IMG/VR virus record: IMGVR_UViG_3300045988_183505 | Coordinates: 1-64,000 of that record | From: a virus | Reading direction: 5' to 3' (one strand) | DNA: 64,000 bases | In this document: piece by piece, positions 1 to 64,000 of the stretch | How positions within the stretch are numbered: the stretch's first letter is position 1 | Layout: each line of letters starts with the position of its first letter | Program-made: the position numbers and the translations under genes | The notes under the pieces: model-generated | Databases searched by the model: none | What the model saw: the letters and a program-made list of their open reading frames with translations, nothing else | What the model was told of the DNA's origin: nothing

Positions 1-23
1 AACATTCGTTATTATCGGGATAT

Positions 24-53
24 TTTTTGTGCAATGTATACAACAGCTATACA
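24..53 (-). repeat. 30-nt repeat copy A (TTTTTGTGCAATGTATACAAnnGCTATACA) containing the inverted repeat ATGTATA-N7-TATACAT
   Basis: 28/30 identical to 15584..15613. Both copies lie just 3' of a minus-strand stop codon. Confidence 0.6.
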
Positions 54-75
54 TATCGTTTGATTTTATATCAAT

Positions 76-252
76 TTATTTCCGTTCAGGAAAGCCTAAT
101 TTCTTTTTGATATATCTTGCGACCGGCAATCCCTCTTTCTCTGCTGCCTCACGAACTTGATTGTTTTCTTCCGGTGTCAGCACAATTTCAAGTCTAACCC
201 TTGAATCTATATATTTCTTTTGTGCTTTCATTTCTGCCTCTGTCTTGGGCAT
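76..252 (-). CDS. small ribbon-helix-helix (CopG/MobC-like) DNA-binding protein
   Basis: ORF 76..327. The internal ATG at 252 is preceded by AGGAGA. The pattern RLEIVLTPEE..VREAAEKEGLPVARYIKKKL fits strand-helix-helix. Confidence 0.5.
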   Translation of the reverse strand: MPKTEAEMKAQKKYIDSRVRLEIVLTPEENNQVREAAEKEGLPVARYIKKKLGFPERK

Positions 253-343
253 TATGTAGGTCTCCTTTCTTTTTTCTATACATAGTGCTTTTTCTGCTGG
301 TGAGGCACTATAGTTGTTATTATACAAAACCTTGATTGCTTTG

Positions 344-616
344 TCACGTCAGCATTGACGATTCCCATTCTTTTCTTGATTTCAGTGCTTCTGTTTCCGA
401 GAAAAACACAGTCGTTCCAATATCGGAAAATGGCACAACGAGAGAGAAATCAAACACATCGCTGTGAACCAGATATAAAACACTGTAATCCGGTTTGTTC
501 GCAATCCGCACTTTGACAACTTTGCACGAATATACTTCTCTGGCATTCTTATCTTTGATGATGACATAAACCGTGTCGCCAACTTTACACGGTGGCTCAT
601 GTTTTGTTGAGGTCAT
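344..616 (-). CDS. hypothetical protein (SH3/KOW-like small beta protein)
   Basis: ORF 344..748 trimmed to the ATG at 616, just after the upstream stop at 621. Motif KVGDTVYVI..VYSCKVVKV. Confidence 0.45.
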   Translation of the reverse strand: MTSTKHEPPCKVGDTVYVIIKDKNAREVYSCKVVKVRIANKPDYSVLYLVHSDVFDFSLVVPFSDIGTTVFFSETEALKSRKEWESSMLT

Positions 617-620
617 ATTA

Positions 621-1148
621 TCACTTCTTTTTCTCATTGTCTTTTTTTCTGTCAAGAATCTGGCAAACTTTTGCTGCGACTTCGCTTGAATCAAACTTTG
701 CAACAATAAGCAAATCAGAAGCTTCTTGGGGCACATATAAAAACTCATGGTATTTTAGGCTAAGCCCTACATAGTATGCGTTTTCTTCTGTGCCATCGAC
801 AAGTTCCGGACAAAAAGCATCGTGCATTCTTTCTACCTTTAGCACAGCGTCTATTTTTTCCGCAACCTGCTCTGCTCTTTCTTTGGACAAGAAATAGTTG
901 CTGTTCCGGAACAGTCTTGTCCCGATTGTTTCTGTGATGTCATAGCAACTTCTTCCTGTCGGCTCATTGCATTGAATGACATTTACACCATAGTCTCCAA
1001 GCTGGATATACCAGAACGGCTCTCCAGCACCAACACGTTGAATATCCGGTTCATCTTCAATCTCCTGCAAACGCTTTATTTCTTCTTGCAGCTTGGCAAT
1101 CTCATTGTTTGCCTGTTCGATTCTTTCATGTGCTTCCTGCATTGTCAT
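621..1148 (-). CDS. hypothetical protein with N-terminal coiled coil
   Basis: 175-aa ORF in an operon-like tight spacing. No recognisable domain. Confidence 0.55.
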   Translation of the reverse strand: MTMQEAHERIEQANNEIAKLQEEIKRLQEIEDEPDIQRVGAGEPFWYIQLGDYGVNVIQCNEPTGRSCYDITETIGTRLFRNSNYFLSKERAEQVAEKIDAVLKVERMHDAFCPELVDGTEENAYYVGLSLKYHEFLYVPQEASDLLIVAKFDSSEVAAKVCQILDRKKDNEKKK

Positions 1149-1160
1149 ACCGCATTCTCC

Positions 1161-2009
1161 TTACTTGAAAATTGTTCCTTCACATACCTGCGAATTGTCG
1201 GTTATTTCGATGGTGCTGGTTTCTCCCAGTTCTATCACGACAGAAGCCGATTCACCGCCAAACGGCACAATGCCTTTGAAGTTATCACAGTAAATCTTTC
1301 CGTCTTTCAGAACGCCGACATTTCCACGACCATCATGAATTGTACAGCCGTCACGCAGTGTTCGGGTATAAGCGTATCTGCCAACGTAGTTCGGAATATA
1401 CTTCTCGCTTTTGTACTCCGGATATTTCTCTGTCAGCTCTTGATACATCTCCGGTGCGATTTCCTGCATTTCCTTCAAAATATCAGCCACATATTCAAGA
1501 TAGTATCGTTCCAAGCTTTGCCCACACAAATTTCTGGGAGCATAGGACAAAATAGCTTGCAGCAACTCCACATTCATCTCAGCAACCGGAATGCAATATT
1601 CCGATATTGCTGTGTCGCAAAGCAACACATATCCAGACACCACCCTGCTGGTGGAATCATTTTCCTTTGCTTTTCTTGCCCTCACATAACCGCCATTAAA
1701 CCAATAGTAGTCTCCAACTATCGCAAATTTGTTATGGATAGGGCTTTTCAGCTTCGCATATGTTTCATCGCCTGTGTATTTCTGACGGAATGCACCATAC
1801 TTCCTTGCACGGCTAGTGTAGCCTTTTTCCGTTGTCACTGTTCCGTTAGGGCATTTAATGCCCAGTCTTCTCACACACAGGCACTTTCCTTCTTTGTAAA
1901 GAGAACATTTGTCCGGACACTCACAGTAAATTGTGTCGCCTTCCAACGGCGTTTCCTTACCACCGAATATTGATTTGCCACCGTACAAACCTACACAGAT
2001 TTTTCCCAT
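1161..2009 (-). CDS. hypothetical Cys-rich protein
   Basis: ORF 1161..2018. The ATG at 2009 lies 9 nt after AGGAG. Cys cluster CECPDKCSLYKEGKCLCVRRLGIKCPNG. Confidence 0.55.
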   Translation of the reverse strand: MGKICVGLYGGKSIFGGKETPLEGDTIYCECPDKCSLYKEGKCLCVRRLGIKCPNGTVTTEKGYTSRARKYGAFRQKYTGDETYAKLKSPIHNKFAIVGDYYWFNGGYVRARKAKENDSTSRVVSGYVLLCDTAISEYCIPVAEMNVELLQAILSYAPRNLCGQSLERYYLEYVADILKEMQEIAPEMYQELTEKYPEYKSEKYIPNYVGRYAYTRTLRDGCTIHDGRGNVGVLKDGKIYCDNFKGIVPFGGESASVVIELGETSTIEITDNSQVCEGTIFK

Positions 2010-2021
2010 AGTTTTCATCTC

Positions 2022-2258
2022 CTACGCCAGAATAACGCTTTTATATCCGTCCATTTTTTCTGCTTCTTCAAAAGTCACATTTTTGTAATTTTCGTAGCCT
2101 AACGCACTATCGTAACGGAATATTTCCACATAAATATTGTTAATGCCAATGACATCATCGTAACAATCGTATTGCCGCATTTCAATATCACAGTTCTTCA
2201 AGCTGTCCGGAATCTCCTGCAACTGTTGAATCAACTCATTCACAGTCATTTGTTTCAT
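2022..2258 (-). CDS. hypothetical protein
   Basis: 78-aa ORF, tightly packed in the operon. Confidence 0.5.
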   Translation of the reverse strand: MKQMTVNELIQQLQEIPDSLKNCDIEMRQYDCYDDVIGINNIYVEIFRYDSALGYENYKNVTFEEAEKMDGYKSVILA

Positions 2259-2529
2259 CTCCCAACACGTTTATAACTTCGTACTTGCACCAGAAAAAGC
2301 CCTTCTTTGCATATCTTACGATTGCTTCTCTCGCTTCTTCTTTGGAGTAGCAGAAACCGAATCGAACTGTCTGTCCTCTGTTGTCTTCTCCAGAAATAAG
2401 ATAAATTTCTTCTGGCAACATTCCATTATTCATTTTTCCATACACCTCTTTTGGAAACTTTGCAGGATTCTGCATAGAGTGAATATCGTCTGTTGATATA
2501 TCTATTATACTATATCTACCGGTAGACAT
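2236..2529 (-). CDS. hypothetical protein (start uncertain)
   Basis: 97-aa ORF. Its first codons overlap the operator palindrome and -10 box, so the true start is probably internal, for example MNNGM after GAGGTG. Confidence 0.4.
   Translation of the reverse strand: MSTGRYSIIDISTDDIHSMQNPAKFPKEVYGKMNNGMLPEEIYLISGEDNRGQTVRFGFCYSKEEAREAIVRYAKKGFFWCKYEVINVLGDETNDCE
2512..2529. promoter_or_regulatory. operator palindrome, class I (ATATCTACCGGTAGACAT, one mismatch)
   Basis: TCTACCGGTAGA core. On the minus strand it is followed 2 nt later by TATAAT. Confidence 0.6.
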
Positions 2530-2572
2530 ATACTGTGTTATTTTTCAGAATTAAAAACATTTTGTAAAAGTG

Positions 2573-2609
2573 AAAGAGTGTCACAACCTTCAAAGGCATG
2601 ACACTCTTT
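2573..2609 (-). terminator. intrinsic terminator-like hairpin
   Basis: 11-bp stem AAAGAGTGTCA/TGACACTCTTT. On the minus strand it is followed by TTTCACTTTT. Lies 3' of the gene ending at 2623. Confidence 0.6.
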
Positions 2610-2622
2610 TCTAAAGCTTACC

Positions 2623-2811
2623 TCAATTGTTATCGCCACATTTTTCAGCTTGCCACCGGCGAACAATGGCAGATGCCTCTGGAGCTTTCATACCCATTTG
2701 CACTGGACAGCAATTATCTGGCACATTTACTGTTCCACGCCACATCGGGCAAGTAGGACAAGTGTTCTGCTGACACATCTCTGCAAATTCTTGCAATGTT
2801 ACATCTTCCAT
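2623..2811 (-). CDS. small Cys-rich hypothetical protein
   Basis: ORF 2623..2856. The ATG at 2811 follows GAGGGGGG. Motif CPTCPMW..CCPV. Confidence 0.5.
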   Translation of the reverse strand: MEDVTLQEFAEMCQQNTCPTCPMWRGTVNVPDNCCPVQMGMKAPEASAIVRRWQAEKCGDNN

Positions 2812-2868
2812 GCGTATGCCCCCCTCACGATTATTATGAGATTGCCTCACACACATAGTATAGCATAT

Positions 2869-3336
2869 TTACTCAGAAAAGTATGTTCTCAGGCTTTCCG
2901 GTGTAATGACACCGAATACGCCAGCAGCATTGTTGGTGTTGGCATAAGCGTCACGATACGGTTTCTGATTCATAACGATTCGATTCAGTGTTGCTGCACT
3001 GTATGTTCCCATTTGGTACAGCACCTTACAGATTTGCTTCTGGTCTTTCTTTTTCAGCTTTTCATCTGTCTTTATTTGCCTTGCCATAATGCCCCACAAG
3101 GAGCAACCGCCAAATATACGGAAAGTGTAATGCACTTCTTCTACAGCTACGCCCCAGCTGTGAGCGTACAGCTGGTCTGTAAAGCAAGGCGTACCATACT
3201 TTATCATGTACCATGCCTGCACATAGTACAGCATAGAGTTCAGTTTGCTGTTTGTCATGCAGATAGTAGGCTCTGCCACTTCTGCTGCCTCTATCAGAAA
3301 CTTTGCAACAGTCTTCGCCTGATAAGGTTTACGCAT
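2869..3336 (-). CDS. Panacea (SocA/DUF4065)-domain protein, candidate antitoxin
   Basis: KLNSMLYYVQAWYMIKYGTPCFTDQLYAHSWGVAVEEVHYTF matches the remembered Panacea pattern KLqKLlYyaQgw..G.PlF....eAw..GPV...vy. The ATG at 3336 follows GGAAGGTG. Confidence 0.6.
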   Translation of the reverse strand: MRKPYQAKTVAKFLIEAAEVAEPTICMTNSKLNSMLYYVQAWYMIKYGTPCFTDQLYAHSWGVAVEEVHYTFRIFGGCSLWGIMARQIKTDEKLKKKDQKQICKVLYQMGTYSAATLNRIVMNQKPYRDAYANTNNAAGVFGVITPESLRTYFSE

Positions 3337-3811
3337 CTTCTTCACCTTCCATAATCTCGTAGAACTCACTGCCTTTCATTTCAATAAACCCTTCTGGGCA
3401 AGACAACGGTTTCTCCAGAGTGTGTTCCACACTGCAATAGACTTTTTCGCCAGCCGGAAACAACCGAACGCTCGCCTGCAAAATCGTTTCTTCAAAGAAA
3501 AACAGCACAAACGGCTTATATACTCTGTGAACTCCAAGGGCTTTTAATTCCCTGCCAAGACGACTGTATTTCTTGATTCCATAATAAACATTCCCATTAT
3601 CTTCAACTGTTTTCTTCAAGAAATTGTCGTCAGACATATCCGGACGCTTCTTGATGTAGAGAATATCTCCTCTCCAAAGAGCAGGTGATAGAATATTATG
3701 ATTGCTCATAAACTCCCTGACTTTTTCGTTCTGCTTATCGGTTTCATTCCAGTACGTCATGCACTCTGCAAAACGCCCACTATGGGGCGTGATTTCATAA
3801 AACTGTTCCAT
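3329..3811 (-). CDS. hypothetical protein, overlaps the Panacea gene by 8 nt (candidate toxin partner)
   Basis: 160-aa ORF that looks translationally coupled to 2869..3336. No recognisable domain. Confidence 0.5.
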   Translation of the reverse strand: MEQFYEITPHSGRFAECMTYWNETDKQNEKVREFMSNHNILSPALWRGDILYIKKRPDMSDDNFLKKTVEDNGNVYYGIKKYSRLGRELKALGVHRVYKPFVLFFFEETILQASVRLFPAGEKVYCSVEHTLEKPLSCPEGFIEMKGSEFYEIMEGEEDA

Positions 3812-3838
3812 TTCAATCCTGCTCCTTTGGTCGATAGG

Positions 3839-4318
3839 TCAGTCCCAGTAATGTGTTTCTTCGGAATAGACGCACTTTTCAATTCGGCTTTCGCATCGTG
3901 GAATTTCATCGTATGATAATTCTCCCAGATAAGACAGCATAGCCTCTGCTTCTTCTCTGGAATTTATCTGATGTGTCAGCTGACGAGTTGGGCGGTACAC
4001 TCCCAGTGTTATAACATACGGATATTTCTGCTGTCCGTAGTTGTCAAGCGTAAATTCGCCATGCCACCCCTCTTTGCTTTTGAAAAACCAGAACGTCCCT
4101 CTGACGGTTTCTTTGGCTGGCAAATCTTCTTTTCTTTCAGCATCGACATTTATCATGCCTTTCCATATGTTGCCGTCCGGCAGTTGATACTGCAAATGAA
4201 ATTTTCTCTGATAATATCCCATCACTGCACCGTCCCTTCCTTTGACGTGACCGTTTCTTTCTGCATTCCGTATGTAATCATATATCATCATCGCACTCCA
4301 TTTCATCGTAATCACCAT
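3839..4318 (-). CDS. hypothetical protein
   Basis: 159-aa ORF. Start uncertain (M1 or M5). Confidence 0.5.
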   Translation of the reverse strand: MVITMKWSAMMIYDYIRNAERNGHVKGRDGAVMGYYQRKFHLQYQLPDGNIWKGMINVDAERKEDLPAKETVRGTFWFFKSKEGWHGEFTLDNYGQQKYPYVITLGVYRPTRQLTHQINSREEAEAMLSYLGELSYDEIPRCESRIEKCVYSEETHYWD

Positions 4319-4859
4319 CGCAAAAGCATATCTCCATTGCTTTTCTTACTTCTCCAACGATGTCCCGAACAAAATTGTAAAAGCCTTGGCTGAACTGTCC
4401 ATCAACGAACAGCTGTGGCATAGATGTCAGCCTTGGCTCTTTCTCATCATTCGCCCAGATATATTCCATCGAAAAATTCGCTCCGTACTCATCTGCCTGT
4501 ATGAATGATTGGATTTGAAACCGTCCTGCCTGCAAACAGAAAATATCTGCCATAACAGCATTCTTATGCAGGTCTTCGTGCAGAGAAATGTCCATCGTTG
4601 CGGAAACGCCTTTGCCATTCTCTTTGTTCTTGTGATAAAAGCCACAAACAGCATCGCCTTTCTGCACAAGCAATTCTCCGTATTTTGTTTTGTGTCCCAT
4701 GTGCAGTCGTATTGTGTTTTCGTCAAGCATTTCTGTGTCAAGAATCATCGTATCATCAAGCGAATGCGTAAGAAAATGCTGCACACCAAAATCACTTGCT
4801 TTCATATCATCAATCATTTTGAAAAACGCATCTCTTTGTTCGTCTGAATAGTTTTGCAT
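4278..4859 (-). CDS. hypothetical protein
   Basis: ORF 4278..4955 trimmed to the ATG at 4859, preceded by AAAGGAAG. It lies downstream of the helicase stop. Confidence 0.5.
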   Translation of the reverse strand: MQNYSDEQRDAFFKMIDDMKASDFGVQHFLTHSLDDTMILDTEMLDENTIRLHMGHKTKYGELLVQKGDAVCGFYHKNKENGKGVSATMDISLHEDLHKNAVMADIFCLQAGRFQIQSFIQADEYGANFSMEYIWANDEKEPRLTSMPQLFVDGQFSQGFYNFVRDIVGEVRKAMEICFCDGDYDEMECDDDI

Positions 4860-4884
4860 CACACACACTTCCTTTTCTGACATA

Positions 4885-6858
4885 TTACATTGCTTCCAGA
4901 TAATCTGATTCAAAATACGCATCAGACACCTTACCTTTGGTGATTGTTTTTGCAACCGCCTTCATGAATTTCTCTCTGTCTGGAATCACAATACTATATT
5001 GCTCGTTTGTTCTCACATTCCAGAGGATTCCTTTATTCAGCCCAAACGCAACCATGTAGCAAGCACATTGCAAGAAATGCTCATGCGTCAATTCTTCTAC
5101 GAATTTCAGCTCATAGATAGTATTGTTCTTGATAACATCTGGTCTACCGGCAATCTCATACACATTGTCCGAATCGTCCATAAACTGCATGGAAAAGTCT
5201 TCCTGCACTTCTTCCTTGCCAGTGAACTCTGTTCGCAGTCTATCGTGAATCAGCTTAATCTGTTCTTCTGTGATAAACGGCGGTTTTACCTGATGGTAAT
5301 AGCGGTTCTGGTATGTTTCATACGCTGTCAAAAAAAGCACTTTTTCTTCCATAGTTGCATCTTTTTTGAGATTCAGAGGCGGTCTGTCATCAGCAATGTC
5401 CATTGCATACTTAATCTGTGAATCAATGTCATAGTTTTCAAAAAAACTTGCTTCCTGATAGATACCGATACACGGTGACAAGTCAATCATGTAATCTTCC
5501 GAATCTATATCAATAATGGATTCATCTGGTCTTGCCTTTTTCCTTCTGCGAATCAGCTGGAAACACGCTTCCACATCTTCCTTATACTTGAAATCAAACA
5601 TTCCACTCACCTGAAAAGGTCGCTCATACTTCCCATTCAAAGGAAACGGTGTAGCGATGACGCTATCTTCCAAAAGGTCGGAACGTGATGTTTTCACAAC
5701 AATGATTCTCTCTTTGCCTCGGCTCATGGCTACGCAGAAAATGTTCCGTAAAATCTCATATTTTACGTCCGGACAATTTGCTCTCACGCTCCAGTAAGAC
5801 AACGCATAGTCAAAAACTACACAGATTTTTCTTTCCAGTCCTTTGCTGCTGTCAAATGTAGTAAAAATTGCTGTAGACTTATCCGGAATTGTTCTTTTGC
5901 TGCTGTCATCATCAGAGATGCTGGCATAAACCGTCTTCTTATTGAATTTGTCCGGATAATCGTCTTCCAAGTTGTTCAGAACCTTTGACATTTTTCCCCT
6001 TCTTGAACCCAAGCACAAAATATCCGAAGTTTTTTGCTTTGCAAGAAAAGCTGTCACCTCGTCCAAGTCCATCACTTCTACAGAACATTTCTGGTTCACA
6101 CCGGTGATTTGTTTTCCCCAGATTCCACCAAGACGGTTTGCCAGTTCTGCATTAAGACGAAAGCATTTTGTAAATGTGACCGTTGCATAGCTGCTAAGAA
6201 ACTGATTGATAAAAACCGGCACATTTAATGTGGTTTTATCATAAATTTTCTGTTTCATATCACCAACGGCAACAATCTGTATTGCCGGATTGCTTTTCTT
6301 GATACACTCCAGCATCTCCGCAATCTCCTGCTCAATATCCTGATATTCGTCAATTACCAGCAGGTCATACTTTGGCATTCTGATTCTCTCTTTGTTCTTC
6401 AAGAACGTCTGAATCAAATCCGAAATTCCAGCTGAAAGGTGTGCTTTTTCCAAACACATAGAAGCGAATCCATGATAGTTTGTAACTGTCACATTTTTTG
6501 CTCTGATTTTTTCTTTTGCATCAACCTTCAAAAGTGTGTTGTAGGTCAAATACAGTACATTCTTTTCCGGCACTTCATTACAAAGTACCTGAATTGTTGT
6601 GGTCTTTCCACTACCGATGCACGCATCTACCAACACATTCTTTCCTGTCTTTGCAAGTGCAATCATCGACTGCTGTTCTTCTGAAAGGTCTGATAGCTGC
6701 ATAACCGGTGTAGGTGTCCATTTTTCAAACCTACCATCTTCCTCACCGTAGTAATACCATTGCTTTCTTTCTGCATTCCATCTTGCTCCCAGTGCTTTTG
6801 CTTCGTCTTTTTCCGCATATGGTACTCGAAGAAAATGAATCGTATTTCCAATTGACAT
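4885..6858 (-). CDS. UvrD-like SF1 helicase fused to a C-terminal PD-(D/E)XK-like nuclease and an N-terminal DUF5710-like module
   Basis: Walker A DACIGSGKTT and Walker B LLVIDEYQD. C-terminal GRPDV..YELKFV motif. N-terminus VPYAEKDEAKALGARWNAERKQWYY. Confidence 0.75.
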   Translation of the reverse strand: MSIGNTIHFLRVPYAEKDEAKALGARWNAERKQWYYYGEEDGRFEKWTPTPVMQLSDLSEEQQSMIALAKTGKNVLVDACIGSGKTTTIQVLCNEVPEKNVLYLTYNTLLKVDAKEKIRAKNVTVTNYHGFASMCLEKAHLSAGISDLIQTFLKNKERIRMPKYDLLVIDEYQDIEQEIAEMLECIKKSNPAIQIVAVGDMKQKIYDKTTLNVPVFINQFLSSYATVTFTKCFRLNAELANRLGGIWGKQITGVNQKCSVEVMDLDEVTAFLAKQKTSDILCLGSRRGKMSKVLNNLEDDYPDKFNKKTVYASISDDDSSKRTIPDKSTAIFTTFDSSKGLERKICVVFDYALSYWSVRANCPDVKYEILRNIFCVAMSRGKERIIVVKTSRSDLLEDSVIATPFPLNGKYERPFQVSGMFDFKYKEDVEACFQLIRRRKKARPDESIIDIDSEDYMIDLSPCIGIYQEASFFENYDIDSQIKYAMDIADDRPPLNLKKDATMEEKVLFLTAYETYQNRYYHQVKPPFITEEQIKLIHDRLRTEFTGKEEVQEDFSMQFMDDSDNVYEIAGRPDVIKNNTIYELKFVEELTHEHFLQCACYMVAFGLNKGILWNVRTNEQYSIVIPDREKFMKAVAKTITKGKVSDAYFESDYLEAM

Positions 6859-6907
6859 ATGCCTCTCACCTTCCCTTTCAGAGTTTTCCTTACTCTCTTA
6901 TTATATA

Positions 6908-6925
6908 ATATCTACCGGTAGATAT
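6908..6925. promoter_or_regulatory. operator palindrome, class I (perfect 18 bp ATATCTACCGGTAGATAT)
   Basis: Perfect palindrome upstream of the helicase operon. A TATAAT follows on the minus strand. Confidence 0.65.
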
Positions 6926-6969
6926 ATTGTGATTTACTTTTCTAATTCGTAAATCTTTTGTAAATACGA

Positions 6970-7003
6970 AAGAGTGGAATATTTCTCAAACTACCCCACT
7001 CTT
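6970..7003 (-). terminator. intrinsic terminator-like hairpin after parB
   Basis: 8-bp stem AAGAGTGG/CCACTCTT, followed on the minus strand by TCGTATTTACAAAA. Confidence 0.55.
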
Positions 7004-7012
7004 TATTGATTC

Positions 7013-7912
7013 TTATTTGCTTTCAAAGTGCTTTGTCAGCAGTTCTGAGACAAGACTGTCCCATTCCTTTTCGGAATAGTTCACACTGTACTTTTCAGCA
7101 AAACTGCTATAGAGCTTGTTTCTTACAGGTTTCCTCGGCTGCTCCAGAACCGGCAGGAAATCTTCGTAACTTGTCACTTCCTGCTCCTGCGTAATACGTT
7201 CCATAGCCTTAGCCATAGCACGATTTACTTTCTTCCCTGTCTGCTGTACAAACTCATATACAGCGTCCTGCTCATCTGTAGAGAAGCCACAGAAAATTTC
7301 TGCGGTGTCGGTATGCAGTTTATCTTCGTCAATCAGCTTTTTCAGGTCGTCCGTCAAATCCAGAATCTTAATGTAACGATACAAAGACTTCTTGGAAATA
7401 CCGAACTTATCTGCAATCTCCTGTACCGTCATGTCAATATCCTGTCGCATTCCCATATACCGTGCATAAATTTCCGCATATTCTGTTGGAAGCAGCTTAG
7501 ACCGCTGAATATTACACTCTGCAACATACTTTACCGCATCGTCATCTGTGATTTCCCGAACTACACACGGCACGGTCAGCATCTCCAGCTGCTGTGCAGC
7601 AATATATCTGTGATGTCCGGAAATAATCTGGTAATCAGCTCCAACCTTGCGAACAATAAGCGGTGTCACAATGCCAATATCAGCAGCTGACAATTTAATC
7701 TGAGCAACCTTATCATCGGAAATCCGGAACGGCTGGCTCTTGCCCACTTTATCTGTAAACGGCACAATATGATTCAGTTCAATATACTGTACGGTTTCCT
7801 TATCCTTGCCCCACACATTGGCATACGCCTGCTCCAGAGCTTCCGGAACAGGCGTTTCAATCTCCTGTTCCTTTCTTGCCTGCTTCATTGCATTCAAATT
7901 GATTTTACCCAT
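7013..7912 (-). CDS. parB: ParB/Spo0J-family partition protein
   Basis: ParB N-terminal domain pattern PFRISDDKV..IVTPLIVRK..YQIISGHHRYIAAQQL. Adjacent to parA. Confidence 0.85.
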   Translation of the reverse strand: MGKINLNAMKQARKEQEIETPVPEALEQAYANVWGKDKETVQYIELNHIVPFTDKVGKSQPFRISDDKVAQIKLSAADIGIVTPLIVRKVGADYQIISGHHRYIAAQQLEMLTVPCVVREITDDDAVKYVAECNIQRSKLLPTEYAEIYARYMGMRQDIDMTVQEIADKFGISKKSLYRYIKILDLTDDLKKLIDEDKLHTDTAEIFCGFSTDEQDAVYEFVQQTGKKVNRAMAKAMERITQEQEVTSYEDFLPVLEQPRKPVRNKLYSSFAEKYSVNYSEKEWDSLVSELLTKHFESK

Positions 7913-7937
7913 GTTTCGTCTCTCCTTTTCTATGTGC

Positions 7938-8714
7938 TTACTCCTCGATGCGATTCAGAATTTCTTCTGACACTCTGGTGAAAGCAACACCCATGCTGCT
8001 GTTCTTATCATCAACACAGCACTTCTGATTCAGAACTGCCGTTTCACTCTGAGCAGGGCAGAACGGAATCACCGTGTCAAAGGTCAGCTTTTCATATTCT
8101 TCACGCACACTGTCCACGATAGAAGAACTTACATTGGTACGGTTGAACTTGTTCAGCAGGATTCCCAGCACACGCAGATTCTTGTTGGTGCTGTTGTTGA
8201 TAGATGTTACCTTGTTCAGCATCTTTTCCAGTCCGTCAAAACTAAACACGCCGCATTCTACCGGAATCACGATATAATCGCTGGCGTTCATTGCATTGGA
8301 AACGAGCAGGTCAAGCAGTGTTCGGCAGTCAAACAGAATGTAGTCATACTGAGCGTACACATCATTCTGCACAGCACGTTTCAGCACATAATTGCTGTCA
8401 CTGTCATTTGCCATGAAAGTAGTGATACCTGTCAGCATCGGGGAAGACGGTACATAGTCAACGCCACTCTCGCTGTGACGAACAGTGTCTGCATAATCCG
8501 TTTCCATACCTGCGGACAGATTGTAGATTACTTCGGAAATGGTGTACTTACCGTCTTTGATATAGCCCAAAGCACGGCTCGCATTGCCCTGCTGGTCAAG
8601 GTCGATTACCAGAACCTTTTTTCCCTTCTTTGCAAGTCCTCTTGCAATGTTCAGGGTTGCGGTTGTCTTGCCTGCTCCACCTTTCTCAGAGCATACAGAA
8701 ATAATTTTAGCCAT
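7938..8714 (-). CDS. parA: ParA/Soj-family partition ATPase
   Basis: Deviant Walker A SEKGGAGKTT, then VLVIDLDQQGNAS. Confidence 0.9.
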   Translation of the reverse strand: MAKIISVCSEKGGAGKTTATLNIARGLAKKGKKVLVIDLDQQGNASRALGYIKDGKYTISEVIYNLSAGMETDYADTVRHSESGVDYVPSSPMLTGITTFMANDSDSNYVLKRAVQNDVYAQYDYILFDCRTLLDLLVSNAMNASDYIVIPVECGVFSFDGLEKMLNKVTSINNSTNKNLRVLGILLNKFNRTNVSSSIVDSVREEYEKLTFDTVIPFCPAQSETAVLNQKCCVDDKNSSMGVAFTRVSEEILNRIEE

Positions 8715-8771
8715 AGTTCTTCTCTCCTTTTGTTGTATTGGTATTTATTCGTTATTTTTAAGCGTAAAAAA

Positions 8772-10571
8772 TCACGCTACGGTCAGCAAAGGTCGATTCT
8801 CAATCGGAGATGCCAGATAGTAGTCTGATTTTGCCAGCACCTCATTGTACGCCTTTTCGCCTTGGAAACTGTCAATAACCGTCTTTTCTTCTGCGGTCAT
8901 ATCCTTGTAGGACTTCTTACCGTAGGACGGTGGCAGCCAGCCACGGTTCTGTGCAGCATAGATGTTGAATCGGTCAATCAGCTCTGGACAAGTGAATGTG
9001 ATATGCACTGTTCCTTTCTTGTAGAATGTTGCCCGAAAGAATTTGCAGGCAATGTTCTTTGTGATGCCCTGTTCAAAGCTCTTTCTCAGTTCGTTTTCCA
9101 GATTGACTTCCGCAGTCATATCACCATCGAAGAAATTCAGGATTCTTTCGATGTCTGCCAGCGTGTTATATGCTTCGTAAGTACGAGGACTTCCACTCCA
9201 GCTGTCAAAGATGCCATAGCAAGGAAGAATGACTTTCTTTCCGATTTTCCATGCCTTGTTTGTTTTCCAGCCGTCATACAGATGACGGTTCTTCTGGCAT
9301 TCCGGATAATATGCGTGTTCCTCAGTCAGACGGTCATACATCTGTCCGATTTCTTCTTCAATGCCTACCTTGATTTTTGTGTTCATCTCCGCAAGCAAAG
9401 TGCGAATGTTAAACTCTGAAAAATCGTAGTTCGCATAGCTGGAAGTCTGTTCTCTGTACTGCTGTTGCAGTGTGCTTGTCAGCTTACCGACAAACTTCTT
9501 GTTGGAAAGCAGAGCCTTCCAGTATTTCAGGCGAACGCTTTTGACGTATTTGTTTACCGTCAAATCGTGGTCTCCTTCGTCTTTCAGCTGAATCAAAGGC
9601 TTTCTGTATTTCAGTTCGTTTTCGTCAAAAGAACTCTCCAGATACGGTTTCATTCCCTTGTACAGGCGAATCAGCTCCAGACCAGATTTCATTTCAACCT
9701 TATATCTGTTGACAATTGCCCGAACGAAGTCGGCAACTTCAATTTCTTTGCTCTCGTCCGGAGTAAATTCTTCATAATGCTCCGTCTGAGCCATGCGGTC
9801 AAAAATGTCCTGCTCTGTTTCTCTTTCGGGAACAGCCACTTTGATAAGAACTACCTCAACAGCCGTTTTCTTTTCTGCATTGGTAAACTCCTGCTCCAGA
9901 TACTCAATGGACGCATTGTATTCATTTAACAGGCGAACCAGTTCTTTTCTGGTTGCTGTATACGGATTCCGGATAGTTTCTGCATTGAGCAAGCAGATAA
10001 CAGAACCGCCATGTGTTCTTTGCATCTCCAGAGCTTTCAAGAGGTGTTTATCACCATTGGAGAACGGTGGGTTCATCACAATAAGATTGTACCGCTTGAA
10101 CGGTTCATAAGTGAGGAAATCGTCTCCCACAATATGAATCCCATCAGCAAAGAATGTCTTCTTTTCTTCTTCAATGGCATTCAGCTGTGCTTCAAGCTCT
10201 TTCGGAATTGCTGTATATCCAGTATCTCTGTTATACTGCTTCCACTTCCCAAAGCGATTTTCCGCATTAGGGCAACCGCTGTTCTTGATAATCTCACCCT
10301 GCTGACGGTTCAGGCTGTTCTTTCTTTCCTCGGAGAAATTATACCGAAGCACCTGTCGCAGACTAGCATCTGCTTCGATGCAATCAATATCCATGTCATG
10401 TCTGACACTCTCGGTTGCCAAAGCAACTTCCCGAAGAATATCACCTTTTCCGGCAGACGGTTCAAGGACAGTCTGCACCATGTTCCAGTCAATTCCTGCC
10501 AACATACGCTTTACCAGCGTAGCAGGCGTTGGATAAAATTCATCGTTATCTATGGTCTGAATCAATCTCAT
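8772..10571 (-). CDS. N6-adenine DNA methyltransferase (orphan, no cognate restriction gene seen) with a long C-terminal extension
   Basis: SAM motif LEPSAGKGDI and catalytic motif IVMNPPFS. First large gene of the operon with parA and parB. Confidence 0.8.
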   Translation of the reverse strand: MRLIQTIDNDEFYPTPATLVKRMLAGIDWNMVQTVLEPSAGKGDILREVALATESVRHDMDIDCIEADASLRQVLRYNFSEERKNSLNRQQGEIIKNSGCPNAENRFGKWKQYNRDTGYTAIPKELEAQLNAIEEEKKTFFADGIHIVGDDFLTYEPFKRYNLIVMNPPFSNGDKHLLKALEMQRTHGGSVICLLNAETIRNPYTATRKELVRLLNEYNASIEYLEQEFTNAEKKTAVEVVLIKVAVPERETEQDIFDRMAQTEHYEEFTPDESKEIEVADFVRAIVNRYKVEMKSGLELIRLYKGMKPYLESSFDENELKYRKPLIQLKDEGDHDLTVNKYVKSVRLKYWKALLSNKKFVGKLTSTLQQQYREQTSSYANYDFSEFNIRTLLAEMNTKIKVGIEEEIGQMYDRLTEEHAYYPECQKNRHLYDGWKTNKAWKIGKKVILPCYGIFDSWSGSPRTYEAYNTLADIERILNFFDGDMTAEVNLENELRKSFEQGITKNIACKFFRATFYKKGTVHITFTCPELIDRFNIYAAQNRGWLPPSYGKKSYKDMTAEEKTVIDSFQGEKAYNEVLAKSDYYLASPIENRPLLTVA

Positions 10572-10583
10572 GGCAATATCTCC

Positions 10584-10982
10584 TTATTTTCTGTTTGTGT
10601 ATTCGTGTACCAGTTTCTCAATTGCAACATAAAGTGCTTTCAGGTCATCATCAGTCATTCCGACTGTTTCGATGCCGTCATCGGTGTACTCGCTCTTGCA
10701 CACCATAACGTGTCCAACCAGCGGCTGACCGTGTTCCATGAAACCGTACAGCAATGAAGCGATTCCATTTAACTTGCAACCATTAAAGATGCCCTCATCA
10801 TCGCATACCAGACAGAGGTTTTTCAGTTCCGGAAACTCTGCCAAGCCGTGTGCTTCGACAATATCAATCGTATCGCAGTCCAAATTCTGATAGTAGAAGT
10901 CCAGTCCTGCTTCCTTGTCAAACGGCATTTCTTCACTGACCGTTCCTTTTTCTGTTGCTCTTAAAATCAATACTTTTTCCAT
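10584..10982 (-). CDS. hypothetical protein (possibly DUF3846-like)
   Basis: 132-aa ORF with a good RBS (AAGAGGAG). The family assignment comes from memory only. Confidence 0.45.
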   Translation of the reverse strand: MEKVLILRATEKGTVSEEMPFDKEAGLDFYYQNLDCDTIDIVEAHGLAEFPELKNLCLVCDDEGIFNGCKLNGIASLLYGFMEHGQPLVGHVMVCKSEYTDDGIETVGMTDDDLKALYVAIEKLVHEYTNRK

Positions 10983-11104
10983 TTTTTCATACTCCTCTTT
11001 TCTTATGTTGTGTTTCGTTGTGTTGCTGTTTTTTCGTTATTTTTTCTGTAAAAAAAAGCACACTTTGCATATCTTTTATGTGTTCCTTACAGTATCTATT
11101 ATAG

Positions 11105-11122
11105 CATATCTACCGGTAGATA
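11105..11122. promoter_or_regulatory. operator palindrome, class I (perfect 18 bp ATATCTACCGGTAGATAT)
   Basis: On the minus strand it is followed by GC then TATAAT (TGc extended -10). Upstream of the operon from 10982 through the methyltransferase to parAB. Confidence 0.65.
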
Positions 11123-11170
11123 TATAGTCTTTTTTGCAAAAAAGTTGTGAATGTTTTGTAAAGCTTGCAA

Positions 11171-11208
11171 AATGCAAAAAGCCCCTGCTTTACTGGTAGA
11201 GCAAGGGC
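11171..11208 (-). terminator. intrinsic terminator
   Basis: Minus strand reads GCCCTTGC-loop-GCAGGGGC followed by TTTTTGCATTTT. Lies 3' of the gene ending at 11216. Confidence 0.6.
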
Positions 11209-11215
11209 ATATGTG

Positions 11216-11668
11216 TTATGACCAGAACAAGTCACTGTCTGCATTGATACATTCTTTTATCAGTTCCACAAAATCTTGAAAACCGCATTCCTGCCTTATC
11301 AGATTTCCGAATTTATCATTTACGAATCGAAAACCGTAGACGATATTGTTGTCATAGCTGGAGATTTGGTCATATAGTTCTATACAGGTGCTTTTAGAGA
11401 TTTCCCCAGCACAATCCGACTGGAGCAGAAAATCTTTTACACCAGACGGCATTTCGCTGGCTTGCAGGATTCTGTCCATGCCTGCGTCCCACTTCTCCAG
11501 AGCCTGTTTGCGGTCATCTCCATATGGAATCTCCATAATTTTTATGTACTGCTGCCAGACGTTCTTGTCGAACAGTTCAGCTACTTTTGCTCTGAGAAAA
11601 AAGAAATTCCTATAGCCGATTTCCATTTCAGATTTCGTCTTTCTGCACTCCAATGTAATTGACATCAT
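11216..11668 (-). CDS. hypothetical protein
   Basis: 150-aa ORF. Confidence 0.5.
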   Translation of the reverse strand: MMSITLECRKTKSEMEIGYRNFFFLRAKVAELFDKNVWQQYIKIMEIPYGDDRKQALEKWDAGMDRILQASEMPSGVKDFLLQSDCAGEISKSTCIELYDQISSYDNNIVYGFRFVNDKFGNLIRQECGFQDFVELIKECINADSDLFWS

Positions 11669-11689
11669 TATCTCTCCATTCCCTATTTG

Positions 11690-12424
11690 CTACTGGATTT
11701 TCCGGATTTCCTGCACATAAGTATTGGTGCGGCTCTGCACCTTTTCGGAAAACTCTGCTGCCACACGGCAGCTTTCACTGATGCTGTCATCGTCAGCATC
11801 TACCAGCACATTCATTGCGATGTCAATGCACTTACGCAACTCTGTAAGCCGTGTTCTCTTTACCCAGTCAAATATCACAGCCTTATCCAGTCCAACCTCT
11901 GAGAGCAGGTTCAGAAGGGGCATATTGGGCTTGCTGACTGTGATACCTGTAATCTGCAATCCCTTTCCTGTACTGTTTGCCTGCTTCTTCGGGACATCGC
12001 ATACTGCTGTTTCTGCGGTAATATAGCACAGTACAACTTCTGGAGTATCACTTCGGAACACTTTGACTGTTTTGGAACGGTCATACCCCAGCTTCTTTTC
12101 TCTTACATCAAGGATAGACACCTTAATGCAATTCCGGATTCCCATGCAATAAAACACATCTGCCAGAATAGATTCCAGTTCGTGTGCAATCGAATGATAT
12201 TTCACACTCTTGCACTGCTCTGTGAGGAAATATGCTGTTCCAATCAATCCGATTTCATCTGCAATGTTTTCTATTGTTGTTTCTGACAGCATTTTCTTTG
12301 CTGTTTCGTAATCTCTGATACTTGTCCACTTATCAAACAGAGAAGAACCTCTGCCTCTGCACGAATAGCCCAGCCGATTTATCAGCTTTTGATTGCATTC
12401 CATGCTTTTTGCAAGCTCTCTCAT
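11690..12424 (-). CDS. hypothetical protein
   Basis: 244-aa ORF with RBS AAGGTAGGGTG upstream. Confidence 0.5.
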   Translation of the reverse strand: MRELAKSMECNQKLINRLGYSCRGRGSSLFDKWTSIRDYETAKKMLSETTIENIADEIGLIGTAYFLTEQCKSVKYHSIAHELESILADVFYCMGIRNCIKVSILDVREKKLGYDRSKTVKVFRSDTPEVVLCYITAETAVCDVPKKQANSTGKGLQITGITVSKPNMPLLNLLSEVGLDKAVIFDWVKRTRLTELRKCIDIAMNVLVDADDDSISESCRVAAEFSEKVQSRTNTYVQEIRKIQ

Positions 12425-12467
12425 TTCACACCCTACCTTTTCTTATAGATTCTATCAGTATCATATC

Positions 12468-12485
12468 ATATCTTACAGCAGATAT
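12468..12485. promoter_or_regulatory. operator, class I variant (ATATCT-TACAGC-AGATAT)
   Basis: The outer 6-bp arms are identical to the perfect copies and the central 6 bp differ. On the minus strand it is followed 2 nt later by TATGAT. Confidence 0.5.
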
Positions 12486-12599
12486 ATTGCAGTTTGTATT
12501 GGCATACTGTAAATTTTTCTGGACAATAACTTCAAAATGCTTGTACATAAAAACTACCCAACCCACACTTGCAGGCTGAGTAGTGATTCTGCTATTTAG

Positions 12600-13232
12600 T
12601 TATGCAGGAATGGTGTCTGCATGGGGATTGCTGTGGCATTCCCATTGATGCCTGCATTTCTTATTTTCTTTCCAATTGTTTTCTGACTTATAAAACTTCG
12701 GGTCAAGCTGATATGCACAGAAAAATCCAGCGGAATACTTTGCTCTGAGCATTCCTTTGGAATCCAGTATCAGTTTATTCCGGATTCCTTTGTGCCAGTG
12801 ATGATTCCAGCCTTTTTTGTGTCGCTTGCCTTGTTTCTTCTTACGGCTATAATTCAGCCGTTCTTCCGCAAAGCATACTGCATGAGCGAGAATTGCTTCG
12901 TGGTAGTTTCGCAGGTCAAGCACTCGGAGATTTTCTCTCTTAAAACTGCACAGTTGCTTATTTCTCACGAAGTAAACAGCATCATCATTGTCTGAATTTG
13001 GATATGCTGGAGAATACAAGCCGAGGTCAGCCCCTGACATATTCTGTTCTGCTTCCATACGTTTCAATCGCATATCATAATCATTTATGGCAAGATGTGT
13101 TCCGTAATGCCCTCGGAGATAACGTGACATATTCCGGATAAACTCCTGCTCTGTTTCGCCGTAAACAATGCTGTTTCTCTCCAGCAATGTTCCAACTTCG
13201 TCAAAGGTCAAGCTGCACCAGTAATATGCCAT
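12600..13232 (-). CDS. hypothetical protein
   Basis: ORF 12600..13277 trimmed to the ATG at 13232 after AAGGAG. Confidence 0.5.
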   Translation of the reverse strand: MAYYWCSLTFDEVGTLLERNSIVYGETEQEFIRNMSRYLRGHYGTHLAINDYDMRLKRMEAEQNMSGADLGLYSPAYPNSDNDDAVYFVRNKQLCSFKRENLRVLDLRNYHEAILAHAVCFAEERLNYSRKKKQGKRHKKGWNHHWHKGIRNKLILDSKGMLRAKYSAGFFCAYQLDPKFYKSENNWKENKKCRHQWECHSNPHADTIPA

Positions 13233-13246
13233 ATTTCCACACTCCT

Positions 13247-13486
13247 TTATGTCAGGCTTGCTGCATAAGCAAAACACAGCTGTTGGTTCTTAAAGATATG
13301 TTCGTATGGCACATCGACAACATTGTCTCTTTCATCATGCACCACAAAAGTTGCGGATTCCTTCCCAGTCCGGATTTTAAGAATCGCTCCAATCAGACAA
13401 TTCGGCAAACTAGGGCAGCAGCCTTTCTTGTAGTAATACACTCTGTCGCCAACAGAGAACCCTTTATATGTCTTTGTCTCATTCAT
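13247..13486 (-). CDS. hypothetical small protein (SH3-like GDRVYYYKKG)
   Basis: ORF 13247..13495. The ATG at 13486 lies 9 nt after GGGAG. Confidence 0.45.
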   Translation of the reverse strand: MNETKTYKGFSVGDRVYYYKKGCCPSLPNCLIGAILKIRTGKESATFVVHDERDNVVDVPYEHIFKNQQLCFAYAASLT

Positions 13487-13685
13487 GATACTCACTCCCT
13501 ACTGCACTTCCGTATTCATCACACAACGCCAAGCCGTCCTGTAATCCGTCTTCTCTGCCTTTTTTGTAACCAGCATTTTTTCCTGCCTCGTACCCACGGT
13601 CATAAGCTTTCTGTTTGCAAATCAGTGTCGCAGCAGTTAATGCAGTCGTACCAACCAGCAGGTACAATACCGTTGCCTTTTTCAT
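13479..13685 (-). CDS. small membrane-anchored protein
   Basis: The ATG at 13685 follows AAAGGAG. N-terminal hydrophobic segment KKATVLYLLVGTTALTAATLI. Confidence 0.5.
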   Translation of the reverse strand: MKKATVLYLLVGTTALTAATLICKQKAYDRGYEAGKNAGYKKGREDGLQDGLALCDEYGSAVGSEYHE

Positions 13686-13699
13686 GCCAGACACTCCTT

Positions 13700-13960
13700 T
13701 CATTCAACATCGTCTTCCGGTTCAGCCTCTGCCTCTGCATCAGATTCTTCCTCTGCATTTTCCGGCTGCTCGTCTTCTCCTTCTCCCATTGCCGTCATGT
13801 AAGCGTTGTACAATCCTTTGGCATTTCCAAAGGATTCTGTTCCGGCTTTCTGTACATTGTTGTACATCTCCAGACCACGCTTAGAAAGCAGAATGCAGGA
13901 GATTACTACTCCGATTAAAAAGCCAATAAATCCAGCCAGTAAGTAACCAAAAATGCCCAT
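13700..13960 (-). CDS. small membrane protein with an acidic tail
   Basis: N-terminal TM segment GIFGYLLAGFIGFLIGVVISCILL. C-terminus is rich in E, D and A. Confidence 0.55.
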   Translation of the reverse strand: MGIFGYLLAGFIGFLIGVVISCILLSKRGLEMYNNVQKAGTESFGNAKGLYNAYMTAMGEGEDEQPENAEEESDAEAEAEPEDDVE

Positions 13961-14472
13961 TATTTTTCCTCACTTTCTGATAACAAATCATCATGTTTTG
14001 TGTTTGGCGGTTCTGAAACCGCTTTTGCATAATTGTTTTCTATCAGCCACATCTGTACCATTTCTCCGTCTGAAAAGTACAGGTACGCCTGCAAATCACC
14101 GTCTGCTGTTTCCTTTTCCTCGTCATATTCCAAATAAAGCGTGTCACCTTTTTGCAGCTTTTCGTCCAGCACCGAAACATCTTCCAACGGTTCAATGCCA
14201 ATCAAATGTACTGTCCGGTTTTCTTTGTCCACCCGAACTCGAAAGGTGTCAAGTTCTTCTGCACTGATATAGTTTCCTGACACCGCTGTGCTTGCTTCTT
14301 TCAAATTATTCGTTATATTTTCCAAATCCTCTTTTTCATTTCCACCAAGGATTCCAGAAAAGATAGTGGATAAATGAATATACTTCACGCCCTTGCCTAC
14401 GTCCGTCAAGAAACAAAACGCCATGATTCCGACACATGATGCCATCATTACCATATATCCTGTTTTGTTCAT
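13960..14472 (-). CDS. membrane-anchored protein with an SNase (thermonuclease)-like OB fold, possibly degenerate
   Basis: N-terminal TM segment. FRVRVD..RTVHLIGIEPLE and LQAYLYFSDGEMVQMWLIENNYAKAV align by eye to staphylococcal nuclease FRLLLVDTPE and [26 protein letters not shown]. Confidence 0.45.
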   Translation of the reverse strand: MNKTGYMVMMASCVGIMAFCFLTDVGKGVKYIHLSTIFSGILGGNEKEDLENITNNLKEASTAVSGNYISAEELDTFRVRVDKENRTVHLIGIEPLEDVSVLDEKLQKGDTLYLEYDEEKETADGDLQAYLYFSDGEMVQMWLIENNYAKAVSEPPNTKHDDLLSESEEK

Positions 14473-14966
14473 GTGTTTTCTCCTATTCTGATAAACGCCT
14501 TTGTCAACACAATGGGATATACACGTTTGCCGTTTTCAAATGTCTGCCGGTGAAATTCATACGTTAGAGATTCGCCTTCCAGCCTTAAACACTTCCCATA
14601 AGCATAGTCTACAATCTTCTTCGCACAAACAACCGCAATCATCTGATTTGCAAATTCCGGCTCTGTCCCAGACCGCAGCTGGCTTACCAGTCGTTTCCCT
14701 TTAATGCCTGCCAATGCAAGCAATTCTTCCAAGGAGACTTCACAACCAATCAGCTGTTCTCTACGCCTTGCAAATGTACAGAAGACCAGTGCAAATGCAC
14801 TCTTTATTCCAGATAGGGACAATGGATTCTCTGCTGACACATTGAAATTGAAATCTGTCAGATTCAGATATGTTCCGTCCTCTTTCCGCATCATCACCGA
14901 TATGTCCACAAAGTCATACTTTGCTTTTGGTTCGCCGATTTTCGGCATTGCAATCACTGTAAACAC
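14469..14966 (-). CDS. hypothetical protein (start uncertain)
   Basis: 165-aa ORF. Alternative starts are a GTG at 14957 and an ATG at 14948. Confidence 0.5.
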   Translation of the reverse strand: MFTVIAMPKIGEPKAKYDFVDISVMMRKEDGTYLNLTDFNFNVSAENPLSLSGIKSAFALVFCTFARRREQLIGCEVSLEELLALAGIKGKRLVSQLRSGTEPEFANQMIAVVCAKKIVDYAYGKCLRLEGESLTYEFHRQTFENGKRVYPIVLTKAFIRIGENT

Positions 14967-15055
14967 TCCCTACACTACCGTCACGCCCTGCAAAAAAGTC
15001 CGGTTTCGGCTTTCTGCCGTTGCCGGACTGCAATTGCTCGTATGTCTGTGCTGTA

Positions 15056-15403
15056 TTACAGCTTCACAACCTTTGTTGCGAAAATCTTGAACGAAAGATG
15101 GCTGTTACCGTTGTTATCCACATATTCGTCCACTCCGAACTGACCGCTTACCAGTACGTTACAGCCGTTGTAGTCATCTTCCTCAATCTCGCACTTATCG
15201 AAAGAGCAGAACACTGCCACATTCATGGACGGCTTCCATGAGCCATCTTCACGCTTGCCTGCATTCTTTGTGCAGCGGAGCATTACGCCGTTCTTAATCT
15301 CCTTGCACTCGAAGGAACGCAGCTTCCAGTCCATGACCAGATTCTGATTCTGATTCTGATTTTCGTTGTTCTCGTTGTTTCCATTCTTGTTGAAGTTTGC
15401 CAT
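15056..15403 (-). CDS. SSB-like OB-fold protein (putative ssDNA-binding)
   Basis: N/Q-rich N-terminus. The core GVMLRCTKNAGKREDGSWKPSMNVAVFCSF..VLVSGQFGVDEYVDNNGNSHLSFKIFATKV resembles the SSB strand pattern. Confidence 0.5.
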   Translation of the reverse strand: MANFNKNGNNENNENQNQNQNLVMDWKLRSFECKEIKNGVMLRCTKNAGKREDGSWKPSMNVAVFCSFDKCEIEEDDYNGCNVLVSGQFGVDEYVDNNGNSHLSFKIFATKVVKL

Positions 15404-15516
15404 AATTTTTTCCTTTCCGGTGCTTATGCACCTTACGCTCTTTATTCGTTGTGTGGGTGATTTTTCGTTATTTTATGATAAAAAATAACGGTGATTATCT
15501 CTCAACCACTGTACTT

Positions 15517-15545
15517 ATTATAGCATATTCGGTATACATTGTCAA
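15517..15545 (-). promoter_or_regulatory. consensus sigma-A-type promoter (TTGACA-17 nt-TATAAT, TGc extended -10)
   Basis: Minus strand reads TTGACAatgtataccgaatatgcTATAAT. The spacer carries a degenerate copy of the class I operator. Confidence 0.75.
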
Positions 15546-15583
15546 CCGTTGTGGCGTAGAATATCCGTTATTTATCCCCTTTG

Positions 15584-15613
15584 TTTTTGTGCAATGTATA
15601 CAATGGCTATACA
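15584..15613 (-). repeat. 30-nt repeat copy B
   Basis: 28/30 identical to 24..53. Flanking similarity continues (..CGTTATT..ATC..). Confidence 0.6.
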
Positions 15614-15834
15614 AGAACCGGTACATTGTTGAAAGAATTACTTCTGCACACTGTCAACATTTCCTGTTTCAGCCACTTTTCAAACCCCTTGGGAAGATTG
15701 CCGTACAATTCAATGAAATACCACAGCACTGTAGACTTTCCTCGAATTGCGTATCGCTGGCAGAACAACCGCCACTCAACATCAGTCATGCCCATATCAG
15801 ACTTAAAGTTATTAAACATTTCACGTTCTTTCAT
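15607..15834 (-). CDS. hypothetical small protein
   Basis: 75-aa ORF with AGGAG 7 nt upstream of the ATG. Confidence 0.5.
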   Translation of the reverse strand: MKEREMFNNFKSDMGMTDVEWRLFCQRYAIRGKSTVLWYFIELYGNLPKGFEKWLKQEMLTVCRSNSFNNVPVLV

Positions 15835-15878
15835 TTTTCTGCTCCTCTCACTTTGGATAAGTGATGATTTATTTCAGT

Positions 15879-17000
15879 TTATTTGTCTTTATTTTCTTTC
15901 TCTTGCCGGATAATCAGAATTACAAATGCGATTACCAACAGGAGAATTAAAATCAAAAACCACTGCCATTTTTTCAGATGTTTTGCAACCTCTGTCACTT
16001 CCGTCTTTGTGGTTTGCACGTCCGAACCGGTCGCTACTTTTACCGGCTTTTCCGTTTCTGTTGTGGGGGTAGCAATTTCTGCTGTATCAGATGTCTGTCC
16101 TTCTGTATCAGACTGCTCCTGTTCTGTAGAGGATACCTGCGTTGTGTCCTGAATCACAACGTCCGGAATATCATTTCTATACTTTTGAAGCACTCTTTCC
16201 AGACTAAGTACATATGGCTCTTTTTCCGTATTATCTGGTGCAATCTGAATTGCATTCTCATACGGGAGTGCCACTTCTGCACTTGGAATATTATATGTAT
16301 TCAGATTCGTAACATTGTAACTGCCTGCTTTCATTCGTACCAGATAAGGTTGATTTGCCTTGACCGGAAATTCAAAATAGGTATCTTCGTCCATCAAATG
16401 CAACGTCACCAATACGTCAGCTGGAGAATCAATCTCCAGCCAACCAATATTTTCTACCCAACTTGGAATGTTGTCGCCATACTGGTCATCAAGCGTCCCT
16501 GCTCGGTCTTTGCTGTACCAGTAGGCATAACTAAGAACAACTGTAGAATATGTGATTTCATCTCTGGTGTAGGTCTGTAAGATGCCGGTTTCTTTGCCTT
16601 CCATAAAGTCATCATAGGACGGCTTATACACATATACCTTGTATTGTGTATCATAGAACTCGTTGCCTTCTTTGATGTAAGTATTGAACCACCAATCTTC
16701 TGCATAGAACGATTGAAAAGCTTCTTCTGATATTTCCTTATCAGGAGTATTTATCAAGATATAATTGCTGTGCTGCAATTGTTCTTCCAGCTTTTCTGTT
16801 TCTTCTCTGTTTTCCGCTTTCACGCCAGCATACTCATTCAAGCCGCCCTGCTTAAACCAGTTGCCATCATCATCAAGCTGATACGATGCAGCCTCTGTTG
16901 GCTCTGTCGTCTGCTGTGTGGCACACACTGGAATAGTCGTTATGCTGCTGCCAACCAGTAATGCAGACAGCAGACCTGCAACCCAGAAATACTTTTTCAT
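15879..17000 (-). CDS. secreted, C-terminally membrane-anchored surface protein
   Basis: Signal peptide MKKYFWVAGLLSALLVGSSITTIPVCA. T/E/Q-rich stalk. C-terminal TM segment WQWFLILILLLVIAFVILII. No LPXTG motif seen. Confidence 0.6.
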   Translation of the reverse strand: MKKYFWVAGLLSALLVGSSITTIPVCATQQTTEPTEAASYQLDDDGNWFKQGGLNEYAGVKAENREETEKLEEQLQHSNYILINTPDKEISEEAFQSFYAEDWWFNTYIKEGNEFYDTQYKVYVYKPSYDDFMEGKETGILQTYTRDEITYSTVVLSYAYWYSKDRAGTLDDQYGDNIPSWVENIGWLEIDSPADVLVTLHLMDEDTYFEFPVKANQPYLVRMKAGSYNVTNLNTYNIPSAEVALPYENAIQIAPDNTEKEPYVLSLERVLQKYRNDIPDVVIQDTTQVSSTEQEQSDTEGQTSDTAEIATPTTETEKPVKVATGSDVQTTKTEVTEVAKHLKKWQWFLILILLLVIAFVILIIRQEKENKDK

Positions 17001-17536
17001 GCACCTTCTCCTTCACCCAAAATCAAATTGCGGTAATGTGCTTCTCCCATCATGGTTTGACATTCCAGAAATGCTTTTTTGCATCGTGCCTGACGCATAT
17101 TTGATGTGTTCCGGATAAAGCACTCCATCTGTTCAAAGAACTCATATCTGTAGTAAAGAATCTCCAGAATGATTGCCATATCTTCTACTTTCCAGAACCG
17201 CATTTCATTTATGCCTTTGATTCCTACATACATCTTACTGTTCCAGATGAAATTCCAAAGGCGATACTGTCGCAGAATTTCTTCTGTTGCATATTCCTTT
17301 GCCTTTTCCAGCGTATCGCACCCCAGTACATGACGATACACAAACCACATTAAATAATACCCCTGCCTTTTCTGCATTTCACTCCGGTAGTATTCTTTGT
17401 CCTCAGTCAGACTTCCTGCAAAGTTACTGTCCCGAAAGAGACAGGTCTTTGAGCCGTCTACCGTGTTTGCAAAATCGTAGAGCAGGTTCTTGTCCATTAC
17501 ATCTAAAAATCCCCAAGTCGTATAATTTTTTCCCAT
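16997..17536 (-). CDS. hypothetical protein
   Basis: 179-aa ORF overlapping the downstream gene by 4 nt. Confidence 0.5.
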   Translation of the reverse strand: MGKNYTTWGFLDVMDKNLLYDFANTVDGSKTCLFRDSNFAGSLTEDKEYYRSEMQKRQGYYLMWFVYRHVLGCDTLEKAKEYATEEILRQYRLWNFIWNSKMYVGIKGINEMRFWKVEDMAIILEILYYRYEFFEQMECFIRNTSNMRQARCKKAFLECQTMMGEAHYRNLILGEGEGA

Positions 17537-17557
17537 AAGTAAATCTTCCCTTGCCTT

Positions 17558-19291
17558 TCATTCTTCCATTGGATTTGTGTAGTAGTAAACTTCCAGTTCT
17601 TCTCTCGCCCTAGTCACTGCCGTATACAGCAGCCGTTTGTCTACCATGCTGTCATTCTCCGGAAGAAAAACCATCACTCTTTTTGCTTCACTTCCCTGCA
17701 TCTTATGAACAGTGATTGCATACGCCAGCGTAATATCCTTCCGGTGTGAATTTTTGACTACAATTCGCTTGCCCTCAATTTCAATCGTTACTCCCTTACT
17801 ATTGGCTGATACCACTGTGCCAATATCTCCATTGCAATAGGACTTTGTATTGCGAATCGTCATAATTTTATCGCCCTCATTCAGCTGCTCCTCTCCCTTT
17901 CTAAGAAAAGCGTTGATTTGCCGATTCAGGTCGTTGTATGGAGAAATGATTTGTGTATCTTCATCTCTCGTCAGCAGGTCTCCGATTTCCATAAAAGAAA
18001 TGTGGCGTACTGTAACTCCTCTGCCACATTCCAAAGGCATTCCGGCAAGTGCATTTTTTGCATTGTTCAGAATGTCTGTCCCCTCAGCTTGTCTATGATT
18101 GATAGTCAGCCGGTACACTCCAAGCGTCTTCATAAAATCAAAAAATGGTTCTCCATAGCCTACCGGATAAAGCTGGTTATGGTCTCCAACAAAAATTATC
18201 TTGCTGCTTTTTTCTACTGCACTTAACAAGTCATACATCAGCGATGTATCTACCATGGAGCTTTCATCTACAATAATCAGACGATATGGCAGCAGATTTT
18301 TGCTGTTATAAAACACATAATCATCATCTGGAACTTTTCGCAATGCTCCATGAATCGTAGTGGCAGGCATCTTTGTTTTCTCCGCAAGTCGTCTGGCTGC
18401 TTTTCCTGTCGGTGCAATCAAAAGCACATTCTTTTTCTTATAGTGCATGGAATAGCACTCAATAATATTCTGTATAACCGTAGTCTTTCCCACGCCTGCA
18501 CCGCCGGTAATAATGCAAGGCAGACTTGTCCGTAAGCTCCAGAGTGTGTCAATTTGTTCCTGTTCCAGCGTACTATCCTTGATTTTGTCGATGTACGCCT
18601 GAATTTCATCTTTTGTCAGAAGCTCGTACTCCTGCTGCTTTCTTTCTTCAATATCCTGTCGAACAAATTCTTCTTTTTCTTTCAGCTCATTGTCCCATAC
18701 CATACCGCTACCAAAACCATATCCGCTTGCCTGCAAGCACATGATTTTCAAAGAGTACATCAACTGCTCATATGCACCTTCCTGCTCCACTTCATTGAAG
18801 TATGACAGATACTCGTCCACTTTATAAGCAATCTTTCTCTTTCTTCTGGCACAGCGAATCACTTCCCTGCCAAGTGCCTGTGTCCGCTCTACTGCTTCTG
18901 CATTATCAACCATTTCTTTATGTACCTTGTCTGCATCTGGAAACGGCAAGACGTTATAAATTTCCTCTGCTCTTGTCGATGCAACGTCCCAGTTGTAGCC
19001 TTCCTGTTTTAACGTCTGATGTATTTCCAGCTTTCTTCCATATTGCTCTGGATTTACTCCAGCTTTTTCAAGTGCAGCAATATTTTTATCTGTCGGTTCT
19101 ACGCAGTAGTCCACTACTTTCCTGCCGTCCAGCTCTGCACCAATCGTCATACCGTGAAACAAGTCCGGAATATTGCCGTAAATGCAAATTCTCCTCTTTT
19201 CACCCTGTGGAATCACAATTGCAGAACGTATCCGGTCTTTTGGTTCGTATCCTGTCGGCACGACCATTTTCAATACAAAATACCAGTTCAT
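17558..19291 (-). CDS. RecD/TraA-like SF1 helicase
   Basis: Walker A TGGAGVGKTT, Walker B LIIVDESSMVD, FVGDHNQLYPV, AITVHKMQGSE and LLYTAVTRAREEL. Confidence 0.85.
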   Translation of the reverse strand: MNWYFVLKMVVPTGYEPKDRIRSAIVIPQGEKRRICIYGNIPDLFHGMTIGAELDGRKVVDYCVEPTDKNIAALEKAGVNPEQYGRKLEIHQTLKQEGYNWDVASTRAEEIYNVLPFPDADKVHKEMVDNAEAVERTQALGREVIRCARRKRKIAYKVDEYLSYFNEVEQEGAYEQLMYSLKIMCLQASGYGFGSGMVWDNELKEKEEFVRQDIEERKQQEYELLTKDEIQAYIDKIKDSTLEQEQIDTLWSLRTSLPCIITGGAGVGKTTVIQNIIECYSMHYKKKNVLLIAPTGKAARRLAEKTKMPATTIHGALRKVPDDDYVFYNSKNLLPYRLIIVDESSMVDTSLMYDLLSAVEKSSKIIFVGDHNQLYPVGYGEPFFDFMKTLGVYRLTINHRQAEGTDILNNAKNALAGMPLECGRGVTVRHISFMEIGDLLTRDEDTQIISPYNDLNRQINAFLRKGEEQLNEGDKIMTIRNTKSYCNGDIGTVVSANSKGVTIEIEGKRIVVKNSHRKDITLAYAITVHKMQGSEAKRVMVFLPENDSMVDKRLLYTAVTRAREELEVYYYTNPMEE

Positions 19292-19376
19292 TTATGTATC
19301 ACTCTTTCACATTTTTCAGGCATTTCCCAGTGCCTTTTTTGCTCTATTTTAATTATACGCAATCCCACATTTTCAA

Positions 19377-19394
19377 AATGTATAGATGTACATT
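19377..19394. promoter_or_regulatory. inverted repeat, class II (AATGTA-N6-TACATT)
   Basis: Lies 20 nt upstream (minus sense) of a TATAAT at 19352..19357, ahead of the RecD-like helicase operon. Confidence 0.5.
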
Positions 19395-19493
19395 TATCAA
19401 AAAACCACGCAAATCACAATAGCGAAAACTACTGATAATTTGCATGGTATTTTGACTATTTTTTTGTAAAATAAACTGTAATAAATCCAAACA

Positions 19494-19724
19494 CTACAGT
19501 TTGTCAACTTCAAATTCCTGCAAGTAGGGAAGGTATGCTGTATATGCCTTGTTCATTGCACAATGCACACCATGTTCTCCACGATAAAGAAGCCCTACTT
19601 CACGAAAATCACTTTGCAATTCATCTTTGCTTGCAACTGCAATAATGCAGACTGTACCGATGTGATGCAAAAAATAGATAGTTTCCAGACTGTGTGCTTT
19701 TGCAACCGCACCGACAATCTCCAT
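19494..19724 (-). CDS. hypothetical small protein
   Basis: ORF 19494..19856 trimmed to the ATG at 19724 after GAGGGGTG, just downstream of the lipoprotein stop. Confidence 0.45.
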   Translation of the reverse strand: MEIVGAVAKAHSLETIYFLHHIGTVCIIAVASKDELQSDFREVGLLYRGEHGVHCAMNKAYTAYLPYLQEFEVDKL

Positions 19725-19728
19725 ATCA

Positions 19729-20991
19729 TCACCCCTCGCTGTCTGTTGCTTCTGTTTCCGTGGTGTCAGCAGGCTGTGCATCTTCTCCTGTTTCAGTTTC
19801 AGAGCTGTCCTCTGTTTGCTTTTCTTCTGCCTTCTTTGTCTTAATTTCCTGCCCACCTACCAGCTCTTTCAGCTGAACAATGCTTTCCAGCTGAGGAATC
19901 AAAGTATCATCGCTGCCAACCAGAGAGTATTCAAAACGCTCATAATCTGTAGACAGTTTGTTATATGTGGTGACAATCAAAATGCCGTCCTTATAGACAA
20001 TACCCTGCTGCAAGTCCTTGTCCTCAAACACCCAGTCATAGTTCATATTGTTGACCGCACCCAAGAACATACTGTCATTAACACCATACATGGTAGCAAT
20101 ATCGCCGTTTTCATTCAGCACGCCCCACTGCTGAAACTCCTTGTTTTTTGCTTCGTTTTCTGTAATGATTTCGCCTTTGCTGTCTTTTTCTTCTAATTCT
20201 TCATACGGCGTAAATGTAGTTCTCTGACCGTCCTGTGTCAGCTTGCTGTAATAAAACTCCTTAATGGTACGTCCAGAAATCAGTGTGTCACTGTCTGCCG
20301 GATTCAGAACAACCAAAAGTCTTTCTCTGCTAGTCTGAATCGCAAAGGTGTCATTATTGATTCTGGCATACTCAAACATCTGTGTGGTGATTTCCGGCAT
20401 CACAGTGTAAGAGGAATTGACATCTGTTTCCTGATATGCCTTACACCAGTCCTTATCACAGTCATACAGCATACGATAGTCATAATAGCCACTTGTGATA
20501 TTCTCCCATGTTCCAGCAACTCCGGAAATACTGTAATCATCTTTTTCATTTCTTGTGATAGTGCAAGTAAGGTTTTCACCATCAGAGAATTTTCCGGTTT
20601 GAGAACGATATTGTGACAATATCGTATCCCAATCTGTTTCTTCCTCATTAAACCACTGAGTATCTTCAATGATAGAATTATCCAGCAAGGTAGAAACAAA
20701 ATCCTGATAGCCGTCTGTTGTCCAATAGGAGTTTGGGTTTTCAGAACGCACTACACCATTGTTCTGCTTCATGCCGTCCATAACGTCCAGAATCATATTT
20801 TTCAAGGTCAGTGTTCGCATCACACCGCCTCTATAATCGTTCTGCTGATTTTCATTATCTGTACCTGTCTGAATTGTCGATACCGGAGCAGCAGATTCTT
20901 CCGAAGATTCTTCCTTTTTTGTTCCGCAACCTGCTACAGACATACACATTATCAGCGATAATGTCAGTGCTGCAATTTTCTTCATTCTCAT
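19729..20991 (-). CDS. lipoprotein (T4SS-associated by context)
   Basis: Signal and lipobox MKKIAALTLSLIMCMSVAGC, followed by a T/E/S-rich linker. Confidence 0.7.
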   Translation of the reverse strand: MRMKKIAALTLSLIMCMSVAGCGTKKEESSEESAAPVSTIQTGTDNENQQNDYRGGVMRTLTLKNMILDVMDGMKQNNGVVRSENPNSYWTTDGYQDFVSTLLDNSIIEDTQWFNEEETDWDTILSQYRSQTGKFSDGENLTCTITRNEKDDYSISGVAGTWENITSGYYDYRMLYDCDKDWCKAYQETDVNSSYTVMPEITTQMFEYARINNDTFAIQTSRERLLVVLNPADSDTLISGRTIKEFYYSKLTQDGQRTTFTPYEELEEKDSKGEIITENEAKNKEFQQWGVLNENGDIATMYGVNDSMFLGAVNNMNYDWVFEDKDLQQGIVYKDGILIVTTYNKLSTDYERFEYSLVGSDDTLIPQLESIVQLKELVGGQEIKTKKAEEKQTEDSSETETGEDAQPADTTETEATDSEG

Positions 20992-21118
20992 ATTTTGTCG
21001 CCCTTTCTATTCAAAATTCGATAAGAAAAGGGTTGTTTCAGCTTTCGCCAAAACAACCCTAGTTCTTGCCCTAGCTGTTTTACGCTTTAATACGCCTTTG
21101 TGCAGGTATTGTTACCGA

Positions 21119-21511
21119 TTATGCACCAGCACCGTTGTCGATTACGCCCAGTCCAGCAAGGATAGACTTCAAAGCGGTGCAGGCAATGCCAGCCAGTGCC
21201 ATGATGATGCCCTTTGTCTTCGCTTCCGGCTGGTTCTGCATGAAGGACTGTACTACTTCATACAGACCGTACACAATAAGTGCAACGCCGACAAAACGTG
21301 TGACGGTCAGCAGAACGCCAATTACCTTACCCATCAGGTCGCCTGCATTACCTCCAGTATTGTTGATTTTGACACTTTCGCCACCAAAACTGTCATTTGC
21401 AAATGCTGTGGTCGTGAACATAGATGTTGCGATTGCGGCAGAAGCAGAAGCTGCATAAATGCTCTTTGCCAGTCTGCTTGCCTTCTTCTTGATTGTAACT
21501 TCTTTCTTCAT
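21119..21511 (-). CDS. Maff2/VirB2-like small membrane (pilin-like) protein
   Basis: Long signal-like N-terminus. FVGVALIVYGLYEVVQSFMQNQPEAKTKGIIMALAGIACTAL resembles the remembered Maff2 pattern G..WG...L.eG....NP.AK..G. Confidence 0.55.
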   Translation of the reverse strand: MKKEVTIKKKASRLAKSIYAASASAAIATSMFTTTAFANDSFGGESVKINNTGGNAGDLMGKVIGVLLTVTRFVGVALIVYGLYEVVQSFMQNQPEAKTKGIIMALAGIACTALKSILAGLGVIDNGAGA

Positions 21512-21541
21512 TGGAGTTTCTCCCTTTCTGATGTGACACGC

Positions 21542-21946
21542 TCACTTTGCAAGCCGTGCCAAGTCTTGTTTGCTTATTTTCTCAACTGTGCCTGTTTGGA
21601 TAACAGACCATTCAGTCGGAATGCGGATATTTTTGCCGTACAGTTTCTCGAACTCGTCCACATTGTATTCAAAGTCCGTTTCCCATATCAGCGTCTTTGG
21701 CATCAGAATTTTTTCTCTACCCACAGTACGAATATACTGAAACACCGTCATACCATGAGGCTTGAAAAATCCGATGATAAGAACAATCGCCAGAGGTATA
21801 AATGCAATAGAAACATCACCAGCCAGCTTGTAAGTCAGGAAAGCAGCAGCCAACCCAACTGCTACAAATCCAGCTTCCTTAAAACTGAAATTGCCGATGT
21901 CTTTTGTTTTATACTTCCGAATGTCTTGTGAAATCTGTACTTCCAT
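21542..21946 (-). CDS. PrgI-family (VirB3-like) T4SS membrane protein
   Basis: N-terminus QDIRKYKTKDIGNFSFKEAGF followed by two TM segments, as in PrgI-family proteins. Confidence 0.6.
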   Translation of the reverse strand: MEVQISQDIRKYKTKDIGNFSFKEAGFVAVGLAAAFLTYKLAGDVSIAFIPLAIVLIIGFFKPHGMTVFQYIRTVGREKILMPKTLIWETDFEYNVDEFEKLYGKNIRIPTEWSVIQTGTVEKISKQDLARLAK

Positions 21947-21971
21947 AAGCCCTTTGTCCTTTCACTAATGT

Positions 21972-21991
21972 TATGTAACGCCAAAAAAGAA
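21972..21991 (-). promoter_or_regulatory. conserved 20-nt leader motif, copy 1 (sense TTCTTTTTTGGCGTTACATA)
   Basis: Identical 20-mer at four sites, always in the sense orientation upstream of an operon. This copy lies about 25 nt before the ATG at 21946. Confidence 0.6.
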
Positions 21992-22036
21992 TAGCGTGAT
22001 TTTCTGAAAATTATTTTGATAACTTTTTATGAACGA

Positions 22037-22948
22037 TTAAGACAGCACTTCCTTCGTTGCAGTTCTTGCAGCACCAAGTACACCAATTTCTGCAATCGGC
22101 ACAACAATCAGCTGAACCATGTTCTTAATAAGTGTCCATAGCAAATCTAATTGCTCTGCTCCACTCGATGCACCGGAAGCAAGGTCTGTCATCGCCTTGT
22201 TCCAGTCTGTAACCGCCAGTCCAAGACCAATTTTGGGGATTATGATAAACGCCATGCCATACAGCGTCATTGCCAATAAGCCTTTTAGCCAACGCATAGT
22301 GCCGGACGAAAGCCCTGTACCATAAATATCAGCTGCTGCAATTGGAGAAAGACCAATTCTAAACAAAAATTCAATCTTATATCCAATCGCCTTGTACCAC
22401 CACACAAAAGAGCAAACCAGAGTGACCAGCAAGCAGGCAATCAGCGGAATCAAAAACACCAATAGTGCCAATAATCCCATTGCACCGACAACGTTTTCAT
22501 TGATTGCCTGTACAGTGGCTTCAACATCTGTTGTGAGAGAATTACCAGTCCACGTCCAATTTCGTACTTTTGAAATGATTGCATTGTGCAATCCAAGAAT
22601 CCACGACACAATCTTTGAATAGTTCATCAGCACAATCAGAGAAGCAACAAATTTCAAAAACGGTGCTCCAAAAGTTTTCAGTGTGATGTCATTCCCTTCA
22701 AAGCCGTACCTGCGGTTGATTTCCAATAAGAAATAAATAATTGCAAAGCCAAGACCAATGATTGAAAAATAAGAAAACATCTGATTCATAATGTCACTGC
22801 CATTAAACCACTCCGACTTAAACATCAGCTGGTTGTACGCAATACCGTTAGCAATGCCATTTGTCATCTGTCCTGTTGTCGGGTCTTTATCTCCCAAAAG
22901 CAGCGTAAACAGGAACTTAATCATACTTCCAATAGCGTCACCAAACAT
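22037..22948 (-). CDS. polytopic membrane protein, VirB6/TrbL-like T4SS channel component
   Basis: At least six hydrophobic segments. Positioned between the T4CP gene and the VirB3-like gene. Confidence 0.55.
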   Translation of the reverse strand: MFGDAIGSMIKFLFTLLLGDKDPTTGQMTNGIANGIAYNQLMFKSEWFNGSDIMNQMFSYFSIIGLGFAIIYFLLEINRRYGFEGNDITLKTFGAPFLKFVASLIVLMNYSKIVSWILGLHNAIISKVRNWTWTGNSLTTDVEATVQAINENVVGAMGLLALLVFLIPLIACLLVTLVCSFVWWYKAIGYKIEFLFRIGLSPIAAADIYGTGLSSGTMRWLKGLLAMTLYGMAFIIIPKIGLGLAVTDWNKAMTDLASGASSGAEQLDLLWTLIKNMVQLIVVPIAEIGVLGAARTATKEVLS

Positions 22949-22965
22949 GATAAGATTCCCCCTTT

Positions 22966-24786
22966 CTACTGTTCATTTTTGAACAGATTTTCGTTGTTGT
23001 TATTGCGGTAATATTTCTCCACATCAATGTGCAGCTTTTTCACTTCCTGCACATTTTTCCATCTCTTATGATGTGTCAAATTTAGCTTCTGGCAGATATA
23101 TGGTGTCACATCACGAATAATGACAATCTCATCATCTCTGCCATTCTGATTGATGGCACTGATTTCATCTATGCTCATAAGGTCAACCTCTGTAGGTGTA
23201 TATGAGGTAGAAATTCCGGAATTAGAACTGGAAGTAGATTTCTGACGTATCGTTGTTTTTCCCAGAATCTTCTGTATTTCTTCCTTGTCCTCTTTCAGGA
23301 TAGAGCCGAGAAAAATCGTGGTATCAACGTTCGCCATAACCGTCTCATGCTCTCCGTCTTTATACATGGTCTTTAACTGCCCAATATCCTGTATAACAAC
23401 GTGCGAACCAATACGATATTTACGGCTTGTTGAAAGAATTGTCAGGAAATTCGGGATTTCCCCGATGTTCTTAAACTCGTCCAGCAAGAAATTTACATGA
23501 ATCGGCAGGGAAGGGTCTCCACCTGCATATTCATCTGCATTCCATACGACCATCTTGTCCAAGTCGTTTACCAGTCTTACCAGAGGAGCTTTCAGGACAG
23601 AGGTTTTATACGCCTTGCCATTGAACATCACATTGTAGATTTTTGTGCCATTGATATAGTCATTTTCTTCAATGTTTGCTTCTGTGACATTCTCATAAAA
23701 CTCCTTCGCTTCTTCCTCAGAATCGAAATAGTCAAATACCGGCAATCCCATTTTGTAGCCGATGTGGAATTTTCCTCTTAGCTTACGCTCTCCCAGCTCA
23801 TACAGTCTTCCGTAGAGCTGCGAATAAAGCATTGCAATCAGGAAGTTGTACGCCTGATGCGACTGCGGTATACCCAGAAACAGATACGATTGCTGTGTGG
23901 CAATCTTATCAATATTGATATTCATTTCAGGGTATTTCTCATTTTTTCTCGTAATGTAATCTACTTCTTTGGTTGAGAAAATCTGTAAGTCAACCGCCGT
24001 AGTAATCAAAATGGTGTTGGCTGTTTTCTGCGGTGCAATCAGGAAAGTATCGTAGTATGATTTTGCCTTGTACGGTCTTCCTTCTGCGTCCATCTTTGCA
24101 AACCAGCTGTTCATCAACTGTGTCAACGGACTATCTTCATCGCTTTCATCATCGACTTTCGCCATCTGTACCAGTTCCAGTACCTTCTTGAAGCATTTAT
24201 CCTTTTCCGGAATATCATCATTCTCCAGCACAAAGTAGATAATTGCTGTCAGGAAAGCTTTCTCTGATTTGTCCCAGAACGGGTCAGAACCGCCAGCCTC
24301 TTTACCGGCTTTTGCATTCTTCATGTACAGGTCTACCAGAATATCTACCTTTGTTTCTGAGATAGCTCCAGACGAATCATATACATTCAAAAGCGGATTG
24401 TAATTGTTGGATAACGTGAAATCCGAGGCATTGAACAAATAAACGTTATAGCCTCTGGAAAGCAGATACGGTGCAAATGACCGGAAAATATCTCCAGAAG
24501 GGTCTGTGATAATCATGGAGCAATTTTCCTGCAAGATATTTGGCTTGATATACTTGAAGGTTTTACCTGTACCAGTACCGCCAATAACCAATACATTTGC
24601 AGAACGGTTTACTTTTTTATTGTCCAGCGACAATCCCAGCAGCTGCTGGTTATACACGCCGAACAGCATATTATTGTCAATCTGATTTGCAACATCGACC
24701 TGTCCTGTTTTCGGAAACTTGCCAGCTTTCTTCGGCTTGCCTCTTGCACCGGCAGATTGATTTTCTTTCAAAGCAAGTGCCTTCAT
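22966..24786 (-). CDS. type IV coupling protein (VirD4/TraG-like) NTPase body, lacking N-terminal TM helices
   Basis: Walker A VIGGTGTGKT and Walker B FLLDEFKNIG. The ATG at 24786 follows AAAGGAG. Confidence 0.85.
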   Translation of the reverse strand: MKALALKENQSAGARGKPKKAGKFPKTGQVDVANQIDNNMLFGVYNQQLLGLSLDNKKVNRSANVLVIGGTGTGKTFKYIKPNILQENCSMIITDPSGDIFRSFAPYLLSRGYNVYLFNASDFTLSNNYNPLLNVYDSSGAISETKVDILVDLYMKNAKAGKEAGGSDPFWDKSEKAFLTAIIYFVLENDDIPEKDKCFKKVLELVQMAKVDDESDEDSPLTQLMNSWFAKMDAEGRPYKAKSYYDTFLIAPQKTANTILITTAVDLQIFSTKEVDYITRKNEKYPEMNINIDKIATQQSYLFLGIPQSHQAYNFLIAMLYSQLYGRLYELGERKLRGKFHIGYKMGLPVFDYFDSEEEAKEFYENVTEANIEENDYINGTKIYNVMFNGKAYKTSVLKAPLVRLVNDLDKMVVWNADEYAGGDPSLPIHVNFLLDEFKNIGEIPNFLTILSTSRKYRIGSHVVIQDIGQLKTMYKDGEHETVMANVDTTIFLGSILKEDKEEIQKILGKTTIRQKSTSSSNSGISTSYTPTEVDLMSIDEISAINQNGRDDEIVIIRDVTPYICQKLNLTHHKRWKNVQEVKKLHIDVEKYYRNNNNENLFKNEQ

Positions 24787-24799
24787 GTTTACTCCTTTC

Positions 24800-25753
24800 T
24801 TAATCCATGAACTTCTTTTTGAACGACTTGAAATCACTGTTTTTCCCTAACCGTGCATTGCCATGTTCATGACCTACTCTGGAGAGTTTCTTTTGCTCTT
24901 TGTCCAGATAGATAAACACACCAATGAGTGCTAATATGCCGAATCCAATTAAGAAGTCCATGCCAAAAATCGAACCATATATCGGTGATGTCACAATCTG
25001 CATACCGCTTTCCAGTCCCATAAGACCATTCCATAAAGCCGACATACTACTGATGCTGTCATCTCCAACAGATACAGCATACGAATTCCCCAGAACACCT
25101 GCTCCAATGCCGACAGCCACGCACACTAACAGAAACATGACAATCTTTTTTACCGGATTGCCATTCGCATTTTTTGGTGTGGCATACTTTGTCTTTGGAC
25201 GCTTTACCAGTCCCTTGTAGGTTCGCACTTTTGTGCCAGCAAGCGTCATCTCTGGCATATCTGTTTCCGGCTCTGCATTCGGCTGTTCTTTTCCCAGCAT
25301 ATGTAGGAAGAAGCGAATACCGTTGATTACAACACTTCTGCGTTCTTCTTCGGCTTTTATCTGTTCTTCACTTTTCACAGCAGCGTATTTTGCACTTTCC
25401 TTGTTCGGAAACACCTTTGATTCTTCCGGCAAGTCTTCCGCTGGAGTTTCCTCTTTCTGCATCTCCGGAGCAGGTCGATTCCTTCCAGTGTCTACGCCGT
25501 TGCTTTCCAACTGTGAGTAAAATTCCTCATTACTGAGTGAAGGCTCATCATCGTCATCATAGGAATTCTCATAACCGTCTCCCAGTTCACCAACACCATA
25601 TGCCTGATAAATTTCCTTCTCCTCAGTTTCCTCTGTTGCTGTTCCTGCTGCCTCAGCAGCAGTGCTTTCTTCCTGTGCCGATTCGTCCGGATTATCAGGT
25701 GGAATCCCATTTCCAAAAATCGAACCGGCTTTTGACATATCCAGTTTATTCAT
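24800..25753 (-). CDS. membrane protein carrying the missing T4CP N-terminal module (two TM helices plus an HG.AR-like motif)
   Basis: Acidic N-terminus. TM segments IVMFLLVCVAVGIGAGVLG and FLIGFGILALIGVFIYL, then GHEHGNARLG, which resembles the VirD4 HGSARWA motif. Confidence 0.5.
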   Translation of the reverse strand: MNKLDMSKAGSIFGNGIPPDNPDESAQEESTAAEAAGTATEETEEKEIYQAYGVGELGDGYENSYDDDDEPSLSNEEFYSQLESNGVDTGRNRPAPEMQKEETPAEDLPEESKVFPNKESAKYAAVKSEEQIKAEEERRSVVINGIRFFLHMLGKEQPNAEPETDMPEMTLAGTKVRTYKGLVKRPKTKYATPKNANGNPVKKIVMFLLVCVAVGIGAGVLGNSYAVSVGDDSISSMSALWNGLMGLESGMQIVTSPIYGSIFGMDFLIGFGILALIGVFIYLDKEQKKLSRVGHEHGNARLGKNSDFKSFKKKFMD

Positions 25754-26439
25754 CAGTCTTTCACCACTCGTTTGTATTCTTCCACGTCAAAATTGTCTGG
25801 CTGTATTTTTTCAATTTGCGGCATCACCTTATTGATGATGTAAAGCACCATTTTGTATGTGGAAGTTCTGTCGATTTCGATTGCTTCATAAAGCAGCTCC
25901 TCAATCATGTTTTCGCTGCCCTTTGCTTCTGGGGAACTGTAGTAAATCCGAAATACATTGTCCTGAAAAGTTGCTTTCCAACGCCCTATGCTGGTTTGAC
26001 CTTTCAGAACATAATCATAGAAGTACATGAATCCCAATCCCTGTTCGCATTTGCCAACCGGATTTGCTGAATTGCTGGAAATGATACAGCTGTCCGTCAT
26101 CACCATGTACTTTGAAATAACACCCATGTCATTTATCCAAAGAGGACTGTCCTTGCTATGAGCCGTATGCACATAAATTTGCGGACTGTCGTTGTAATAC
26201 TCATAGGACAGCGGAGAACAGATAACCGGATTTTGTATACTTTCGATTTCATTCTCAATTGCCCGAACATCAACCACCTCGTCCGTTACGCCATACAGCT
26301 TTCGGATTTTCAACCCGAACATTCTGGTTTCTTCCACTTCTTCCACCAGCATCTTCTCGGAAATGTTGAGATTATTCAGCAAAAGATAGATTAAAAGCAC
26401 TCTTACTGTGTTTTCACTTTTGCGGTATTTATAGAACAT
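25753..26439 (-). CDS. hypothetical protein (T4SS operon)
   Basis: ORF 25753..26481 trimmed to the ATG at 26439 after AAAGGAAG. Confidence 0.5.
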   Translation of the reverse strand: MFYKYRKSENTVRVLLIYLLLNNLNISEKMLVEEVEETRMFGLKIRKLYGVTDEVVDVRAIENEIESIQNPVICSPLSYEYYNDSPQIYVHTAHSKDSPLWINDMGVISKYMVMTDSCIISSNSANPVGKCEQGLGFMYFYDYVLKGQTSIGRWKATFQDNVFRIYYSSPEAKGSENMIEELLYEAIEIDRTSTYKMVLYIINKVMPQIEKIQPDNFDVEEYKRVVKD

Positions 26440-26487
26440 TTCTGCACTTCCTTTGACGTAAATTCGGGGCTTCTCCCTCATTGAAAA

Positions 26488-26507
26488 TATGTAACGCCAA
26501 AAAAGAA
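26488..26507 (-). promoter_or_regulatory. conserved 20-nt leader motif, copy 2
   Basis: Same 20-mer. Here it immediately follows a terminator-like hairpin. Confidence 0.6.
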
Positions 26508-26537
26508 AACGTCCCTGCTTCCCCGAAGGGAAACAAG
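26495..26537 (-). terminator. terminator-like hairpin after the 1913-aa gene
   Basis: Minus strand reads CTTGTTTCCC-TTCG-GGGAAGCAGG, then GACGTTTTCTTTTTT. Confidence 0.55.
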
Positions 26538-26578
26538 AACGCTTTCATGTATAGGAAGTGTAAATTTATGGAATTGTC

Positions 26579-29500
26579 TTAATGAAAACTAATCTTTGCT
26601 TTGTACACCTTACCTTGGTCTGCTGGTCGGTCGATGTTCATAAGCCATGTATAAGTTTTTCCTGCCTTTGTTGTAAGAGCATTATGATTGCTCTCACCGT
26701 GGAGATAGATGTTGCCCTTGCCGTTGTATGTAGTAAGGTCAATGCACAAAGGAACACCTGCTTGCAGAGTACGCCCACATTGCAGCTTAATATCTTCGTC
26801 CAACTCTCCCAGATAGATGACGTATGATTCGTCCTTGAACCGGTTCATTGCACTGATAAAGCTGCCAGACCAACCGTCACCTTCCTCTGCTGCATTCAAA
26901 ACAGATTCCTGAACCCAGCCATAGCCCTTTGTCATGCCATGCCTCAACAGGTCAGCCGGTAGCAAAGAATCTCTGCTCGTCATTACCTGCCAGCCATACT
27001 TGGTGCTTACTTCATTGGATAATGAAGAACCAGTTCGATTCACCTTTCCAGCCTTGAAATAGATAAACCTTGCAAAATCCTCACTGTTGCCAGCCGTACA
27101 GCTTGCTGAGTATTGGACTGTTTTGGTTTCTCCGGCAACACTAACCGATACTGACCGCCCCTTATCCGCAGTAGACAAGAAACCATGTCCAGTGTGCATC
27201 TCACTGTAATGTCCACGACCTACCCACCGTAAAGCGTATTCTACGGTATCCTGCCGTTCCTGAGTAAAGCTTGCTCCATACTTTGTTTTCAGAGCGTCCA
27301 TGATGTTTTTGACATCTGTGTCGGAGAGTGCGGTAAGCGGATTGACATTCTCGTTATTGCTTCTGTCCTTCCAACTCTTTGTCATATTCAGCTCCAGAGG
27401 AACATCAAAGCCATAGCAATCATTCCAGTCCATTGCCATACGATGCAGTGCAAGCACCATATTATCTTCCGTCCAGCCTTCATATTGCTGCAAGAAAGCC
27501 TTCGTAGTCGGCTTGCCGGACTTAATCGGGAATAAGTATCTTCCCTTTTTAATGCCACAGTCTACATCGAAAATGTCTCTCAGCATATGTGCTCTCGAAG
27601 AAATTCCAGATGCGTCAATTCCATCTGTACCCTCTGCCCATTCCGTGCCGCTGATAATCAGGTTTACGCCTTCCATTCCAGTAACACTGCCTTGTGGGTC
27701 TTCCAGAGGCGATTCGCACCCACCGCTTTGACTATATGTCAATGCAGTGGAATAATCGAACTTACTTCTGTCATATTTGCCTTTGATAGCTCCATAGCCA
27801 TTATCTTTCAGCACAAAGTCATCAGCTCGTGTTTCGGACGACTTCGTGCTATAAATACCGGTCATCGCCATCTGCTCATTCGTTGCAGAGAAAACAACGC
27901 CCTGTGAATGTACACAGATATGACCGCCGCAATAGCTGTATTCATGCCCTTGGCACTTACGTTCATAGATTTCTGTTCTTTGCTGTAATGCAACCGCATT
28001 ACCAGAATATTTAGTTCGATACTGCGTTTTATACCTATTTGCCCATTTTGCATGAGGATAGCAGTAGTCTGGTTGCTCATCTCTATTTGTTGATTGCAAG
28101 TCCCATTTACCATCTTTCTCGTAGTAATATTGGAAGGATATTTTGTTTTGGTCATACAAATATTTCATCAGCTGTGTACGCCCGACATCATCTTTATACT
28201 TATAGACAGTTGTTCCGTCAGTCTCTTGTCTTGCCCATTGCCAATTTGTTATACTTGAATCACATTCCAAAGAAAGCTTTTCATTAAATTTTACATATTC
28301 ATATATTATGTTCATGCCTGCAATAGCTGGGTCGTCTTGAAAATGATAATATAACATATTATTATACAGATACGCATACTGCATTTCTCTCCGTACAAAT
28401 ACCTGCTTTGTTTGGCTATCTACTTTTTGGGAATCACGAACAGCGAATGCAGGTTTACTGTAACTTGTCTTTCTGAAAGTGTTTTTATCTGCTGAAACCC
28501 AATATGTTGAATCAGGTATCTCCACTTTATCATATGCTTTTTTCAATGCCCCTTCGAGAGCATCTTCACCACTTTTTTCAGCTTCGCTTTCACTATCTTT
28601 CCAGTCGCCCCATACTGACTGCCTTATTGTTGTCCAGTCAACTGTAACATCACTTTTTAATGACCAGCAGCCTTCACGCAACTTTGAAACTATTTTCTGA
28701 TATGTTGCTTCATTGTTTGTAAATCCACTCCATAAACAAAGCTTTTGTACATTATCAGAGGTCATATTGTCCTCTGTCGAAACTGTAATATCAAACCCGT
28801 TGTTTTCATTCAAGAAATACTTATTGTTTCCTTTTTCCACAAACGGCTCAACCTTGCCATTGGAAGTCATTGCAACCTCGAATTTGCTTGTCACTGGAGA
28901 AACACACAATTTTACTTCACTTGCCTGTTTCTGTGTCAAATCCTGTGTCTTATCCGTGCCGCCTTTCAGCACAAATTTGTTTCCAGCATTTTTACCAGTC
29001 AGATAATCTGCAACTGGATAATACTCCACTTTCAGCTGTATTTCTTGCTGATGGCTGCATTCAAACAGTGTGGTTGCATAGTTCTGTATCGTCTTGAAAC
29101 TTACTGTACCAGAAAGATTCAATGCGTCCTTAAAGCTTTCCGGCTGCTCTGTCCCATTCCACCATGCAGAAATCGCATCACCTGCCCATTTGAACACACT
29201 TTTCACCTTCGCACAGAAATTATCAAAGTTGATTTGTGAAGGCGAACGCCCCAAAATAGATGTCATACTTGCATCGTCAAAATCGTCCAGCGTGAACTGA
29301 TACAAAGTATCCGTCATTGAGATAATGTCTTTAATGTTACAGGTATGACCGCTCTCGATTGCTGAATAGCCTGCCAGAGAAGCATTGGTGTAATCATCAA
29401 ATCCACCAGCGGTATTATCTGTGCTGTAGTCTCCTCGAATACTTGCATCATTTTTGCCGTTGATAAAAGATGCTGACGTGCTGTTTCCTTCTGTACGGAC

Positions 29501-32320
29501 ATTGAAAGAATTGGTATTCGCTGAAACTTCCACAATCGTTCTGCCGTCATACCCATCTACCTTTGTCAGATATTCTGCATTATCCGAACTGGAAACAGCT
29601 CCATGAAATGGGTTGATATAGAAATAGCCGCTATCCACTTCAAGGTTATCCATATTGCCAACATAGGTACTCATATTTTCATAATTGATACCATACTTTA
29701 AGTCGGCTCTATTGTTGTAAAGCTCATCGAAGTTTCTCAATGATGCAATCCATTCGTCCTGTTCATCACCCAGATACTCATACAGCCGGAATGCAACTGT
29801 ATCTTCATAGGTGTCTGGAGCAAGCACATTATCAATCAGCTTATACGGCAGATTCGCAAACGACTGAATCACAGAGATTGCAACAATTGCAACTGCCAGC
29901 TGGCAACTGATACCGAAAATTGCAGCAGCACCAATCAGCACCACTTTGGCAGCGAACGCAGATACTGCTTTTGTCACTGCGGTAAAAGCTTTGCCCAGCT
30001 TTGTGTTCGCCAACTTCTTTTTCCAGTCCAGCTTATTCTTTACGCCGCTTTTCCAACTCTTGAACGACTGGTTCATCTGCTGGACTTTCTGCTTACCGGA
30101 ATATGCTTTGTTTCGCACTTTAGAAACTTTACCTGTCTTTTTCGGCTCAACTTTCTTTTTCTGTGCTTTTGCAGACGGCGGTTTGTGAGAACTCCTCAGC
30201 TTTCCAACCTTTTCCCTCTGCGTCTTCTTTATCTGCCGCTTTGCTTTTCCTTTTTTATGAGCATTCCGAACAGTCGTCACCAGATTCTTGGTGTACTTCT
30301 GTGTTCGCTGTACGCCACGCTTAATCGTTTGCAGTTCGCCGATTGTCTGCTGACTTTCCATGTCATCATTCAGCTTCAACAAGCCACTTGCTGCCATTGC
30401 CGACAAGGAAGTGGACATTGTATTTCCAGAAAGAGAAGTCAATGAGGCTTCCTTATTCTTCGTAGCTTGAAAAGCACCCTTCTTATTGATTTCACCAATA
30501 AGCTTTCTGGAACTTTCTGAAATGCCCAATGCTTTCATCTGGGCAGCCGTCAACCCTTCCAGCATTTGATGGTCGAATTTTCCGTTGACCTTAATGAACT
30601 GGAATCCTGCTTTTTCGGCTCTTTTCAGGAACTCACTGTTTATCTGGTGCAGGTCTTTCAATTTCATTGGATTCGTTGCAGAGAATCGCTTTCCGAAATC
30701 TTTATTGATTGCTTCCAGATGCTTGGACGCAGTAGAAAACATTCCCTGCTCTATCTCTGACAGCTTTACCGATTCAGCCATTGCTTCCAGCTTGTTTTTC
30801 ACATCTTCTGGTAAAGCACCGCCTGAACGCTGAATATCTTTTTTGATACTTCCAATGAGATTGCCTAAGTCAATTCTGTCTTTATAAGTTGCAGCTCCAC
30901 GATTGATAGACAGTTTGGCAATCAAATCCTTCTGTTCTTTCGTGAGCTTTACTGCCGGATTTGTAGATAATGCAGTAAGTGTGTCAATTTGATACTGATT
31001 CAGTTCCACAAAAGAGGACATAGACAACGCAACCATCTCTGTGTTTATGTTGTCTACGATGTTTTTTGCAGCCCCAAACGTGTACTGTTCCTTGAAGTCT
31101 GTATGATACTCCTGCTTATACTGAGACATTTGCATTGCCTCAGCATTCTTTTTTTGCACCGCTTGCTTTTTTGTCCGGATATTTGTACGAGTGGCGGCAT
31201 CATGAACAGTTTTCTGCCGCTTCTCATGCCGTGATAAAATCTGCTTGCGGAGCTTTTCATCGGTGACAACTCTGCCATTCATGACAACAGTGTCATTTCC
31301 CAGTACAACTGCGGTCTTACGTCTGCTCTGCGGAAGGCTGTGCGATAACGCTTCACCATTTCTGTCCAGACGCTGATTCAGCATAGACTGGGTATCTCGC
31401 TTTTCTTCACCGCCGCCCCACTGTTCCATTGTCTTGCCGACATTCATCACGCCAGCAACTACACCGCCCAGTTCATCAAGATTCCGAAGATACATATATG
31501 CCAACTGGTCTGTATATGTACCACGATTCGTCATCTCCGGAGTGGCGTTTTCCTGCTGCATTTCTTTTTGGGTTTCAGCATTGCCGTAACCCATTGCATT
31601 GTACGTCTTAACGAAATCGCTTGCCTGTACTTTTTGACCGCTTGCTTCATTTTTCTTCTGCTCATTGTAATCTGACTGTTCCTTTCCATTCAGATGTACT
31701 GTGTGCAGAATGTCTGTCAAAATCAGCTGCTGGTCTGCATTCAAGCTATCCTGAACAGTCTGGCTGGAAAGAGCCTTCTCCAGCTCCTCACGGCGTTCAA
31801 ACGAAGTGACTTCGTTGAGTGTGATTGCCTCTTGCAGTGCAGCTCCTGCATCTGGAGACAGCTGCTTTCGGATAGAATCATCACTGTAAAGTGCATGGAG
31901 CAGGTCTGTCTGTTCTTCTTTCAGCGTCACATTTTGCGGTGCAAATTTGATTCCATCTGTCATCGTATCAAATTTATACCGGTCTATCTCTGCTGGAATT
32001 TCTACCAGATACTGTCCATTCAACTTCTGTCCGGCAGGCGTTACTTCCACGCCCATCCTTTTCATCTCAAAGATGAATTTACGTTCTTCTGCCTTAGATG
32101 TAAACGCCACACGTTCATAATCCTGCTTCCGGTACTCCGGCTTTGGCGGCTCGCCATTTTTTTGCTTCTGCGGCTTTAGTGTGCCGTTTTCAGCGTGCAG
32201 GCTTGCAAACATATCATCTACTGCGGCGTTATACTGTCTGGCAACTTCATTGTATGCTCGTGACGATTTATCTGCTGTACCATTGGAGATAAATTCACCG
32301 AAGTTAGAAAGCCCACTCAT
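26579..32320 (-). CDS. giant T4SS-associated protein (1913 aa) with a central TM segment and a C-terminal NlpC/P60- or CHAP-like cell-wall hydrolase region
   Basis: K-rich stretch followed by TM helices (AKVVLIGAAAIFGISCQLAVAIVAISVI). C-terminus has WVGRGHYS..SASCTAGNSEDFARFIY..LLPADLLRHG, a Cys..His papain-like pattern. Confidence 0.7.
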   Translation of the reverse strand: MSGLSNFGEFISNGTADKSSRAYNEVARQYNAAVDDMFASLHAENGTLKPQKQKNGEPPKPEYRKQDYERVAFTSKAEERKFIFEMKRMGVEVTPAGQKLNGQYLVEIPAEIDRYKFDTMTDGIKFAPQNVTLKEEQTDLLHALYSDDSIRKQLSPDAGAALQEAITLNEVTSFERREELEKALSSQTVQDSLNADQQLILTDILHTVHLNGKEQSDYNEQKKNEASGQKVQASDFVKTYNAMGYGNAETQKEMQQENATPEMTNRGTYTDQLAYMYLRNLDELGGVVAGVMNVGKTMEQWGGGEEKRDTQSMLNQRLDRNGEALSHSLPQSRRKTAVVLGNDTVVMNGRVVTDEKLRKQILSRHEKRQKTVHDAATRTNIRTKKQAVQKKNAEAMQMSQYKQEYHTDFKEQYTFGAAKNIVDNINTEMVALSMSSFVELNQYQIDTLTALSTNPAVKLTKEQKDLIAKLSINRGAATYKDRIDLGNLIGSIKKDIQRSGGALPEDVKNKLEAMAESVKLSEIEQGMFSTASKHLEAINKDFGKRFSATNPMKLKDLHQINSEFLKRAEKAGFQFIKVNGKFDHQMLEGLTAAQMKALGISESSRKLIGEINKKGAFQATKNKEASLTSLSGNTMSTSLSAMAASGLLKLNDDMESQQTIGELQTIKRGVQRTQKYTKNLVTTVRNAHKKGKAKRQIKKTQREKVGKLRSSHKPPSAKAQKKKVEPKKTGKVSKVRNKAYSGKQKVQQMNQSFKSWKSGVKNKLDWKKKLANTKLGKAFTAVTKAVSAFAAKVVLIGAAAIFGISCQLAVAIVAISVIQSFANLPYKLIDNVLAPDTYEDTVAFRLYEYLGDEQDEWIASLRNFDELYNNRADLKYGINYENMSTYVGNMDNLEVDSGYFYINPFHGAVSSSDNAEYLTKVDGYDGRTIVEVSANTNSFNVRTEGNSTSASFINGKNDASIRGDYSTDNTAGGFDDYTNASLAGYSAIESGHTCNIKDIISMTDTLYQFTLDDFDDASMTSILGRSPSQINFDNFCAKVKSVFKWAGDAISAWWNGTEQPESFKDALNLSGTVSFKTIQNYATTLFECSHQQEIQLKVEYYPVADYLTGKNAGNKFVLKGGTDKTQDLTQKQASEVKLCVSPVTSKFEVAMTSNGKVEPFVEKGNNKYFLNENNGFDITVSTEDNMTSDNVQKLCLWSGFTNNEATYQKIVSKLREGCWSLKSDVTVDWTTIRQSVWGDWKDSESEAEKSGEDALEGALKKAYDKVEIPDSTYWVSADKNTFRKTSYSKPAFAVRDSQKVDSQTKQVFVRREMQYAYLYNNMLYYHFQDDPAIAGMNIIYEYVKFNEKLSLECDSSITNWQWARQETDGTTVYKYKDDVGRTQLMKYLYDQNKISFQYYYEKDGKWDLQSTNRDEQPDYCYPHAKWANRYKTQYRTKYSGNAVALQQRTEIYERKCQGHEYSYCGGHICVHSQGVVFSATNEQMAMTGIYSTKSSETRADDFVLKDNGYGAIKGKYDRSKFDYSTALTYSQSGGCESPLEDPQGSVTGMEGVNLIISGTEWAEGTDGIDASGISSRAHMLRDIFDVDCGIKKGRYLFPIKSGKPTTKAFLQQYEGWTEDNMVLALHRMAMDWNDCYGFDVPLELNMTKSWKDRSNNENVNPLTALSDTDVKNIMDALKTKYGASFTQERQDTVEYALRWVGRGHYSEMHTGHGFLSTADKGRSVSVSVAGETKTVQYSASCTAGNSEDFARFIYFKAGKVNRTGSSLSNEVSTKYGWQVMTSRDSLLPADLLRHGMTKGYGWVQESVLNAAEEGDGWSGSFISAMNRFKDESYVIYLGELDEDIKLQCGRTLQAGVPLCIDLTTYNGKGNIYLHGESNHNALTTKAGKTYTWLMNIDRPADQGKVYKAKISFH

Positions 32321-32341
32321 AATTTGTCAGCTCCTTTCTTC

Positions 32342-32962
32342 TTACAGATGCAGAAACTGGTCGTTGCCAATCACATCTTCATTTTCCTCTGAATTATCGT
32401 CTTCGTCATCGTAATCGTCTGCTACACCAGCATCTCGGCTATCCGGCTCATCTCTTGCCAGAAGTTCTTCCTCATACTCAACTTCGTCCAGTGTCATTTC
32501 TTCAATGCCAAAATAAGCACTGCTCGCATCGAACAGCAGAACCAGCTCATCTTCTTCTGTTGACATGAAAAGTGGACGAAAAAAAGACAGCACATATACT
32601 CGGCTATCTTCCAGTTCCGGCTTCACCAAGTCCAGAACGACTGCATAATCATTCGGCTTGCCTTCCAAAGCTTTCTGTGTGCCTCTCTGCAATGCAATGT
32701 CCCACATAGACCGAAGCCGCAGAATATCCTTGCTTTTGTCGATGGTTGCTTTCAAGGTAACTCGTACCAGATTGTCGTCCAGAAAAACAGTGGTTTCTAC
32801 CGGTGTTGTTTCCTGCTTGACTTCCACATTATTCATTGTGCCGTCTCTCAGGGTAAGAAACTGTTTCAGTGTCGCCACTGCATCGCAGAGCTGCGTCTTC
32901 TGCAACACTGTTCTCAGTTCTGACAGTTCCTCTGTTTCATTTGCCTCAATAATGCGTAACAT
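32342..32962 (-). CDS. hypothetical protein with a strongly acidic C-terminus
   Basis: 206-aa ORF with the tail DDYDDEDDNSEENED. Confidence 0.5.
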   Translation of the reverse strand: MLRIIEANETEELSELRTVLQKTQLCDAVATLKQFLTLRDGTMNNVEVKQETTPVETTVFLDDNLVRVTLKATIDKSKDILRLRSMWDIALQRGTQKALEGKPNDYAVVLDLVKPELEDSRVYVLSFFRPLFMSTEEDELVLLFDASSAYFGIEEMTLDEVEYEEELLARDEPDSRDAGVADDYDDEDDNSEENEDVIGNDQFLHL

Positions 32963-32973
32963 AATGCTCCTTT

Positions 32974-34032
32974 CTAGGAAATGGGTATCAATTCAACATA
33001 ATTGTCATCAGAAAACACGCCATACAGCTTGCCTTTCTTTTCAATGACACCCTCTGTATTGATTACTGCCGTTCCGTTTTCTAACAGAACATAGTCCATA
33101 TAGCCTTGGATATTTTTCCGAATCGGATAGATTTCTCTTTTGGAGCTGATTCTTTTGCCGAAATTTGCCGGTACACAAGAACCTTCATGAGTGCGAATCT
33201 CCAGTTCACACTGTTCCGGTTCGTCCGGCATCATCTCATCTTTCATCTGATATACCGCAGTATTCAAATGCCCTTCTCTGTCATATCTTGCACTGACAGA
33301 AAATACAATCCCTTCAACTCCAAAATGCACATCTTTCCCTTGCATGACACGATACTCCAGCAAATCATCTACCACAACAATCAGCGGCAGGCTTTCCATT
33401 GGAGAGCGAAATTCTGTAGGGAAGATATGCACAGTCACTTCTTTGAAAACCGGTGATGTTACCGCAATCTTTGCTACGGAATACCACATGGTTTCTTTAT
33501 ATTTTCTTTCAAATGTTTCTTGCAGACCGACCGGCGTATTGCCTTTTCCGGCAAGAAGTGAATCTCCAGACTTTGCTTTGGAATGCTTCTTTGCCTTGTC
33601 CTGATACATCAGCTCCACGCCAACACTTCTTTGTTGGTCAAGGTCTGCTGCATCAAAATATTCCGGTACAAATCCGTAATAAACATCAATAAACTCATTC
33701 GGTGCATCTAAAATGCTTTTTAATTCTTGTACACCACTCTCCGGAACAAAAATATTCAGCTTTTCACCTTGAATACGGAACACATAGAATCCTTCCAAAG
33801 ATACCATGAATTTCCGCAAGGTGTAACTCCCGAACGCATAGCTAATCCGATTCGCTTTTCGCAGGTCTACGTTCAAGCAGACAAGATACATCTCGTCCTC
33901 ACGCTTTATCTGCTGTGCAAAATCCAGAAAAGCAAATTCGTTCGGGAATCCTGCTTTTTCCGTGAAGTGGTCTTTACAAGTCAGCTCCAACTTTTCAGTG
34001 CTGGTATAATTCTTGTAAACCTTCTCCTGCAT
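32974..34032 (-). CDS. degenerate GGDEF-like (palm nucleotidyl cyclase fold) protein with an unknown C-terminal domain
   Basis: DHFTEKAGFPNEFAF, LVCLNVDLRKANRISYAFGSYTLRKF, FRIQGEKLNIFV and ELMYQDKAKKHS parallel GGDEF blocks DxLTGLxNRxxF, DiDhFKxiNDxyGHxxGDxvL, RxGGDEFxil and AlYxAKxxGRN. The signature is QGEKL (33757..33771). Confidence 0.5.
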   Translation of the reverse strand: MQEKVYKNYTSTEKLELTCKDHFTEKAGFPNEFAFLDFAQQIKREDEMYLVCLNVDLRKANRISYAFGSYTLRKFMVSLEGFYVFRIQGEKLNIFVPESGVQELKSILDAPNEFIDVYYGFVPEYFDAADLDQQRSVGVELMYQDKAKKHSKAKSGDSLLAGKGNTPVGLQETFERKYKETMWYSVAKIAVTSPVFKEVTVHIFPTEFRSPMESLPLIVVVDDLLEYRVMQGKDVHFGVEGIVFSVSARYDREGHLNTAVYQMKDEMMPDEPEQCELEIRTHEGSCVPANFGKRISSKREIYPIRKNIQGYMDYVLLENGTAVINTEGVIEKKGKLYGVFSDDNYVELIPIS

Positions 34033-34034
34033 GG

Positions 34035-34505
34035 TTAATCTGCTCCTTCTCCTGAAACATCGTCCGTTTCACTATCGGAAATCATCTGTTCCAGATATTC
34101 ATATGCAACTATCTCTGGCTTTTCTGTCATAAGAATTGTTCGTATCGTCATAATCCCGAAATTCTTATGCTGATTCTTTGTGACAGCTGCAATCTTGTAG
34201 GCATTCTCCGGTATCGGTTCAATGTGATATTCTTCACAAATACTCATGATTTTCTGATACCGAGAATAGTCCATTTTATTGTTGAAGCGTCTTTTTGCGT
34301 CCACTTCATATAGCTTTCGTTTTAATAACGAAACCAGAAAACTGACCTCTTTCTTTTCATACACCCTTTCAGCCAGTCCCTTGTGTTCCAGAAGCTCTAC
34401 GCAAGCCTCTGAAACGATGTCATCTGCACTTGTCCCCATATGGCAACACATTTTTTGCAGTGGCTTTGCTTGCTTTTGCAACGTAGTTACTATCCATTCC
34501 CACAT
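34035..34505 (-). CDS. small sigma-70-family-like or HTH regulator (weak)
   Basis: The ATG at 34505 follows AAAGGGGTG. SADDIVSEACVELLEH is region-2-like. The C-terminus AYKIAAVTKNQHKNFGIMTIRTIL is region-4/HTH-like. Confidence 0.35.
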   Translation of the reverse strand: MWEWIVTTLQKQAKPLQKMCCHMGTSADDIVSEACVELLEHKGLAERVYEKKEVSFLVSLLKRKLYEVDAKRRFNNKMDYSRYQKIMSICEEYHIEPIPENAYKIAAVTKNQHKNFGIMTIRTILMTEKPEIVAYEYLEQMISDSETDDVSGEGAD

Positions 34506-34524
34506 GACTACACCCCTTTCTCCG

Positions 34525-34704
34525 TCATTTTGCGTTGCAGCGTAAGTCTTTGTTTTCAGACTTCTTATCATTCGCAATCCTACGGATTATTTCTCCGGCT
34601 TCTGTCAAGGAATTTCCAAGGCAGTAATTATCCGGCGAAGCATAGTATGGTGTATCGCTCAGGAATTTTTGCAAGTCTTCTTTGTCTCGAAAGTTCAAAT
34701 TCAT
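34525..34704 (-). CDS. hypothetical small protein
   Basis: ORF 34525..34734 trimmed to the ATG at 34704 after GGAGAG. Confidence 0.3.
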   Translation of the reverse strand: MNLNFRDKEDLQKFLSDTPYYASPDNYCLGNSLTEAGEIIRRIANDKKSENKDLRCNAK

Positions 34705-34913
34705 CACTCTCCATAAGGTGTGAGACATACACACAAAGCAAATACGCTTTCAATCATTACAGCTGCTTGTCCGCAGACCATAATCAATGGATTTGGATAA
34801 ACCAAAACCCTCAGATATGTATGCCTATAGATGGTAAACCCAAACGTGGGGAACGTTGCCCAGAACAGGGCAGAAAATCTCTGTCTATAGTATAACATAT
34901 CCAAGGGGATTGA

Positions 34914-34931
34914 AATGTATAATTGTACATC
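34914..34931. promoter_or_regulatory. inverted repeat, class II (AATGTATAATTGTACATC)
   Basis: 15/18 identical to 19377..19394. Lies about 22 nt upstream (minus sense) of TACTAT, between the VirB4 gene and the sigma-like/GGDEF-like operon. Confidence 0.45.
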
Positions 34932-34976
34932 TATCCTGTTTTTTGGACAGAACAGATGAAGTTACCTTTTGTCAGG

Positions 34977-37535
34977 TCACGCCTCTGCGGTAGAGCTTTT
35001 TTCAGAGGGTACAGTGAACTTCTTCCGCTTTTCATCATTCGGGTTCGTACTCATGATGTGGTAAAGCTCGGAATCCACCGGCAGCTTATAGTCGAATGGA
35101 ATCAAAACGGAGTTGTTATAAATCAGTCCCATACCAGACGGCTTATCCTTGATGAAGTCAATCAGGTTATCGGAGATGCCGTACAGCTGCTGGAGCTGGC
35201 TTCTACCGATAGGGGACTGGTTCAGGAATACGAAGAATCCGGAGTTGTTGAACATCGCAGTACCCTGCTGAGTACGGAGCAGGTCGGCAACGTCCTGAGT
35301 GATACCGGTCATGATACCGCCGTACTTACGAACTCGCTTGAAGTACGCCATGATTGTGGTTGCAGAGCTTTCTGTCTGGAAGAACAAGTGGAACTCATCA
35401 AGGTATACCCAAACAGACTTACCGGTATGATACTTTTCATTTTCCTCACGGTTCTTAACTACTCGTGTCCAGATGTTAGAAAGGCAAACCTTCATCGCCA
35501 TTTCCTTCATCTTTTCCGGCAGATACAGCAGATTGAAAATTGTCAGTCTGTCGCCGGTACGGACATTTGTTTTATGTGCAAACAAGTTATAGTTACCAAT
35601 GCAGTACGGCTCGATTGCCATTGCAATCTTATTGCCTTCTGCACTCTTGTCTTCCAGCAGTTCATTATAAAAATCAACCAGTGTCGGACAAATCTCGGTA
35701 TCAATATCCTGTTTCTTACCGTCATTCTTACGCCGTGTCATTTCATCAATGTACGGCTCATACATACGGTTGCAGCAACGGTGGATTACATTGACTTCAT
35801 AGGAGTTACACTCTCTGCCCTTACCAAGAACAGATTCCACCAAGCCAACCATGTAGTCGCACTTTTCTACCAGCGGCGATGCCTTCGGGTCGTCCCATTC
35901 CATCGACATATCGCACGGATTGATATGGAAATCCGACTTTGCTTCCAAGTCGATTACAATGCCGCCGAATGCCTCTGCAATTACACGGTACTCATTCTCA
36001 GGGTCAAGGATAATCATATCGTCCTTGCCGTCCAGCAAGTTCGGAATCAGCTCACCCTTTGTGAGAAACGACTTACCAGAACCAGACTGTCCAAAGATAA
36101 GTCCATTCGCCAGACGAGAACGCTTGCGGTCATACATAATCATATTTTTTGATACCGCATTGATGCCGTAGAAGTGTCCACGCTTATCCACCAGTTCCTG
36201 AATATTGAAGGGGAACAATGCACACGCATTATCACAAGTCAGCATACGGTCAATAATGATTTTGCTGTTACCAACCAGAGTTGCTGTGTTCAGTGCTGCG
36301 TGCTGCTGCCCAATCAGATAGGAAGGTGTTACAGAGAAGTCGGCACACACAGACTTGTACTGAGCTGTGATGTCTTTCAGCTCTGCCTCGGTTTCTCCGA
36401 AGATGGTCACACACATAGTTGCATAGAACAGTTTCTTGCCTTCATTAACAACATCATTACGAAGCTTTTTTGCCTGCTCCTGAGCCAGCTGCAAATCTTC
36501 ATTCATCAGGGAAGGGTCATAGCCGCTTTTATATGCCTGCTGACTGGCTTTGATTACGTCCGCTTTGATTGAGGTGTTCATCATTTTTACAGAAGTCAGA
36601 GCCTTCTTTCTCGGTACTGGCTTCAACTGAATCACTGTTACCATCTCATACGGCATATTCGTTGCCTTTGTCAGGAAAGAAGTGTCCAGCTGCTGAGGCA
36701 GATTGACAAATGCAAAGGATTCGCAGAAACGATTGTCGTCCAGCTGCAATCCCTGACGAAGTTTTGTCACACACTGCGGAGCAATCGTATCCTTTACTGA
36801 TACACCAGCTTTTTTCAGTGCAGTCAAATCCAAATAAGGAGTTTCATTTCCTTCTCCGTCAACCTGCTTTGCAATATATCGACCAAATTCCTCACGATAC
36901 GGAATGCCTTCCGTACCATTCAGAATTTCACGCATCAGCTCCAGACGTTCGATTGCATCAAGCTGTCTAACACCGACCTTATTGATTGCCTTGGTTGCTT
37001 CCTGCAATGCTACGTCTGCGGCATTGAACACGCTATCTGCTTCATCAAGATTTCTTGCCTTGGCACAGAGCATAATGTATTTCATCTTAGAAATATCATT
37101 ACGACCTTCCTCAATCTTCGCATCAATGATAACGTTGTAGTCATTGCGATAGATGTCCAGATTGTCGCCCTGCTCTTTGATATGATAAGAGTTGACAAGC
37201 TGCTCCAGCGTGCTTCGCTTATTCACAATAATGATGTTGACCTCAACATTGTCCGGAAAGCGGTTAATCAGCTTTGCATAGTTGATAAGAATATCTTCCT
37301 GCCGTTCTTCCGGTTCTGTTACAAAGTTGCTGTCCACCAACTCATAAAGTTTGGAGTAGTAGCCTTTTTTCAGAATCACACCTTCTTTGGTGATTCCGTC
37401 AAAGTCCAGAAGTTCCTGCACAGTGCGAATACGCATTGCCTGCGGCTTCTTGCCCTGCTTTTTCTGGTTCTTCTGGTTCGGGACTGCCGGTACAGCAGTC
37501 TGCGAATTTTGATTCTTGTTTCCAAATAAACTCAT
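34977..37535 (-). CDS. VirB4-like T4SS ATPase
   Basis: 852 aa. Walker A FGQSGSGKSF and Walker B VWVYLDEFHLFF. Confidence 0.9.
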   Translation of the reverse strand: MSLFGNKNQNSQTAVPAVPNQKNQKKQGKKPQAMRIRTVQELLDFDGITKEGVILKKGYYSKLYELVDSNFVTEPEERQEDILINYAKLINRFPDNVEVNIIIVNKRSTLEQLVNSYHIKEQGDNLDIYRNDYNVIIDAKIEEGRNDISKMKYIMLCAKARNLDEADSVFNAADVALQEATKAINKVGVRQLDAIERLELMREILNGTEGIPYREEFGRYIAKQVDGEGNETPYLDLTALKKAGVSVKDTIAPQCVTKLRQGLQLDDNRFCESFAFVNLPQQLDTSFLTKATNMPYEMVTVIQLKPVPRKKALTSVKMMNTSIKADVIKASQQAYKSGYDPSLMNEDLQLAQEQAKKLRNDVVNEGKKLFYATMCVTIFGETEAELKDITAQYKSVCADFSVTPSYLIGQQHAALNTATLVGNSKIIIDRMLTCDNACALFPFNIQELVDKRGHFYGINAVSKNMIMYDRKRSRLANGLIFGQSGSGKSFLTKGELIPNLLDGKDDMIILDPENEYRVIAEAFGGIVIDLEAKSDFHINPCDMSMEWDDPKASPLVEKCDYMVGLVESVLGKGRECNSYEVNVIHRCCNRMYEPYIDEMTRRKNDGKKQDIDTEICPTLVDFYNELLEDKSAEGNKIAMAIEPYCIGNYNLFAHKTNVRTGDRLTIFNLLYLPEKMKEMAMKVCLSNIWTRVVKNREENEKYHTGKSVWVYLDEFHLFFQTESSATTIMAYFKRVRKYGGIMTGITQDVADLLRTQQGTAMFNNSGFFVFLNQSPIGRSQLQQLYGISDNLIDFIKDKPSGMGLIYNNSVLIPFDYKLPVDSELYHIMSTNPNDEKRKKFTVPSEKSSTAEA

Positions 37536-37552
37536 CGTATCTTCCTTTCTGA

Positions 37553-38908
37553 TTACGCTTTCGTCTGCTCCAACTTTCTTTCTTCCTGCTTCTGCTTTTG
37601 CTGCAAGTCATGTCTTTCAAAATAGTCAACCTGTACCTGCTGTTCCTGCATCAGCTTCTCCAGAACGACACGACCGAAATCATATTCATCGTGTTGCATT
37701 CGTTCCATATATATTTTTCTTCCTCGCAGTTCTTCAAACCGAAGATTCTCTCCCAGTTCCAAAAGTGCATTCATGGTTTCCTGTGCATTGTCCACCTTCA
37801 AAAACGCATACAGTCTATTGCTTGTACGAGAGCTTCTTATTGCAACATTTCTTTTTACTGTATATGCCGCCTTTGACATGATGTACGCTTCACCATTCTC
37901 TGAAATGAATGCTGACTGCGGTGAAGGTTTTCTCCTGTCGTGAGAAAATTCAAATACCAAAATTGCATTATCTTCTATCTCACGACCAGCGTAACTGCCA
38001 TCATAAACATTCAGCTTTGTACTTCGTGCCGGAACATATTTTTTCTGTTTCATCTTTTCTAAATCCTGACGCAGATATGGGTATCTGTTTCGTGTCATGA
38101 CCTCACGAAGAATTTTATTTTCTGCTTCCAGTGCATCAATTTTTTGCAGCAAAGGAATCAGACTTACATCTCTTTTCTCTACGCCGTTTGCTTGTGCCAG
38201 TGAGAAAATTTGCAGAATATCTTTTTGCAGATATTTCTTTTGAGTTTCCATCGCTTCTACTTCGCTCCGAAGTTTTTCCAACTTCATTTGCAACACAGTT
38301 TTATTTCCTTCTGCTGTCGCATTGTTCAGAATTGCCGCTTCATATTGCAGCTGTTCTTTCACATATCGTGACAACCTGTGGTGCATCGTAGAAAGATATT
38401 TTCTTGTAACAGCTTCCTTGCCGCAAAGTCTTTCAAACGGAGTGTCGCTCGGTAAGCCCTTTTTCTCCAGCCACGCTTTTTCTCTTTCAGTTGTTGCTTC
38501 CTTTTCTTTTACCGTTGGAACAAAATCCAAATGCAAGTGAGGTGTTACTTCATCTTTGTGGACAACGGCATTGATGATATTTTTTTCTCCAAAATCTTTG
38601 CAGAAAAAATCGTAAATCGCTTGAAAAAAAGCTCTCTCATCTTCCGGTTTCACATTGCTAGGAAGTGTTACCACAAGTTCTCCAAGGACTGTAGGAGCAT
38701 TTACGCCTGACGCTTTCCGTCCAATGTAAATCTCGCTCAGTCGCTTATCTAATTCTTCTGGACTTCCACGCTTTAAGTGGTAATTGAACATGGTCTTCGC
38801 ATCATCAATCATCTCATTGCTATGCTGTACTCCATCTCCTGCTGTTCGGTTATTGTGCTGGAACAGCCGACCAACAGAGTGCTGCTTGAACTTCGCAATA
38901 CTCGCCAC
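37553..38908 (-). CDS. MobV-family (Mob/Pre, plasmid recombination enzyme) relaxase
   Basis: GTG start after AGGAGAGGTG. Motif HNNR near the N-terminus and the MobV signature HKDEVTPHLHLDFVP (HxDExxPHxH). Coiled-coil C-terminus. Confidence 0.85.
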   Translation of the reverse strand: MASIAKFKQHSVGRLFQHNNRTAGDGVQHSNEMIDDAKTMFNYHLKRGSPEELDKRLSEIYIGRKASGVNAPTVLGELVVTLPSNVKPEDERAFFQAIYDFFCKDFGEKNIINAVVHKDEVTPHLHLDFVPTVKEKEATTEREKAWLEKKGLPSDTPFERLCGKEAVTRKYLSTMHHRLSRYVKEQLQYEAAILNNATAEGNKTVLQMKLEKLRSEVEAMETQKKYLQKDILQIFSLAQANGVEKRDVSLIPLLQKIDALEAENKILREVMTRNRYPYLRQDLEKMKQKKYVPARSTKLNVYDGSYAGREIEDNAILVFEFSHDRRKPSPQSAFISENGEAYIMSKAAYTVKRNVAIRSSRTSNRLYAFLKVDNAQETMNALLELGENLRFEELRGRKIYMERMQHDEYDFGRVVLEKLMQEQQVQVDYFERHDLQQKQKQEERKLEQTKA

Positions 38909-38947
38909 TTATGATTCACCTCTCCTTTTTTGTGTTCCTATATTCGT

Positions 38948-38967
38948 TATGTAACGCCAAAAAAGAA
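38948..38967 (-). promoter_or_regulatory. conserved 20-nt leader motif, copy 3
   Basis: Same 20-mer, about 40 nt upstream of the relaxase start. Confidence 0.6.
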
Positions 38968-39040
38968 AACGAAAACTGCTTTCAGATTATTTTGTCAAGG
39001 TACGAAAATACATCTGGATTCCCTTAAATCAACATCGGAA

Positions 39041-39055
39041 ATCCCATCTAAAACA
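39041..39055. repeat. direct repeat flanking the oriT-like hairpin (ATCCCATCTAAAACA)
   Basis: Matches 39125..39138 (ATCCATCTAAAACA) apart from one extra C. Confidence 0.55.
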
Positions 39056-39067
39056 GGTACTTGCGTT

Positions 39068-39097
39068 GGTATTGGTATAACAAGATATACCAATACC
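39068..39097 (-). other. candidate oriT: perfect 12-bp inverted repeat with a 6-nt loop (minus sense GGTATTGGTATA-TCTTGT-TATACCAATACC)
   Basis: Upstream of the MobV relaxase. The xxGTATA/TATACxx arms and the loop ..TTG/TTATAC mirror the pMV158 oriT as remembered (AAAGTATA-GTGTGT-TATACTTT, nick at GTGTG/TT). Confidence 0.6.
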
Positions 39098-39124
39098 TGC
39101 TTTTGCGATATGATTGCTAAAAAA

Positions 39125-39138
39125 ATCCATCTAAAACA
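39125..39138. repeat. direct repeat flanking the oriT-like hairpin, second copy
   Basis: See 39041..39055. Confidence 0.55.
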
Positions 39139-39200
39139 ATAAGGGACGAACAGCTATATGCCATTCGCCCCCACACTATCTATCTGGTTGTATATAATGC

Positions 39201-39491
39201 TTACTTATTTGCAAAGTTGTTTGCAACCGCTTCTTTGAAACACTTGCTCGGCTTGAACTTCGGAATCATCTTTTCTGGTACGTCCTTTGCTGTACCAGTA
39301 GCAAGATTATGCACTGTTCTTGCCTTCTGCTTGAACGGCTCAAATGTACCAAAACCGATAAACTGAATCCGTTCACCAGCTGCCACCGCATCAACGATAG
39401 CACTCAGAAAATCGTCAACGATTTCCATTGTCTGAACCTGCGTCAGACCGTTCTTCTTTGCGATTTCTTTTACGATATTCTTTTTGTTCAT
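39201..39491 (-). CDS. hup: HU/IHF-family DNA-binding protein
   Basis: MNKKNIVKEIAKKNGLTQVQ..FIGFGTFEPFKQKARTVHNLATG..IPKFKPSK is the canonical HU pattern. Confidence 0.9.
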   Translation of the reverse strand: MNKKNIVKEIAKKNGLTQVQTMEIVDDFLSAIVDAVAAGERIQFIGFGTFEPFKQKARTVHNLATGTAKDVPEKMIPKFKPSKCFKEAVANNFANK

Positions 39492-39565
39492 TGTGATTAA
39501 CTCCTTTGTGAAAAAATGATTTTTATAATAGCCGCCGGTGCATCAGCGGCAATTATTACTGCAAA

Positions 39566-41041
39566 TTATTTTTGTATCAGAACAACATACTTTCTTTGCC
39601 CTTCCGATTCCTTGTCAGCATAATCTATTTGCCAGTCGTTACTCAAAAGGTAATCAATTGTAACTGCACTTTTCTGATTCAGAATGATTGCATCAAATTG
39701 AAACGTGTCCATAAATTTCTCTATGTCACCCTGCTTGTTGAAGGACGCATCACGAAAACAATTTGCTCCAGACAATGTTTCTTCATCAAAAAAATCTGCT
39801 CTTGCATCAACAAAATCCGGTAAACCATTATAGATAAGATATGCTCCCAAGTCATAATCATTATACGCTCTCTGAAAATTTTTTTCTTTCAGGTACTCTA
39901 TCAGTCCAGTAGAAACTTCTTCATATTTACAAGATTGGTATTCCCTTATTGTTTCAGCAAACAGGAGACAAGAGCAGCAACCACAAACTATCATCACAAG
40001 TGCATTTTTAGAAAACATTTTGCACTTTACAAATAGCGTGCTATCCATTGTCTTGATAACTTCAAGCAGCATTGGAATCATTGCAATTTCCATATACATA
40101 TACATACGAATATGGATTCCAGTCATGCCAAGCATCATTACGATTGGAAATATTTTTTTGAGTGAAATATTCTTTTTCTGTAGGACAAAAAATATGAAAA
40201 ACAGAATAAGACAAATCACAATTGGATAAAAAAGAAAAGTTGCTTTGTACCATTCATGTACACCATCTTTTGTATAAGAAACATTGTGAAACAAAGCATA
40301 TCCATACAGTTTAATGCCATATGGATTTATCATTCCAATCAAAATACTGACAACCAATGCGATGAAATCTGTTCTTGCGTTTTCCTTACTCTGTCTATGA
40401 AAAAGATTGCCTACTTGAAAATCCGGAATCAGATTCATAACAGCAAATACAGCTAAAATTGCAAAGTAAAAAAGCATACTTGAACCATGCAGATTTGCCC
40501 ATAGCAATGATATGATTCCCAGTACAAAAATCTTTTTCTTTGATGGCTTATCCTGTTGCAGGCAGTAATATGCCAGTGCAAAAAGCATACAGTCAAAAAC
40601 TCTTGTTCTTGCCAGATAGCAGCTGTCCACAACTATCCATATCACTACGCAATGTGCAAGCAATTTTGAAAAAGCATTTCCGTTCCAGTTTTTCAAAAAT
40701 GTAAACCGAAACACTAATGCACATATTGTTGATGTGGCAAATACAAAAGCAATTACTGCATTCATTATCGGCTGAAATAGAACAGAGAATCCGTAAGCAA
40801 TCACTGTTCCAAGCCATGAGTGCTGTATTTCTGAACCGCCACGTTCCTGTGCAATCCACGAGTAAGCATCTACGCCGTGAAAGTTTGGTTTTCCATTCAC
40901 GATAGCTTTTCCCAACACACAATACCAGTTGAAATCTCCATCATGCGATTCCATTAAACAAATCGCACAGAACACAGTGACCAATCCTGTAATCAATGAA
41001 AATAAAATTATATCTACGATTTCTTTTTCTCTGCTTTTCAT
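39566..41041 (-). CDS. polytopic membrane protein, GT-C glycosyltransferase-like (weak) with a C-terminal soluble domain
   Basis: Its ATG overlaps the topoisomerase stop (ATGA). More than ten hydrophobic segments. The early loop DGDFNWY and LWANLHGS are reminiscent of GT-C enzymes. Confidence 0.5.
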   Translation of the reverse strand: MKSREKEIVDIILFSLITGLVTVFCAICLMESHDGDFNWYCVLGKAIVNGKPNFHGVDAYSWIAQERGGSEIQHSWLGTVIAYGFSVLFQPIMNAVIAFVFATSTICALVFRFTFLKNWNGNAFSKLLAHCVVIWIVVDSCYLARTRVFDCMLFALAYYCLQQDKPSKKKIFVLGIISLLWANLHGSSMLFYFAILAVFAVMNLIPDFQVGNLFHRQSKENARTDFIALVVSILIGMINPYGIKLYGYALFHNVSYTKDGVHEWYKATFLFYPIVICLILFFIFFVLQKKNISLKKIFPIVMMLGMTGIHIRMYMYMEIAMIPMLLEVIKTMDSTLFVKCKMFSKNALVMIVCGCCSCLLFAETIREYQSCKYEEVSTGLIEYLKEKNFQRAYNDYDLGAYLIYNGLPDFVDARADFFDEETLSGANCFRDASFNKQGDIEKFMDTFQFDAIILNQKSAVTIDYLLSNDWQIDYADKESEGQRKYVVLIQK

Positions 41042-43236
41042 TTCTTCCCCCAGCCTGTTTTTTTCTTTCCCCAGCCGGAAGAAGATGATGTGCTTTTCTT
41101 TGCACCCCATGAAGATTGTTTTGGTTCAGCTTTCTTTGAACCGTTTCCTTTTGGCTTTGAATCCACAAATTCAAATCTGGTTTTATGATTGCTCTTATCC
41201 AAAACCAATTTCGCCTTAAATGATTTTCCAGCTTGGGACTTAAATGTATATGCCTTTGTTTTTCCCTTTGCAATCAAATCTTCAAGGTCGCTTTCTTTCA
41301 TCTTATGACCGCAAATTTCCAACCCGAAAGAGAACTTACAAGTACAATACCAACCGTATCGTCCATACTTCAATGCCGAACCACAACAAGGACAGATGTG
41401 TTCTTTTCCACTACCTTTATTGTTGAAGTTCTCTAAATGCTCATGGTTCTCTGAAAGAATTTTCCTCGTAGTGTCTGCAACATAAGTTTCTACTTCTTTC
41501 AGATAATTTTCTTTGTCCAACGCTCTGGTTGCAATCGCATTTAAGCTTGATTCCATCTCCGCAGTTTTCAGTGGCGAAATCAACTGCTCGTCATACTTTT
41601 CTACAATCGGAATGACTTTTTTCCCAAACTCAGTCGGAGCAATTTTCTGTTTTGCATCTACTGTGATGAACTCCTTTTCTTTGAGCTTTTCAATAATAGA
41701 TGCTCTTGTCGCAGAAGTTCCAATGCCGCAAGTCTTAATCTGTTCTCGCAGTTCTTCATCATCAATCAACCGTCCTGCTTTTTCCATTGCAAGAATCAGA
41801 GAACCGGTCGTGTAAGCAACAGGCGGTTTGGTCTCCATGTTATAAACACAGAAAGCATCAACTGATACGGTTTCACCTTTTCTCGGAACAGGCTTATCCG
41901 CAATATCATCACCTTCTGTATTTTCCTTGAATCCGGTCTGCTTGATAATTCGATAACTTTCAAAAAATCTTTCTTTGTTCTGGTGAATGTACACGATAGA
42001 AACTGCATCGTAAATGAACGGCGGTTTCATTGTGTTCTGGAATCTTTTCAGAATAACACTGTATACCTTCGCTTCCAGACCGGATAAGTTGTTAGGGTTG
42101 CCTTGTAATGTTGGAATAATTGCGTAGTGGTCGGTAACTTTACTATCATCGACATATCTATCCGGAATCTGGTAGCCTTTCTTTCTCAAATCTTCTGCAA
42201 CTGCACTTGAAAGAAAACGGCAATCAGTTCTTGGGTATGTAGTGTATTTTGCCTCATAGAGTGACTGTGCAATCGAAAGCGTGTTTGCCGGAGAAATCTT
42301 AAATGCTTTGGAACAATACGCCTGTAAATCTGCCAAATTGAACAGATAGGGAGCATACTCTGTTTTGGTTGTTACCTTAACATTATCTACCGTCAGCACT
42401 CTGCTCTGATTGCATTCTTCAACAAGTTCCTTTGCCTGCTTTTCTTGCAAAAAGCCATTTTCATTATACAGGTCATCACTTTCGTAAAACCGGCTTTCTT
42501 TCACCGCTTTCCATGATGCGAACTTGTCTGCCTTAACTCCATAATAATATGTTTTCGTAAATTCATCAATGTCTTTTTGCCGGTTTACAATCATCGCCAG
42601 CGTTGGTGTCATCACACGTCCGCAATTCATCAATTTTCCGGAAGTCAATGTGAATCCTTCTGTAAAATTCATGCCAATCAGCCAGTCTGAAATTGCTCTT
42701 GCATAGCCGCTGTCAATCATCGGCTGATACTCTGCATAAGGCTTTGCATCACGAATGCCGTTCAGAATAGATTCTTCTGTATAGCTGTCAATCCACACAA
42801 CTCGTTCATCAATTTTAGGTGCTGCCTTGAATATCTGATTGCGGATAAGAGCCTGAATATAGATTCCTTCTCGTCCACTATCGCCTGCATAGTAAATTCG
42901 TTCCACATCTTTTCGTGTGTACAGTGACTTTACAATCTTGAACTGCTTATATGTAGACTTTTGAGGTTCATATTTGAACTGCTTTGGAATCATCGGCAAA
43001 TGCTCTTTACTCCATCTGCCGCCCCAGTCTGGGTTCTGCACTTCCGGAGAGCTAATTGCAATCAAATGTCCAACCGCCCATGTGATAATCACATCTTTCT
43101 TCAAAACAGGGCTATATCCTTCCACATAACCATCGGTTTTTTCAGAGGGCTTTACCCCCAGCACCTTTTTGTACTCCTGTGCCACTAACGGTTTCTCTGT
43201 AATGATAATCGTACTCAAACCTGTTCTCCTTCCCAA
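41038..43236 (-). CDS. topB: DNA topoisomerase III (type IA)
   Basis: TOPRIM IIITEKP..DSGREG. Active-site block KYTTYPRTDCRFLS. Zn ribbon CPCCGSALKYGRYGWYCTC. Basic tail with three W-G-x-K-K repeats. Confidence 0.9.
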   Translation of the reverse strand: MGRRTGLSTIIITEKPLVAQEYKKVLGVKPSEKTDGYVEGYSPVLKKDVIITWAVGHLIAISSPEVQNPDWGGRWSKEHLPMIPKQFKYEPQKSTYKQFKIVKSLYTRKDVERIYYAGDSGREGIYIQALIRNQIFKAAPKIDERVVWIDSYTEESILNGIRDAKPYAEYQPMIDSGYARAISDWLIGMNFTEGFTLTSGKLMNCGRVMTPTLAMIVNRQKDIDEFTKTYYYGVKADKFASWKAVKESRFYESDDLYNENGFLQEKQAKELVEECNQSRVLTVDNVKVTTKTEYAPYLFNLADLQAYCSKAFKISPANTLSIAQSLYEAKYTTYPRTDCRFLSSAVAEDLRKKGYQIPDRYVDDSKVTDHYAIIPTLQGNPNNLSGLEAKVYSVILKRFQNTMKPPFIYDAVSIVYIHQNKERFFESYRIIKQTGFKENTEGDDIADKPVPRKGETVSVDAFCVYNMETKPPVAYTTGSLILAMEKAGRLIDDEELREQIKTCGIGTSATRASIIEKLKEKEFITVDAKQKIAPTEFGKKVIPIVEKYDEQLISPLKTAEMESSLNAIATRALDKENYLKEVETYVADTTRKILSENHEHLENFNNKGSGKEHICPCCGSALKYGRYGWYCTCKFSFGLEICGHKMKESDLEDLIAKGKTKAYTFKSQAGKSFKAKLVLDKSNHKTRFEFVDSKPKGNGSKKAEPKQSSWGAKKSTSSSSGWGKKKTGWGKK

Positions 43237-43499
43237 GCATTATTTAACTTTTGTAAGAATGCAATAAAATATTGCAGACTTTCTTTCCTGCAAAATCGCA
43301 TTTCAATATATTCTCCAGAGAGCAATGCCAACGGAACATCTTCTGTTCCTGCTTCGATTACTCCGTCCGGATTTTCCATTTCGCATATCCTGATAATTCG
43401 TGTTTTACTGTCTTTTTCCTGATAACCAACTAAGCACTTGTTAGGAAGTGTATCAGACCCAAATACCACCATTGGTGTTCTCTTATTCCGTCCAGCCAT
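43215..43499 (-). CDS. hypothetical protein
   Basis: ORF 43215..43691 trimmed to the ATG at 43499 after GAGGA. Overlaps its neighbours by a few nt. Confidence 0.45.
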   Translation of the reverse strand: MAGRNKRTPMVVFGSDTLPNKCLVGYQEKDSKTRIIRICEMENPDGVIEAGTEDVPLALLSGEYIEMRFCRKESLQYFIAFLQKLNNAWEGEQV

Positions 43500-43836
43500 T
43501 TTCATCGTCCTCATATTCGTCATCAAAATCAGCGAACTCCGCTTCAACACTTTCCAGATATTCTTCATACTGCTGTTTCCGCAAAGCATTTTCTTCTTTT
43601 TTCTGTCGATATGATTTCTTTCCAGTAAACACTCTCTTTTCTGGAATGCCAAGCTCCTTTCTTCGTTCTTCTGCCTGTTCGTCCTGTACAATATGCTTAT
43701 TTGTTAGGTAAATCTGCCATGCAAGCAACAAGGCAAATATTATTGTCACAAGAAACATAGACTTGATATTGACGAACGTAAGAAGTATCACAAGTCCATA
43801 CAGAAGGCACGTTTTTACATCTTTCTTAAATCTCAT
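43483..43836 (-). CDS. membrane protein (two TM helices) with an acidic tail
   Basis: TM segments CLLYGLVILLTFV and MFLVTIIFALLLAWQIYL. Confidence 0.5.
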   Translation of the reverse strand: MRFKKDVKTCLLYGLVILLTFVNIKSMFLVTIIFALLLAWQIYLTNKHIVQDEQAEERRKELGIPEKRVFTGKKSYRQKKEENALRKQQYEEYLESVEAEFADFDDEYEDDENGWTE

Positions 43837-43848
43837 GAAATGCTCCTC

Positions 43849-44088
43849 TCAGATTATTTCTTCAAAGTCGTCTAAACTTCCGACAATGGATTCAATTTCC
43901 GACTGTGGCTGTGGATTCTGCATTCCAACAGATACACCTTTTCGCTGATTATTCTTGAATTTCGACCATACACTATTCGGTACAGTCTGATTCACTTTTT
44001 CAGCCAGTTCCACCACTTCACGCTCCCTTGCAGTTGCATTTTCAATCGTGATAATCACTGCATCGTCTTTATACAGAATGTTCAGCAT
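43849..44088 (-). CDS. hypothetical small protein
   Basis: 79-aa ORF, tightly spaced. Confidence 0.45.
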   Translation of the reverse strand: MLNILYKDDAVIITIENATAREREVVELAEKVNQTVPNSVWSKFKNNQRKGVSVGMQNPQPQSEIESIVGSLDDFEEII

Positions 44089-44090
44089 AA

Positions 44091-44369
44091 TCAGTCCTCA
44101 CTTTCATTTAAGGATTTCAGCAATACTTTCATCTCCAGATATGACACTATCTTTTTTAAGGCATTCAGCCGAATCGGGTGTCCTACACGATAAAACAGCT
44201 TATCCACCACATTTCTCGTCATACCTGTTTCCCTTGCCAGCTTCCGCTTAGAAACACCTTTCGCTTCCATCGCTTCTGCTATTTGCTGAACGCTTTCTTC
44301 GGGCAGATATACCATGATGCCTTCTTCCCTCACCGCATACAGCAATCTTTGCATTCTTGGTCTTGCCAT
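44091..44369 (-). CDS. helix-turn-helix (XRE-like) regulator
   Basis: VSKRKLARETGMTRNVVDKL is an HTH pattern. Alternative start at 44315. Confidence 0.5.
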   Translation of the reverse strand: MARPRMQRLLYAVREEGIMVYLPEESVQQIAEAMEAKGVSKRKLARETGMTRNVVDKLFYRVGHPIRLNALKKIVSYLEMKVLLKSLNESED

Positions 44370-44425
44370 TCGTATTTTTCTCCTTTCCTCTGCTTATCCG
44401 CAGATTTATTACAGTTTATTTTGAC

Positions 44426-44965
44426 TTAATCGCCTGCCTCTGCATTCTGGTAAAAAGTATTCAGCTTATCCTGTTCCGATTCACAAAGCAGTACCTTGCT
44501 TTTGAACTCACAATAGCGAACATTTGAACCATAGCTTTTCCACACAATTTCCGGATTCAAAATATATACATTTGCACTTCCGGATTTCATGATATACAGT
44601 ATCTTTTCTTCTCGCAGCACTCTGACTGCTCTTGTAACGGAAGATTTTGAAACCTGAAAATATTCTGCCAAAAAAGTATAACTGCATACCAAACTATTCA
44701 GTCCGTCCATGCGGTCTGCGATAAACAGGTAAATCTGCATTGCCAGAGCATTCTTTTGCGTCAAAGCAATCAACTTATCTGTTCCATCAAGGTTCGTCTG
44801 TGCAAACCTCTCATAAGGGGAGTGCCGTTCTTTTCTGTGCAGCTTCTCCTGCATTTCAGTAATCTTCTGGAGTGCCTGCTCACGTTCTTCAAAGGTTACA
44901 TCATATTCTGCTGGATTATCTCCTACAGAAAAACTTCCCTTCGCTTCAAGTCCACTATTTTTCAA
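44426..44965 (-). CDS. repL: RepL-like winged-helix replication/maintenance protein
   Basis: TTG start 9 nt after AAAGGAG. NALAMQIYLFIADRMDGLNSLVCSYTFLAEYFQVSKSSVTRAVRVLREEKILYIMKSGSANVYILNPE resembles firmicute RepL. Confidence 0.55.
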   Translation of the reverse strand: MKNSGLEAKGSFSVGDNPAEYDVTFEEREQALQKITEMQEKLHRKERHSPYERFAQTNLDGTDKLIALTQKNALAMQIYLFIADRMDGLNSLVCSYTFLAEYFQVSKSSVTRAVRVLREEKILYIMKSGSANVYILNPEIVWKSYGSNVRYCEFKSKVLLCESEQDKLNTFYQNAEAGD

Positions 44966-44995
44966 GTGACACTGCTCCTTTCTGTATTCAACTCG

Positions 44996-45221
44996 TGACT
45001 ATCGCAATCGTCATTTCTGAATATGTCCTATTCAAATTTGACTATGCCGCAATCATCGTATGACTATATTATAGCACAATAACCCAAGGTGTTCAATCGT
45101 TGTCATGTATGAAAAATCGTTATTTTGTTTCACATTTTTTGTGTGGAACGTACATGGATTGTGGAAAACCTGTAACCGAGTAGTCACGCTGTGACTATAG
45201 CAGTAGTCACCACATGACTAT
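44996..45221. repeat. TGACTAT repeat cluster (5 direct copies plus 2 inverted TAGTCAC) around the repL promoter
   Basis: TGACTAT at 44996, 45039, 45061, 45192 and 45215. TAGTCAC at 45181 and 45204, forming TAGTCAC-gct-GTGACTA. Confidence 0.6.
45068..45096 (-). promoter_or_regulatory. promoter of the repL-like gene (TTGAAC-17 nt-TATAAT, TGc extended -10)
   Basis: Minus strand reads TTGAACaccttgggttattgtgcTATAAT. Confidence 0.7.
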
Positions 45222-45387
45222 TCCCCGACTCATAAAAAAACGTGAATCTGACGCATTTTCGGGACTTAATGTCTGTGAAGGGGTATTTGTCTCTCTTTAT
45301 ATCTTATTACGCCATCAAGCAGCTGAATGGTGTTCGCCTTTGAGCCGTTGCTCGCTTCCTAACGTATTTCCCATTTGCTCACAACGG

Positions 45388-45432
45388 GGACTGCTAGTTT
45401 GCAAGTTGCTATTTCTATCAGCAGTCCTTTTG
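45388..45432 (+). terminator. plus-strand intrinsic terminator (possible 3' end of a small RNA)
   Basis: GGACTGCT-24 nt-AGCAGTCC followed by TTTTGAG. There is no T-tract in the minus orientation. Confidence 0.5.
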
Positions 45433-45741
45433 AGGGACAGAAAAGTGAGAACACCGTGAAGTGAAATAAACTAACGTAAACTGTACAACAAACAGGATTG
45501 CCTCTCCCTATTAGAGTGAAAAAAGCTAATTCTTTTTTCCAGAAATGGGGCTTTATGCAATTTACCCAACTCATCAGCCAACGGCTTTCTCATGCTTTTT
45601 ACTAAATCCATAAGCCGTTGAGACGTTCTGCCGTTCCAATTCCATTCCTGTTTCCAAGTAAGGCAGCTATGCAGTGCCTGTAATTCATCAGACCGTTCCT
45701 GCAATTCAATCAACAATTCTGTATTGCTATGTATTTTATTT

Positions 45742-45790
45742 GCACCAGTTTTTAACTGGTGCATTGCCATAAAGCTTTGCTTTATGGCAA
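45742..45790. other. two adjacent perfect hairpins next to the iterons
   Basis: GCACCAGTT-TTT-AACTGGTGC (45742..45762) and TTGCCATAAAGC-TTT-GCTTTATGGCAA (45764..45790). Confidence 0.6.
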
Positions 45791-45822
45791 ATAAGAGTAA
45801 TACTATAAGCACACTGTATTGA

Positions 45823-45951
45823 ATGGGAATACAGTATTAGCTAATACCATATGGGTAATTCTGTATTAGCTAATAGATTGCTAACTGTACATGGGTAATA
45901 CTATAAGCTAATACTATAAGCATACTGTATATGGGTAATAGATAACTAATA
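45823..45951 (+). repeat. iteron array, four units ATGGG(T)AAT..(C/G)TAATA (candidate oriV)
   Basis: Units start at 45823, 45851, 45891 and 45931 (spacing 28, 40 and 40 bp), for example ATGGGTAATTCTGTATTAGCTAATA. Confidence 0.65.
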
Positions 45952-46203
45952 CTACATAGGTTAAGTATTATAATGGCATTTTTGCCCCAAAGTTTCTTTG
46001 CAAAGTCTGCTATAATTGCAAATCAGTTCTAAGCTATCTACAAGCCGTTTTGAGAGCTTTTTGCTTTTGCCAGCAAGTTTTCTTGCAAGCGTTGTTAGAA
46101 CGCCGCAGAACGAATCCTAATACACTTTCCGCTGGGTTTCCAGCTTAATTCTTCTCACATTCCACTTTCTTCCCGATATGCCTCTTTGCTTTCTAGGCAC
46201 GCT

Positions 46204-46223
46204 TTCTTTTTTGGCGTTACATA
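46204..46223 (+). promoter_or_regulatory. conserved 20-nt leader motif, copy 4 (plus orientation)
   Basis: TTCTTTTTTGGCGTTACATA. The orientation flips together with the direction of transcription. Confidence 0.6.
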
Positions 46224-46383
46224 ACGCAAGTGAAAGGTGATGACAGATTCAGACATTACAGTTTTTGTGATACGGAATACCGACACGAAAGCTTTTCTTC
46301 ACCCAAATGTGAGGTGCAATGTTTGAACAACGCTCCGCAGGCATGAACTGTGCCGGTAAGGAGCAAGACAAGAGAAAGCAGGT

Positions 46384-46716
46384 ATGTGTATGGACTATTT
46401 TGCTCCCGAAATTTACGACAAGAAATTTTTGAAACCGGAAGACCAGAATGTTCTGGAAAAAATGCAGGACATGAGAGACCGTGTTCTGAATGATGATGTA
46501 CTGGAAGATTATCTTTCTGAAACTGTTGATAGTGATATGCCGGTGATGTGCAGTCTTGTCCGTGAGACGTTGAGCAAATTCATCGAATATCTGGTACTGC
46601 AATCAGAATACCGCTTTTGCGATTTCATCATCAGCTGCATCGAAGATTATCCGGAAGCGATGTATCAGGAACTCGTTACTAAGGCAAAAGAAAAGGAAAA
46701 AAGCAATGTACAGTGA
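46384..46716 (+). CDS. hypothetical acidic protein
   Basis: 110-aa ORF and the first gene of the plus arm. Weak RBS. Confidence 0.45.
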   Translation: MCMDYFAPEIYDKKFLKPEDQNVLEKMQDMRDRVLNDDVLEDYLSETVDSDMPVMCSLVRETLSKFIEYLVLQSEYRFCDFIISCIEDYPEAMYQELVTKAKEKEKSNVQ

Positions 46717-46924
46717 CACTCTCCTGATAGTGAGATGGACAAATTTGCACAACGGAGACAGCGGATATGTCAAATCTTTGCACCGCCAAGAGCGATATTT
46801 TGAAAGCACACACGTTGTAGAAGAAGCCAAAGTTTTCAGTGCAAGAGGAATTAAGCAGATGCTTTATCTGCTCCGCTCTTACAATCCAGAAAACGCCTAT
46901 TCTACTGAACCTCTCGGTTATTGA
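46706..46924 (+). CDS. hypothetical small protein
   Basis: 72-aa ORF with AAGGAAAA upstream. Overlaps the previous gene by 11 nt. Confidence 0.4.
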   Translation: MYSDTLLIVRWTNLHNGDSGYVKSLHRQERYFESTHVVEEAKVFSARGIKQMLYLLRSYNPENAYSTEPLGY

Positions 46925-46957
46925 AAAATCATACCGATACAACCAAAAGGAAATTAT

Positions 46958-47416
46958 ATGCAAAAAGAACTCCCGAACGCCATTGAAATCTCCACTAAAG
47001 TGCTGGACGATGCTGTGGCTTTTACAAGCAATTATTTTCAGTATGTGAAAAAGAACAAGCCTCACGTTTATCTCCAGCTGTCGGCACAGGAGCTGTTTGA
47101 TATTAACGCTGAATATCTACCGGACAGCTTCTTTGGTTCTCCGGAGATGCAAGCCTTGAACGATGCAGTTGACGGATTGAACATTGATGAAATCAGTCCA
47201 ATCTTGAATGCGATTTTGCAGGAATGCGGCTTCTATTCGACAGATGATAAGTATCGTGTACCCGTTGATTGCGATGTATGCACTTCTCTGGGTTATATCG
47301 CTCCAGAAAGAAATTACAGTTGGAAGAAAATCGTCCTTTGCGGCACTGCTCTTATCATGGCTGGTGTTACGTCATGTGCGATTGTCGCTATAAAAAGAAA
47401 ATCCAAGAAAGGATAA
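46958..47416 (+). CDS. tail-anchored membrane protein
   Basis: C-terminal TM segment IVLCGTALIMAGVTSCAIVAI followed by KRKSKKG. Confidence 0.5.
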   Translation: MQKELPNAIEISTKVLDDAVAFTSNYFQYVKKNKPHVYLQLSAQELFDINAEYLPDSFFGSPEMQALNDAVDGLNIDEISPILNAILQECGFYSTDDKYRVPVDCDVCTSLGYIAPERNYSWKKIVLCGTALIMAGVTSCAIVAIKRKSKKG

Positions 47417-47422
47417 TACGCT

Positions 47423-49768
47423 ATGGCAAACGACTTGAAAATCACGCCTGACCAGCTGGAAGAACCAATGCTGGACGAAGGCAAAGTGAATGTCAATTTG
47501 ACACTCTATGACAATCAGCTGGAAGAAATGGCAAGTCGTTCTTCTCTGTACCAGCACATCAGTGAAACACAGAATGCAGACGTGTCTTTCGCTGACTTGC
47601 TGGCAGATGACAGCACAACACTTCAAGCTTATACGGATTTTTATCCCGATAAGCCGCCAGAAACAACACTTAGCCTGCAAAGTGATACCTATGGCTGGTG
47701 CGATTTTGTTGTTCCAACGACAGATACTGAAAAGAATCAGCTGAAAGCCGGATTGGAAGATGTAGCAAGCAGGGAACACACAAGTGCCGATGCAATGATG
47801 TATGAAGTCTTCAAGGAAGAATGGATTGCAGACCACATTGATGATGTGACTATGACAGCTACTGAGGCATTATATGAGAACAGCGAAGAATCAATAGGAC
47901 TGACGTTTGAACAGTATGTGCAGGAGTACGGATTTGAAGACGGTTCTGCACCGCCCTCTTTTGCCGAGTTTTTGGAGAACGACTATACGGAAAGACCAGC
48001 AGAGCAGTCACAGCAGATGTCTTCTGCATCTCCGTATATGAGCAACGATTTTATAGAACAGCCGGAAGAAACTGCTCCTGCTGCGGAACAGTCAGATACT
48101 TCATCAACGAACAATGCGTATGAGCAGGAATATATGCTTTTAGACCGTTTGAAGTCTGATTGTGAATATTATCTCAACACAAATGCAACCGAAGAAAACA
48201 ATCATTTGTGGGCTGGCAATCCGGAAGCTCAGATTGAAAAAATGCAGGAGCTTTATGATATGCTCCCTGAAAAACCGGAATGGCTAACACAGGAAGACAT
48301 CAATCAATATGCACAGCAAATGATTCCGGAAAAGGAGGCTGAAATGGCAATTGCTACTGTTCAAGTCAGAAATATGTTGGTAAATGAGGACGGCAATCTC
48401 TTTGCCACGATGGAAGTGAATCGTTCTCGTATGGAAGAGATGCTAAATGATGCCAACTCGCCCTTGCTGAAAGGAAAAGACATTCACGAGCTGGTTTATT
48501 TCAATGATGCAGCCTCTCCTATTTTGGCGGCGGAAATAAATCGTGATGAATCCGTGCAGGTTTCTGCAATCATGAGGGACGGTTACGAGGAAATTGAAGT
48601 ACCCTTGTCTCTTGATGATAATACAATTGCAGAAATCAAAGATGCTGTCAAAGAAAACGTGGAACAGAGCCTTGATGTTTCTGTCCAGCATTTTTTTGAA
48701 ACTGCCGAGCCGAATCATAATTACTCGCAGGAAGAAGTTCACGCTCTTGCCGAAACGGTCGGTAAATTCGTGACAGCATATCAGGAGGAGCAAGAGCCGG
48801 AAAAAGAATTTTCTCTGGAAAAGAATATTCAGCGTATCGAAGAGGGACTTACTTCTCCGGAAATTCTGCCCAGACTTACTGCGGAACTGGACAAGGCGAT
48901 TGATGTTTCGCAACGAACAACCAGTGAAGGCATCTTCCTTCTTCCTGACAGAATCGTGGAGCAGGCGGTAGAAGTTGCACAGCAGATGGAAATGTACACA
49001 AAACCGCTGGGATTTGAAAAAAACGAGATTGTACAGTTTGACGGCGAAGTTATTATGGACACCGAGACTGCCGATGGAGAAACAAAGCCAACCATCAATC
49101 TGGCGTTGTACATGACAGACGATTTTATGGAACAGGCTCTGGATAGAGCTGGCATTTTTGATGTAAACAATCCAGCTTATCAAGCAGACAGCTTTGAAGA
49201 GCTGATGTTCAATGAAGACGGCACATTCAAAACCTATGTAAACGGCTACATTGATATTTCTGAAAACAAAGAAGTAGACTTCCGTCTGTATACCAGTGGC
49301 GATGCTGAAATAAATGTTCCGCTTTCTGATTCTGAAAAACGTGTCGTGCTGGACAAAGCAGAAGCATATATCGAACAGGAAACCGGCATGACATTTGAGC
49401 AGAATATCGAAGACCTGCGGAACAGCTCTAATGACTGGTATGCGGTGAAAATGGATATTGGCGACACAGTAAATGCTTTCTTTGAAAATGGTGGGGCAGA
49501 GCCGACCACTTCAAAAAGTGGCACATTTACAGTAGCAAAAGCTCCGGAAGGGGAAGCTATCCAACTGATTGACAATGACCTGAAAATGTCTATGGCTGAA
49601 ATGACACCGGCAGACAATGGGTACGTTATCCAAAACTCCATTAACGCAGTTATCAAAGAAGGACTGGAAAATGGCTTAAAACGTGCGGACATGGTTGCTT
49701 CTCAGGAAGTCCAAAAAGAGCAGCCTGCACCGGAAAAGAAGCACAAACAGTCTATCGAAAGAGACTAA
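47423..49768 (+). CDS. large acidic protein (781 aa) with internal repeats, ends KKHKQSIERD
   Basis: Rich in D and E. Block YMLLDRLKSDCEYYLN..HLWAGNPEAQIEKMQELYDMLPEKPEWLT. Repeated ..EIEVPLSLDD.. and ..EINVPLSDSE.. modules. Confidence 0.65.
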   Translation: MANDLKITPDQLEEPMLDEGKVNVNLTLYDNQLEEMASRSSLYQHISETQNADVSFADLLADDSTTLQAYTDFYPDKPPETTLSLQSDTYGWCDFVVPTTDTEKNQLKAGLEDVASREHTSADAMMYEVFKEEWIADHIDDVTMTATEALYENSEESIGLTFEQYVQEYGFEDGSAPPSFAEFLENDYTERPAEQSQQMSSASPYMSNDFIEQPEETAPAAEQSDTSSTNNAYEQEYMLLDRLKSDCEYYLNTNATEENNHLWAGNPEAQIEKMQELYDMLPEKPEWLTQEDINQYAQQMIPEKEAEMAIATVQVRNMLVNEDGNLFATMEVNRSRMEEMLNDANSPLLKGKDIHELVYFNDAASPILAAEINRDESVQVSAIMRDGYEEIEVPLSLDDNTIAEIKDAVKENVEQSLDVSVQHFFETAEPNHNYSQEEVHALAETVGKFVTAYQEEQEPEKEFSLEKNIQRIEEGLTSPEILPRLTAELDKAIDVSQRTTSEGIFLLPDRIVEQAVEVAQQMEMYTKPLGFEKNEIVQFDGEVIMDTETADGETKPTINLALYMTDDFMEQALDRAGIFDVNNPAYQADSFEELMFNEDGTFKTYVNGYIDISENKEVDFRLYTSGDAEINVPLSDSEKRVVLDKAEAYIEQETGMTFEQNIEDLRNSSNDWYAVKMDIGDTVNAFFENGGAEPTTSKSGTFTVAKAPEGEAIQLIDNDLKMSMAEMTPADNGYVIQNSINAVIKEGLENGLKRADMVASQEVQKEQPAPEKKHKQSIERD

Positions 49769-49793
49769 ATCAAATACAGAAAGGATAATCAAC

Positions 49794-50114
49794 ATGAGAA
49801 AAAAAGATGCAGTTGCAGAAAAGACGCTGGCGAAAATTCGCAAAGAAGAAGATAAACTGGCTGGTCTTGAACTGAAAAAAGAAGAACTGGAAAATCAAAT
49901 CAAGGAATGCAAGGCTGGTATTGCAGAACTGCGAAAGCAGGAAAAGCGTGAGAAGCTGGAAGCTATCGCTGAACTGAATGATAAAGCTGGCATTTCTTTG
50001 GACGACCTTCTGAAAGCTGCTCAGTCTGGAGACTTTTTCTCTTTGCAGGAAAAGCTGGAGCAGGCAAGCGAACCACACGACACTTCTGTTTCTGCTGACA
50101 CAGATGCAGAATAG
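49794..50114 (+). CDS. coiled-coil small protein (DUF4315-like)
   Basis: The ATG at 49794 follows AAAGGA. Heptad-rich segment KIRKEEDKLAGLELKKEELENQIKECKAGIAELRKQEKREKLEAI. Confidence 0.5.
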   Translation: MRKKDAVAEKTLAKIRKEEDKLAGLELKKEELENQIKECKAGIAELRKQEKREKLEAIAELNDKAGISLDDLLKAAQSGDFFSLQEKLEQASEPHDTSVSADTDAE

Positions 50115-50196
50115 TGGTTATACATAAAACCTTCCTTCTTAGGGCTGTTTGTCTGCGGATAAGCAGCCTTTTTTCAAAACAGAAAGAGGTGATACT

Positions 50197-50733
50197 TTGA
50201 ACGGCAATTGCCACTTTATCTTTGGTGCAAGTGTTGGTGCATCTCTGGCAATGAATATTGATAAGTTGGATTTCTTCTTTCCCCGAATTATGGACACACC
50301 GGAAATGGCAGTCTTGTTTGTTATGGGTGGTCTTCTCGGCGGTATCTTTCCGGATATTGATAACCCTACTAGCTATGTTGGAAAGCTGACAGCACCAGTA
50401 AGCCGATGGCTCGGCAAGGTTTCAGCTACAATGGGGAAGGAAGGCTGGAATCACAGAGGTATTCTTCATGACCCGATTGTCTATTTGATAGGACTGTTTT
50501 TATGCACTTATCAATTTCCACCGCTGATAGGATTCTTTGTCGGCTGTCTCTCTCACTTGTTTTTAGATATGTTCAATCCAGTAGGCATACCATTTCTTTT
50601 TGGCGTAAAACATCTTCGGCTTGCAAAAGTCCCTAGCAGCAGTAAGCAAGCAATCACTTTGACGTGGATTGCTACTGGAGCAGTATTCTTTGCAGGACTG
50701 GCAGGGTGCTTCTATCCTGCTCTTCTATCTTAA
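50197..50733 (+). CDS. YdjM-family membrane-bound metal-dependent hydrolase
   Basis: TTG start after AGAGGTG. H..FG..., GGIFPDIDNPTS, NHRGILHD and LSHLFLDMFN match YdjM/DUF457 motifs. Confidence 0.65.
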   Translation: MNGNCHFIFGASVGASLAMNIDKLDFFFPRIMDTPEMAVLFVMGGLLGGIFPDIDNPTSYVGKLTAPVSRWLGKVSATMGKEGWNHRGILHDPIVYLIGLFLCTYQFPPLIGFFVGCLSHLFLDMFNPVGIPFLFGVKHLRLAKVPSSSKQAITLTWIATGAVFFAGLAGCFYPALLS

Positions 50734-50776
50734 ATCATACGCAAATAAACCCGCATAAACTGAAAGGAAACATAAA

Positions 50777-51757
50777 ATGAAAGCTTCGTTATTTTTGCTG
50801 ATTATCTTCGTCCTTGTTGTTCTTGCTTCAAGGGTTCGTGTTGTGCCACAGGCATACATTGTAGTTGTGGAACGACTGGGAACATTCTATAAGCAGTGGG
50901 GAGCTGGTGTCCATTTTTTGATGCCGGTACTGGATAAGCAGGCAAGAAAAATCTCTATCAAGGAGCAGGTGGTAGACTTTAAGCCACAGGCGGTTATCAC
51001 AAAGGATAATGTTACCATGCAGATTGATACTGTTATCTTCTATCAGGTCATGGACGCTGTAAAGTATGTGTACGGCGTAGAAAAGCCAATGCAAGCGATT
51101 GAGAATCTGACTGCGACAACTCTCCGTAACATCATCGGCGATATGGAACTGGACGCAACGCTGACTTCTCGTGATGTTATCAATACTCGTATCACCGATA
51201 TTCTTGACCACGCAACCGACCGCTGGGGAATCAAAGTTCTGCGAGTAGAATTGAAAAACATTCTGCCGCCAGCAGAGATTCGTGATGCTATGGAAAAACA
51301 GATGAAGGCAGAGCGTGAAAAGCGTGAGAAAATTTTGAAGGCACAGGGCGAACGTGAATATCAGGTCACTGTTGCACAGGGCGAAAAGGAAGCCAAAATT
51401 CTTCGGGCAGAGGCTGATAAGCAAACCGCAATCTTAAAAGCAGAGGCAGACAAGGAAGCTGTGATTCTTCGTGGTGAAGCAATCAAGGAGCAGAAAATGC
51501 GTATCGCTGTTGGTGAAGCTCAGGCTATTCGTGAAGTACAGGCTGCAACTGCGGAAAGCTTGGTGAAGCTGAATAATGCAAATCCGAATCAAGCTGTCCT
51601 GACATTAAAATCGCTGGAAGCCTTTGAAAAGGCTGCGGACGGCAAAGCAACTAAGATTATTATTCCCAGCGAGATTCAGGGCGTGGCTGGTCTTGCTGCC
51701 GGATTGAAAGGCGTACTGGAGCAAAATAGTGCCGAAAGCAATACAGAAGATAAATAA
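50777..51757 (+). CDS. SPFH/band-7 (stomatin/prohibitin-like) membrane protein
   Basis: N-terminal TM segment, then VVERLGTFYKQWGAGVHFLMP..VITKDNVTMQIDTVIFYQV..TLRNIIGDMELDATLTSRD..WGIKVLRVELKNI. Confidence 0.9.
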   Translation: MKASLFLLIIFVLVVLASRVRVVPQAYIVVVERLGTFYKQWGAGVHFLMPVLDKQARKISIKEQVVDFKPQAVITKDNVTMQIDTVIFYQVMDAVKYVYGVEKPMQAIENLTATTLRNIIGDMELDATLTSRDVINTRITDILDHATDRWGIKVLRVELKNILPPAEIRDAMEKQMKAEREKREKILKAQGEREYQVTVAQGEKEAKILRAEADKQTAILKAEADKEAVILRGEAIKEQKMRIAVGEAQAIREVQAATAESLVKLNNANPNQAVLTLKSLEAFEKAADGKATKIIIPSEIQGVAGLAAGLKGVLEQNSAESNTEDK

Positions 51758-51811
51758 TCGTAAGTATATAAGTACAGCAGCTATACAAAACAACAAAATA
51801 ACGATATTGTA

Positions 51812-51840
51812 TTGACAGTGCAGTTTTTTCGTATTATAAT
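51812..51840 (+). promoter_or_regulatory. perfect consensus promoter TTGACA-17 nt-TATAAT
   Basis: TTGACAgtgcagttttttcgtatTATAAT. Confidence 0.8.
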
Positions 51841-51846
51841 AGTAGT

Positions 51847-52097
51847 TGTGGGAAACCACTAAGCTGGTTGCTCTTTTTCCTACGCTCCGGAAACTTTTTC
51901 ACTCATGTTACGTTTCCAGAGCTAGGCTTGAACGCACCGCCGGAAGGTGCTTAATGATAAAAACGGTGTAATCCGATGGACAGTCCGTTATACGTTTGAA
52001 AGTATCCGTTGTCGGGCTGACAATAGGTACACCGAAGTAGCAGGCATTGTCAATATCGGCAGTGCCTGTTTTCTTTTACCTTGAAAGGAAGATTACA
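51847..52097 (+). promoter_or_regulatory. about 250-nt structured 5' leader (candidate riboswitch, attenuator or small RNA) of unknown class
   Basis: GTGG-GAAA-CCAC (51848..51859). Long hairpin 51879..51894 with 51912..51926. GCACC-N7-GGTGC (51934..51950). The terminator comes last. Confidence 0.55.
52039..52077 (+). terminator. intrinsic terminator inside the leader, just before the RBS of the 52098 gene
   Basis: CAGGCA-16 nt-TGCCTG followed by TTTTCTTTT. Confidence 0.6.
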
Positions 52098-53309
52098 ATG
52101 GAAAATTTACAGCAAAGCACCTATGAAAATGCTGGTCGCTTGATGAATCTTTATGATTACATGGCTGCTATCGGTGATGACAACTATGAAAATCTGTACG
52201 ATGATATTACCCAAGATGTCGATGTGAGATACAGAAGTGATGACAGTGATTATCAGGAATGGGTTGACCAGCTGGCAAAAGAGCATGATTTGTTCTCGAA
52301 AGAAAGCATGGAGAAAATCAATGCTCGATTTGAACCTCAGATTTTTGTAGCAGACGATTCTGCCAAAATCGCTCCTGTTGTATATGATAACCAATACGAC
52401 ACCTATCTGACGTTGGACAAATTTGCAGATGAACTTGAAAGCTATGCAGATATGGACATTGAAGGGGAGAATGAGGTTTATCAAGAAGGTTACTTTTCTC
52501 CTTATTACATGGACGAACCGCCAACAAAAAAAGTTTCCTTTTCCGGCACTTTGGAAACAAGTATGCGTGAACTGGTTCAGGACTTTTATCAGTGGCTGGG
52601 TGAAATTGACGATGAAATCGCACAGCATCTGGAGCAGGTGAGTGAAGATAAGAATATCCCAGCAAGTGAGGTTGCTGTCCTTGCAATCAGCCAGTCTGAC
52701 CGATTGATGACAGCAAACGACTATCTCGTTGCATCGTCTCCAGATATTTATTCCATGTATGAAGATATTGCTGATTACGGATTCAATTACGATGTGAATT
52801 TAGATAACAGCCTGCTCCAGAGCAAGATGCCAGAAATCGAAAAAATTATTCAGGAACATGGTGGCGTTTCCAATCGTACACAGGACGAACTGGAAGACCG
52901 CTTTGAACCACAGGTGCTTGTACGAGACGGCGGCGAAGCAATTGTTACTCCGCTGGTGTACGACAATCAGGAAAATAAGTATATTACAGTCAGCAGTGTG
53001 GCTGATACGTTGAAGGAGATGCTGATTCCTGATGTTCATGGTGAAATCACTGCTGAAAATGGTGAATCTATTCCGTTCAATGCACACATGGACGTAGAAA
53101 GCGAATCTAAACGTATCCTTGCAGACAGCTACAAGCAAAATGCAACATACTTGAAGGAGGCACTTGTCGAAGTAAGAGAGGCATACAAAGATGATATGCC
53201 GAAGCTGAAAGCTACTGTTGACCATTTCAAAGAAAAAATGTCCATTCTGTATGATAAGCGGCAATCAGAAGTGCAGCCCAAAAAAGATTCACAGAACATA
53301 GAGCGATAA
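52098..53309 (+). CDS. highly acidic protein with an internal tandem duplication, ends KKDSQNIER
   Basis: The ATG at 52098 follows GAAAGGAAG. Repeats are ARFEPQIFVADDSAKIAPVVYDNQYDTYLT and DRFEPQVLVRDGGEAIVTPLVYDNQENKYIT. Confidence 0.6.
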   Translation: MENLQQSTYENAGRLMNLYDYMAAIGDDNYENLYDDITQDVDVRYRSDDSDYQEWVDQLAKEHDLFSKESMEKINARFEPQIFVADDSAKIAPVVYDNQYDTYLTLDKFADELESYADMDIEGENEVYQEGYFSPYYMDEPPTKKVSFSGTLETSMRELVQDFYQWLGEIDDEIAQHLEQVSEDKNIPASEVAVLAISQSDRLMTANDYLVASSPDIYSMYEDIADYGFNYDVNLDNSLLQSKMPEIEKIIQEHGGVSNRTQDELEDRFEPQVLVRDGGEAIVTPLVYDNQENKYITVSSVADTLKEMLIPDVHGEITAENGESIPFNAHMDVESESKRILADSYKQNATYLKEALVEVREAYKDDMPKLKATVDHFKEKMSILYDKRQSEVQPKKDSQNIER

Positions 53310-53372
53310 TTGTGATAACGGTTACGATGTGATAAAATTAAACAAATACACATTAGAAAGTTGGGATAAATT

Positions 53373-54239
53373 ATGGGTTTTGCATCAAAAGAACAAGTTG
53401 ACACAATTTCAGCACTAACTTCGCAGCTATATCGCTACTACTCTACCGCCTATTATGAAGGAGTGTACAGCGGCAAATTAGATAAAGCCATTGAACACGA
53501 CTTGATTCCATGGCTTTTGGAATTGAAAAAAGAAGTGGAAGCAGAAGGTTGCCACTTAGATTCGATGGGGGTTTATTTCAGAAATGACAGACCTGTCTTA
53601 CAGTATGGCAGAACTGTCGTATGCAGTTATGACGCTATGGACAATGCCACTATGCGAAAGCTAAAGCTTCCGCTTACCGATGTTAAATTGGTTCGGAAAG
53701 AAGTAGAGGCTGACCTTTATCAGATGATAATGGACTTAAAATCTGGTATGACTGTGGAACAGTTTGCAGAGAAGTATCGTGGAAATGATATATACCACGG
53801 CGTTCCAGAACTGGAGCAGCACATACTGGAGCAGATAAGTTCCGGCAACAGTGATGACGTAACACTTAATGCTATAATCGCCAATGGAAAATCAGTTTCT
53901 GTTATTAGAGCAAATCTTCAATCAGACCTTGCCGTAGCAAAATTTCTATCTCAAAACTACCTTGTTCGTGTGGGATATAACGATGGTAAGATTGTTCTGG
54001 GAGATTCTGTTATAGACCGTTATGCCATTCGGGTTCGCTGTATAAAAAGTGACGCAAATGCAAGTTTCAAAAAAGACCCACTCAAAATCAAATGTTTTGA
54101 GGTGGATTTGAAATTTGCAAATGGGAACAGAAGTTTACTGACATTTAGACCGAGTGATAGCCCTTTTTATGTTCCGCAAATAGAAAAGGTTTTAACTGAA
54201 AATGCAATTGGAGAGGAGAAGAAACAACGTGGACGGTAA
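53373..54239 (+). CDS. hypothetical protein, ends EEKKQRGR
   Basis: 288-aa ORF. Confidence 0.55.
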   Translation: MGFASKEQVDTISALTSQLYRYYSTAYYEGVYSGKLDKAIEHDLIPWLLELKKEVEAEGCHLDSMGVYFRNDRPVLQYGRTVVCSYDAMDNATMRKLKLPLTDVKLVRKEVEADLYQMIMDLKSGMTVEQFAEKYRGNDIYHGVPELEQHILEQISSGNSDDVTLNAIIANGKSVSVIRANLQSDLAVAKFLSQNYLVRVGYNDGKIVLGDSVIDRYAIRVRCIKSDANASFKKDPLKIKCFEVDLKFANGNRSLLTFRPSDSPFYVPQIEKVLTENAIGEEKKQRGR

Positions 54240-55317
54240 TCAATCTATCAATCAGATGTTAGCAATCCACAAGGAGCAGGAACTGGAAATTCAGAACATG
54301 GATTTTCAGAACCTGTCCGACCATGACAAACAAGTTCTTGCTGAATATGCAGAAACCAAAGTGTTGCTGCATAATACAGCAAATGTAATTCAATTTGTCC
54401 AAAACTCTGCACAGGTTATTACAGACGAAAATGGACAAAAGCAGGCAGTAGGTATGCTGGATAAGGAATCTTATGCGGAGCTTTCTGTATTTGCTACCAT
54501 GAATCAAAATCCGGAACTTCTGGAAATGGCGAAGCAAAGTCAGATAACCGAACTGCCGCTTTCTGAAAAAGCTGCCCTCTGGGAAAAAGGGGAGAACACG
54601 CAGCAAGAAATTTTGCTTCACACGCCAGCTACTGTTGATAATTTTGTAGAAGCTGGATACGACAGTTTCTATGTTGGAGATGGCACTGTTGAAGTGCTGG
54701 ACGCAACACTTGCAGATGCGATGGAGCTGATGAAAGATTATGGTATTGACCAATCTGATGTGTATAACAGTACACGGGAACAATTCCGACTGATGCAGGA
54801 ACAGCAGTCACTTGTGAACTATGAATACACCGAAAAAGAGCAGGAACTTTCTGAGGAAAATGAATATTTACAGCGGCAGATGGAATTACAGGAAATTGCA
54901 AAACAAGCCGTTGAAGAAAACTACTCCAAAGATGATAAAGACGGTTTGCAGGAACGGTTCTCTCTCACTACAGAAGAAGTTGCTGCCGTTGCTGTTGCAA
55001 TGCAGACTTACGAATGGATAAAGCTTGCAGAAGCATGGGAACAGGAGAACCTTGCCGAGAAAACAAAAGAACAAGAGCCTGCTGAAATCGTAGAAAGCTC
55101 TGATGGGTATGTCATGGCAATGAGCAAAATGACACCGCAGAATGAGAAACAGCTGCAATCCAGAATTGAGAACGGCAATGAGGTAATTCATCATGAAACA
55201 GCAAGGGAAACAACAACAGACCCTGCACAGGTGAAACCGAATGTAAAGCTGGAAACAGCTCAAAACAAAGGCACACAAGAAAAGAAAGCAAGACAGGTAG
55301 ATTATGACAGGGATTAA
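54202..55317 (+). CDS. acidic hypothetical protein, ends KKARQVDYDRD (start uncertain)
   Basis: 371-aa ORF. Alternative starts are a GTG at 54229 after GGAGAGGAG and an ATG at 54256. Confidence 0.55.
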   Translation: MQLERRRNNVDGNQSINQMLAIHKEQELEIQNMDFQNLSDHDKQVLAEYAETKVLLHNTANVIQFVQNSAQVITDENGQKQAVGMLDKESYAELSVFATMNQNPELLEMAKQSQITELPLSEKAALWEKGENTQQEILLHTPATVDNFVEAGYDSFYVGDGTVEVLDATLADAMELMKDYGIDQSDVYNSTREQFRLMQEQQSLVNYEYTEKEQELSEENEYLQRQMELQEIAKQAVEENYSKDDKDGLQERFSLTTEEVAAVAVAMQTYEWIKLAEAWEQENLAEKTKEQEPAEIVESSDGYVMAMSKMTPQNEKQLQSRIENGNEVIHHETARETTTDPAQVKPNVKLETAQNKGTQEKKARQVDYDRD

Positions 55318-55330
55318 AAGAAAGTAGCCT

Positions 55331-55352
55331 TTGGTATATCTTGTTATACCAA
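55331..55352 (+). other. second copy of the oriT-like hairpin, inverted relative to copy 1 (TTGGTATA-TCTTGT-TATACCAA)
   Basis: The 25-nt stretch 55331..55355 is the exact reverse complement of 39069..39093. Confidence 0.6.
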
Positions 55353-55441
55353 TACTACTATTATTTGCCCTATTTATTTTTATCAAAAAATAACGAAAAA
55401 CCACCTGTACAACAACTCATAAGCAAGACGAAAGGATTCAT

Positions 55442-55825
55442 ATGAATAGCTTATATAACATTTTTCAAAATGAAAAAGAGCGGAATCCGGATATGACCGT
55501 GTACTACAACAAGCAGACGAACTCTATCTCTTATCGGAATGAAGAAGGCACTTTGACAGCATTGTTTCGTGGAGAGAATGAGTATTTCTACTTCAAATCT
55601 CCAAACAAAAAGCCGGAAGAAATGCAGACCAATATCGGAGATATGATTCTTAACACCTATGGTGAAAAGAATGGCATTATCCGTGGCAGAATGCAAAATG
55701 AATTTTTCGATACGCCGGAACGATTTAAGCGTCTGGCAAAAGATTATCAGAACTGCCGAGATGAAATCGGCATTGATGACAACCCTAAGAAATCAACAAA
55801 GCGTAAAAACGTAGAAAGGGATTAA
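55442..55825 (+). CDS. hypothetical protein, ends KKSTKRKNVERD
   Basis: 127-aa ORF with RBS GAAAGGA. Confidence 0.55.
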   Translation: MNSLYNIFQNEKERNPDMTVYYNKQTNSISYRNEEGTLTALFRGENEYFYFKSPNKKPEEMQTNIGDMILNTYGEKNGIIRGRMQNEFFDTPERFKRLAKDYQNCRDEIGIDDNPKKSTKRKNVERD

Positions 55826-55827
55826 GT

Positions 55828-56118
55828 ATGAGCATGGAATCAAAAACCTATGAGAATGTGTATCTCGCATTCTCCCCTGACAAAGATGTGGAATTTCTGA
55901 ATGACAATCTGTCGAAACCGATTATCGGCACATTGAAAATCAACTTCAAAGAAACTCATATGTCTTTTACCTTCCGCAGTACGAACACGAAGGAAATTTA
56001 CCATGATGAAACAACAATGGCATCTTCTCCGGACGAAATTGTTGTGGACAATGAATTTGTTCTTCCCTGCGAAGAAGGAAACTGGATATTCCGTTTTGTA
56101 GATGATAGAAAGGAGTAA
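55828..56118 (+). CDS. hypothetical protein
   Basis: 96-aa ORF. Its start lies 2 nt after the upstream stop, and the SD sequence sits in the upstream gene's tail codons. Confidence 0.5.
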   Translation: MSMESKTYENVYLAFSPDKDVEFLNDNLSKPIIGTLKINFKETHMSFTFRSTNTKEIYHDETTMASSPDEIVVDNEFVLPCEEGNWIFRFVDDRKE

Positions 56119-56122
56119 ATGA

Positions 56123-59100
56123 ATGTCAAAGCTAAGAGATGTTGGTAATCAGGAAGAAATGATGGCAAAAGACAAAGCCGAGGAACGCCGCATATTCAGA
56201 GAAATGCTTTCTGGTATGACAACGGCAGAACGTAATTCTCTGATTACAAAAGATAAGCTGTTCCCCCCGATTCACTATCAGGCAGAATCTGAAAAAGGCA
56301 AAGACAGAACCGTGCTGTATTTCATGAAAAAAGTACGTGATGCTCTGCCGCCCAGACCTAATATTCCCAACATTCCGTATGGTGCGTCAGCCGAAGCAAA
56401 AGAACAAATCATTCGTACTGCACAGGACAAATATATTGATATGATAAGCGGATATTGTGACCTTATCCAAGAACTCGATTCGCTTGAAGACTGTCGCAAT
56501 TTTCCTAATCGTGTAAAAGAAGAAGGCGTGTCTACCACTCTCCCTAAATCAAGGGACACATATAAATTGACAAAAGCAATCTGCTGTGCCAATGACACTG
56601 TTTCTTTGCGTAGGGAAAGCGAAAGAAAGCAGTTCTGCTTCACTCCAGAAGAAAAAGCACTCGCCGACTATCAGATTCTCACTTATAACGGAGAAAATGT
56701 AAAGGTCAAGCAAAATTACCGGAATGAAGATTATTTGCATATTTCAGGATTCGGGTATCGGCGTAGCATATTCAATGCTCCCCCTGAATTGCTGAATATG
56801 GATAATTGGAAAGAAGGTACTTCCTTTGCGTTCAACATAAAAAACAGTGAGATTATCGCTGTCAATTCTGAATCACAAGAAGCTGTACGAGAAAAAATCA
56901 TCGAATACGAATTTGCTAAAGCAGCCGCAGTGAAGGAAGCTAAAAAAGGGACTGGAACAAAACGCCTCATTCCTCCCCCTCTGAAACATATCCGTGAATC
57001 AGCGACAGACTATCGTGACAGCAAAGATGCAACACAGGAAGATTTGATGGCTACATTCCAATTGAAAGCAGTTGCATTCGGCAATTCCATGCCGAACGAT
57101 GAACGGCAAACACACGCAAATTTTTGCTATGACGCATTCAAAGACCTTGCCAAAGCGATGAATGTTGCTGATGAAGATATTGGCTTAGGCAATAGAATCG
57201 GAATGCAGTACGGAGCAAATGGCAGAGGTGGTAAAGGAGCGGCAGCTGCTCACTACTCTATTTATGCACACAACATCAACCTGACCCGAATGAGTGGTGC
57301 AGGAAGTCTGGCACATGAATGGGGACACGCTCTTGACCATTTTATCGGGGAACGCATCGAAACATTTGAAATTACCGCTTCGGAAGGAGCAGCAGACCAC
57401 TTCGATAGCAATAATCCGATGTGTGGTGTAATGCGTGCTATCAAATACAAAGAAGTTGATGGCAAAACCGTTCCTACAGATTACCTGAACGCAGCGAATG
57501 AGCTTGATGCCACTTATTCCAAAACCGGTAATGGTTACTGGAACAGCGATGTCGAACTTTTTGCAAGAGCCTTTTCCTGCTATGTCAAGGATAAGCTGTC
57601 TCCTGACAATTCTGATTATCTTTGCGGACACACTGACTGGTATGCTCAGGGAGAACAAGGCAAGGTTGCTGTAATGCCTCTTGGTGAAGAACGTCAGCAT
57701 ATCAATGAAGCGATTGATAAAATGCTGGAGACCTTAAAAGAAAGAGGAATCCTGCACGAACGTCCGGAACAGGATAAATCAAAAAGCTTCACCCCTCTGG
57801 AAGTTGAAGATGAGCCGAGGAAAAAGAGAGAACCGTCACATAAATCTGCATCTTCTACCCCGAAAGAAAAACCGGAGCAGTCATCAGAGGACAGCAAACA
57901 GCTTACTTTAGACGATATTGAAGGGCAAGAACCAGAAGCTCCCAGCACTGAGGCTGAGAACAATCTCCAGCAAGAGTTGGAAGAACTAAAATCAGTTCTG
58001 CAAGCGACAAATGATGCTAAAGAGCTGGCAATTGGTGATGTTGTTCGCATGGACGGCTACAAGGCATTGGATAACAAATTCAACCTTGTAGAAATTCCTA
58101 GTGCCTACGGTGTGGTTACAGAAGTGAGTGATGACCATATCTCCTTTGATACTTACAAGGATAAAGATGCAAAGGACTTTACTGGGAAAGAGACTATGTT
58201 CAGCACTGACGGCAATCCGTGGCAGCAACAGCTTGCCAGCCGTGGCTTTGAACTTGTTTCAAAAGCAGAACCGGTAAAAGAGGTTGAACAACAGGTCACA
58301 AAAGAAACAGAGACAGCAGAACCGGAAAAGAAAGAAGAACCAGTTATTACTCCCCCACCAACGGCAGAAGATACGAAAGGAGAAAATAGCGAGATGAAGG
58401 GAACGTTCCAGCATAATACAAATTTGGATATGCTGAAAGATACGCTGGAAAAGCATGAACCTTTTGTGGCGATTGCAGTAAGCACAACAGGAATTGACCG
58501 TAAAGATTTTTCAGGGCATGAGCCGATTCGTGTTGCAGTTGCTCGATACGAATATGACGAATCCGTAGCTGCTTATAAGCCAAGCCTTTCTTTTGATGAA
58601 CAGGTACTTGCAAATAAAGAAGCAATTCAGAATGCGGTCGATAACATAGAACACTACGATGTTTTCAAGAATGCAGGACTGGTTTTTCCGGAATACCGTG
58701 CGAATGCACTAAGCAAGGAAGATTTTCAGCAAAAGTTCAACAGCTTCATGCAGGCAATCAGTGATGATAAACCTCTTGTTATCGAAAATGGTAGCAGAGG
58801 ATTTGCAGCACAATATCTGGACAAAATCGGCTGTGCAGATACCCTGCATACTCTGGCAGAGGAACATCGTGTCATTCAGCAGACCGGTATCAATCAGGAA
58901 TATTTGCACACGATTAAGGGTAGCACATTGGAAGCCCTTCGTAATAAGATGAACAATACAGAAATTGAAGGCAAAATCATCGGTGCAGACAATCGTGTAC
59001 AGGTCATGGCTGAATGTGCTATTCAGTATGGCAGAGAGCAAAATGTACTGGAAAGCGATGTTCTCTCCCACCTCATGCAGGAAGACATTGAACGGAGAGA

Positions 59101-60766
59101 CGATTATTCCAGAAAAGGCGTAGAAAAATACCAGAACAGTGATATTGAAGGGAAATTTGCTACGCTTATTGAAATGGGTGCATTGAACGCAGATGCGGTC
59201 ATGGACAGAGACGGCGATTGCGACATCAACAAACTGTATGATGCTATGGAATCCAGTAAGGGCGTTATTGTGATGCAGGTAGCCACGACCGGCTTTGACC
59301 ATAATAAGCCAAGCCCTCAGCTGACAGGAGAACCGATTCAGATTACTGCTGCTGCCTACCCAATTGTCGATGGAAAAATCAATCCGGACGCTCCGGAAGA
59401 CAGCATTTCCTTTAACATTCAGGCATCTCCTCGTGCTGTAACCACGGCTATGCAACGTGCCGAACATGGTGGCTTTGACACATTCAAGGACGCAAAAATC
59501 AACACTTCTGAATATCTCAGCGGAAAAGGTGTTGTTTTGCAGGAAGATGCGGCGAAGAAAATCAACGAGTTTTTCCAGAAACATGATGATTACACCTTGA
59601 TTACCAATGGCAGTGCAAAAGGCTCTGATTACAGCTTTTCGCAGACTGCAATTTCCAACTTAGGAAATCTGCCGATGACACAGCAGAACTATGTGGATTT
59701 TACCCAAGCGGTAAAAGAATACAGCTATCAGCAGCTCCATAGTGATGCGATTCCGGAAAACGTAGCACTTGACCCGAACAATATTCAGAAATTTTCTCTG
59801 GGCGATATTGCAAAGAGCAATGGCGTACTGAATGTAGACGGAACACAGTACAAAGTTTACTTCATGGCACAGGTTGTAAGTAATGTAGCTGAACAGCATC
59901 GTGAGCTGACACAGCCAGAACAGGTACACACGCAAGAATCCCCTGCACAGGAAATTCCTACCGTACAGGAAACAGCCAAAGAAGTTGAACCGAACTTGTC
60001 TTCTGCTCCAGAAGCTCCTCAGAACACGCAGGAAGCCACACAGCCAACTTCTGAACCGCCACAGGTAAATCAGCCTGCTCCGGAAAAGCAGCCCTCTCCT
60101 GCCGCTGAAACACCTTTTATGGGCGTTCCAGAAAACACACCAGCAGCTGTACACGAACTGCCGACTGAAAAGCAGACTGATATTTCCAAGGACGACATTA
60201 CAGATGCACTTGATTCTGTCGCATTAGAGGGACAGGGTGTCGCTTATGACGAAGTAAGAGACGATGCAGAAAATGCGGAAAAATCTTCTCAAACAGCTCC
60301 GGAAATGCAAAGCAGTGGTTTTACCAATTCCGATGTCAGCAAGCTGATAGATGTTATTGCGGTTCAGAACACCGTACTCACCAAACAAAGTGAAGCATTG
60401 ATGGCACAAACCAATAAACTGGTAGAAGTAATGGAGACACAGAATCAAATGATACGTTCCATCATCGAGTTACAGCACAACAGCATGGGCATGGATAGAA
60501 CCCCTGTGCAGGAAGCCCCAGCCCCAATACATGAAGCGACTTCCGCAGACATTCCTGCTGCAAAAACTCCACAGGAAAAGCTTCGTGCTGTACAGGACGT
60601 GATAAGAGATGTTCGTAAGGAAATAAATTCTCCTTCCGGTTCTGTTGTTGACAAGGACATGAGCATCGTTTTGTCAAAGCTGTCTAATATGGCAAATAAT
60701 CTGGACAAGCAGGAACAGCAGCATAAAAAGTCTTCACCGCAGAAGGGCGTGGAGCAAGGAGCATAA
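56123..60766 (+). CDS. large polyvalent protein (1547 aa): zincin HEXXH domain, two DnaQ-like exonuclease-fold modules lacking the acidic catalytic residues, a P/Q/E-rich linker and a C-terminal coiled coil
   Basis: AGSLAHEWGHALDH (HEWGH at 57314..57328). FVAIAVSTTGIDRKD..EPIRVAVARY and VIVMQVATTGFDHNK..EPIQITAAAY parallel Exo I vvfDlETTGl..IiEiaa, with D and E replaced. Confidence 0.75.
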   Translation: MSKLRDVGNQEEMMAKDKAEERRIFREMLSGMTTAERNSLITKDKLFPPIHYQAESEKGKDRTVLYFMKKVRDALPPRPNIPNIPYGASAEAKEQIIRTAQDKYIDMISGYCDLIQELDSLEDCRNFPNRVKEEGVSTTLPKSRDTYKLTKAICCANDTVSLRRESERKQFCFTPEEKALADYQILTYNGENVKVKQNYRNEDYLHISGFGYRRSIFNAPPELLNMDNWKEGTSFAFNIKNSEIIAVNSESQEAVREKIIEYEFAKAAAVKEAKKGTGTKRLIPPPLKHIRESATDYRDSKDATQEDLMATFQLKAVAFGNSMPNDERQTHANFCYDAFKDLAKAMNVADEDIGLGNRIGMQYGANGRGGKGAAAAHYSIYAHNINLTRMSGAGSLAHEWGHALDHFIGERIETFEITASEGAADHFDSNNPMCGVMRAIKYKEVDGKTVPTDYLNAANELDATYSKTGNGYWNSDVELFARAFSCYVKDKLSPDNSDYLCGHTDWYAQGEQGKVAVMPLGEERQHINEAIDKMLETLKERGILHERPEQDKSKSFTPLEVEDEPRKKREPSHKSASSTPKEKPEQSSEDSKQLTLDDIEGQEPEAPSTEAENNLQQELEELKSVLQATNDAKELAIGDVVRMDGYKALDNKFNLVEIPSAYGVVTEVSDDHISFDTYKDKDAKDFTGKETMFSTDGNPWQQQLASRGFELVSKAEPVKEVEQQVTKETETAEPEKKEEPVITPPPTAEDTKGENSEMKGTFQHNTNLDMLKDTLEKHEPFVAIAVSTTGIDRKDFSGHEPIRVAVARYEYDESVAAYKPSLSFDEQVLANKEAIQNAVDNIEHYDVFKNAGLVFPEYRANALSKEDFQQKFNSFMQAISDDKPLVIENGSRGFAAQYLDKIGCADTLHTLAEEHRVIQQTGINQEYLHTIKGSTLEALRNKMNNTEIEGKIIGADNRVQVMAECAIQYGREQNVLESDVLSHLMQEDIERRDDYSRKGVEKYQNSDIEGKFATLIEMGALNADAVMDRDGDCDINKLYDAMESSKGVIVMQVATTGFDHNKPSPQLTGEPIQITAAAYPIVDGKINPDAPEDSISFNIQASPRAVTTAMQRAEHGGFDTFKDAKINTSEYLSGKGVVLQEDAAKKINEFFQKHDDYTLITNGSAKGSDYSFSQTAISNLGNLPMTQQNYVDFTQAVKEYSYQQLHSDAIPENVALDPNNIQKFSLGDIAKSNGVLNVDGTQYKVYFMAQVVSNVAEQHRELTQPEQVHTQESPAQEIPTVQETAKEVEPNLSSAPEAPQNTQEATQPTSEPPQVNQPAPEKQPSPAAETPFMGVPENTPAAVHELPTEKQTDISKDDITDALDSVALEGQGVAYDEVRDDAENAEKSSQTAPEMQSSGFTNSDVSKLIDVIAVQNTVLTKQSEALMAQTNKLVEVMETQNQMIRSIIELQHNSMGMDRTPVQEAPAPIHEATSADIPAAKTPQEKLRAVQDVIRDVRKEINSPSGSVVDKDMSIVLSKLSNMANNLDKQEQQHKKSSPQKGVEQGA

Positions 60767-60769
60767 ATA

Positions 60770-61687
60770 ATGGGCAAAAGTTTACAACTAAGCTATGACA
60801 GAGATGCACTGTGCAAGGCAATCCCTATAGAAGATGTGATTCAGCTGTATGCAGGAATCCGGACAGACCGGCGAGGCAACATTTCATGCCCATCTCCGAA
60901 CCATGCTGATAAGCACCCTTCCACTAAAATTTTTCATGATTCCAACACTTGCTTTTGTTTCAGCTGCAAAAAAAGTTATGACCCTGTTTCACTTGCATTT
61001 GACTACAATCCGAATTTAAGCACTCCGGAATTGTATAAGAAGCTAACCGAAGATTTCGGCATACCACTGGAATCCGTCAGCAATATTCAGCAGGTGCGAG
61101 AAGTGGAACAGGCGAACCGTGAAAAGCGGTTTATTGACGTATTTCCACTCAGCGTTTCTGAGTGCAAAAGAATCGGTCTTGATGGTGTTCTCGGTGCAGT
61201 GAAGCCAGATGAAAACAGAGAAGATGACGATAAACCGCCAGAAGTTCAGGAACGCTTTCCGTCTTTGATGGAACTCTGGAAAACAGAGAAAGCAGCCGTG
61301 GAATCTCTTTTAATTGCGAAGTGCGATGATACTTTGGACGACTTGAAAAGTGAATTGGACTGGAAAACAGAACACTTCCTAAGTGTCTATAAGGACTTTA
61401 CTCCGCACAGTGCAGATTTTCAGGAAGCACAAAGAATCCATGAGGCGGTAGAACGCTATAAATCGACCGACACTCCTGTCAAAGTGAATATGATGTCAAA
61501 GCATGATGACGCATTATATACAAAATACGCCTTTTTCAAGGACAGTGTTGATGATTTGAAACAGCTCCGTGCTGAAATGTCCAGTGTCCTCAGAATCAAG
61601 GAGAAAGTGTTGAGCCAGCAAAAGGAACGGCAAAAGGAGCAGTTCAAGGGATTTCATAAAAAGAAAACAACCGTAGAAAGGGACTAA
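60770..61687 (+). CDS. CHC2 (DnaG-type) zinc-finger protein without a TOPRIM or primase catalytic domain, ends KKKTTVERD
   Basis: CPSPNHADKHPSTKIFHDSNTCFCFSCKKSYDPVSL matches CPFH....PS......f.CFgCg..GD. Confidence 0.65.
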   Translation: MGKSLQLSYDRDALCKAIPIEDVIQLYAGIRTDRRGNISCPSPNHADKHPSTKIFHDSNTCFCFSCKKSYDPVSLAFDYNPNLSTPELYKKLTEDFGIPLESVSNIQQVREVEQANREKRFIDVFPLSVSECKRIGLDGVLGAVKPDENREDDDKPPEVQERFPSLMELWKTEKAAVESLLIAKCDDTLDDLKSELDWKTEHFLSVYKDFTPHSADFQEAQRIHEAVERYKSTDTPVKVNMMSKHDDALYTKYAFFKDSVDDLKQLRAEMSSVLRIKEKVLSQQKERQKEQFKGFHKKKTTVERD

Positions 61688-61691
61688 AAAC

Positions 61692-62738
61692 ATGAGTGGC
61701 TATGCAATAGACAGCAATGGCAATGCTGTTGCTATCAATAATGCAAAGCAAATACAGATGGTACAACCTTTGGAAAATCGCAGGAAGGAGCTGGTGAAAT
61801 ATGTTTATCAGCTCACTCCCCTGCTCCAGAGTGCAGGGTTGAATGTGAATACAAATCAGTTCACTTTGTTATTTTCTCCAAACGGCATACTCGAAAAAAT
61901 TGTGCTGTTTGCCAAAATACCATTACAGTCTAACAGCCCTTTAGTAAAGCAGGCTTTTGAAGCAAGTACCCATTATGATTATCCGTTTCAAAGCAATCAG
62001 CAGAAGGCTTTTCTAAAAAGCATTTATTGCATTCAGGTAAACTACAAACCAACATGGTGGTATGTTAGTGCCGAAGTTATTACGTTAGAACGGAATATCA
62101 TAGACGGCATTTGGATTTCTGCCAAAAAAGAAGCCTCTATCCCTTATTATGCGTTTCAATCGAAATACCAGCTGAAAAGTGTCGAACAGCCAATCCAGTC
62201 GCCGCAGACGTTCTGGTGTATATCTCTTACCGGAGAATCTTTACCAGACAACGTGAACGACCTGTTCCCACTCATGGCACAGATTCCAAGTAAAAGTACG
62301 ATACTTGCAGATGCAGTATCAAAAGTAAATCAGAACATCGGAATTTCTGCAAAGGATTCCAATAGCAATCAAATCTCCAGCTGTTTAAGGCTGATAAATT
62401 CACCTCTGAATGGCAAGATATATCCTTTGTACAAGGAACTGAAACAATTTATTTCCAGAACATATCCGTATGCAGATGATGAACACGGTGCATTTAACAT
62501 CTCTTACAAAGATGATGCAATCCGTTTCCAGTTGCAGGACGGACGAAAAGCAGAGATATTCGTCAAGGGTAATGCTTCATCTCCCACCTTTGTCTCTGGT
62601 GGATATACCGTAAAGGGCATATCTGCTATGGAAGAAGCAATCGCCAATGGCAACTGCTTCCGTAAGACAACATGGTTTGATGCTAAAGCAAGCCCTTATA
62701 TCCTGCGTAAACCACGAAAAGAAAATAAACCGAAGTAA
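61692..62738 (+). CDS. hypothetical protein, ends LRKPRKENKPK
   Basis: 348-aa ORF. Its start lies 4 nt after the upstream stop. Confidence 0.55.
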   Translation: MSGYAIDSNGNAVAINNAKQIQMVQPLENRRKELVKYVYQLTPLLQSAGLNVNTNQFTLLFSPNGILEKIVLFAKIPLQSNSPLVKQAFEASTHYDYPFQSNQQKAFLKSIYCIQVNYKPTWWYVSAEVITLERNIIDGIWISAKKEASIPYYAFQSKYQLKSVEQPIQSPQTFWCISLTGESLPDNVNDLFPLMAQIPSKSTILADAVSKVNQNIGISAKDSNSNQISSCLRLINSPLNGKIYPLYKELKQFISRTYPYADDEHGAFNISYKDDAIRFQLQDGRKAEIFVKGNASSPTFVSGGYTVKGISAMEEAIANGNCFRKTTWFDAKASPYILRKPRKENKPK

Positions 62739-62766
62739 ATCATACGAAATGAAAGAGGGTAACACA

Positions 62767-64000
62767 ATGGCAAATAAAAGTACCGCAGCCGATGAGAAAA
62801 AGTCATGGCTGAAAAAAATTCTGGAGAAGTTAAAAAAACTGGTTGAGCGAAGCAAAGCTCCCACCTTGTTCCAGAAGTATGAGGAAATCCAGAAGAACCT
62901 GAATGAAATGGTAGAACAAAATGAGGTCAGCACAGAAGCTCTGAAAGACTTGTATTCTATCACGGCAGAAATGGAAGGTAAACTCGGCGGCATGGAAGAA
63001 GAAGACAAGCAGACGCTTGAAACTGGTCTTAGCGACATAGAACAAAGCATGAAGGAAGAAGTTGCCAAGCATCATACTGAAATCACCGGAGACATTTGCC
63101 GAGCTTTGTCTGACGTGTCTGGCTTGGACTATGATGATGTGAAGCAGATGCTTTTCAATTCTGACGCTACACAAATTTTCACTTCCGGCACAGACACCTA
63201 CATCTCTTTGGAAAAACTCGGTTCTTTCAAGGCAAATGTTGTATTGGAAGAAGATGCAAGAAACGCCTTTGTGTTGTTTGAAAAAGCTGATATTCCGGAA
63301 AATGCACAGCAGTATCTCATGGAAAATGATACAGAAAGCACTTTGATTTCCGCACTGAACCAAACATACGCAGAAAAGGTGCGGTCTGACCGTGCAGCTG
63401 AACAGGCTACAGAAGGCATAGAAACTACATTGCCATCTGGGAAACAGCCAAGAGAACGAAAAACACGACTTGAAAGATTTCGTGACAAATATGCAAACAT
63501 GGCAGAAAATCAAGACACGTTCGTCATCAGCAAGCTGTTTGAGGACAACTCATTCCGTCTGAGATACCCTGATGGAAATATGCTTGTTGTTTCCAAGAAA
63601 GCAGAAGGCGAATATCGAACCAGCCTTTATCGTAACACCTCTCCTTCCCTGACAATCAATGGTGCTTCTTCTGAAATTGGTGTCTGGAAAAGCGAAAACG
63701 GCAGAATCTCTGCCAACTTTACTTTGCCAAATGAGCCGTCAGTCAGCATCTTGTTCCATTCCGCAGAGATGAAAGAATATCTCCAGACTATCGGTGTGCC
63801 GAAAGATATGATTCAGCAGCTGTCTGACAATACATCTAACGGCAAATCGGAACGTGTCAACAAGGCTGATTTTGAGAAGGTGCAGAAATTATATGACACT
63901 ATCAGAGATTCCTTCGATAACGGCGTAAATCAAATGGGCGAGGTCGTAGCAGACCATTGCCTTTCTATGCACCACCCCACATTTGGCAAGGGACATACCT
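62767..64000 (+). CDS. hypothetical protein, partial (runs off the window end and is absent from the supplied ORF track)
   Basis: Hand translation from the ATG at 62767 (after AAAGAGGG) shows no stop up to 64000. An internal RERKTRLERFRD resembles the C-terminal tails of neighbouring proteins. Confidence 0.55.
   Translation, partial: MANKSTAADEKKSWLKKILEKLKKLVERSKAPTLFQKYEEIQKNLNEMVEQNEVSTEALKDLYSITAEMEGKLGGMEEEDKQTLETGLSDIEQSMKEEVAKHHTEITGDICRALSDVSGLDYDDVKQMLFNSDATQIFTSGTDTYISLEKLGSFKANVVLEEDARNAFVLFEKADIPENAQQYLMENDTESTLISALNQTYAEKVRSDRAAEQATEGIETTLPSGKQPRERKTRLERFRDKYANMAENQDTFVISKLFEDNSFRLRYPDGNMLVVSKKAEGEYRTSLYRNTSPSLTINGASSEIGVWKSENGRISANFTLPNEPSVSILFHSAEMKEYLQTIGVPKDMIQQLSDNTSNGKSERVNKADFEKVQKLYDTIRDSFDNGVNQMGEVVADHCLSMHHPTFGKGHT

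Follow-up and report, generated by a model that had tools for sequence, protein, structure and literature searches.

In pMV158, the prototype of MOBV1, the origin of transfer (oriT) contains three overlapping inverted repeats. The hairpin bound by the relaxase MobM is IR1/IR3, whose end lies 8 nt 5' of the nick, with IR1+8 as the minimal site; IR2 is not bound as single-stranded DNA by the N-terminal domain. In pBMB0228 of B. thuringiensis, which has two relaxases (Mob02281 and Mob02282) and two origins (oriT1 and oriT2), the relaxase needs no more than a 24-bp core hairpin as its substrate. Two working oriTs per element are documented in this plasmid, in R6K/IncX and in ICEclc; in the last of these, relaxase and oriT additionally drive the replication of the element after excision. 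The Pre proteins of pT181, pE194 and pUB110 act on a short site (RSA) upstream of their own gene; RSA recombination forms cointegrates and resolves them between direct sites.

The window analyzed here (the whole stretch of 64,000 nucleotides) contains, from a gut or rumen Firmicute, an integrated element of ~53 kb whose tyrosine integrase adjoins ftsH-hpt-tilS. The idea of a free plasmid was therefore rejected, as the element sits in a chromosome. It is best described as a putative integrative conjugative element that combines a RepL replicon with a MobV relaxase (HUH, histidine-nucleophile) and a Firmicute-type type IV secretion system (T4SS). The gene context given by the sequence-only reading (MobV, HU, TopB, RepL, the iterons and the polyvalent proteins) was verified (Table 1), the polyvalent proteins being LPD1/LPD11. 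The relaxase matches the MobM structure 4LVI (E=1.7e-12) and shares with MobM the catalytic His and the HxDE..PHxH motif (H18/R21 and H117-D119-E120...H124xH126 conserved). The order TopB-HU-mob is conserved in L035, L040, L043 and L046, and HU is a candidate relaxosome accessory factor.

Table 1. Features around the two hairpin copies (positions in the window).
Feature	Position	Strand	Details
Type IV coupling protein (VirD4/TraG type)	22966..24837	-	Pfam T4SS-DNA_transf, 165 bits; TraG-D_C
VirB4-like conjugation ATPase (CD1110 family), directly downstream of mob	34977..37535	-	NCBIfam NF045971, 652.9 bits
MobV (Mob_Pre) relaxase, 451 aa	37553..38908	-	Pfam PF01076, 73.6 bits; NCBIfam MobV
Conserved promoter/leader block upstream of mob	38931..38998	-	TTGACAAAATAATCTGAAAG...TTTTTTGGCGTTACATAACGAATATAGGAACAC; phylogenetic footprint vs L035
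Direct repeat, left copy	39041..39055	.	not conserved
Copy 1, nick hairpin, predicted oriT core	39068..39097	-	GGTATTGGTATA-TCTTGT-TATACCAATACC
Direct repeat, right copy	39125..39138	.	not conserved
Terminator-like hairpin of HU gene	39142..39172	-	13 pairs, 7 G-C, then TATTGTTTTA
HU-type DNA-binding protein	39201..39491	-	Pfam Bac_DNA_binding, 95 bits
RepL-like replication protein, between the two copies	44426..44965	-	
Iteron-like 22-nt repeats	45798..45930	.	at gene-orientation and GC-skew switch
371-aa ORF, ends just before copy 2	54202..55317	+	
Copy 2, exact 25-nt copy of hairpin core	55331..55355	+	TTGGTATATCTTGTTATACCAATAC
Promoter/leader-like module	55377..55424	+	TTTTTATCAAAAAATAACGAAAAACC...; 25 nt downstream of copy 2
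Polyvalent protein, 1547 aa (LPD1)	56123..60766	+	

The hairpin described upstream of the relaxase gene (copy 1) was confirmed as perfect, with 12-bp arms and a 6-nt loop; it spans the stretch 160-189 nt upstream of the relaxase. A hairpin with the same 16-nt core (GTATA-YCTTGN-TATAC) was found in mob sense, 130-250 nt upstream of mob, in nine lineages (L035, L040, L043, L044, L045, L046, L047, L023 and L029) with relaxase identities of 27-88%. Across the family hairpins the inner TATA/TATA and C.TTG are invariant, and compensatory changes occur at 8 of the 12 stem pairs, the outer stem of copy 1 being among the covarying parts; 82% of the cells are paired, compared with 67% in shuffles (level reached by 0/500). 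The direct repeats reported to flank the hairpin (ATCCCATCTAAAACA and ATCCATCTAAAACA, 1-nt indel apart) are present, but they are not conserved: near-identical strains differ in one of them, and the 88% relative has neither. Part of the mob promoter/leader block recurs three times, at 21972, at 26488 and in inverted form at 46200.

The likeness to pMV158 includes the relaxase fold and catalytic motifs, the site upstream of mob on the coding (transferred) strand, and the nick-region core GTATA-xxxTG/T-TATAC, identical to copy 1 at 13/16 positions, with a hairpin (IR2) that spans the nick. The locus had been called pMV158-like, which holds for this nick-region/IR2 part only: a single hairpin is present here, and no IR1/IR3-like one was found. 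The pMV158 sequence had been given correctly, but the stretch is IR2, whereas MobM binds IR1/IR3. pMV158 also differs in being a small, mobilisable plasmid of the rolling-circle type with a single oriT, which overlaps the mob promoters; here, the conserved promoter block is found about 60-130 nt further downstream. In pBMB0228, as here, a MobV relaxase (34.7% identical over the N-terminal domain) is encoded next to a RepL gene, and the replicon has the site in two copies; its core oriT is one imperfect hairpin holding the nick, with arms (TTTGGTATA/TAGACCAAA) close to those found here (TTTGGTATA/TATACCAA). Unlike here, its oriTs are direct repeats, each accompanied by a mob gene of its own, that originated through cointegration and that the relaxase resolves; our element has one relaxase and inverted copies, and the loop is TCTTGT instead of ACGTGC. 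The conserved position, the covarying stem, the invariant core and the resemblance to the nick region of pMV158 and the core oriT of pBMB0228 together make it very probable that copy 1 is a MOBV-type oriT.

The second copy, on the opposite strand, was confirmed as identical to copy 1 over 25 nt, with similarity reaching 35 nt at 89%. Loop and 3' flank (AATAC) are unchanged, the perfect stem is only 8 bp long and is followed, past an internal loop, by an outer stem of 5 bp, and the copy starts 14 nt after the 371-aa ORF's stop codon. With respect to local transcription the two copies have the same orientation, since gene direction and GC skew both switch near 46 kb. Searching the window with the 22-mer (up to 3 mismatches) gave 2 matches, against 0 in 100 shuffles, and a covariance model of 19 hairpins from the family found just these two sites (47.9 and 41.8 bits; next distinct site, 16.9). 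Conservation of copy 2 in relatives, assessed in one moderately diverged (88%) relative, was found at the equivalent position (L036, 11103-11126) with 1 change in 22 nt, while the spacer around it has visibly changed more, through many substitutions and indels. At the base 3' of the stem, both window copies have T and both copies of this relative have C. In all sampled strains the core is invariant and the neighbouring bases vary. As judged by these comparisons, copy 2 is a genuine, maintained second copy and not a chance match. In L037 and L038, which have distant homologues of the 371-aa gene, the hairpin is absent 3' of the gene. The module downstream of copy 2 precedes the operon of the 127-aa, 96-aa and polyvalent proteins; it has inverted matches at 15437-15484, 11008-11057 and 8730-8759, and its core AAAAATAACG is retained in L036 and L038.

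Extra hairpin copies were also identified at other loci in four other lineages, each with that lineage's own variant (TCTTGA in L040 and in L045, CCTTGC in the L047/L054 lineage); the fourth lineage is the P0061 group. The locus differs in each lineage; five are inverted and one, in L079, is a direct repeat adjoining an integrase, an excess that is not significant (binomial p about 0.11). Pairs are divergent in the window, in L040 and in the P0061 group, and convergent in L045. The claim that the copies bracket the replication region holds for the window and L040 and is no general rule, the L045 pair bracketing mob and virB4. All extra copies are intergenic and upstream of operons, near FtsH-like (L040), T4SS (L045) or traX operon (L100, L067) genes. 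L043, L044 and L046 showed a single copy within +-10 kb, and L017 and L022, two unrelated contigs, share the 25-29-mer with the window.

We favour, with a probability of roughly one half, the joint reading that copy 1 is the oriT and copy 2 a second relaxase target, an auxiliary oriT on the opposite strand. The relaxase would read the inner arms GTATA/TATAC and the loop YCTTGN sequence-specifically and, by analogy with pMV158 (GTATAGTGTG/TTATAC), is predicted to nick the mob-sense strand where the loop meets the 3' arm, between G and T (CTTG/TTATAC). Copy 2 would be a minimal second recognition and nick unit, retained by selection, most likely bound and nicked by the same relaxase, so that the other strand exits in the opposite direction. 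Assuming the nick polarity of pMV158, nicking at copy 1 would bring mob, virB4 and the T4SS genes first into the recipient, and nicking at copy 2 the 127-aa/96-aa/polyvalent-protein operon, the replication segment between the sites entering last from either. Since related elements repeatedly have two opposite-facing copies, both DNA strands may be usable for transfer. Of the options raised earlier for the pair, a second or bidirectional transfer origin fits a copy 2 that is genuine and maintained, whereas we infer its cutting and its support of transfer. Some observations sit less well with a second oriT: the equivalent pMV158 hairpin, IR2, is the one left unbound by the MobM domain; the extra copies have no fixed position or geometry, as by-products or hitch-hiking elements would also produce; the distant 371-aa homologues lack the hairpin; and just one copy was seen in the searched stretches of L043, L044 and L046.

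Alternatively, copy 2 could be a by-product that is tolerated and serves no purpose, namely a short duplicate of the oriT core left at an ectopic site by relaxase-mediated or recombination events or by a hitch-hiking element; we consider this possible but doubtful. An inverted copy, unlike a direct one, spares the intervening DNA from relaxase-mediated deletion and could therefore persist, and the resolution of direct oriT repeats by the pBMB0228 MobV would explain a bias towards inverted survivors. The differing loci and unconserved geometry of the extra copies, the one beside an integrase (resembling an oriT-bearing hitch-hiker) and the lack of the hairpin in distant relatives are all in line with this. 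However, 21/22 core positions are retained in the 88% relative within a more diverged spacer, the core is invariant among strains with variable neighbouring bases, the T-to-C flank change is common to both copies, and independent gain in at least four lineages suggests an advantage. It is unlikely that copy 2 is a regulatory operator, bound without productive nicking by the relaxase or an accessory protein such as HU, through which the adjacent 127-aa/polyvalent operon would be expressed according to the transfer state. MobM does repress its own gene via its oriT, and the conserved module downstream of copy 2 and the position of all extra copies upstream of operons fit; yet copy 1 itself lies outside the conserved promoter block of mob, an operator would have no need of an unchanged loop and unchanged nick-site bases, and the genes adjoining the extra copies are unrelated across lineages.

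We give very little credence to the suggestion that the inverted sites are Pre-like recombination substrates, through which the relaxase inverts the 39-55 kb replication segment. MobV/Pre proteins recombine oriT/RSA sites, and the 24-bp core suffices in pBMB0228, but documented relaxase recombination involves direct repeats, and inversion would turn genes against the replication direction. Each junction was read in 24 contigs, which come from different samples. Of these, 21 are accounted for at copy 1 (10 places shown and 11 similar), all with HU-hairpin-MobV, and 11 at copy 2 (4 shown and 7 similar), all with p371-hairpin-p127; no inverted isomer was found among them, and OHBM01000312 and DRR198892_56744 carry both copies arranged as in the window. 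Equally improbable is a role in RNA or single-stranded DNA without the relaxase, as terminator, mRNA-stabilising 3' stem-loop or single-strand initiation signal. Both window copies are sense and intergenic, copy 2 just past a stop codon, but neither is followed by a sense-strand U/T tract, and a terminator scan listed copy 1 on the antisense strand only and copy 2 not at all. The HU gene has its own canonical terminator-like hairpin, also found in the 88% relative, so that copy 1 is unneeded as its terminator; in L045 and L100 the extra copy runs antisense to the local genes, and the invariant loop and inner arms point to a protein-recognised site.

Further known systems come close to our element in part. 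The plasmids with Pre/RSA share the Mob_Pre family with our element, although no recombination product was seen here in the contigs read at the junctions. ICEclc is, as proposed for our element, an integrative conjugative element with two transfer origins and one relaxase; unlike ours it is proteobacterial, with a different relaxase (TraI), and its oriTs differ in sequence context and are unequally used. In R6K/IncX, two inverted functional oriTs (oriT-alpha and oriT-beta) flank the replication region and are served by a single relaxase, TaxC. These plasmids are Gram-negative, and their oriTs lie within long inverted repeats with the alpha and beta replication origins, whereas here only 25-35 nt are duplicated, 16 kb apart, in an arrangement unfixed across the family. 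Dual inverted oriTs are already known from R6K/IncX; if copy 2 works, both strands of our element would be usable for transfer, something known from a few others.

The window held two copies of one hairpin: a perfect hairpin upstream of the MobV relaxase gene (copy 1) and, on the other strand, an exact 25-nt repeat of its core (copy 2). The likeness between them extends to 35 nt at 89% and then stops; copy 2 has a perfect 8-bp stem and, beyond an internal loop, a 5-bp outer stem. Searching the window for the 22-mer with up to 3 mismatches returned these two sites (0/100 in shuffles), which confirmed the inverted second copy noticed in the sequence-only reading. A covariance model of 19 family members also found only the two copies in the whole window (47.9 and 41.8 bits; next distinct site, 16.9 bits), and the ~53-kb element unit, searched as the window plus locus L184, contained exactly two. 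Two GTATA-N7-TATAC motifs considered as further oriT-type hairpins reached only 16.9 bits with the family model and were rejected. The direct repeats described as flanking copy 1 are present, 1-nt indel apart, but they are not conserved: one is polymorphic among near-identical strains and both are absent from the relative with 88% relaxase identity (all percentages given for relatives are relaxase identities), so they were given no weight. A megablast search of PLSDB with both hairpin regions gave no match. An 18-mer scan covered 596 Gb of genome and metagenome collections; since ~17 matches are expected there at random, most hits (Omnitrophota, Heimdallarchaeota and similar, within coding regions) were dismissed as chance, and matches were retained only if identity extended or a mob context was present.

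Features in the window and in loci of related or matching contigs (L-numbers)
Feature	Position	Strand or orientation	Sequence or context
Copy 1, perfect hairpin	39068-39097	-	GGTATTGGTATA-TCTTGT-TATACCAATACC; 160-189 nt upstream of the relaxase gene, downstream of HU
Copy 2, exact 25-nt repeat	55331-55355	+	TTGGTATATCTTGTTATACCAATAC
Mob_Pre/MobV relaxase	37553-38908		
VirB4-like ATPase, CD1110 family	34977-37535		gene after mob
Coupling protein (T4CP)	22966-24837		
RecD-like helicase	17558-19291		
HU	39201-39491		
HU terminator-like hairpin	39142-39172		HU's own
Block conserved with 88% relative	38931-38998		apart from copy 1
Iteron-like repeats	45798-45930		at strand switch
Two neighbouring perfect hairpins	45741-45790		10 bp and 12 bp, TTT loops; abutting iterons at strand switch
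Motif TATGTAACGCCAAAAAAGAAAACG	21972-21995, 26488-26511, 38948-38971; 46200-46226	last one inverted	gene sense CGTTTTCTTTTTTGGCGTTACATA
Second upstream module	8729-8772, 11014-11057, 15445-15488; 55377-55424	last one inverted	core AAAAATAACG(A/G)
78-nt repeat family	2503-2580, 6899-6976, 11097-11174		palindrome ATATCTACCGGTAGATAT
30-nt direct repeat	24-53, 15584-15613	direct	TTTTTGTGCAATGTATACAA(CA/TG)GCTATACA; contains GTATA-N7-TATAC hairpin
GTATA-N7-TATAC motifs	36-52, 15596-15612		
ParA; ParB	7938-8714; 7013-7912		left region
Dam-like/DUF4942 protein	8772-10571		left region
UvrD-like helicase-nuclease	4885-6858		left region
L035 mob-upstream hairpin			TTGGTATA...
L040 mob-upstream hairpin			AAGTATA-TCTTGA-TATACTT
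L043 mob-upstream hairpin			CTATGTATA...
L023 mob-upstream hairpin			TACATCTGGTATA...
L047 mob-upstream hairpin			AAGTATA-CCTTGC-TATACC
L046 (40%) mob-upstream hairpin, variant	L046 9722-9789 (with tandem repeats)		TTATAACTATA-GCAAGT-TATAGTTATAA
L040 (46%) extra copy	L040 2770-2816 (with duplicated arm)	inverted to mob-proximal copy	7 kb off, other arm, upstream of FtsH-like gene
L045 (44%) extra copy		inverted; antisense to local genes	4.3 kb off, between virB4 and T4SS genes
L047 and L054 contigs, extra copy		inverted; antisense to local genes	175 nt upstream of traX-like gene
L054 contig only, third copy	L079 6346-6361	direct	beside tyrosine integrase
P0061 group (42%), pair	L067 1173-1779; L097 715-1322	divergent, inverted	590 nt apart, ~55 kb from mob
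Hairpin clusters, rumen contigs	L014 2576-2680, L033 1670-1760, L031 11002-11070, L016 563-693, L021 346-1454		2-3 related hairpins each

We consider copy 1 to be the origin of transfer (oriT), with a probability of roughly 85%. A hairpin with the core GTATA-YCTTGN-TATAC was found 130-250 nt upstream of mob, in mob sense, in nine lineages ranging from 88% to 27% relaxase identity, with an outer stem that varies from lineage to lineage. In an ungapped alignment of 19 instances, 8/12 stem pairs had compensatory changes and the inner TATA/TATA and C.TTG columns were invariant; paired cells made up 82%, against 67% in shuffles (none of 500 as high) and 21-44% when partners were slid. A comparison of the HU-mob spacer with that of the 88% relative showed four blocks to have survived: the hairpin core, the promoter block, the HU terminator and a short GGGAATCCA block. 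The nick in copy 1 is predicted at CTTG/T. For this conjugative-element family, oriT prediction is now possible to the nucleotide. In L046, three 16-nt direct repeats (ACACTTATAACTATAG) stand in tandem, and the last of them forms the left arm of the variant hairpin; they resemble sites that an accessory protein would bind.

Small mobilisable plasmids are the setting in which MOBV relaxases are best known. The relaxase of the window matched PF01076 (Mob_Pre) with 73.6 bits (cutoff 25.5) and the NCBIfam MobV equivalog with 88.6 bits, under its cutoff of 100, and is thus a divergent member. In its alignment to MobM (4LVI, E=1.7e-12), FQHNNR falls on FKHNER and VVHKDEvTPHLHL on SVHLDEsTPHMHM, so that the catalytic His (HxxR motif, MobM His22) and the HxDE...PHxH metal-binding motif are both present; H18, R21, H117, D119, E120, H124 and H126 were unchanged in 16 homologues. 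At E<=1e-10 we identified 144 homologues, many on contigs of 50-260 kb or more, with the gene order RepL...TopB-HU-MobV-VirB4 conserved among them. In the present case a MOBV relaxase acts for large conjugative elements, a family widespread in gut and rumen Firmicutes. Among contigs classed as viral in IMG/VR, eight of 88-177 kb (L047-L054) have this MobV-VirB4 conjugation module; they look like conjugative elements or host chromosome, not phages.

Genes run on the minus strand up to ~45.8 kb and on the plus strand from ~46.2 kb, and the GC skew flips there too. Since this switch falls between the copies, they point in opposite directions along the DNA and yet share one orientation with respect to the transcription around them. 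The segment that separates them contains TopB, a RepL-like gene and the iterons. Copy 2 begins 14 nt past the stop codon of a 371-aa ORF with no function assigned; 25 nt after it lies a promoter- or leader-like module, present upstream of other operons as well, and downstream of this module come 127-aa and 96-aa ORFs and then a 1547-aa LPD1 polyvalent protein. The TATGTAACGCCAAAAAAGAAAACG motif, directly upstream of four operon starts (mob among them) and kept in the 88% relative, may be either a 5' leader common to these operons or a promoter recognised by a dedicated sigma factor. The second upstream module, the one that follows copy 2, was found in distant relatives too (L036, L037, L038). 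The loop-less palindrome of the 78-nt repeat family lies upstream of operons and looks like an operator; kin of this repeat occur in the metagenome contig L022 (6485-6561, 7710-7770), which also has the 29-nt hairpin. The paired TTT-loop hairpins probably belong to the RepL origin.

When the last ORF that is complete in the window was traced through public assemblies, a tyrosine integrase came to light past the window end (window-equivalent ~67.6-68.7 kb), followed by the chromosomal genes ftsH-hpt-tilS; integrase and genes lie ~4-7 kb beyond the end, and loci L184-L187 cover window-equivalent 64-72.7 kb. Four contigs part from one another at window-equivalent ~69.0 kb. Window-equivalent 15.55-68.97 kb is spanned by contigs of ~53.4 kb, obtained from five samples, and in the 88% relative by one of 52.6 kb. 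From these end points, shared by independent contigs, we infer that the unit is a ~53-kb integrative conjugative element (ICE) with a RepL replicon, which has a terminal integrase with chromosomal DNA beside it and carries VirB4, T4CP and MobV inside; the data suggest boundaries at 15.55 and 68.97 kb. One copy of the 30-nt direct repeat is at the inferred left end, and a related sequence, TTTTTGTGCAACATGTACAA, is in the chromosomal flank past the right end (L186, L187). The 30-nt repeats are probably att-type sites, and the same assignment is the likelier one for the GTATA-N7-TATAC motifs, because the repeat lies where independent contigs end. If they truly are att sites, window 1-15.5 kb would be a second element in tandem integration. 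This region (1-15500), which lies to the left of the ICE's inferred end, resembles a mobile element too and has promoter-like modules in common with the ICE.

Copy 2 has been maintained. The 88% relative (contig DRR198892_56744) has a hairpin in the same place as copy 2, after the orthologous ORF, reading TTGGTATA-CCTTGT-TATACCAA. Copy 2 differs between the two by 1 change in 22 nt, while the remaining spacer has many substitutions and indels and has visibly drifted further apart. Directly after the stem, both window copies have T and both copies of the relative have C. The copy-2 core was unchanged in all strains of the window lineage sampled; nearby bases vary. Distant homologues of the 371-aa ORF (L037, L038, L039) had no hairpin at the equivalent position. 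In more distant lineages we found extra copies at other loci, each bearing its own lineage's variant. After the second copy of L040, its right arm and flank are duplicated in tandem (ATATACCTGTG twice). The pair in L045 brackets mob-virB4, and that of the P0061 group surrounds an AT-rich non-coding stretch upstream of a Zn-ribbon/traX/HTH_17 operon; this group has no hairpin near mob. In L043, L044 and L046 a single copy was seen within +-10 kb. Extra copies were inverted in five cases and direct in one, which is not significant (p about 0.11). The third copy on the L054 contig (locus L079, contig IMGVR_UViG_3300029704_000248) lies 37 nt past the tyrosine integrase gene and ahead of a RusA gene, and may be an integrated hitch-hiker bearing the host element's oriT; that it follows a homologue of the 371-aa ORF was rejected, the preceding ORF being the integrase.

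The exact 25-29-mer was also found in two unrelated metagenome contigs, in L017 after an ORF with two HTH_17 domains and in L022, which shares the palindromic repeat family of window 1-15.5 kb; such a pattern suggests sharing or borrowing of oriT sequences among elements. Homologues of traX/HTH_17, the hairpin neighbours in L067 and L017, were not found in the window. Rumen contigs without detectable MobV have clusters of related hairpins beside AAA_25 or integrase genes, for example GTATA-ACTTGT-TATAC adjoining GGTATA-TCTTGT-TATACC.

In the mechanism that we consider most likely, MobV would bind and nick the mob-sense strand at copy 1 and, by pMV158 polarity, mob, virB4 and the T4SS genes would be first into the recipient. 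Copy 2 presents the same 25-nt unit on the opposite strand; if it were nicked, the polyvalent-protein operon would lead, and the 16-kb replication segment would enter last whichever copy is used. It is quite improbable, in our judgement, that paired opposite nick hairpins are a selected design of the family, going beyond a spare oriT. If the relaxase did nick both strands, the excised circle could be replicated or transferred by two outward strand-displacement forks, each copying the strand displaced by the other, so that synthesis of both strands would be continuous and need no lagging-strand priming. Such an arrangement would be the relaxase-driven equivalent of RSF1010's paired ssiA/ssiB sites, and the P0061 pair would be a compact form of the two-fork device.

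Copy 2 could instead be a neutral by-product, tolerated because it is inverted, which we regard as rather unlikely, or a regulatory operator, which is unlikely. An inversion switch is very improbable: relaxase-mediated inversion of the 39-55 kb segment had been proposed, but at the copy-1 junction, where 24 contigs were read, the 10 places listed and 11 similar ones were all HU-hairpin-MobV; at the copy-2 junction, also with 24 contigs read, the 4 listed and 7 similar ones all had the hairpin between the 371-aa and 127-aa ORFs; and both contigs holding the two copies matched the window arrangement. No inverted junction thus appeared among the contigs listed, which are assemblies, where rare isomers could escape. 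We give equally little credence to an RNA or single-stranded DNA signal. The shared terminator suggested before was discarded, as the hairpins do not combine a G+C-rich stem with a T tract, no T-run follows copy 2, and a terminator scan omitted copy 2 and listed copy 1 on the antisense strand only, with a weak tail; the extra copies in L045 and L100 are antisense to local genes.

The lineage-matched extra copies and the 25-mer on unrelated contigs amount to a natural experiment on the minimal unit recognised by a MobV relaxase, on whether both strands of one element can launch, and on how other elements borrow an oriT. Answers would improve oriT annotation in metagenomic mobile elements.

The oriT of pMV158 reads GCACACACTTTATGAATATAAAGTATAGTGTG/TTATACTTTA; it is the coding strand of mobM that is transferred. 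Its nick region (GTATAGTGTG/TTATAC) and that of the window (GTATATCTTGTTATAC, where the nick is only predicted) are identical at 13/16 positions, with matching strand and position. The matched part is IR2, to which the N-terminal domain of MobM fails to bind when it is single-stranded; at a minimum MobM needs IR1+8, where the IR1/IR3 hairpin stops 8 nt 5' of the nick. Neither the sequence nor the DNA fold of 39040-39140 contains an IR1/IR3-like second hairpin, only the IR2-like one. In pMV158 the oriT overlaps the mob promoters (autoregulation), whereas in the window the conserved block is separate from the hairpin. The likeness to pMV158 is confined to the nick-region sequence (IR2) and does not extend to the IR1/IR3 hairpin or the overlap with mob promoters. 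The closer structural match is pBMB0228 of B. thuringiensis, whose MobV is 34.7% identical to the window relaxase. There, one imperfect hairpin with the nick inside makes up the 24-bp core oriT (TTTGGTATA-ACGTGC-TAGACCAAA; window, TTGGTATA-TCTTGT-TATACCAA), found 58-60 nt upstream of each of two mobV genes, and this core by itself suffices for relaxase-mediated recombination. The hairpin upstream of mobV in the window, in mob sense, fits this single-hairpin type of MOBV core oriT, an imperfect inverted repeat of ~24 bp.

In R6K/IncX plasmids, oriT-alpha and oriT-beta lie within inverted repeats flanking the replication region and are served by one relaxase (PMC3332091). The window is similar in having inverted oriT-type copies, at 39.08 kb (-) and 55.34 kb (+), on either side of RepL and the iterons (44.4-45.9 kb); the bracketing of the replication region was also found in L040, but not in L045. 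The R6K/IncX oriTs lie in long inverted repeats carrying replication origins, unlike the window copies, whose similarity spans only 35 nt. Dual oriTs served by one relaxase have also been documented in ICEclc, pAD1 and pBMB0228. The MOBV oriT hairpin and dual oriTs are of known kinds; new are a MOBV relaxase combined with a large family of Firmicute conjugative elements, the fact that so small a unit (25-35 nt) is duplicated, and the recurrence of extra copies matched to their own lineage.

Follow-up and report, generated by a model that had tools for sequence, protein, structure and literature searches.

The window, the whole stretch of 64,000 nt that was analysed, is an integrative conjugative element of gut Clostridia. 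On its minus strand it encodes a type IV coupling protein of the VirD4/TraG family (22966..24837; Pfam T4SS-DNA_transf 3.8e-48, TraG-D_C 2.4e-25), a VirB4-like ATPase (34977-37535; Pfam) and a MobV (Mob_Pre) relaxase (37553-38908; Pfam). Type IVB components were not seen within the window in a Pfam search. GC and AT skew change direction at about 46 kb, and the plus strand of the window is purine-rich. This strand carries a "polyvalent protein" operon (46958..64000) with LPD11, YdjM, Band_7, LPD1 and CHC2 zinc-ribbon domains, which bears all of the C-terminal tails described below. The LPD1 polyvalent protein, which adjoins tail carriers, contains the zincin motif HEWGHALDH. In full-length relatives, the downstream part of the operon encodes a 708-aa protein ending in SEERT, a DHH protein ending in KKGAERE and a 324-aa protein ending in KSNIER, after which a reverse-strand integrase is found. 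Mosaicism among these elements is high, and modules have repeatedly been fused and split in the family.

The first-pass annotation had listed similar basic tails on plus-strand proteins ending at 49768, 53309, 54239, 55317, 55825, 60766, 61687 and 62738, all of which are present exactly as written. Three tails are uncoupled from a following gene. The 781-aa LPD11 protein (47423-49768) ends in KKHKQSIERD (49736..49768; ATC GAA AGA GAC TAA), and the gene after it does have its own Shine-Dalgarno (SD) sequence (CAGAAAGGAU), beginning about 9 nt past the stop. The 403-aa protein (52098-53309) ends in KKDSQNIER (53280..53309; ATA GAG CGA TAA); a promoter-like site (53310-53338) directly follows its stop codon, with the next gene beginning 63 nt downstream. 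The tail of the 362/371-aa protein, KKARQVDYDRD (55282..55317), indeed has no gene close downstream, the next one lying at 124 nt. It fits only a loosened form of the motif (Y-D-R-D), and orthologues in the L002/L065 lineage end in DYDMDK or DYDMDR.

In two further tails the codons double as the SD of the next gene. The 127-aa protein (55442-55825) ends in KKSTKRKNVERD (55787..55825), and the junction reads GTA GAA AGG GAT TAA, GT, ATG; here UAGAAAGGGA (55812-55821) is 6 nt away from the 55828 start and has an anti-SD pairing of -9.3 kcal/mol. The 305-aa CHC2 zinc-ribbon (primase-like) protein (60770-61687) ends in KKKTTVERD (61658..61687) with the junction GTA GAA AGG GAC TAA, AAAC, ATG and an SD at 61674-61683, and its tail residues 296-305 have low pLDDT in the predicted structure. 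The 1547-aa LPD1 polyvalent protein (56123-60766) has a coupled variant tail, KKSSPQKGVEQGA (60725..60766), that is not of the hydrophobic-E-R form, with the SD GAGCAAGGAGC (60752-60762) in the 3' end of its gene. Purely SD-coded is the tail DDRKE of a 96-aa protein (56101..56118; AGA AAG GAG TAA, ATGA, then ATG at 56123), which was used as a control. The 152-aa membrane protein ending in SKKG (47402..47416; AAG AAA GGA TAA) is likewise SD-coded, the SD AAGAAAGGAU (47405-47414) being followed 8 nt downstream by the start at 47423. EEKKQRGR and KPRKENKPK, which had been counted as related tails, are not members of the motif: the former (288-aa protein, GEEKKQRGR, 54209..54239) is SD-coded and overlapped by the GTG start of the next gene (54229), with an anti-SD pairing of -13.6 kcal/mol for UGGAGAGGAGAAGAA at 54209-54223, and the latter (348-aa protein, 62709..62738) is generically basic. 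Nor is the internal RERKTRLERFRD of the partial last ORF a tail retained at a fusion junction, the L001 orthologue having EKRKARPIKFRD at this place.

The remark that some tail codons double as an SD was correct. For the starts 55828, 61692 and 60770, anti-SD pairing is strongest within the last codons of the upstream ORF, and the same was found for 56123, 47423 and 54229, giving six coupled junctions in total (55825>55828, 61687>61692, 56118>56123, 60766>60770, 47416>47423 and 54239/54229). As a nucleotide string, GTA GAA AGG GA is UAGAAAGGGA, and at a gene spacing of 2-4 nt the codons GTA GAA AGG GAY are simultaneously the SD of the next gene (UAGAAAGG), so that much of the conservation at packed junctions lies at the mRNA level. 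In both lineages every coupled ER[DE] junction has an invariant GAAAGGGA while peptide and flanking residues vary (VERD/AERE, VERD/VERE), the VERD to AERE change being seen in the DHH protein; between L057 and L058 the SD is retained and the peptide is not (QERE vs QKGE). An SD embedded in the upstream ORF explains this invariance of GAAAGGGA. GAAAGG-type SDs, intergenic or in-ORF, are the norm for the plus-arm operon, and the Val codon GTA of coupled tails can be SD-driven, since intergenic SDs, too, usually read U(A)GAAAGG. This usage and the invariant nucleotide core count against the docking function proposed below. AGG encodes Arg solely when an ATG follows at a distance of 2-4 nt, and in uncoupled tails this residue is written as AGA, CGA or CGG. 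As the first-pass annotation had stated, the overlap accounts for some tails only. It cannot account for SIERD, NIER, DYDRD and the last gene of the operon (NIER/DVER), because their Arg codons are not SD-like and no coupled gene lies downstream.

Within the window, [VI]ER[D] is the terminus of 4 of the 13 proteins on the plus arm and of none of about 55 on the minus arm (hypergeometric p ~9e-4). That the minus arm lacks the tail was borne out, as 0 of its ~55 ORF products end in ER, ERD or ERE. The frequency of internal [VIL]ER in these proteins is ~0.0009 per residue, so ~0.01 such termini are expected among 13 proteins; four were observed. The pattern of a basic residue followed by [VILMY]ER[DE] was found at the three ERD termini only and had no internal occurrence in the plus-arm proteins.

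The survey of related loci comprised 293 dereplicated proteins from 66 loci, with crude longest-ORF gene calls, owing to which the control set contains spurious ORFs. 'ER' was the most frequent C-terminal dipeptide (17; next best 6), and ER, ERD and ERE together accounted for 24 tails against ~1 expected, spread over 17-20 unrelated families. The residue before ER was hydrophobic in 21 of the 24 (binomial p 1e-13; 17% hydrophobic at neighbouring tail positions), and positions -13 to -5 held 3.0 K/R residues vs 1.3 (p 8e-9). Among uncoupled genes, 10 of 168 end in ER[DE], each with a preceding hydrophobic residue (10/10, p 2e-8). All tails lie on the strand of LPD1 (24/183; opposite strand 0/110). 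None of the 24 carriers has a predicted transmembrane segment vs 92 of the 269 other proteins, and carrier bodies are acidic. R, D, K and E are generally enriched at C-terminal positions in this set, and elements from lineages other than those of the window, L001 and L054 have only 1-3 ER-type tails each. These data identify a non-random, terminus-specific motif that is limited to the polyvalent-protein operon strand and recurs in 17-20 unrelated families.

Aligning homologues, as had been suggested for telling peptide from nucleotide conservation, gave a divided answer. The nucleotide core of coupled tails is fixed and the peptide drifts. Between lineages the uncoupled peptide persists with other Arg codons: the IER terminus of the 403-aa protein is ATA GAG CGA TAA in the window and ATC GAA CGG TGA in L001, with synonymous differences at each of the three codons and at the stop. 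The L054 orthologue of the 127-aa protein (32% identity) is uncoupled and ends in KPVTKKKENSYER, a P-K-rich-x-hydrophobic-E-R arrangement being common to the family members at this distance. The L007 orthologue of the 781-aa protein uses ATA for Ile with the remaining tail codons unchanged, and the C-terminal module and tail of this protein are retained behind differing N-terminal modules (P0006, P0007, P0010). The L001 zinc-ribbon orthologue ends in NVERE, with GAAAGGGAA. The polyvalent protein of L001 has the identical PQKGVEQGA, although the overall identity is 56% and the stretch contains five synonymous changes. The L013 and L018 polyvalent proteins have non-homologous C-terminal regions and both finish in G[ML]ER, and that of L014 ends in QKDSQRENIERE, close to the PKKDSQNIER of the window. 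Tagged tails are conserved at least as well as the preceding 40 residues (polyvalent protein, 10/12 vs 21/40), and untagged tails decay (Band_7, 3/12 vs 39/40; 96-aa protein, 3/12 vs 32/40), a per-gene comparison that is statistically weak with two informative lineages. In L001 the ORF of the 96-aa protein ends earlier and the same AAGGAG sits beyond its stop; the last codons of the 288-aa protein are unchanged because two reading frames overlap there. The 348-aa protein shares 6 of its 12 tail residues with L001, and its L002 orthologue ends in KKKKSRKEK. Absence of the tail from orthologues, named earlier as evidence against a tag, was found in part. L001 and L054 keep it, and it is missing in the L002/L065 lineage, where the 127-aa homologue ends 11 residues sooner and the zinc-ribbon protein ends in GRDDI, and in the L046, L012 and L015 groups, which have 0 tails even with LPD1 polyvalent proteins present. 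These tail-less lineages, together with the relaxase, a canonical type IV secretion system (T4SS) substrate whose ORF product ends in EERKLEQTKA without a hydrophobic-E-R tail, are points against an export function.

Could the peptide be a functionless by-product of GAA AGG or GAG AGR acting as in-ORF SDs? The upstream AAA/AAG-rich run would then give ribosomes an unstructured place to land during translational coupling, and uncoupled ER tails relics of once-coupled junctions relocated by module shuffling. The six starts that pair best within the upstream ORF, the fixed GAAAGGGA amid varying residues, the L057/L058 pair, the high mosaicism and the 96-aa protein, whose RKE is an SD read through that lies outside the ORF in L001, fit this account. 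So do three DMER tails of L054 that share GAY ATG GAG AGR TAA with the next start 1-3 nt further on, and ATGA overlaps in L065 and L018 that force NGA (Arg or Gly) as the last codon. However, anti-SD pairing leaves ATG (M-E-R) and ATC/ATA (I-E-R) unexplained, several tails use CGA, CGG or CGT, which lack SD character and through which Arg is reached only by synonymous steps, and the 10 uncoupled tails still have their hydrophobic residue, Lys/Arg patch and soluble acidic carriers. Moreover, the many minus-arm coupled junctions with in-ORF SDs give SED, GEGAD, SEG, GEGA and SEEK, never ER. We consider an mRNA-level by-product unlikely as the full explanation. That charged, low-complexity K/E/R/Q-rich C-termini on a purine-rich coding strand end in ER by chance is very unlikely: strand composition, the general C-terminal enrichment of R, D, K and E and the low tail number per element elsewhere favour it, but it would have to produce 4 of 13 tails in the window and 24 in the survey, the hydrophobic residue and the lack of internal occurrences.

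The uncoupled AGA, CGA and CGG codons, the IER terminus with all codons changed, the KPVTKKKENSYER orthologue and the hydrophobic residue in 10/10 support a C-terminal motif that is real at the protein level. Apart from the part that is an SD read as protein, the pattern has the appearance of an authentic C-terminal tag not described before. Its partner may be something other than a secretion machine, a reading that draws on the same peptide statistics and that we regard as doubtful. The peptide could be a degron limiting carriers in the donor, but to our knowledge bacterial C-degrons are non-polar or MuA-like, unlike ERD. It could also be a nucleic-acid-binding basic tail, a docking peptide holding split-off modules on the polyvalent scaffold protein, or a site that the zincin peptidase (HEWGH) of that protein recognises or cleaves. 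The tail-less relaxase, the position of the carriers next to the LPD1 protein, the repeated fusion and splitting of modules and the idea, given in PMC5512222, that metallopeptidase domains process polyvalent proteins agree with such roles. In fused polyvalent forms a linker or cleavage site would lie internally, where the motif never occurs, and this speaks against these two roles.

The first-pass annotation had proposed a secretion tag. Substrates of Agrobacterium VirB/VirD4 carry a positively charged transport signal at the C-terminus (Vergunst et al. 2005, cited in PMC8406263), proteins moved by the F, pKM101 and RP4 conjugation systems carry C-terminal signals (PMC11288057), and conjugative T4SSs transfer plasmid-encoded and host proteins, some via such signals (PMC8406263, PMC11288057). 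As in these systems, otherwise unrelated proteins of a T4SS-bearing element here have short, unstructured, net-positive tails at their very C-terminus, and the carriers are candidates for acting in the recipient. In contrast to VirB/VirD4 substrates, the charge is mainly Lys rather than an Arg-x-Arg pattern, the tail finishes in a defined hydrophobic-Glu-Arg-(Asp/Glu) string and translocation is putative. A literature search found no described protein signal for conjugative elements of Gram-positives (Clostridia). The Dot/Icm signal of Legionella and Coxiella is also a C-terminal linear signal common to many unrelated proteins, but the E-block is acidic and positions -13 to -5 are basic here. 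Encapsulin cargo-loading peptides and the C-terminal tail of F TraD, which binds TraM, share the logic of a short terminal peptide recognised by one receptor, an analogy only, as sequences and machinery are unrelated. Translational coupling via an SD embedded at the end of the preceding ORF is exactly what is seen at six junctions; it does not account for the uncoupled tails, the I-E-R/M-E-R hydrophobic residue, the basic patch or the restriction to soluble, acidic carriers of one operon. Polyvalent proteins of conjugative elements were proposed to enter the recipient with DNA (Iyer, Burroughs, Anand, de Souza, Aravind 2017; PMC5512222), and LPD1, LPD11, the zincin motif, the primase-like zinc ribbon and the T4SS linkage resemble the systems described there. 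The searched passages of that paper give domain architectures and describe no shared C-terminal linear motif; unlike in those systems, many modules here have a gene and a tail of their own.

With a probability of roughly 0.4, we tentatively favour a dual-coded short linear motif at the C-terminus that would act as a docking or recruitment signal on the accessory proteins of the operon. Its parts are, in order, a patch rich in Lys/Arg (about -13 to -5), one hydrophobic residue, Glu (or Asp), Arg, an optional Asp/Glu and the free C-terminus. The accessory proteins that carry it are soluble and acidic and belong to the polyvalent-protein operon of a family of conjugative elements from Clostridia. 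At packed junctions its codons serve also as an SD, and where no gene follows the same peptide is written in other Arg codons. The recogniser would most likely be the coupling protein of the element (22966..24837), a candidate receptor, or an adaptor. Judging from sequence context (conjugative element, polyvalent-protein operon, acidic carriers, disordered basic tail), tail-directed T4SS export is a plausible candidate role. Tagged proteins would then be delivered to the recipient together with the DNA, and this cargo may include the LPD11 protein, the primase-like zinc-ribbon protein, the DHH nuclease-like protein and several proteins without assigned function, as well as the polyvalent protein in other elements.

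The C-termini of the plus-arm proteins were read directly from the ORF listing and the last 16 codons of each ORF. The first-pass annotation had described a recurrent basic tail that ends in [VI]-E-R-D, and the observation of recurrent tails was confirmed, each one being present at its position on the plus strand: KKHKQSIERD (end 49768), KKDSQNIER (end 53309), EEKKQRGR (end 54239), KKARQVDYDRD (end 55317), KKSTKRKNVERD (end 55825), KKSSPQKGVEQGA (end 60766), KKKTTVERD (end 61687) and KPRKENKPK (end 62738). The minus arm had been said to lack such tails, and indeed none of its approximately 55 products (greedy ORF call) ends in ER, ERD or ERE. Four [VIL]ER termini among 13 plus-arm proteins are far beyond chance, since the same tripeptide occurs internally at only about 0.0009 per residue; the combination of basic residue and motif has no internal occurrence in the plus-arm proteins. 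Mean pLDDT was 49.5 for the 127-aa protein (55442-55825) and 65.2 for the 305-aa zinc-ribbon protein (60770-61687), both predicted models being poor overall, and the tail residues have low pLDDT within these models, which are of low confidence throughout.

Three other accounts of the tails were rejected. An internal RERKTRLERFRD, previously read as a tail retained at a fusion, is not conserved in L001, a related locus used for comparison. A repeated DNA cassette or recombination boundary was discarded because only two 15-mers match (55811 and 61673) and tails without a closely coupled downstream gene share no nucleotide identity. Programmed frameshifting or readthrough at GAAAGGGAT-TAA was likewise dismissed, as no fit to an X XXY YYZ heptamer was seen by eye and the downstream frames vary between junctions.

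To characterize the Shine-Dalgarno (SD) sequences, a stretch of 22 nt ahead of every plus-arm start was folded against a Firmicutes anti-SD, which was the generic one of the 16S rRNA 3' end in this phylum and not that of this organism. Nearly all plus-arm starts have an SD of the (U)(A)GAAAGG type, and for six of them (47423, 54229, 55828, 56123, 60770 and 61692) it lies within the preceding ORF. These in-ORF sequences on the plus strand are AAGAAAGGAU at 47405-47414 (-10.1 kcal/mol), UGGAGAGGAGAAGAA at 54209-54223 (-13.6 kcal/mol), UAGAAAGGGA at both 55812-55821 and 61674-61683 (-9.3 kcal/mol), UAGAAAGGAGU at 56106-56116 (-12.8 kcal/mol) and GAGCAAGGAGC at 60752-60762 (-8.2 kcal/mol), all energies referring to the generic anti-SD. 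At the six junctions the downstream start is close to the stop and the SD spacing is 5-8 nt. The codons GTA GAA AGG GAY TAA, present in identical copies at 55811 and 61673, yield UAGAAAGGGA 6-8 nt ahead of ATG. The SD had been offered as a simpler contributing explanation for some tails; this is confirmed for the coupled junctions, where the stop is near the next start and the tail codons double as SD, and it extends to more junctions than had been listed (six starts). Since U(A)GAAAGG is also the ordinary intergenic SD, the Val codon of coupled V-E-R tails needs no peptide-level cause.

Three sequence comparisons show the RNA to be the object of constraint at coupled junctions. When the window lineage is compared with loci L001 and L007 (72-80% identical), GAAAGGGA is constant at all coupled ER[DE] junctions while the residues change, the peptide being VERD, AERE or VERE; thus the 305-aa protein ends in TVERD versus NVERE and the DHH protein in GAERE versus GVERD across these lineages. 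The RKE end of the 96-aa protein is an SD read through, as the L001 ORF stops sooner and carries AAGGAG after its stop. At one junction of the related loci L057 and L058 the SD is kept while QERE is replaced by QKGE. In the VEQGA tail of the polyvalent protein (1547 aa, LPD1, 56123-60766), both peptide and SD-likeness are kept across five synonymous changes.

Four tails of the window lineage have no coupled downstream gene. Behind SIERD (end 49768, plus strand, ATC GAA AGA GAC) the next gene has its own SD about 9 nt past the stop, and behind DYDRD (end 55317, plus strand) a 124-nt spacer separates the next gene, so that the earlier claim that SD overlap fails at these two sites stands. NIER (end 53309, plus strand, ATA GAG CGA) is directly followed by a promoter-like site at 53310-53338, with the next gene 63 nt away, and the last gene of the operon, which ends in NIER or DVER, has the reverse-strand integrase gene as its downstream neighbour. 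The Arg codon is AGG at coupled junctions only and AGA, CGA or CGG elsewhere. In the IER end of the 403-aa protein (52098-53309), all three codons and the stop differ from L001 and the peptide is kept. In conservation, tagged tails match or exceed the preceding 40 residues (10/12 versus 21/40 in the polyvalent protein), and untagged tails decay (3/12 versus 39/40 in the Band_7 protein, 3/12 versus 32/40 in the 96-aa protein), single comparisons being weak with two informative lineages (three residues kept at 60% identity, p ~0.2). At 32% identity the 127-aa family retains P-(K-rich)-x-hydrophobic-E-R, as PKKSTKRKNVERD in the window and KPVTKKKENSYER in locus L054, where no coupled gene lies behind the tail; the homologue in the distant locus L002 stops 11 residues earlier. 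Absence from orthologues, which the first-pass annotation had counted against a tag, holds in part: L002 and L065 lack the tail on the 127-aa, 305-aa and polyvalent proteins. The carrier families are tiny (three clusters for the 305-aa protein, four for the 127-aa protein, seven matches in 1.8 billion representatives for the 403-aa protein), and for them only the moderately diverged L001/L007 and the distant L002 are informative.

Several rearrangements were seen among the relatives. The 781-aa LPD11 protein (47423-49768) is strongly modular across its relatives P0005-P0015: the SIERD C-terminal module is preceded by three or more distinct N-terminal modules (P0006, P0007-9, P0010), and a 494-aa form (P0011-15) is without this last module and ends in EIDEPEI. 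In locus L008 (10001-10414, P0125) a natural deletion joins residues 1-67 of the 127-aa protein to the C-terminus encoded by the last gene (RPKSNIER), removing the polyvalent, zinc-ribbon, 348-aa, 708-aa and DHH genes and placing the integrase directly next. In the near-identical copy L004 an in-frame TAG splits the polyvalent gene (18599-20500 and 20525 onward; 633-aa and 905-aa products); a pseudogene, an error in sequencing and a natural split are all conceivable.

Because the carrier families are very small, the search was widened via the LPD1 domain. From genomes, metagenomes and IMG/VR, 54 further loci with the conserved LPD1 region (alignment A1; LPD1 identity 33-48%) were fetched, and crude longest-ORF calls dereplicated at ~75% identity gave 293 proteins of at least 80 aa; as the gene calls were mechanical, the comparison sets contain spurious ORFs. 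ER was the commonest C-terminal dipeptide (17, next best 6), and ER, ERD and ERE tails together numbered 24 against ~1 expected from the internal frequency. The residue before ER was hydrophobic (M, I, V, Y or L) in 21 of the 24, compared with 17% at neighbouring tail positions (p 1e-13), and positions -13 to -5 held 3.0 K/R in tailed versus 1.3 in other proteins (p 8e-9). Tails were found on 14 of 125 coupled proteins, 11 with the hydrophobic residue, and on 10 of 168 uncoupled proteins, all 10 with it (p 2e-8). They were confined to the LPD1 strand (24/183; 0/110 on the opposite strand) and to proteins with acidic bodies and without a predicted TM segment (0/24 carriers versus 92/269 others). 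A common homologous C-terminal domain was ruled out: the 24 tails fall into 17 families by whole-protein homology and 20 by their last 120 residues.

Individual loci illustrate this distribution. Five L054 proteins end in KNDMER, NYDMER, KKDIER, KDDMER and NSYER; the polyvalent proteins of L018 and L013 end in GMER and GLER despite non-homologous C-terminal regions and different downstream genes, and that of L014 in QKDSQRENIERE. The tail is common among proteins of the window lineage (6 of ~16), L001 (5/13) and L054 (5/12) and sparse elsewhere, with no ER tail in the L046, L012 and L015 groups of the survey. L002 and L065 have another recurrent tail, which is acidic-aromatic (DDFGLD, DYDMD[KR], EFDFDKE, EPDFD, DFDMCLD; in L065 for example at 5789-7489, 8628-9605, 9989-13567 and 13574-14056). 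D[FY][DG] occurs in the last six residues of six proteins of the dereplicated set versus ~1 expected; the DYDRD of the window (55303-55317) is the orthologue of DYDMDK, and an extra LPD11 gene of L004-L006 ends in EFDFDKE. Repeats were noted as well: a tandem direct repeat ATCTGGTGAAT ATCTGGTGAAT at L014 6057-6090, right after the stop of the 1652-aa polyvalent protein (NIERE) and shortly before the contig end, and an intergenic string AATAATCAAAACTATTGACA (L057 3083-3120 and 14726-14765; L058 3278-3315 and 14726-14765) that follows several genes, including one ending in EDYER and the polyvalent gene, and resembles a reiterated promoter.

On the minus arm lie genes for a VirD4/TraG-type coupling protein (T4CP, 22966-24837), a VirB4-like ATPase (34977-37535), a Mob_Pre relaxase (37553-38908), topoisomerase III and a RecD-like helicase. 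The plus arm encodes the LPD11 protein (match 2e-26), YdjM, an SPFH/Band_7 protein, the polyvalent protein (LPD1 match 9e-16) and the CHC2 zinc-ribbon protein. The zincin motif HEWGHALD of the polyvalent protein is invariant in alignment A1, and with its LPD domains, its zincin peptidase motif and its linkage to T4SS genes the plus arm is a "polyvalent protein" operon as outlined in PMC5512222. Near-identical copies are embedded in 350-380 kb metagenomic contigs and a reverse-strand integrase closes the operon in full-length relatives; therefore the element is an integrative conjugative element (ICE), of gut Clostridia, and distant relatives carry labels of Ruminococcus or Clostridium MAGs. 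No megablast match was found in annotated plasmid or phage collections. PHROGs gave primase-like matches for the zinc-ribbon protein and left the unknown proteins unmatched, save three marginal matches of unknown function for the 108-aa protein (E 0.003-0.007).

The plus arm probably comprises several transcription units rather than one operon, because promoter-like sites lie at 53310-53338 (TTGTGA-17-TAAAAT with TG, beginning one base past the 403-aa gene stop; -10 part conserved in L001) and, as a perfect TTGACA-17-TATAAT, at 51812-51840 upstream of the 403-aa gene. Between the latter and the start at 52098, a 13-bp stem-loop with T-rich tail (52039-52070) could be a leader or attenuator. 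The spacer past the DYDRD stop holds an AT-rich inverted repeat (55330-55352, TTGGTATA-TCTTG-TTATACCAA; slightly longer in L001, GTTGGTATA-CCTTG-TTATACCAAC), which could be an operator or RNA hairpin. For the 371-aa ORF (ATG 54202), GTG 54229 is the likelier start, 5 nt behind the strong SD GGAGAGGAG, giving the 362-aa product of L001, L004 and L008 and an 11-nt overlap with the 288-aa gene.

VirB/D4-type signals occupy the last ~20-50 residues and are unstructured with net positive charge. The tails resemble them in being C-terminal, basic at -13 to -5 (K/R 3.0 versus 1.3) and of low pLDDT, albeit in poor models. They differ from the Arg-rich VirB/D4 consensus (R-x7-R-x-R-x-R) in being Lys-rich with one conserved Arg at -1 or -2. 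The Dot/Icm E-block is rich in Glu and lies some 10-17 residues before the C-terminus; the corresponding stretch is basic here. Other T4SSs are known to use signals at the C-terminus, often with positive charge, and many proteins move through F-like systems (PMC8406263, PMC11288057). The literature search turned up neither a motif of this kind nor a signal for delivery with DNA. The closest known counterparts are signals for secretion or docking at the C-terminus and SDs that lie within ORFs.

A protein-level motif is supported by the survey statistics and a few orthologue comparisons, and a dual-coded feature is the most economical reading: soluble, acidic accessory proteins encoded in the polyvalent operon would carry a genuine linear motif at the C-terminus, which at packed junctions would be written in codons that double as the SD of the next gene. 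As a rival, the tails may be a pure by-product of the RNA, the uncoupled ones being relics; the constant SD with changing residues at coupled junctions fits this, and the invariably hydrophobic residue of the uncoupled tails and the IER kept through changed codons speak for the peptide. As to what reads the peptide, a T4CP-read translocation signal is the leading candidate we infer, because the element is conjugative, proteins of polyvalent operons are predicted to travel with DNA (PMC5512222) and other T4SSs use C-terminal signals; a function as a putative secretion tag is plausible. The reader may instead be the polyvalent scaffold, the zincin peptidase of that protein, or a protease. Bearing on this choice, the relaxase is without the tail, no T4CP homologue was found within the fetched flanks of the other loci, and VirB4 of the ER-less groups (L046, L012, L015) is differently placed and 24-27% identical, which is merely suggestive of co-variation between tail and T4SS.

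In the furthest-reaching reading, to which we assign a probability of about 0.3, the dual-coded, T4CP-read tail would be a protein translocation signal, the first to be defined by sequence for a conjugative T4SS of Gram-positive bacteria. It would mark a set of element-encoded 'establishment' proteins (anti-defence, primase-like, nuclease-like and polyvalent), which would enter the recipient by injection before gene expression begins, and its codons would have been co-opted as ribosome-binding sites at tightly packed genes. The tails exemplify dual coding cleanly, in that one stretch of 8-10 nt serves as ribosome-binding site and encodes a conserved peptide; they caution against inferences of protein-level conservation drawn from operon junctions as much as against dismissing such tails as mere SD read-through. 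A short recognisable tag would make the delivery of polyvalent and leading or establishment proteins by Gram-positive elements directly testable, and would allow the substrate repertoires of ICEs of gut Clostridia to be predicted from sequence.

Follow-up and report, generated by a model that had tools for sequence, protein, structure and literature searches.

The window, by which we mean the whole 64-kb stretch of DNA analysed here, belongs to a common conjugative plasmid of gut Firmicutes. Its T4SS genes lie at 22-38 kb, on the strand opposite to that of the leader described below, and the exact 403-aa protein encoded just after this leader is indexed in 920 blocks of an assembly collection, often on contigs of 50-350 kb. 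Between an upstream operon, LPD11-YdjM-SPFH, and a downstream operon that starts at 52098 lies a conserved, folded non-coding RNA of ~230 nt, which runs from a consensus promoter to a terminator just before the second operon. Promoter, structured leader and terminator had been noticed in an initial annotation of the sequence, and that observation was confirmed. Only two lineages that carry the RNA were found, the window type and a diverged type, L007, and the features of the locus are as follows.

51778..51808, + strand: conserved A-rich block CAGCTATACAAAAYAACAAAATAACG..., 5' of the -35, containing AATAACGATATT
51812..51840, + strand: promoter TTGACA-17-TATAAT, 12/12 hexamer match, with an aligned promoter in L007
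51850-52 and 51854-58 with 51865-69 and 51871-73, + strand: hairpin P1 (RNAalifold consensus)
Between P1 and P2: pyrimidine-rich segment J1/2, CUCUUUUUCC
51879..51926, + strand: imperfect hairpin P2 (51879..51894 with 51912..51926; fold, RNAalifold and covariation)
51934..51950, + strand: hairpin P3, GCACC-GCCGGAA-GGUGC, with an invariant stem and one loop change
51956..51986, + strand: dual-partner segment GAUAAAAAC...GACAGUCC, made up of the J3/4 A-run GAUAAAAAC and the P4 5' strand CGGUGUAAUCCGAKGGACAGUCC
51964..52034, + strand: long imperfect hairpin P4 (MFE fold and RNAalifold)
52039..52078, + strand: intrinsic terminator P5, with 5' arm GCAGGCAUUGUC, loop AAUAUC, 3' arm GGCAGUGCCUGU and U tract UUUUCUUUU
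52070..52091, + strand: pairing P6 of the U tract (52070-77) with the SD AAAGGAAG (52084-91; RNAalifold)
52098..53309, + strand: gene for the 403-aa acidic protein (pI 4.2), first of its operon, with two internal RFEPQ...VYDNQ repeats

In the downstream operon, this first gene is followed by genes for proteins of 288, 362, 127 and 96 aa, then by those for a 1547-aa LPD1 protein and a CHC2 primase-like product. None of the operon's small proteins, the 403-aa protein included, matched a family in Pfam, PHROGs, NCBIfam or PDB; the AlphaFold2 model of the 403-aa protein has a pLDDT of 35, and tblastn of the LPD1 protein against PLSDB returned matches of at most 34% identity, confined to the domain. 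In combining acidic proteins with a polyvalent LPD1 protein and a primase, the operon resembles the gene sets that conjugative elements use early or for establishment.

Promoter and leader hairpins

The promoter is near-maximal, combining perfect hexamers with a conserved A-rich block upstream. Sites that match the SigA-type (sigma-70) consensus at all 12 hexamer positions number two in the 64 kb, 51812..51840 and 15545..15517 on the - strand, which bears out the perfect promoter reported in the initial annotation; transcription is predicted to start at ~51847, and TTGACT-17-TATAAT stands at the aligned place in L007. The A-rich block is either UP-element-like or a regulator site, and is the same in both lineages at 25 of 26 positions, in contrast to the promoter spacer, which is not conserved. 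The motif AATAACG(G)ATATT occurs only in this block and at the second perfect promoter (15560-15572, - strand), against an expectation of 0.01. Neither the block nor the second exclusive fold and U-tract/SD pairing described below had appeared in the initial annotation. In the window, the -35 region could further pair with the 5' arm and the loop of the terminator, a mechanism that was dropped because L007 lacks this complementarity.

No operon promoter was found between the terminator and the ATG, and the single promoter-like site within the leader (51996..52024, 9/12) is lost in L007. Because there is no other promoter, and because the 9/12 site is absent from L007, transcripts of the downstream operon (at least 11 kb) must cross the terminator.

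For the leader (51847-52100), the predicted folding energy is -83.4 kcal/mol, where shuffled sequences give -65.0 +/- 4.5 (z -4.06; none of 200 shuffles did as well). Folding of the + strand is 9 kcal/mol more favourable than that of the - strand, and the structure contains 7-8 G-U pairs. P1 starts 3 nt from the predicted 5' end; between the lineages, one of its A-U pairs has been replaced by G-C, a compensatory change, and another by G-U. The GNRA-capped GTGG-GAAA-CCAC hairpin of the initial annotation is present in the window but absent from L007, the P1 that is kept being a different one. The imperfect hairpin at 51879..51926, also noted at the outset, proved real and shows covariation: its stem carries 3-4 compensatory double changes around a 17-nt loop (51895-51911) whose core, ACUCAUGUUA at 51901-51910, is unchanged. 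The GCACC-N7-GGTGC hairpin is likewise real, and its stem invariant. P4 consists of a closing stem (CGGUGUA/UACACCG), an inner stem (CAGUCCG/CGGGCUG) and a variable apex, and its stem changes are one-sided with pairing kept (U-A to U-G, U-G to U-A), together with one broken pair.

If this region acted as single-stranded DNA, a variant that the initial annotation had raised, it would serve, once it had entered a recipient by conjugation, as a Frpo- or ssi-type promoter or as a single-strand origin. The setting is suitable, in that the element is a conjugative plasmid with polyvalent-protein and primase-like genes typical of leading regions, and the hairpins could form in DNA too. However, the promoter region (51630-51870) is unstructured, with z +0.24 for the - strand and +0.55 for the + strand; the -35 complement lies downstream and the -10 complement upstream, so that the two hexamers share no stem; and the G-U pairs, U tract and SD coupling point to a + strand RNA. 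A blastn search (word 11) with 51780-52110 gave no match in 72,556 PLSDB plasmids, a collection presumed to include F-like plasmids carrying Frpo. On these grounds we rejected membership of the Frpo/ssi family, and we give this reading almost no weight.

The initial annotation had seen no credible ORF in the leader, and two mechanical ORFs (41 and 45 aa) do not alter that view: the first begins with TTG at the predicted transcript start, and the second, at 51947-52084, begins with a GTG that has no SD at a usable distance and abuts an SD-like GGAAGG. The latter frame is open in L007 as well, where 15 nucleotide changes produce 11 amino-acid changes, and the AUG of a mini-ORF at 51954 is ACG there. 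Neither ORF looks coding. Ribosome-mediated attenuation through a leader peptide was rejected, as no conserved translatable short ORF lies across the alternative helices. Searches of the 64-kb window with Rfam 15 returned no match at the gathering score, and at E <= 10 only unrelated weak matches, with no family common to the window and L007, in agreement with the initial view that the leader fits no known riboswitch class. Resemblances to the ANTAR hexaloop, the BglG-type RAT and CRISPR repeats were seen by eye only and were not convincing.

Terminator, ribosome-binding site and a predicted second fold

The initial annotation had placed a CAGGCA..TGCCTG terminator (52039..52077) directly upstream of the ribosome-binding site and ATG, and it is found there: 6 nt separate the end of the U tract from the SD AAAGGAAG (52084..52091), and the ATG at 52098 lies only 28 nt beyond the terminator stem. 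The stem (52039..52070) has 12-13 bp, with 6 of 13 pairs G-C, and is followed by TTTTCTTTT. P5 is the best terminator-like site between 45 and 60 kb of the window, and L007 keeps it, with a U-G pair changed to U-U and one more G-C pair at the apex. Because the U tract pairs with the SD in P6, it may act as an anti-SD in the modelled fold; P6 retains 8 of its 8 pairs in L007 although the U-tract C has moved by one position.

The segment 51956..51986, which is the same in both lineages at 30 of its 31 nucleotides, has two possible partners: the P4 3' strand, or the whole terminator with its U tract. Because of this double complementarity, the leader has two mutually exclusive folds. The duplex of 51956-51986 with 52034-52078 has an energy of -21.9 kcal/mol in the window (z -3.8; 1 of 1000 shuffles as good), and the equivalent duplex with terminator and U tract in L007 reaches -25.8 kcal/mol (z -4.2; 0 of 1000). 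When the core of the alternative helix is enforced, the fold lies above the MFE by 2.0 kcal/mol in L007 and by 9.3 kcal/mol in the window, and in the window type the terminator fold wins at all transcript lengths tried. The second fold accounts for the much stronger conservation of the P4 5' strand relative to the P4 3' strand; the evidence for it is complementarity, since P3, P4 and P5, being conserved in sequence, show no covariation that would support one fold or the other.

The terminator 3' arm remains paired as far as the U tract in the alternative fold too, so it is not certain that this fold blocks termination, and read-through in the window type may need a factor or may be leak. A classical antiterminator formed by the P1 3' strand with the terminator 5' arm was rejected as weak (6+3 bp). 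Pairing of the P4 3' strand with the terminator 3' arm was rejected too, as the resulting helix would itself end at the U tract; no convincing classical antiterminator that leaves the 3' arm unpaired was found.

The lack of such a helix favours a reading in which the leader would work in cis as a processive antiterminator of the put, EAR, conAn2 or canT type, modifying the RNA polymerase that made it so that this polymerase would pass the terminator at 52039-52078 and any later ones. So does the setting: a promoter-proximal, multi-hairpin RNA heads a long operon on a Gram-positive conjugative element, with a terminator next, much as conAn2 (pLS20) and canT (Tn916) are large structured non-coding RNAs near the starts of long operons, upstream of terminators (PMC8191782, PMC11658703). 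Like the window RNA, conAn2 and canT are poorly conserved in sequence and absent from Rfam; unlike it, they measure 260-600 nt and act processively on distant terminators (PMC8191782, PMC11658703). Furthermore, conAn2 follows conAn1, and 20-nt inverted repeats flank its core of ~240 nt (PMC8191782, PMC11658703), whereas PF17362, the family of ConAn1, matched none of the ~56 window ORFs scanned, no such terminal inverted repeat is listed for the window, and neither a terminal helix nor other long-range 5'-3' pairing is predicted in the MFE and consensus folds, for which reasons assignment to the conAn2 family was rejected. Because no other terminator-like site whose stem is long or G+C-rich occurs on the + strand from 52100 to 60000, processivity would have little to do; and because transcripts reading through from upstream also carry the RNA, the terminator would, under antitermination, insulate nothing. 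We consider processive antitermination improbable here.

Constraint between the two lineages

The flanking genes of the window type and L007 have diverged by 0.53-0.75 at synonymous sites, against 0.22 for the leader, and within the leader divergence is lowest in J4/5 (0), the P4 5' strand (0.04), P3 (0.06) and P5 (0.10), and higher in the P4 3' strand (0.23) and apex (0.39). Among four window-type sublineage loci, there are no changes in the 286 positions from the -35 to the ATG, while the 403-aa gene varies by 2-8%, and 0-4 changes fall in the 54 nt 5' of the -35. By these sequence comparisons, the leader is under strong purifying selection.

Pairing in P1 and P2 has been maintained through 4-5 compensatory double changes; because only two diverged sequences are available, this covariation amounts to one comparison. 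In the consensus, 95.6% of cells pair, versus 36-46% when partners are slid by 1-3 columns, and the number of pairs changed on both sides is 5, versus 0-2 after sliding. With the register set by hand, 46 pairs do not differ, 6 differ on one side only, 4 are compensatory, 1 is repaired and 3 are broken. A simulation that placed 12 random substitutions in the stems of P1 and P2 left 18 or more of the 19 pairs with P = 2.5e-5 (1e-3 with transition bias), the register of P2 having been chosen with both sequences known. Of the initial proposal, the general reading as a leader or attenuator RNA, and possibly a small RNA as well, has been strengthened by purifying selection and compensatory changes; its aptamer-like and Frpo-type variants found no support.

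These figures also bear on whether the element is passive, with a terminator that ends the LPD11-YdjM-SPFH operon and trims a too-strong promoter, hairpins that only stabilise, and no switch. In favour of this, no terminator was found between the SPFH stop codon (51757) and the promoter, and the terminator fold dominates in the window type. However, about 150 nt are constrained (0-0.10 versus the neutral 0.53-0.75), which is far more than a terminator or a stabilising hairpin needs; the constraint is asymmetric between the strands of P4; and the cross-complementarity is significant in both lineages. A purely passive role is accordingly doubtful in our estimation, and rather unlikely.

Another possibility is that the ~230-nt RNA acts in trans, as a stand-alone or dual-function sRNA, and that the operon is expressed by terminator leak only; the P2 loop ACUCAUGUUA, J1/2 and the A-run would then pair with plasmid or host mRNAs. 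With a perfect promoter, the UP-like block and a terminator that is strong by default, terminated RNA would be plentiful, the hairpins are arranged like beads on a string with one at the 5' terminus, as is typical of Firmicutes sRNAs, and the invariant 10-nt loop core sits on a freely covarying P2 stem. This core is complementary at 9 of 10 positions to 61688-61697, spanning the ATG of a gene at 61692, but the match is within chance (4 matches versus 5 expected, with an estimated ~0.09 expected at start codons). Moreover, a role in trans leaves the conserved terminator-SD contact, the U-tract/SD pairing and the second fold unexplained, and since the operon has no promoter of its own, it is attenuated whatever else the RNA does. 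We therefore hold this reading to be unlikely, if the least unlikely of the alternatives to attenuation.

The distribution of the RNA is very narrow. Homologues of the 403-aa and 288-aa proteins led to RNA-bearing loci of the window and L007 types only; the 403-aa protein occurs in just these two lineages among 1.84e9 representative proteins, and two copies of the 288-aa gene lie in unrelated contexts without the RNA. The nearest SPFH relatives belong to chromosomal, Ruminococcus-like NfeD-SPFH-MBOAT loci, where the spacer downstream bears no relation to the leader. No match was obtained when the leader was compared with phage records by blastn, and covariance model R1 detected no second copy in the window or in the fetched loci. 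Pattern scans yielded only chance matches: those in IMG/VR (three patterns), 11 in GTDB species genomes and 15 in JGI metagenomes, the last with a gap range that deliberately left out the window type. All of them were in coding genes; they sat, for example, in glutamate synthase, SSB and phage genes.

Proposed attenuation and related systems

We favour the reading, at roughly even confidence and from sequence evidence, that the leader is a cis-acting transcription attenuator and translational gate of the operon from 52098. The strong promoter would start the RNA at ~51847, and co-transcriptional folding would produce P1, P2, P3 and then the long hairpin P4. Once P4 has formed, the following sequence would fold as terminator P5, most transcripts would end at ~52078 (~230 nt), and in those that read through, the U tract would mask the SD. 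In the alternative fold, 51956-51986 would leave the P4 3' strand and pair with the 5' arm, 3' arm and U tract of the terminator, which would leave the strong terminator hairpin unformed and the SD accessible, such that the operon is transcribed and translated. We infer both that the two folds switch expression and the direction of the switch. The balance between them could be tipped by an RNA-binding protein, by an RNA or by the kinetics of transcription in a new host; no regulator, ligand or antisense promoter shared by the two lineages came to light.

Terminator-type riboswitches are alike in that promoter, conserved structured sensor, terminator and SD follow one another and the folds are exclusive. 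Unlike riboswitches, the leader has no Rfam aptamer match, and its separate hairpins in a string, with no multi-helix junction, do not resemble a metabolite aptamer, which counts against the riboswitch option of the initial annotation. Its most conserved part is, moreover, the expression platform itself, and where riboswitches are set in metabolic or transport operons, this leader precedes a plasmid operon of acidic proteins with no assigned function.

Multi-stem-loop leaders with a terminator just before the regulated gene are also known from the countertranscript attenuators of plasmids pT181, pIP501 and pCF10, which depend on an antisense promoter located inside the leader or shortly downstream of it. 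One candidate is present in the window, TTGCCA-18-GATAAT (52278..52249, - strand, 10/12), inside the 403-aa gene, but it is not conserved, the L007 candidate matching at only 9/12 and lying in a different place. On the - strand, P4 followed by UUUUUAUC could serve as a terminator. These countertranscript systems are also taken up in the Discussion of PMC13401043.

A precedent is set by the terminator-based attenuators that lie 0-26 nt 5' of the first-gene SD of long operons on Gram-positive conjugative plasmids (PMC13401043). The zipper-type cATT of the pLS20 family, like the window leader, is a 5' leader on such a plasmid, with sequences 5' of the terminator that are complementary to it and allow two exclusive folds (PMC13401043). 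The layout also agrees, with a weak hairpin (P3, 51934-50), a long one (P4, 51964-52034), a terminator (P5, 52039-78) and an SD 6 nt on. In cATT, however, the long hairpin stays, and is extended when the 3' strand of SL-2 pairs with the terminator 5' arm and loop (PMC13401043), a pairing that by inspection comprises only 4 bp (UGCU:AGCA) in the window leader. There it is instead the 5' strand of the long hairpin, with the A-run, that would switch to both terminator arms and the U tract. Whereas cATT lies directly upstream of conAn1 (PF17362) and gates a conjugation operon, the window operon is a different one, headed by a protein without a Pfam match. No sequence similarity between the two leaders is evident in a comparison made by published description only. 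Given that conAn1 is lacking and the SL-2-type complementarity is restricted to 4 bp, membership of the pLS20 zipper attenuator family was rejected. The RNA is new; an element of this kind was already known.

It is conceivable, though we regard it as a long shot, that the leader is a checkpoint in plasmid establishment, keeping the operon shut in the donor and flipping it open only in a particular state. In the donor, the strongly promoted operon of acidic proteins, LPD1 protein and primase would be held shut by termination and SD masking, and it might open, for example, right after the plasmid has entered a recipient or when an RNA-binding factor encoded on the plasmid is missing. The terminated RNA, being abundant, might have a role in trans as well.

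The practical value of these findings is limited, in that the RNA has two lineages and the operon genes have no assigned function. If the leader controls timing, a Gram-positive plasmid would time these genes without the ssDNA promoters known from F-like plasmids, and if the checkpoint is real, it would be an RNA-based Gram-positive counterpart of Frpo-driven 'zygotic' expression. Alongside the attenuators recently described for conjugative plasmids, the leader would represent a second design, in which a single invariant strand pairs either with the opposite strand of its own hairpin or with the whole terminator and U tract, so that termination would be coupled to the masking of the SD.

Promoter, leader and terminator

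The plus strand carries TTGACA, a 17-nt spacer and TATAAT at 51812..51840, and a scan of the whole window for promoter sites matching at 12 of 12 positions returned only one other, at 15545..15517 on the minus strand. About 230 nt past the promoter lies a terminator-like hairpin (52039..52070; 12-13 bp, six G-C pairs, then UUUUCUUUU), the top such site across 45-60 kb; the SD sequence AAAGGAAG (52084-91) starts 6 nt past the U tract, and the ATG of the first gene after the leader, which encodes an acidic 403-aa product, is at 52098. The predicted transcript over the leader (51847-52100) folds at -83.4 kcal/mol, as against -65.0 +/- 4.5 kcal/mol in dinucleotide shuffles (z -4.06), and the promoter, structured leader and terminator described in the initial annotation are thus confirmed. 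Its view that the leader matches no known riboswitch class agrees with Rfam 15, which gave zero matches at gathering score in the whole window and, at E <= 10, nothing meaningful in the leader stretch or in its homologue in L007, the one diverged lineage that carries the RNA. The leader was also said to hold no credible ORF: it contains two mechanical ORFs, neither of which behaves as coding sequence.

The leader RNA is a string of hairpins (P1-P6) with joining segments (J).

Features of the leader RNA (plus strand)
51850-73 (+), P1: hairpin near the predicted 5' end
51879-926 (+), P2: hairpin with an invariant loop core, ACUCAUGUUA, at 51901-10
51934-50 (+), P3: GCACC-N7-GGUGC
51951-63 (+), J3/4: A-rich linker
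51964-52034 (+), P4: long imperfect hairpin
52035-39 (+), J4/5: 5-nt linker
52039-78 (+), P5: terminator and U tract
52070-77 with 52084-91 (+), P6: pairing of U tract and SD

The hairpin that had been proposed as the first of the leader, GTGG-GAAA-CCAC, is not retained in L007, and the conserved P1 pairs 51850-58 with 51865-73. In P6, 8 of 8 pairs are kept in L007, though the single C of the U tract has shifted by one position.

The 28 nt from the terminator stem to the ATG contain no promoter, and L007 lacks the only promoter-like site (9/12) inside the leader; the operon downstream can therefore be transcribed only across the terminator. That the region is a passive terminator with a stabilising 5' UTR we consider quite unlikely. 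Upstream of the -35 hexamer, the two lineages share a conserved A-rich block (51778-51808), and the promoter spacer is unconserved. A Frpo-type ssDNA promoter, the earlier alternative, is disfavoured: the promoter region is without ssDNA structure, the -35 and -10 hexamers lie in no common stem, and nothing similar to the region occurs in PLSDB; an ssDNA element is highly improbable.

The second TTGACA-17-TATAAT (15517-15572, minus strand) is followed first by a two-hairpin leader of about 115 nt and then by a 115-aa gene (15403-15056, minus strand), whose product gives only a weak SSB-like hint (NCBIfam E 0.006). The motif AATAACG(G)ATATT lies upstream of both perfect promoters (51812 and 15545), whose initial transcribed sequences are also similar. 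The window has no other copy of the motif (0.01 expected), which suggests that the two promoters are co-regulated.

Distribution and constraint

The RNA was found in two lineages only: L007, with gene order as in the window, a leader 78% identical and the promoter TTGACT-17-TATAAT; and the window type (L001-L006, L009, L022, L121 and L122 among the loci fetched for comparison). No relative was found among PLSDB plasmids, phage records or IMG/VR, every match in GTDB species genomes and JGI metagenomes was a chance one inside coding genes, and a covariance model from the window and L007 sequences detected no further copy in the window or any fetched locus. The 403-aa protein is just as restricted, with two lineages and no more in a set of 1.84 billion representative proteins; since its exact sequence has index entries in 920 blocks of public assemblies, the plasmid is common.

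Compared with window 51758-54239, the SPFH gene and leader of L121 are identical and its 403-aa gene is 8% different; for L009 and L122, the difference is 9% in the 288-aa gene and 1-2% in its neighbours. Mosaic boundaries lie at the RNA, and the genes for acidic proteins seem either to be exchanged or to evolve rapidly.

A CRISPR-like array outside the window is not homologous to the window RNA. It occupies 5119-5772 in L138 and the same range in L139 (IMG/VR contigs of 136 and 177 kb from a distant plasmid-like relative with Rep3, DUF932 and CHC2 primase), where it precedes a homologue (36% identity) of the window's 127-aa protein. Its 33-34-nt unit, GAAGCAACTCGCACGTTAAGTGCGTGGCGTAAG, occurs in 6-7 copies at a spacing of 51-68 nt; the array is one unit shorter at the 5' end in L139 and terminates in a strong bidirectional terminator; no cas genes lie within 12 kb.

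Several lines of evidence from sequence comparison, namely selection between and within lineages, compensatory changes and a strand signal, indicate that the leader RNA is functional. Between the window and L007, 53-75% of synonymous sites differ in the flanking genes, as do 22% of sites from promoter to ATG; divergence is low in P3 (0.06), the P4 5' strand (0.04), J4/5 (0) and the terminator (0.10), and high in the P2 stem, J2/3 and the P4 apex (0.4-0.6 each). Four loci of window-type sublineages have 0/286 changes from -35 to ATG; their 403-aa genes are 2-8% different, with 0-4 changes in the 54 nt ahead of -35.

In the RNAalifold structure of window and L007, 95.6% of cells pair, as against 36-46% with partners slid by 1-3 columns, and five pairs are changed on both sides (0-2 when slid). 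Checked by hand, the register gives P2 three compensatory pairs, a repaired mismatch and a change from G-C to G-U, and gives P1 one compensatory pair. For a register chosen knowing both sequences, the probability that at least 18 of the 19 pairs of P1 and P2 survive twelve random substitutions is 2.5e-5, or 1e-3 with transition bias. This covariation comes from one two-sequence comparison, which gives P3-P5 and the second fold no statistical covariation. That the RNA is made from the plus strand is indicated by its seven to eight G-U pairs and by a fold 9 kcal/mol better than that of the minus strand.

An abundant trans-acting or dual-function sRNA is an unlikely reading. The stretch 61688-61697 (AAACATGAGT) complements 9/10 positions of the invariant P2 loop; matches of this kind are as frequent in the window as chance predicts. 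The 61688-61697 segment spans the start codon of a 348-aa gene at 61692.

A predicted second fold and proposed gating of the operon

Divergence is 0.04 in the P4 5' strand vs 0.23 in the 3' strand, likely because the 5' strand has two partners. The 31 nt at 51956-86, GAUAAAAACGGUGUAAUCCGAKGGACAGUCC, complement the terminator 5' arm, 3' arm and U tract in one antiparallel register, with a duplex energy of -21.9 kcal/mol in the window (z -3.8; 1/1000 shuffles as good) and -25.8 kcal/mol in L007 (z -4.2; 0/1000). With the core of this alternative helix enforced, the whole leader is 2.0 kcal/mol above the MFE in L007 and 9.3 in the window; the alternative fold is the MFE in L007 at some transcript lengths, whereas P4 wins at all lengths tried in the window. 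Inspection of partner lists showed that the lone terminator-stem substitution, G in the window and U in L007, makes the terminator weaker (U-G to U-U) and the alternative helix stronger (A-G mismatch to A-U).

We give an even chance to the region being a cis-acting leader that gates the downstream operon at two levels. In the first fold (P4, P5 and P6), transcription would be terminated and the SD masked. In the second (51956-86 with terminator and U tract), the strong terminator hairpin would be gone and the SD free, in that modelled pairing of the A-run with the U tract would take the latter off the SD. That the second fold would abolish termination is not certain, because the 3' arm is still paired beside the U tract.

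Between 51802-51821 and 52044-52058, the -35 region TATTGACAGTGC complements the terminator 5' arm and loop at 11/12 positions, and CGATATTG matches the reverse complement of 52051-58 without a mismatch. Upstream-operon transcripts, unlike those from 51847, could block the terminator through this complement; the complementarity is not retained in L007 and may be chance.

Plasmid setting and described attenuators

The window belongs to a conjugative plasmid of Firmicutes type, with genes for a T4SS coupling protein, VirB4-like ATPase, Mob_Pre relaxase, topoisomerase III and ParA/ParB. A RepL-like gene (44426-44965, minus strand) and a Cro/C1-type HTH gene (44091-44369, minus strand) adjoin iteron-like repeats TAATACTATAAGC (45798-45940); GC skew changes sign exactly at the RepL-like gene and repeats, gene orientation flips there too, and 44426-46000 is the probable replication origin. 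Two ORFs have no Pfam match at all: one of 1913 aa inside the transfer region (26579-32320, minus strand) and one of 514 aa between the relaxase and topoisomerase III genes (39566-41110, minus strand).

From about 46.4 kb onward all genes are on the plus strand: LPD11 protein, 106-aa protein, YdjM and SPFH before the RNA, and after it proteins of 403, 288, 362, 127 and 96 aa, a 1547-aa LPD1 polyvalent protein and a CHC2 primase-like protein. Several proteins of this block are strongly acidic (pI 4.1-4.9), and its small proteins have no family and no relative of solved structure. That the RNA locus lies in the leading region is an assumption. The nearest non-plasmid SPFH relatives are chromosomal, beside dockerin and glycoside-hydrolase genes, and one is named Ruminococcus, which tentatively suggests a Ruminococcus-like host. 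The protein of the plasmid SPFH gene (50149-51757) has 78-82% identity to chromosomal SPFH proteins of Ruminococcus-like bacteria (L023, L024); the chromosomal gene follows NfeD and the plasmid copy follows a YdjM-family gene, and the plasmid copy seems to have been taken up from a host.

The nearest described system is the zipper-type attenuator of the pLS20 family and other Gram-positive conjugative plasmids (PMC13401043). Both have a long imperfect hairpin beside smaller ones, place the terminator 0-26 nt ahead of the SD, and have an alternative fold that draws on complementarity to the terminator. In contrast, the window RNA has another operon and another first gene, no ConAn1 (PF17362) was found among about 56 window ORFs scanned, and the complementarity of SL-2 3' strand and terminator 5' arm that defines the zipper type is absent, a different strand exchange taking its place. 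By this analysis, the window RNA would act similarly to the zipper-type attenuator and is not a member of its family. The defining features of the pLS20 antitermination RNA conAn2 (PMC8191782) are missing, and a processive antitermination RNA is a rather improbable reading of the region. The Tn916 RNA canT (PMC11658703) is a further described cis-acting antiterminator. The leader is best filed as a new RNA, with two members so far, of a known kind: a terminator-based leader or attenuator of a conjugative-plasmid operon.
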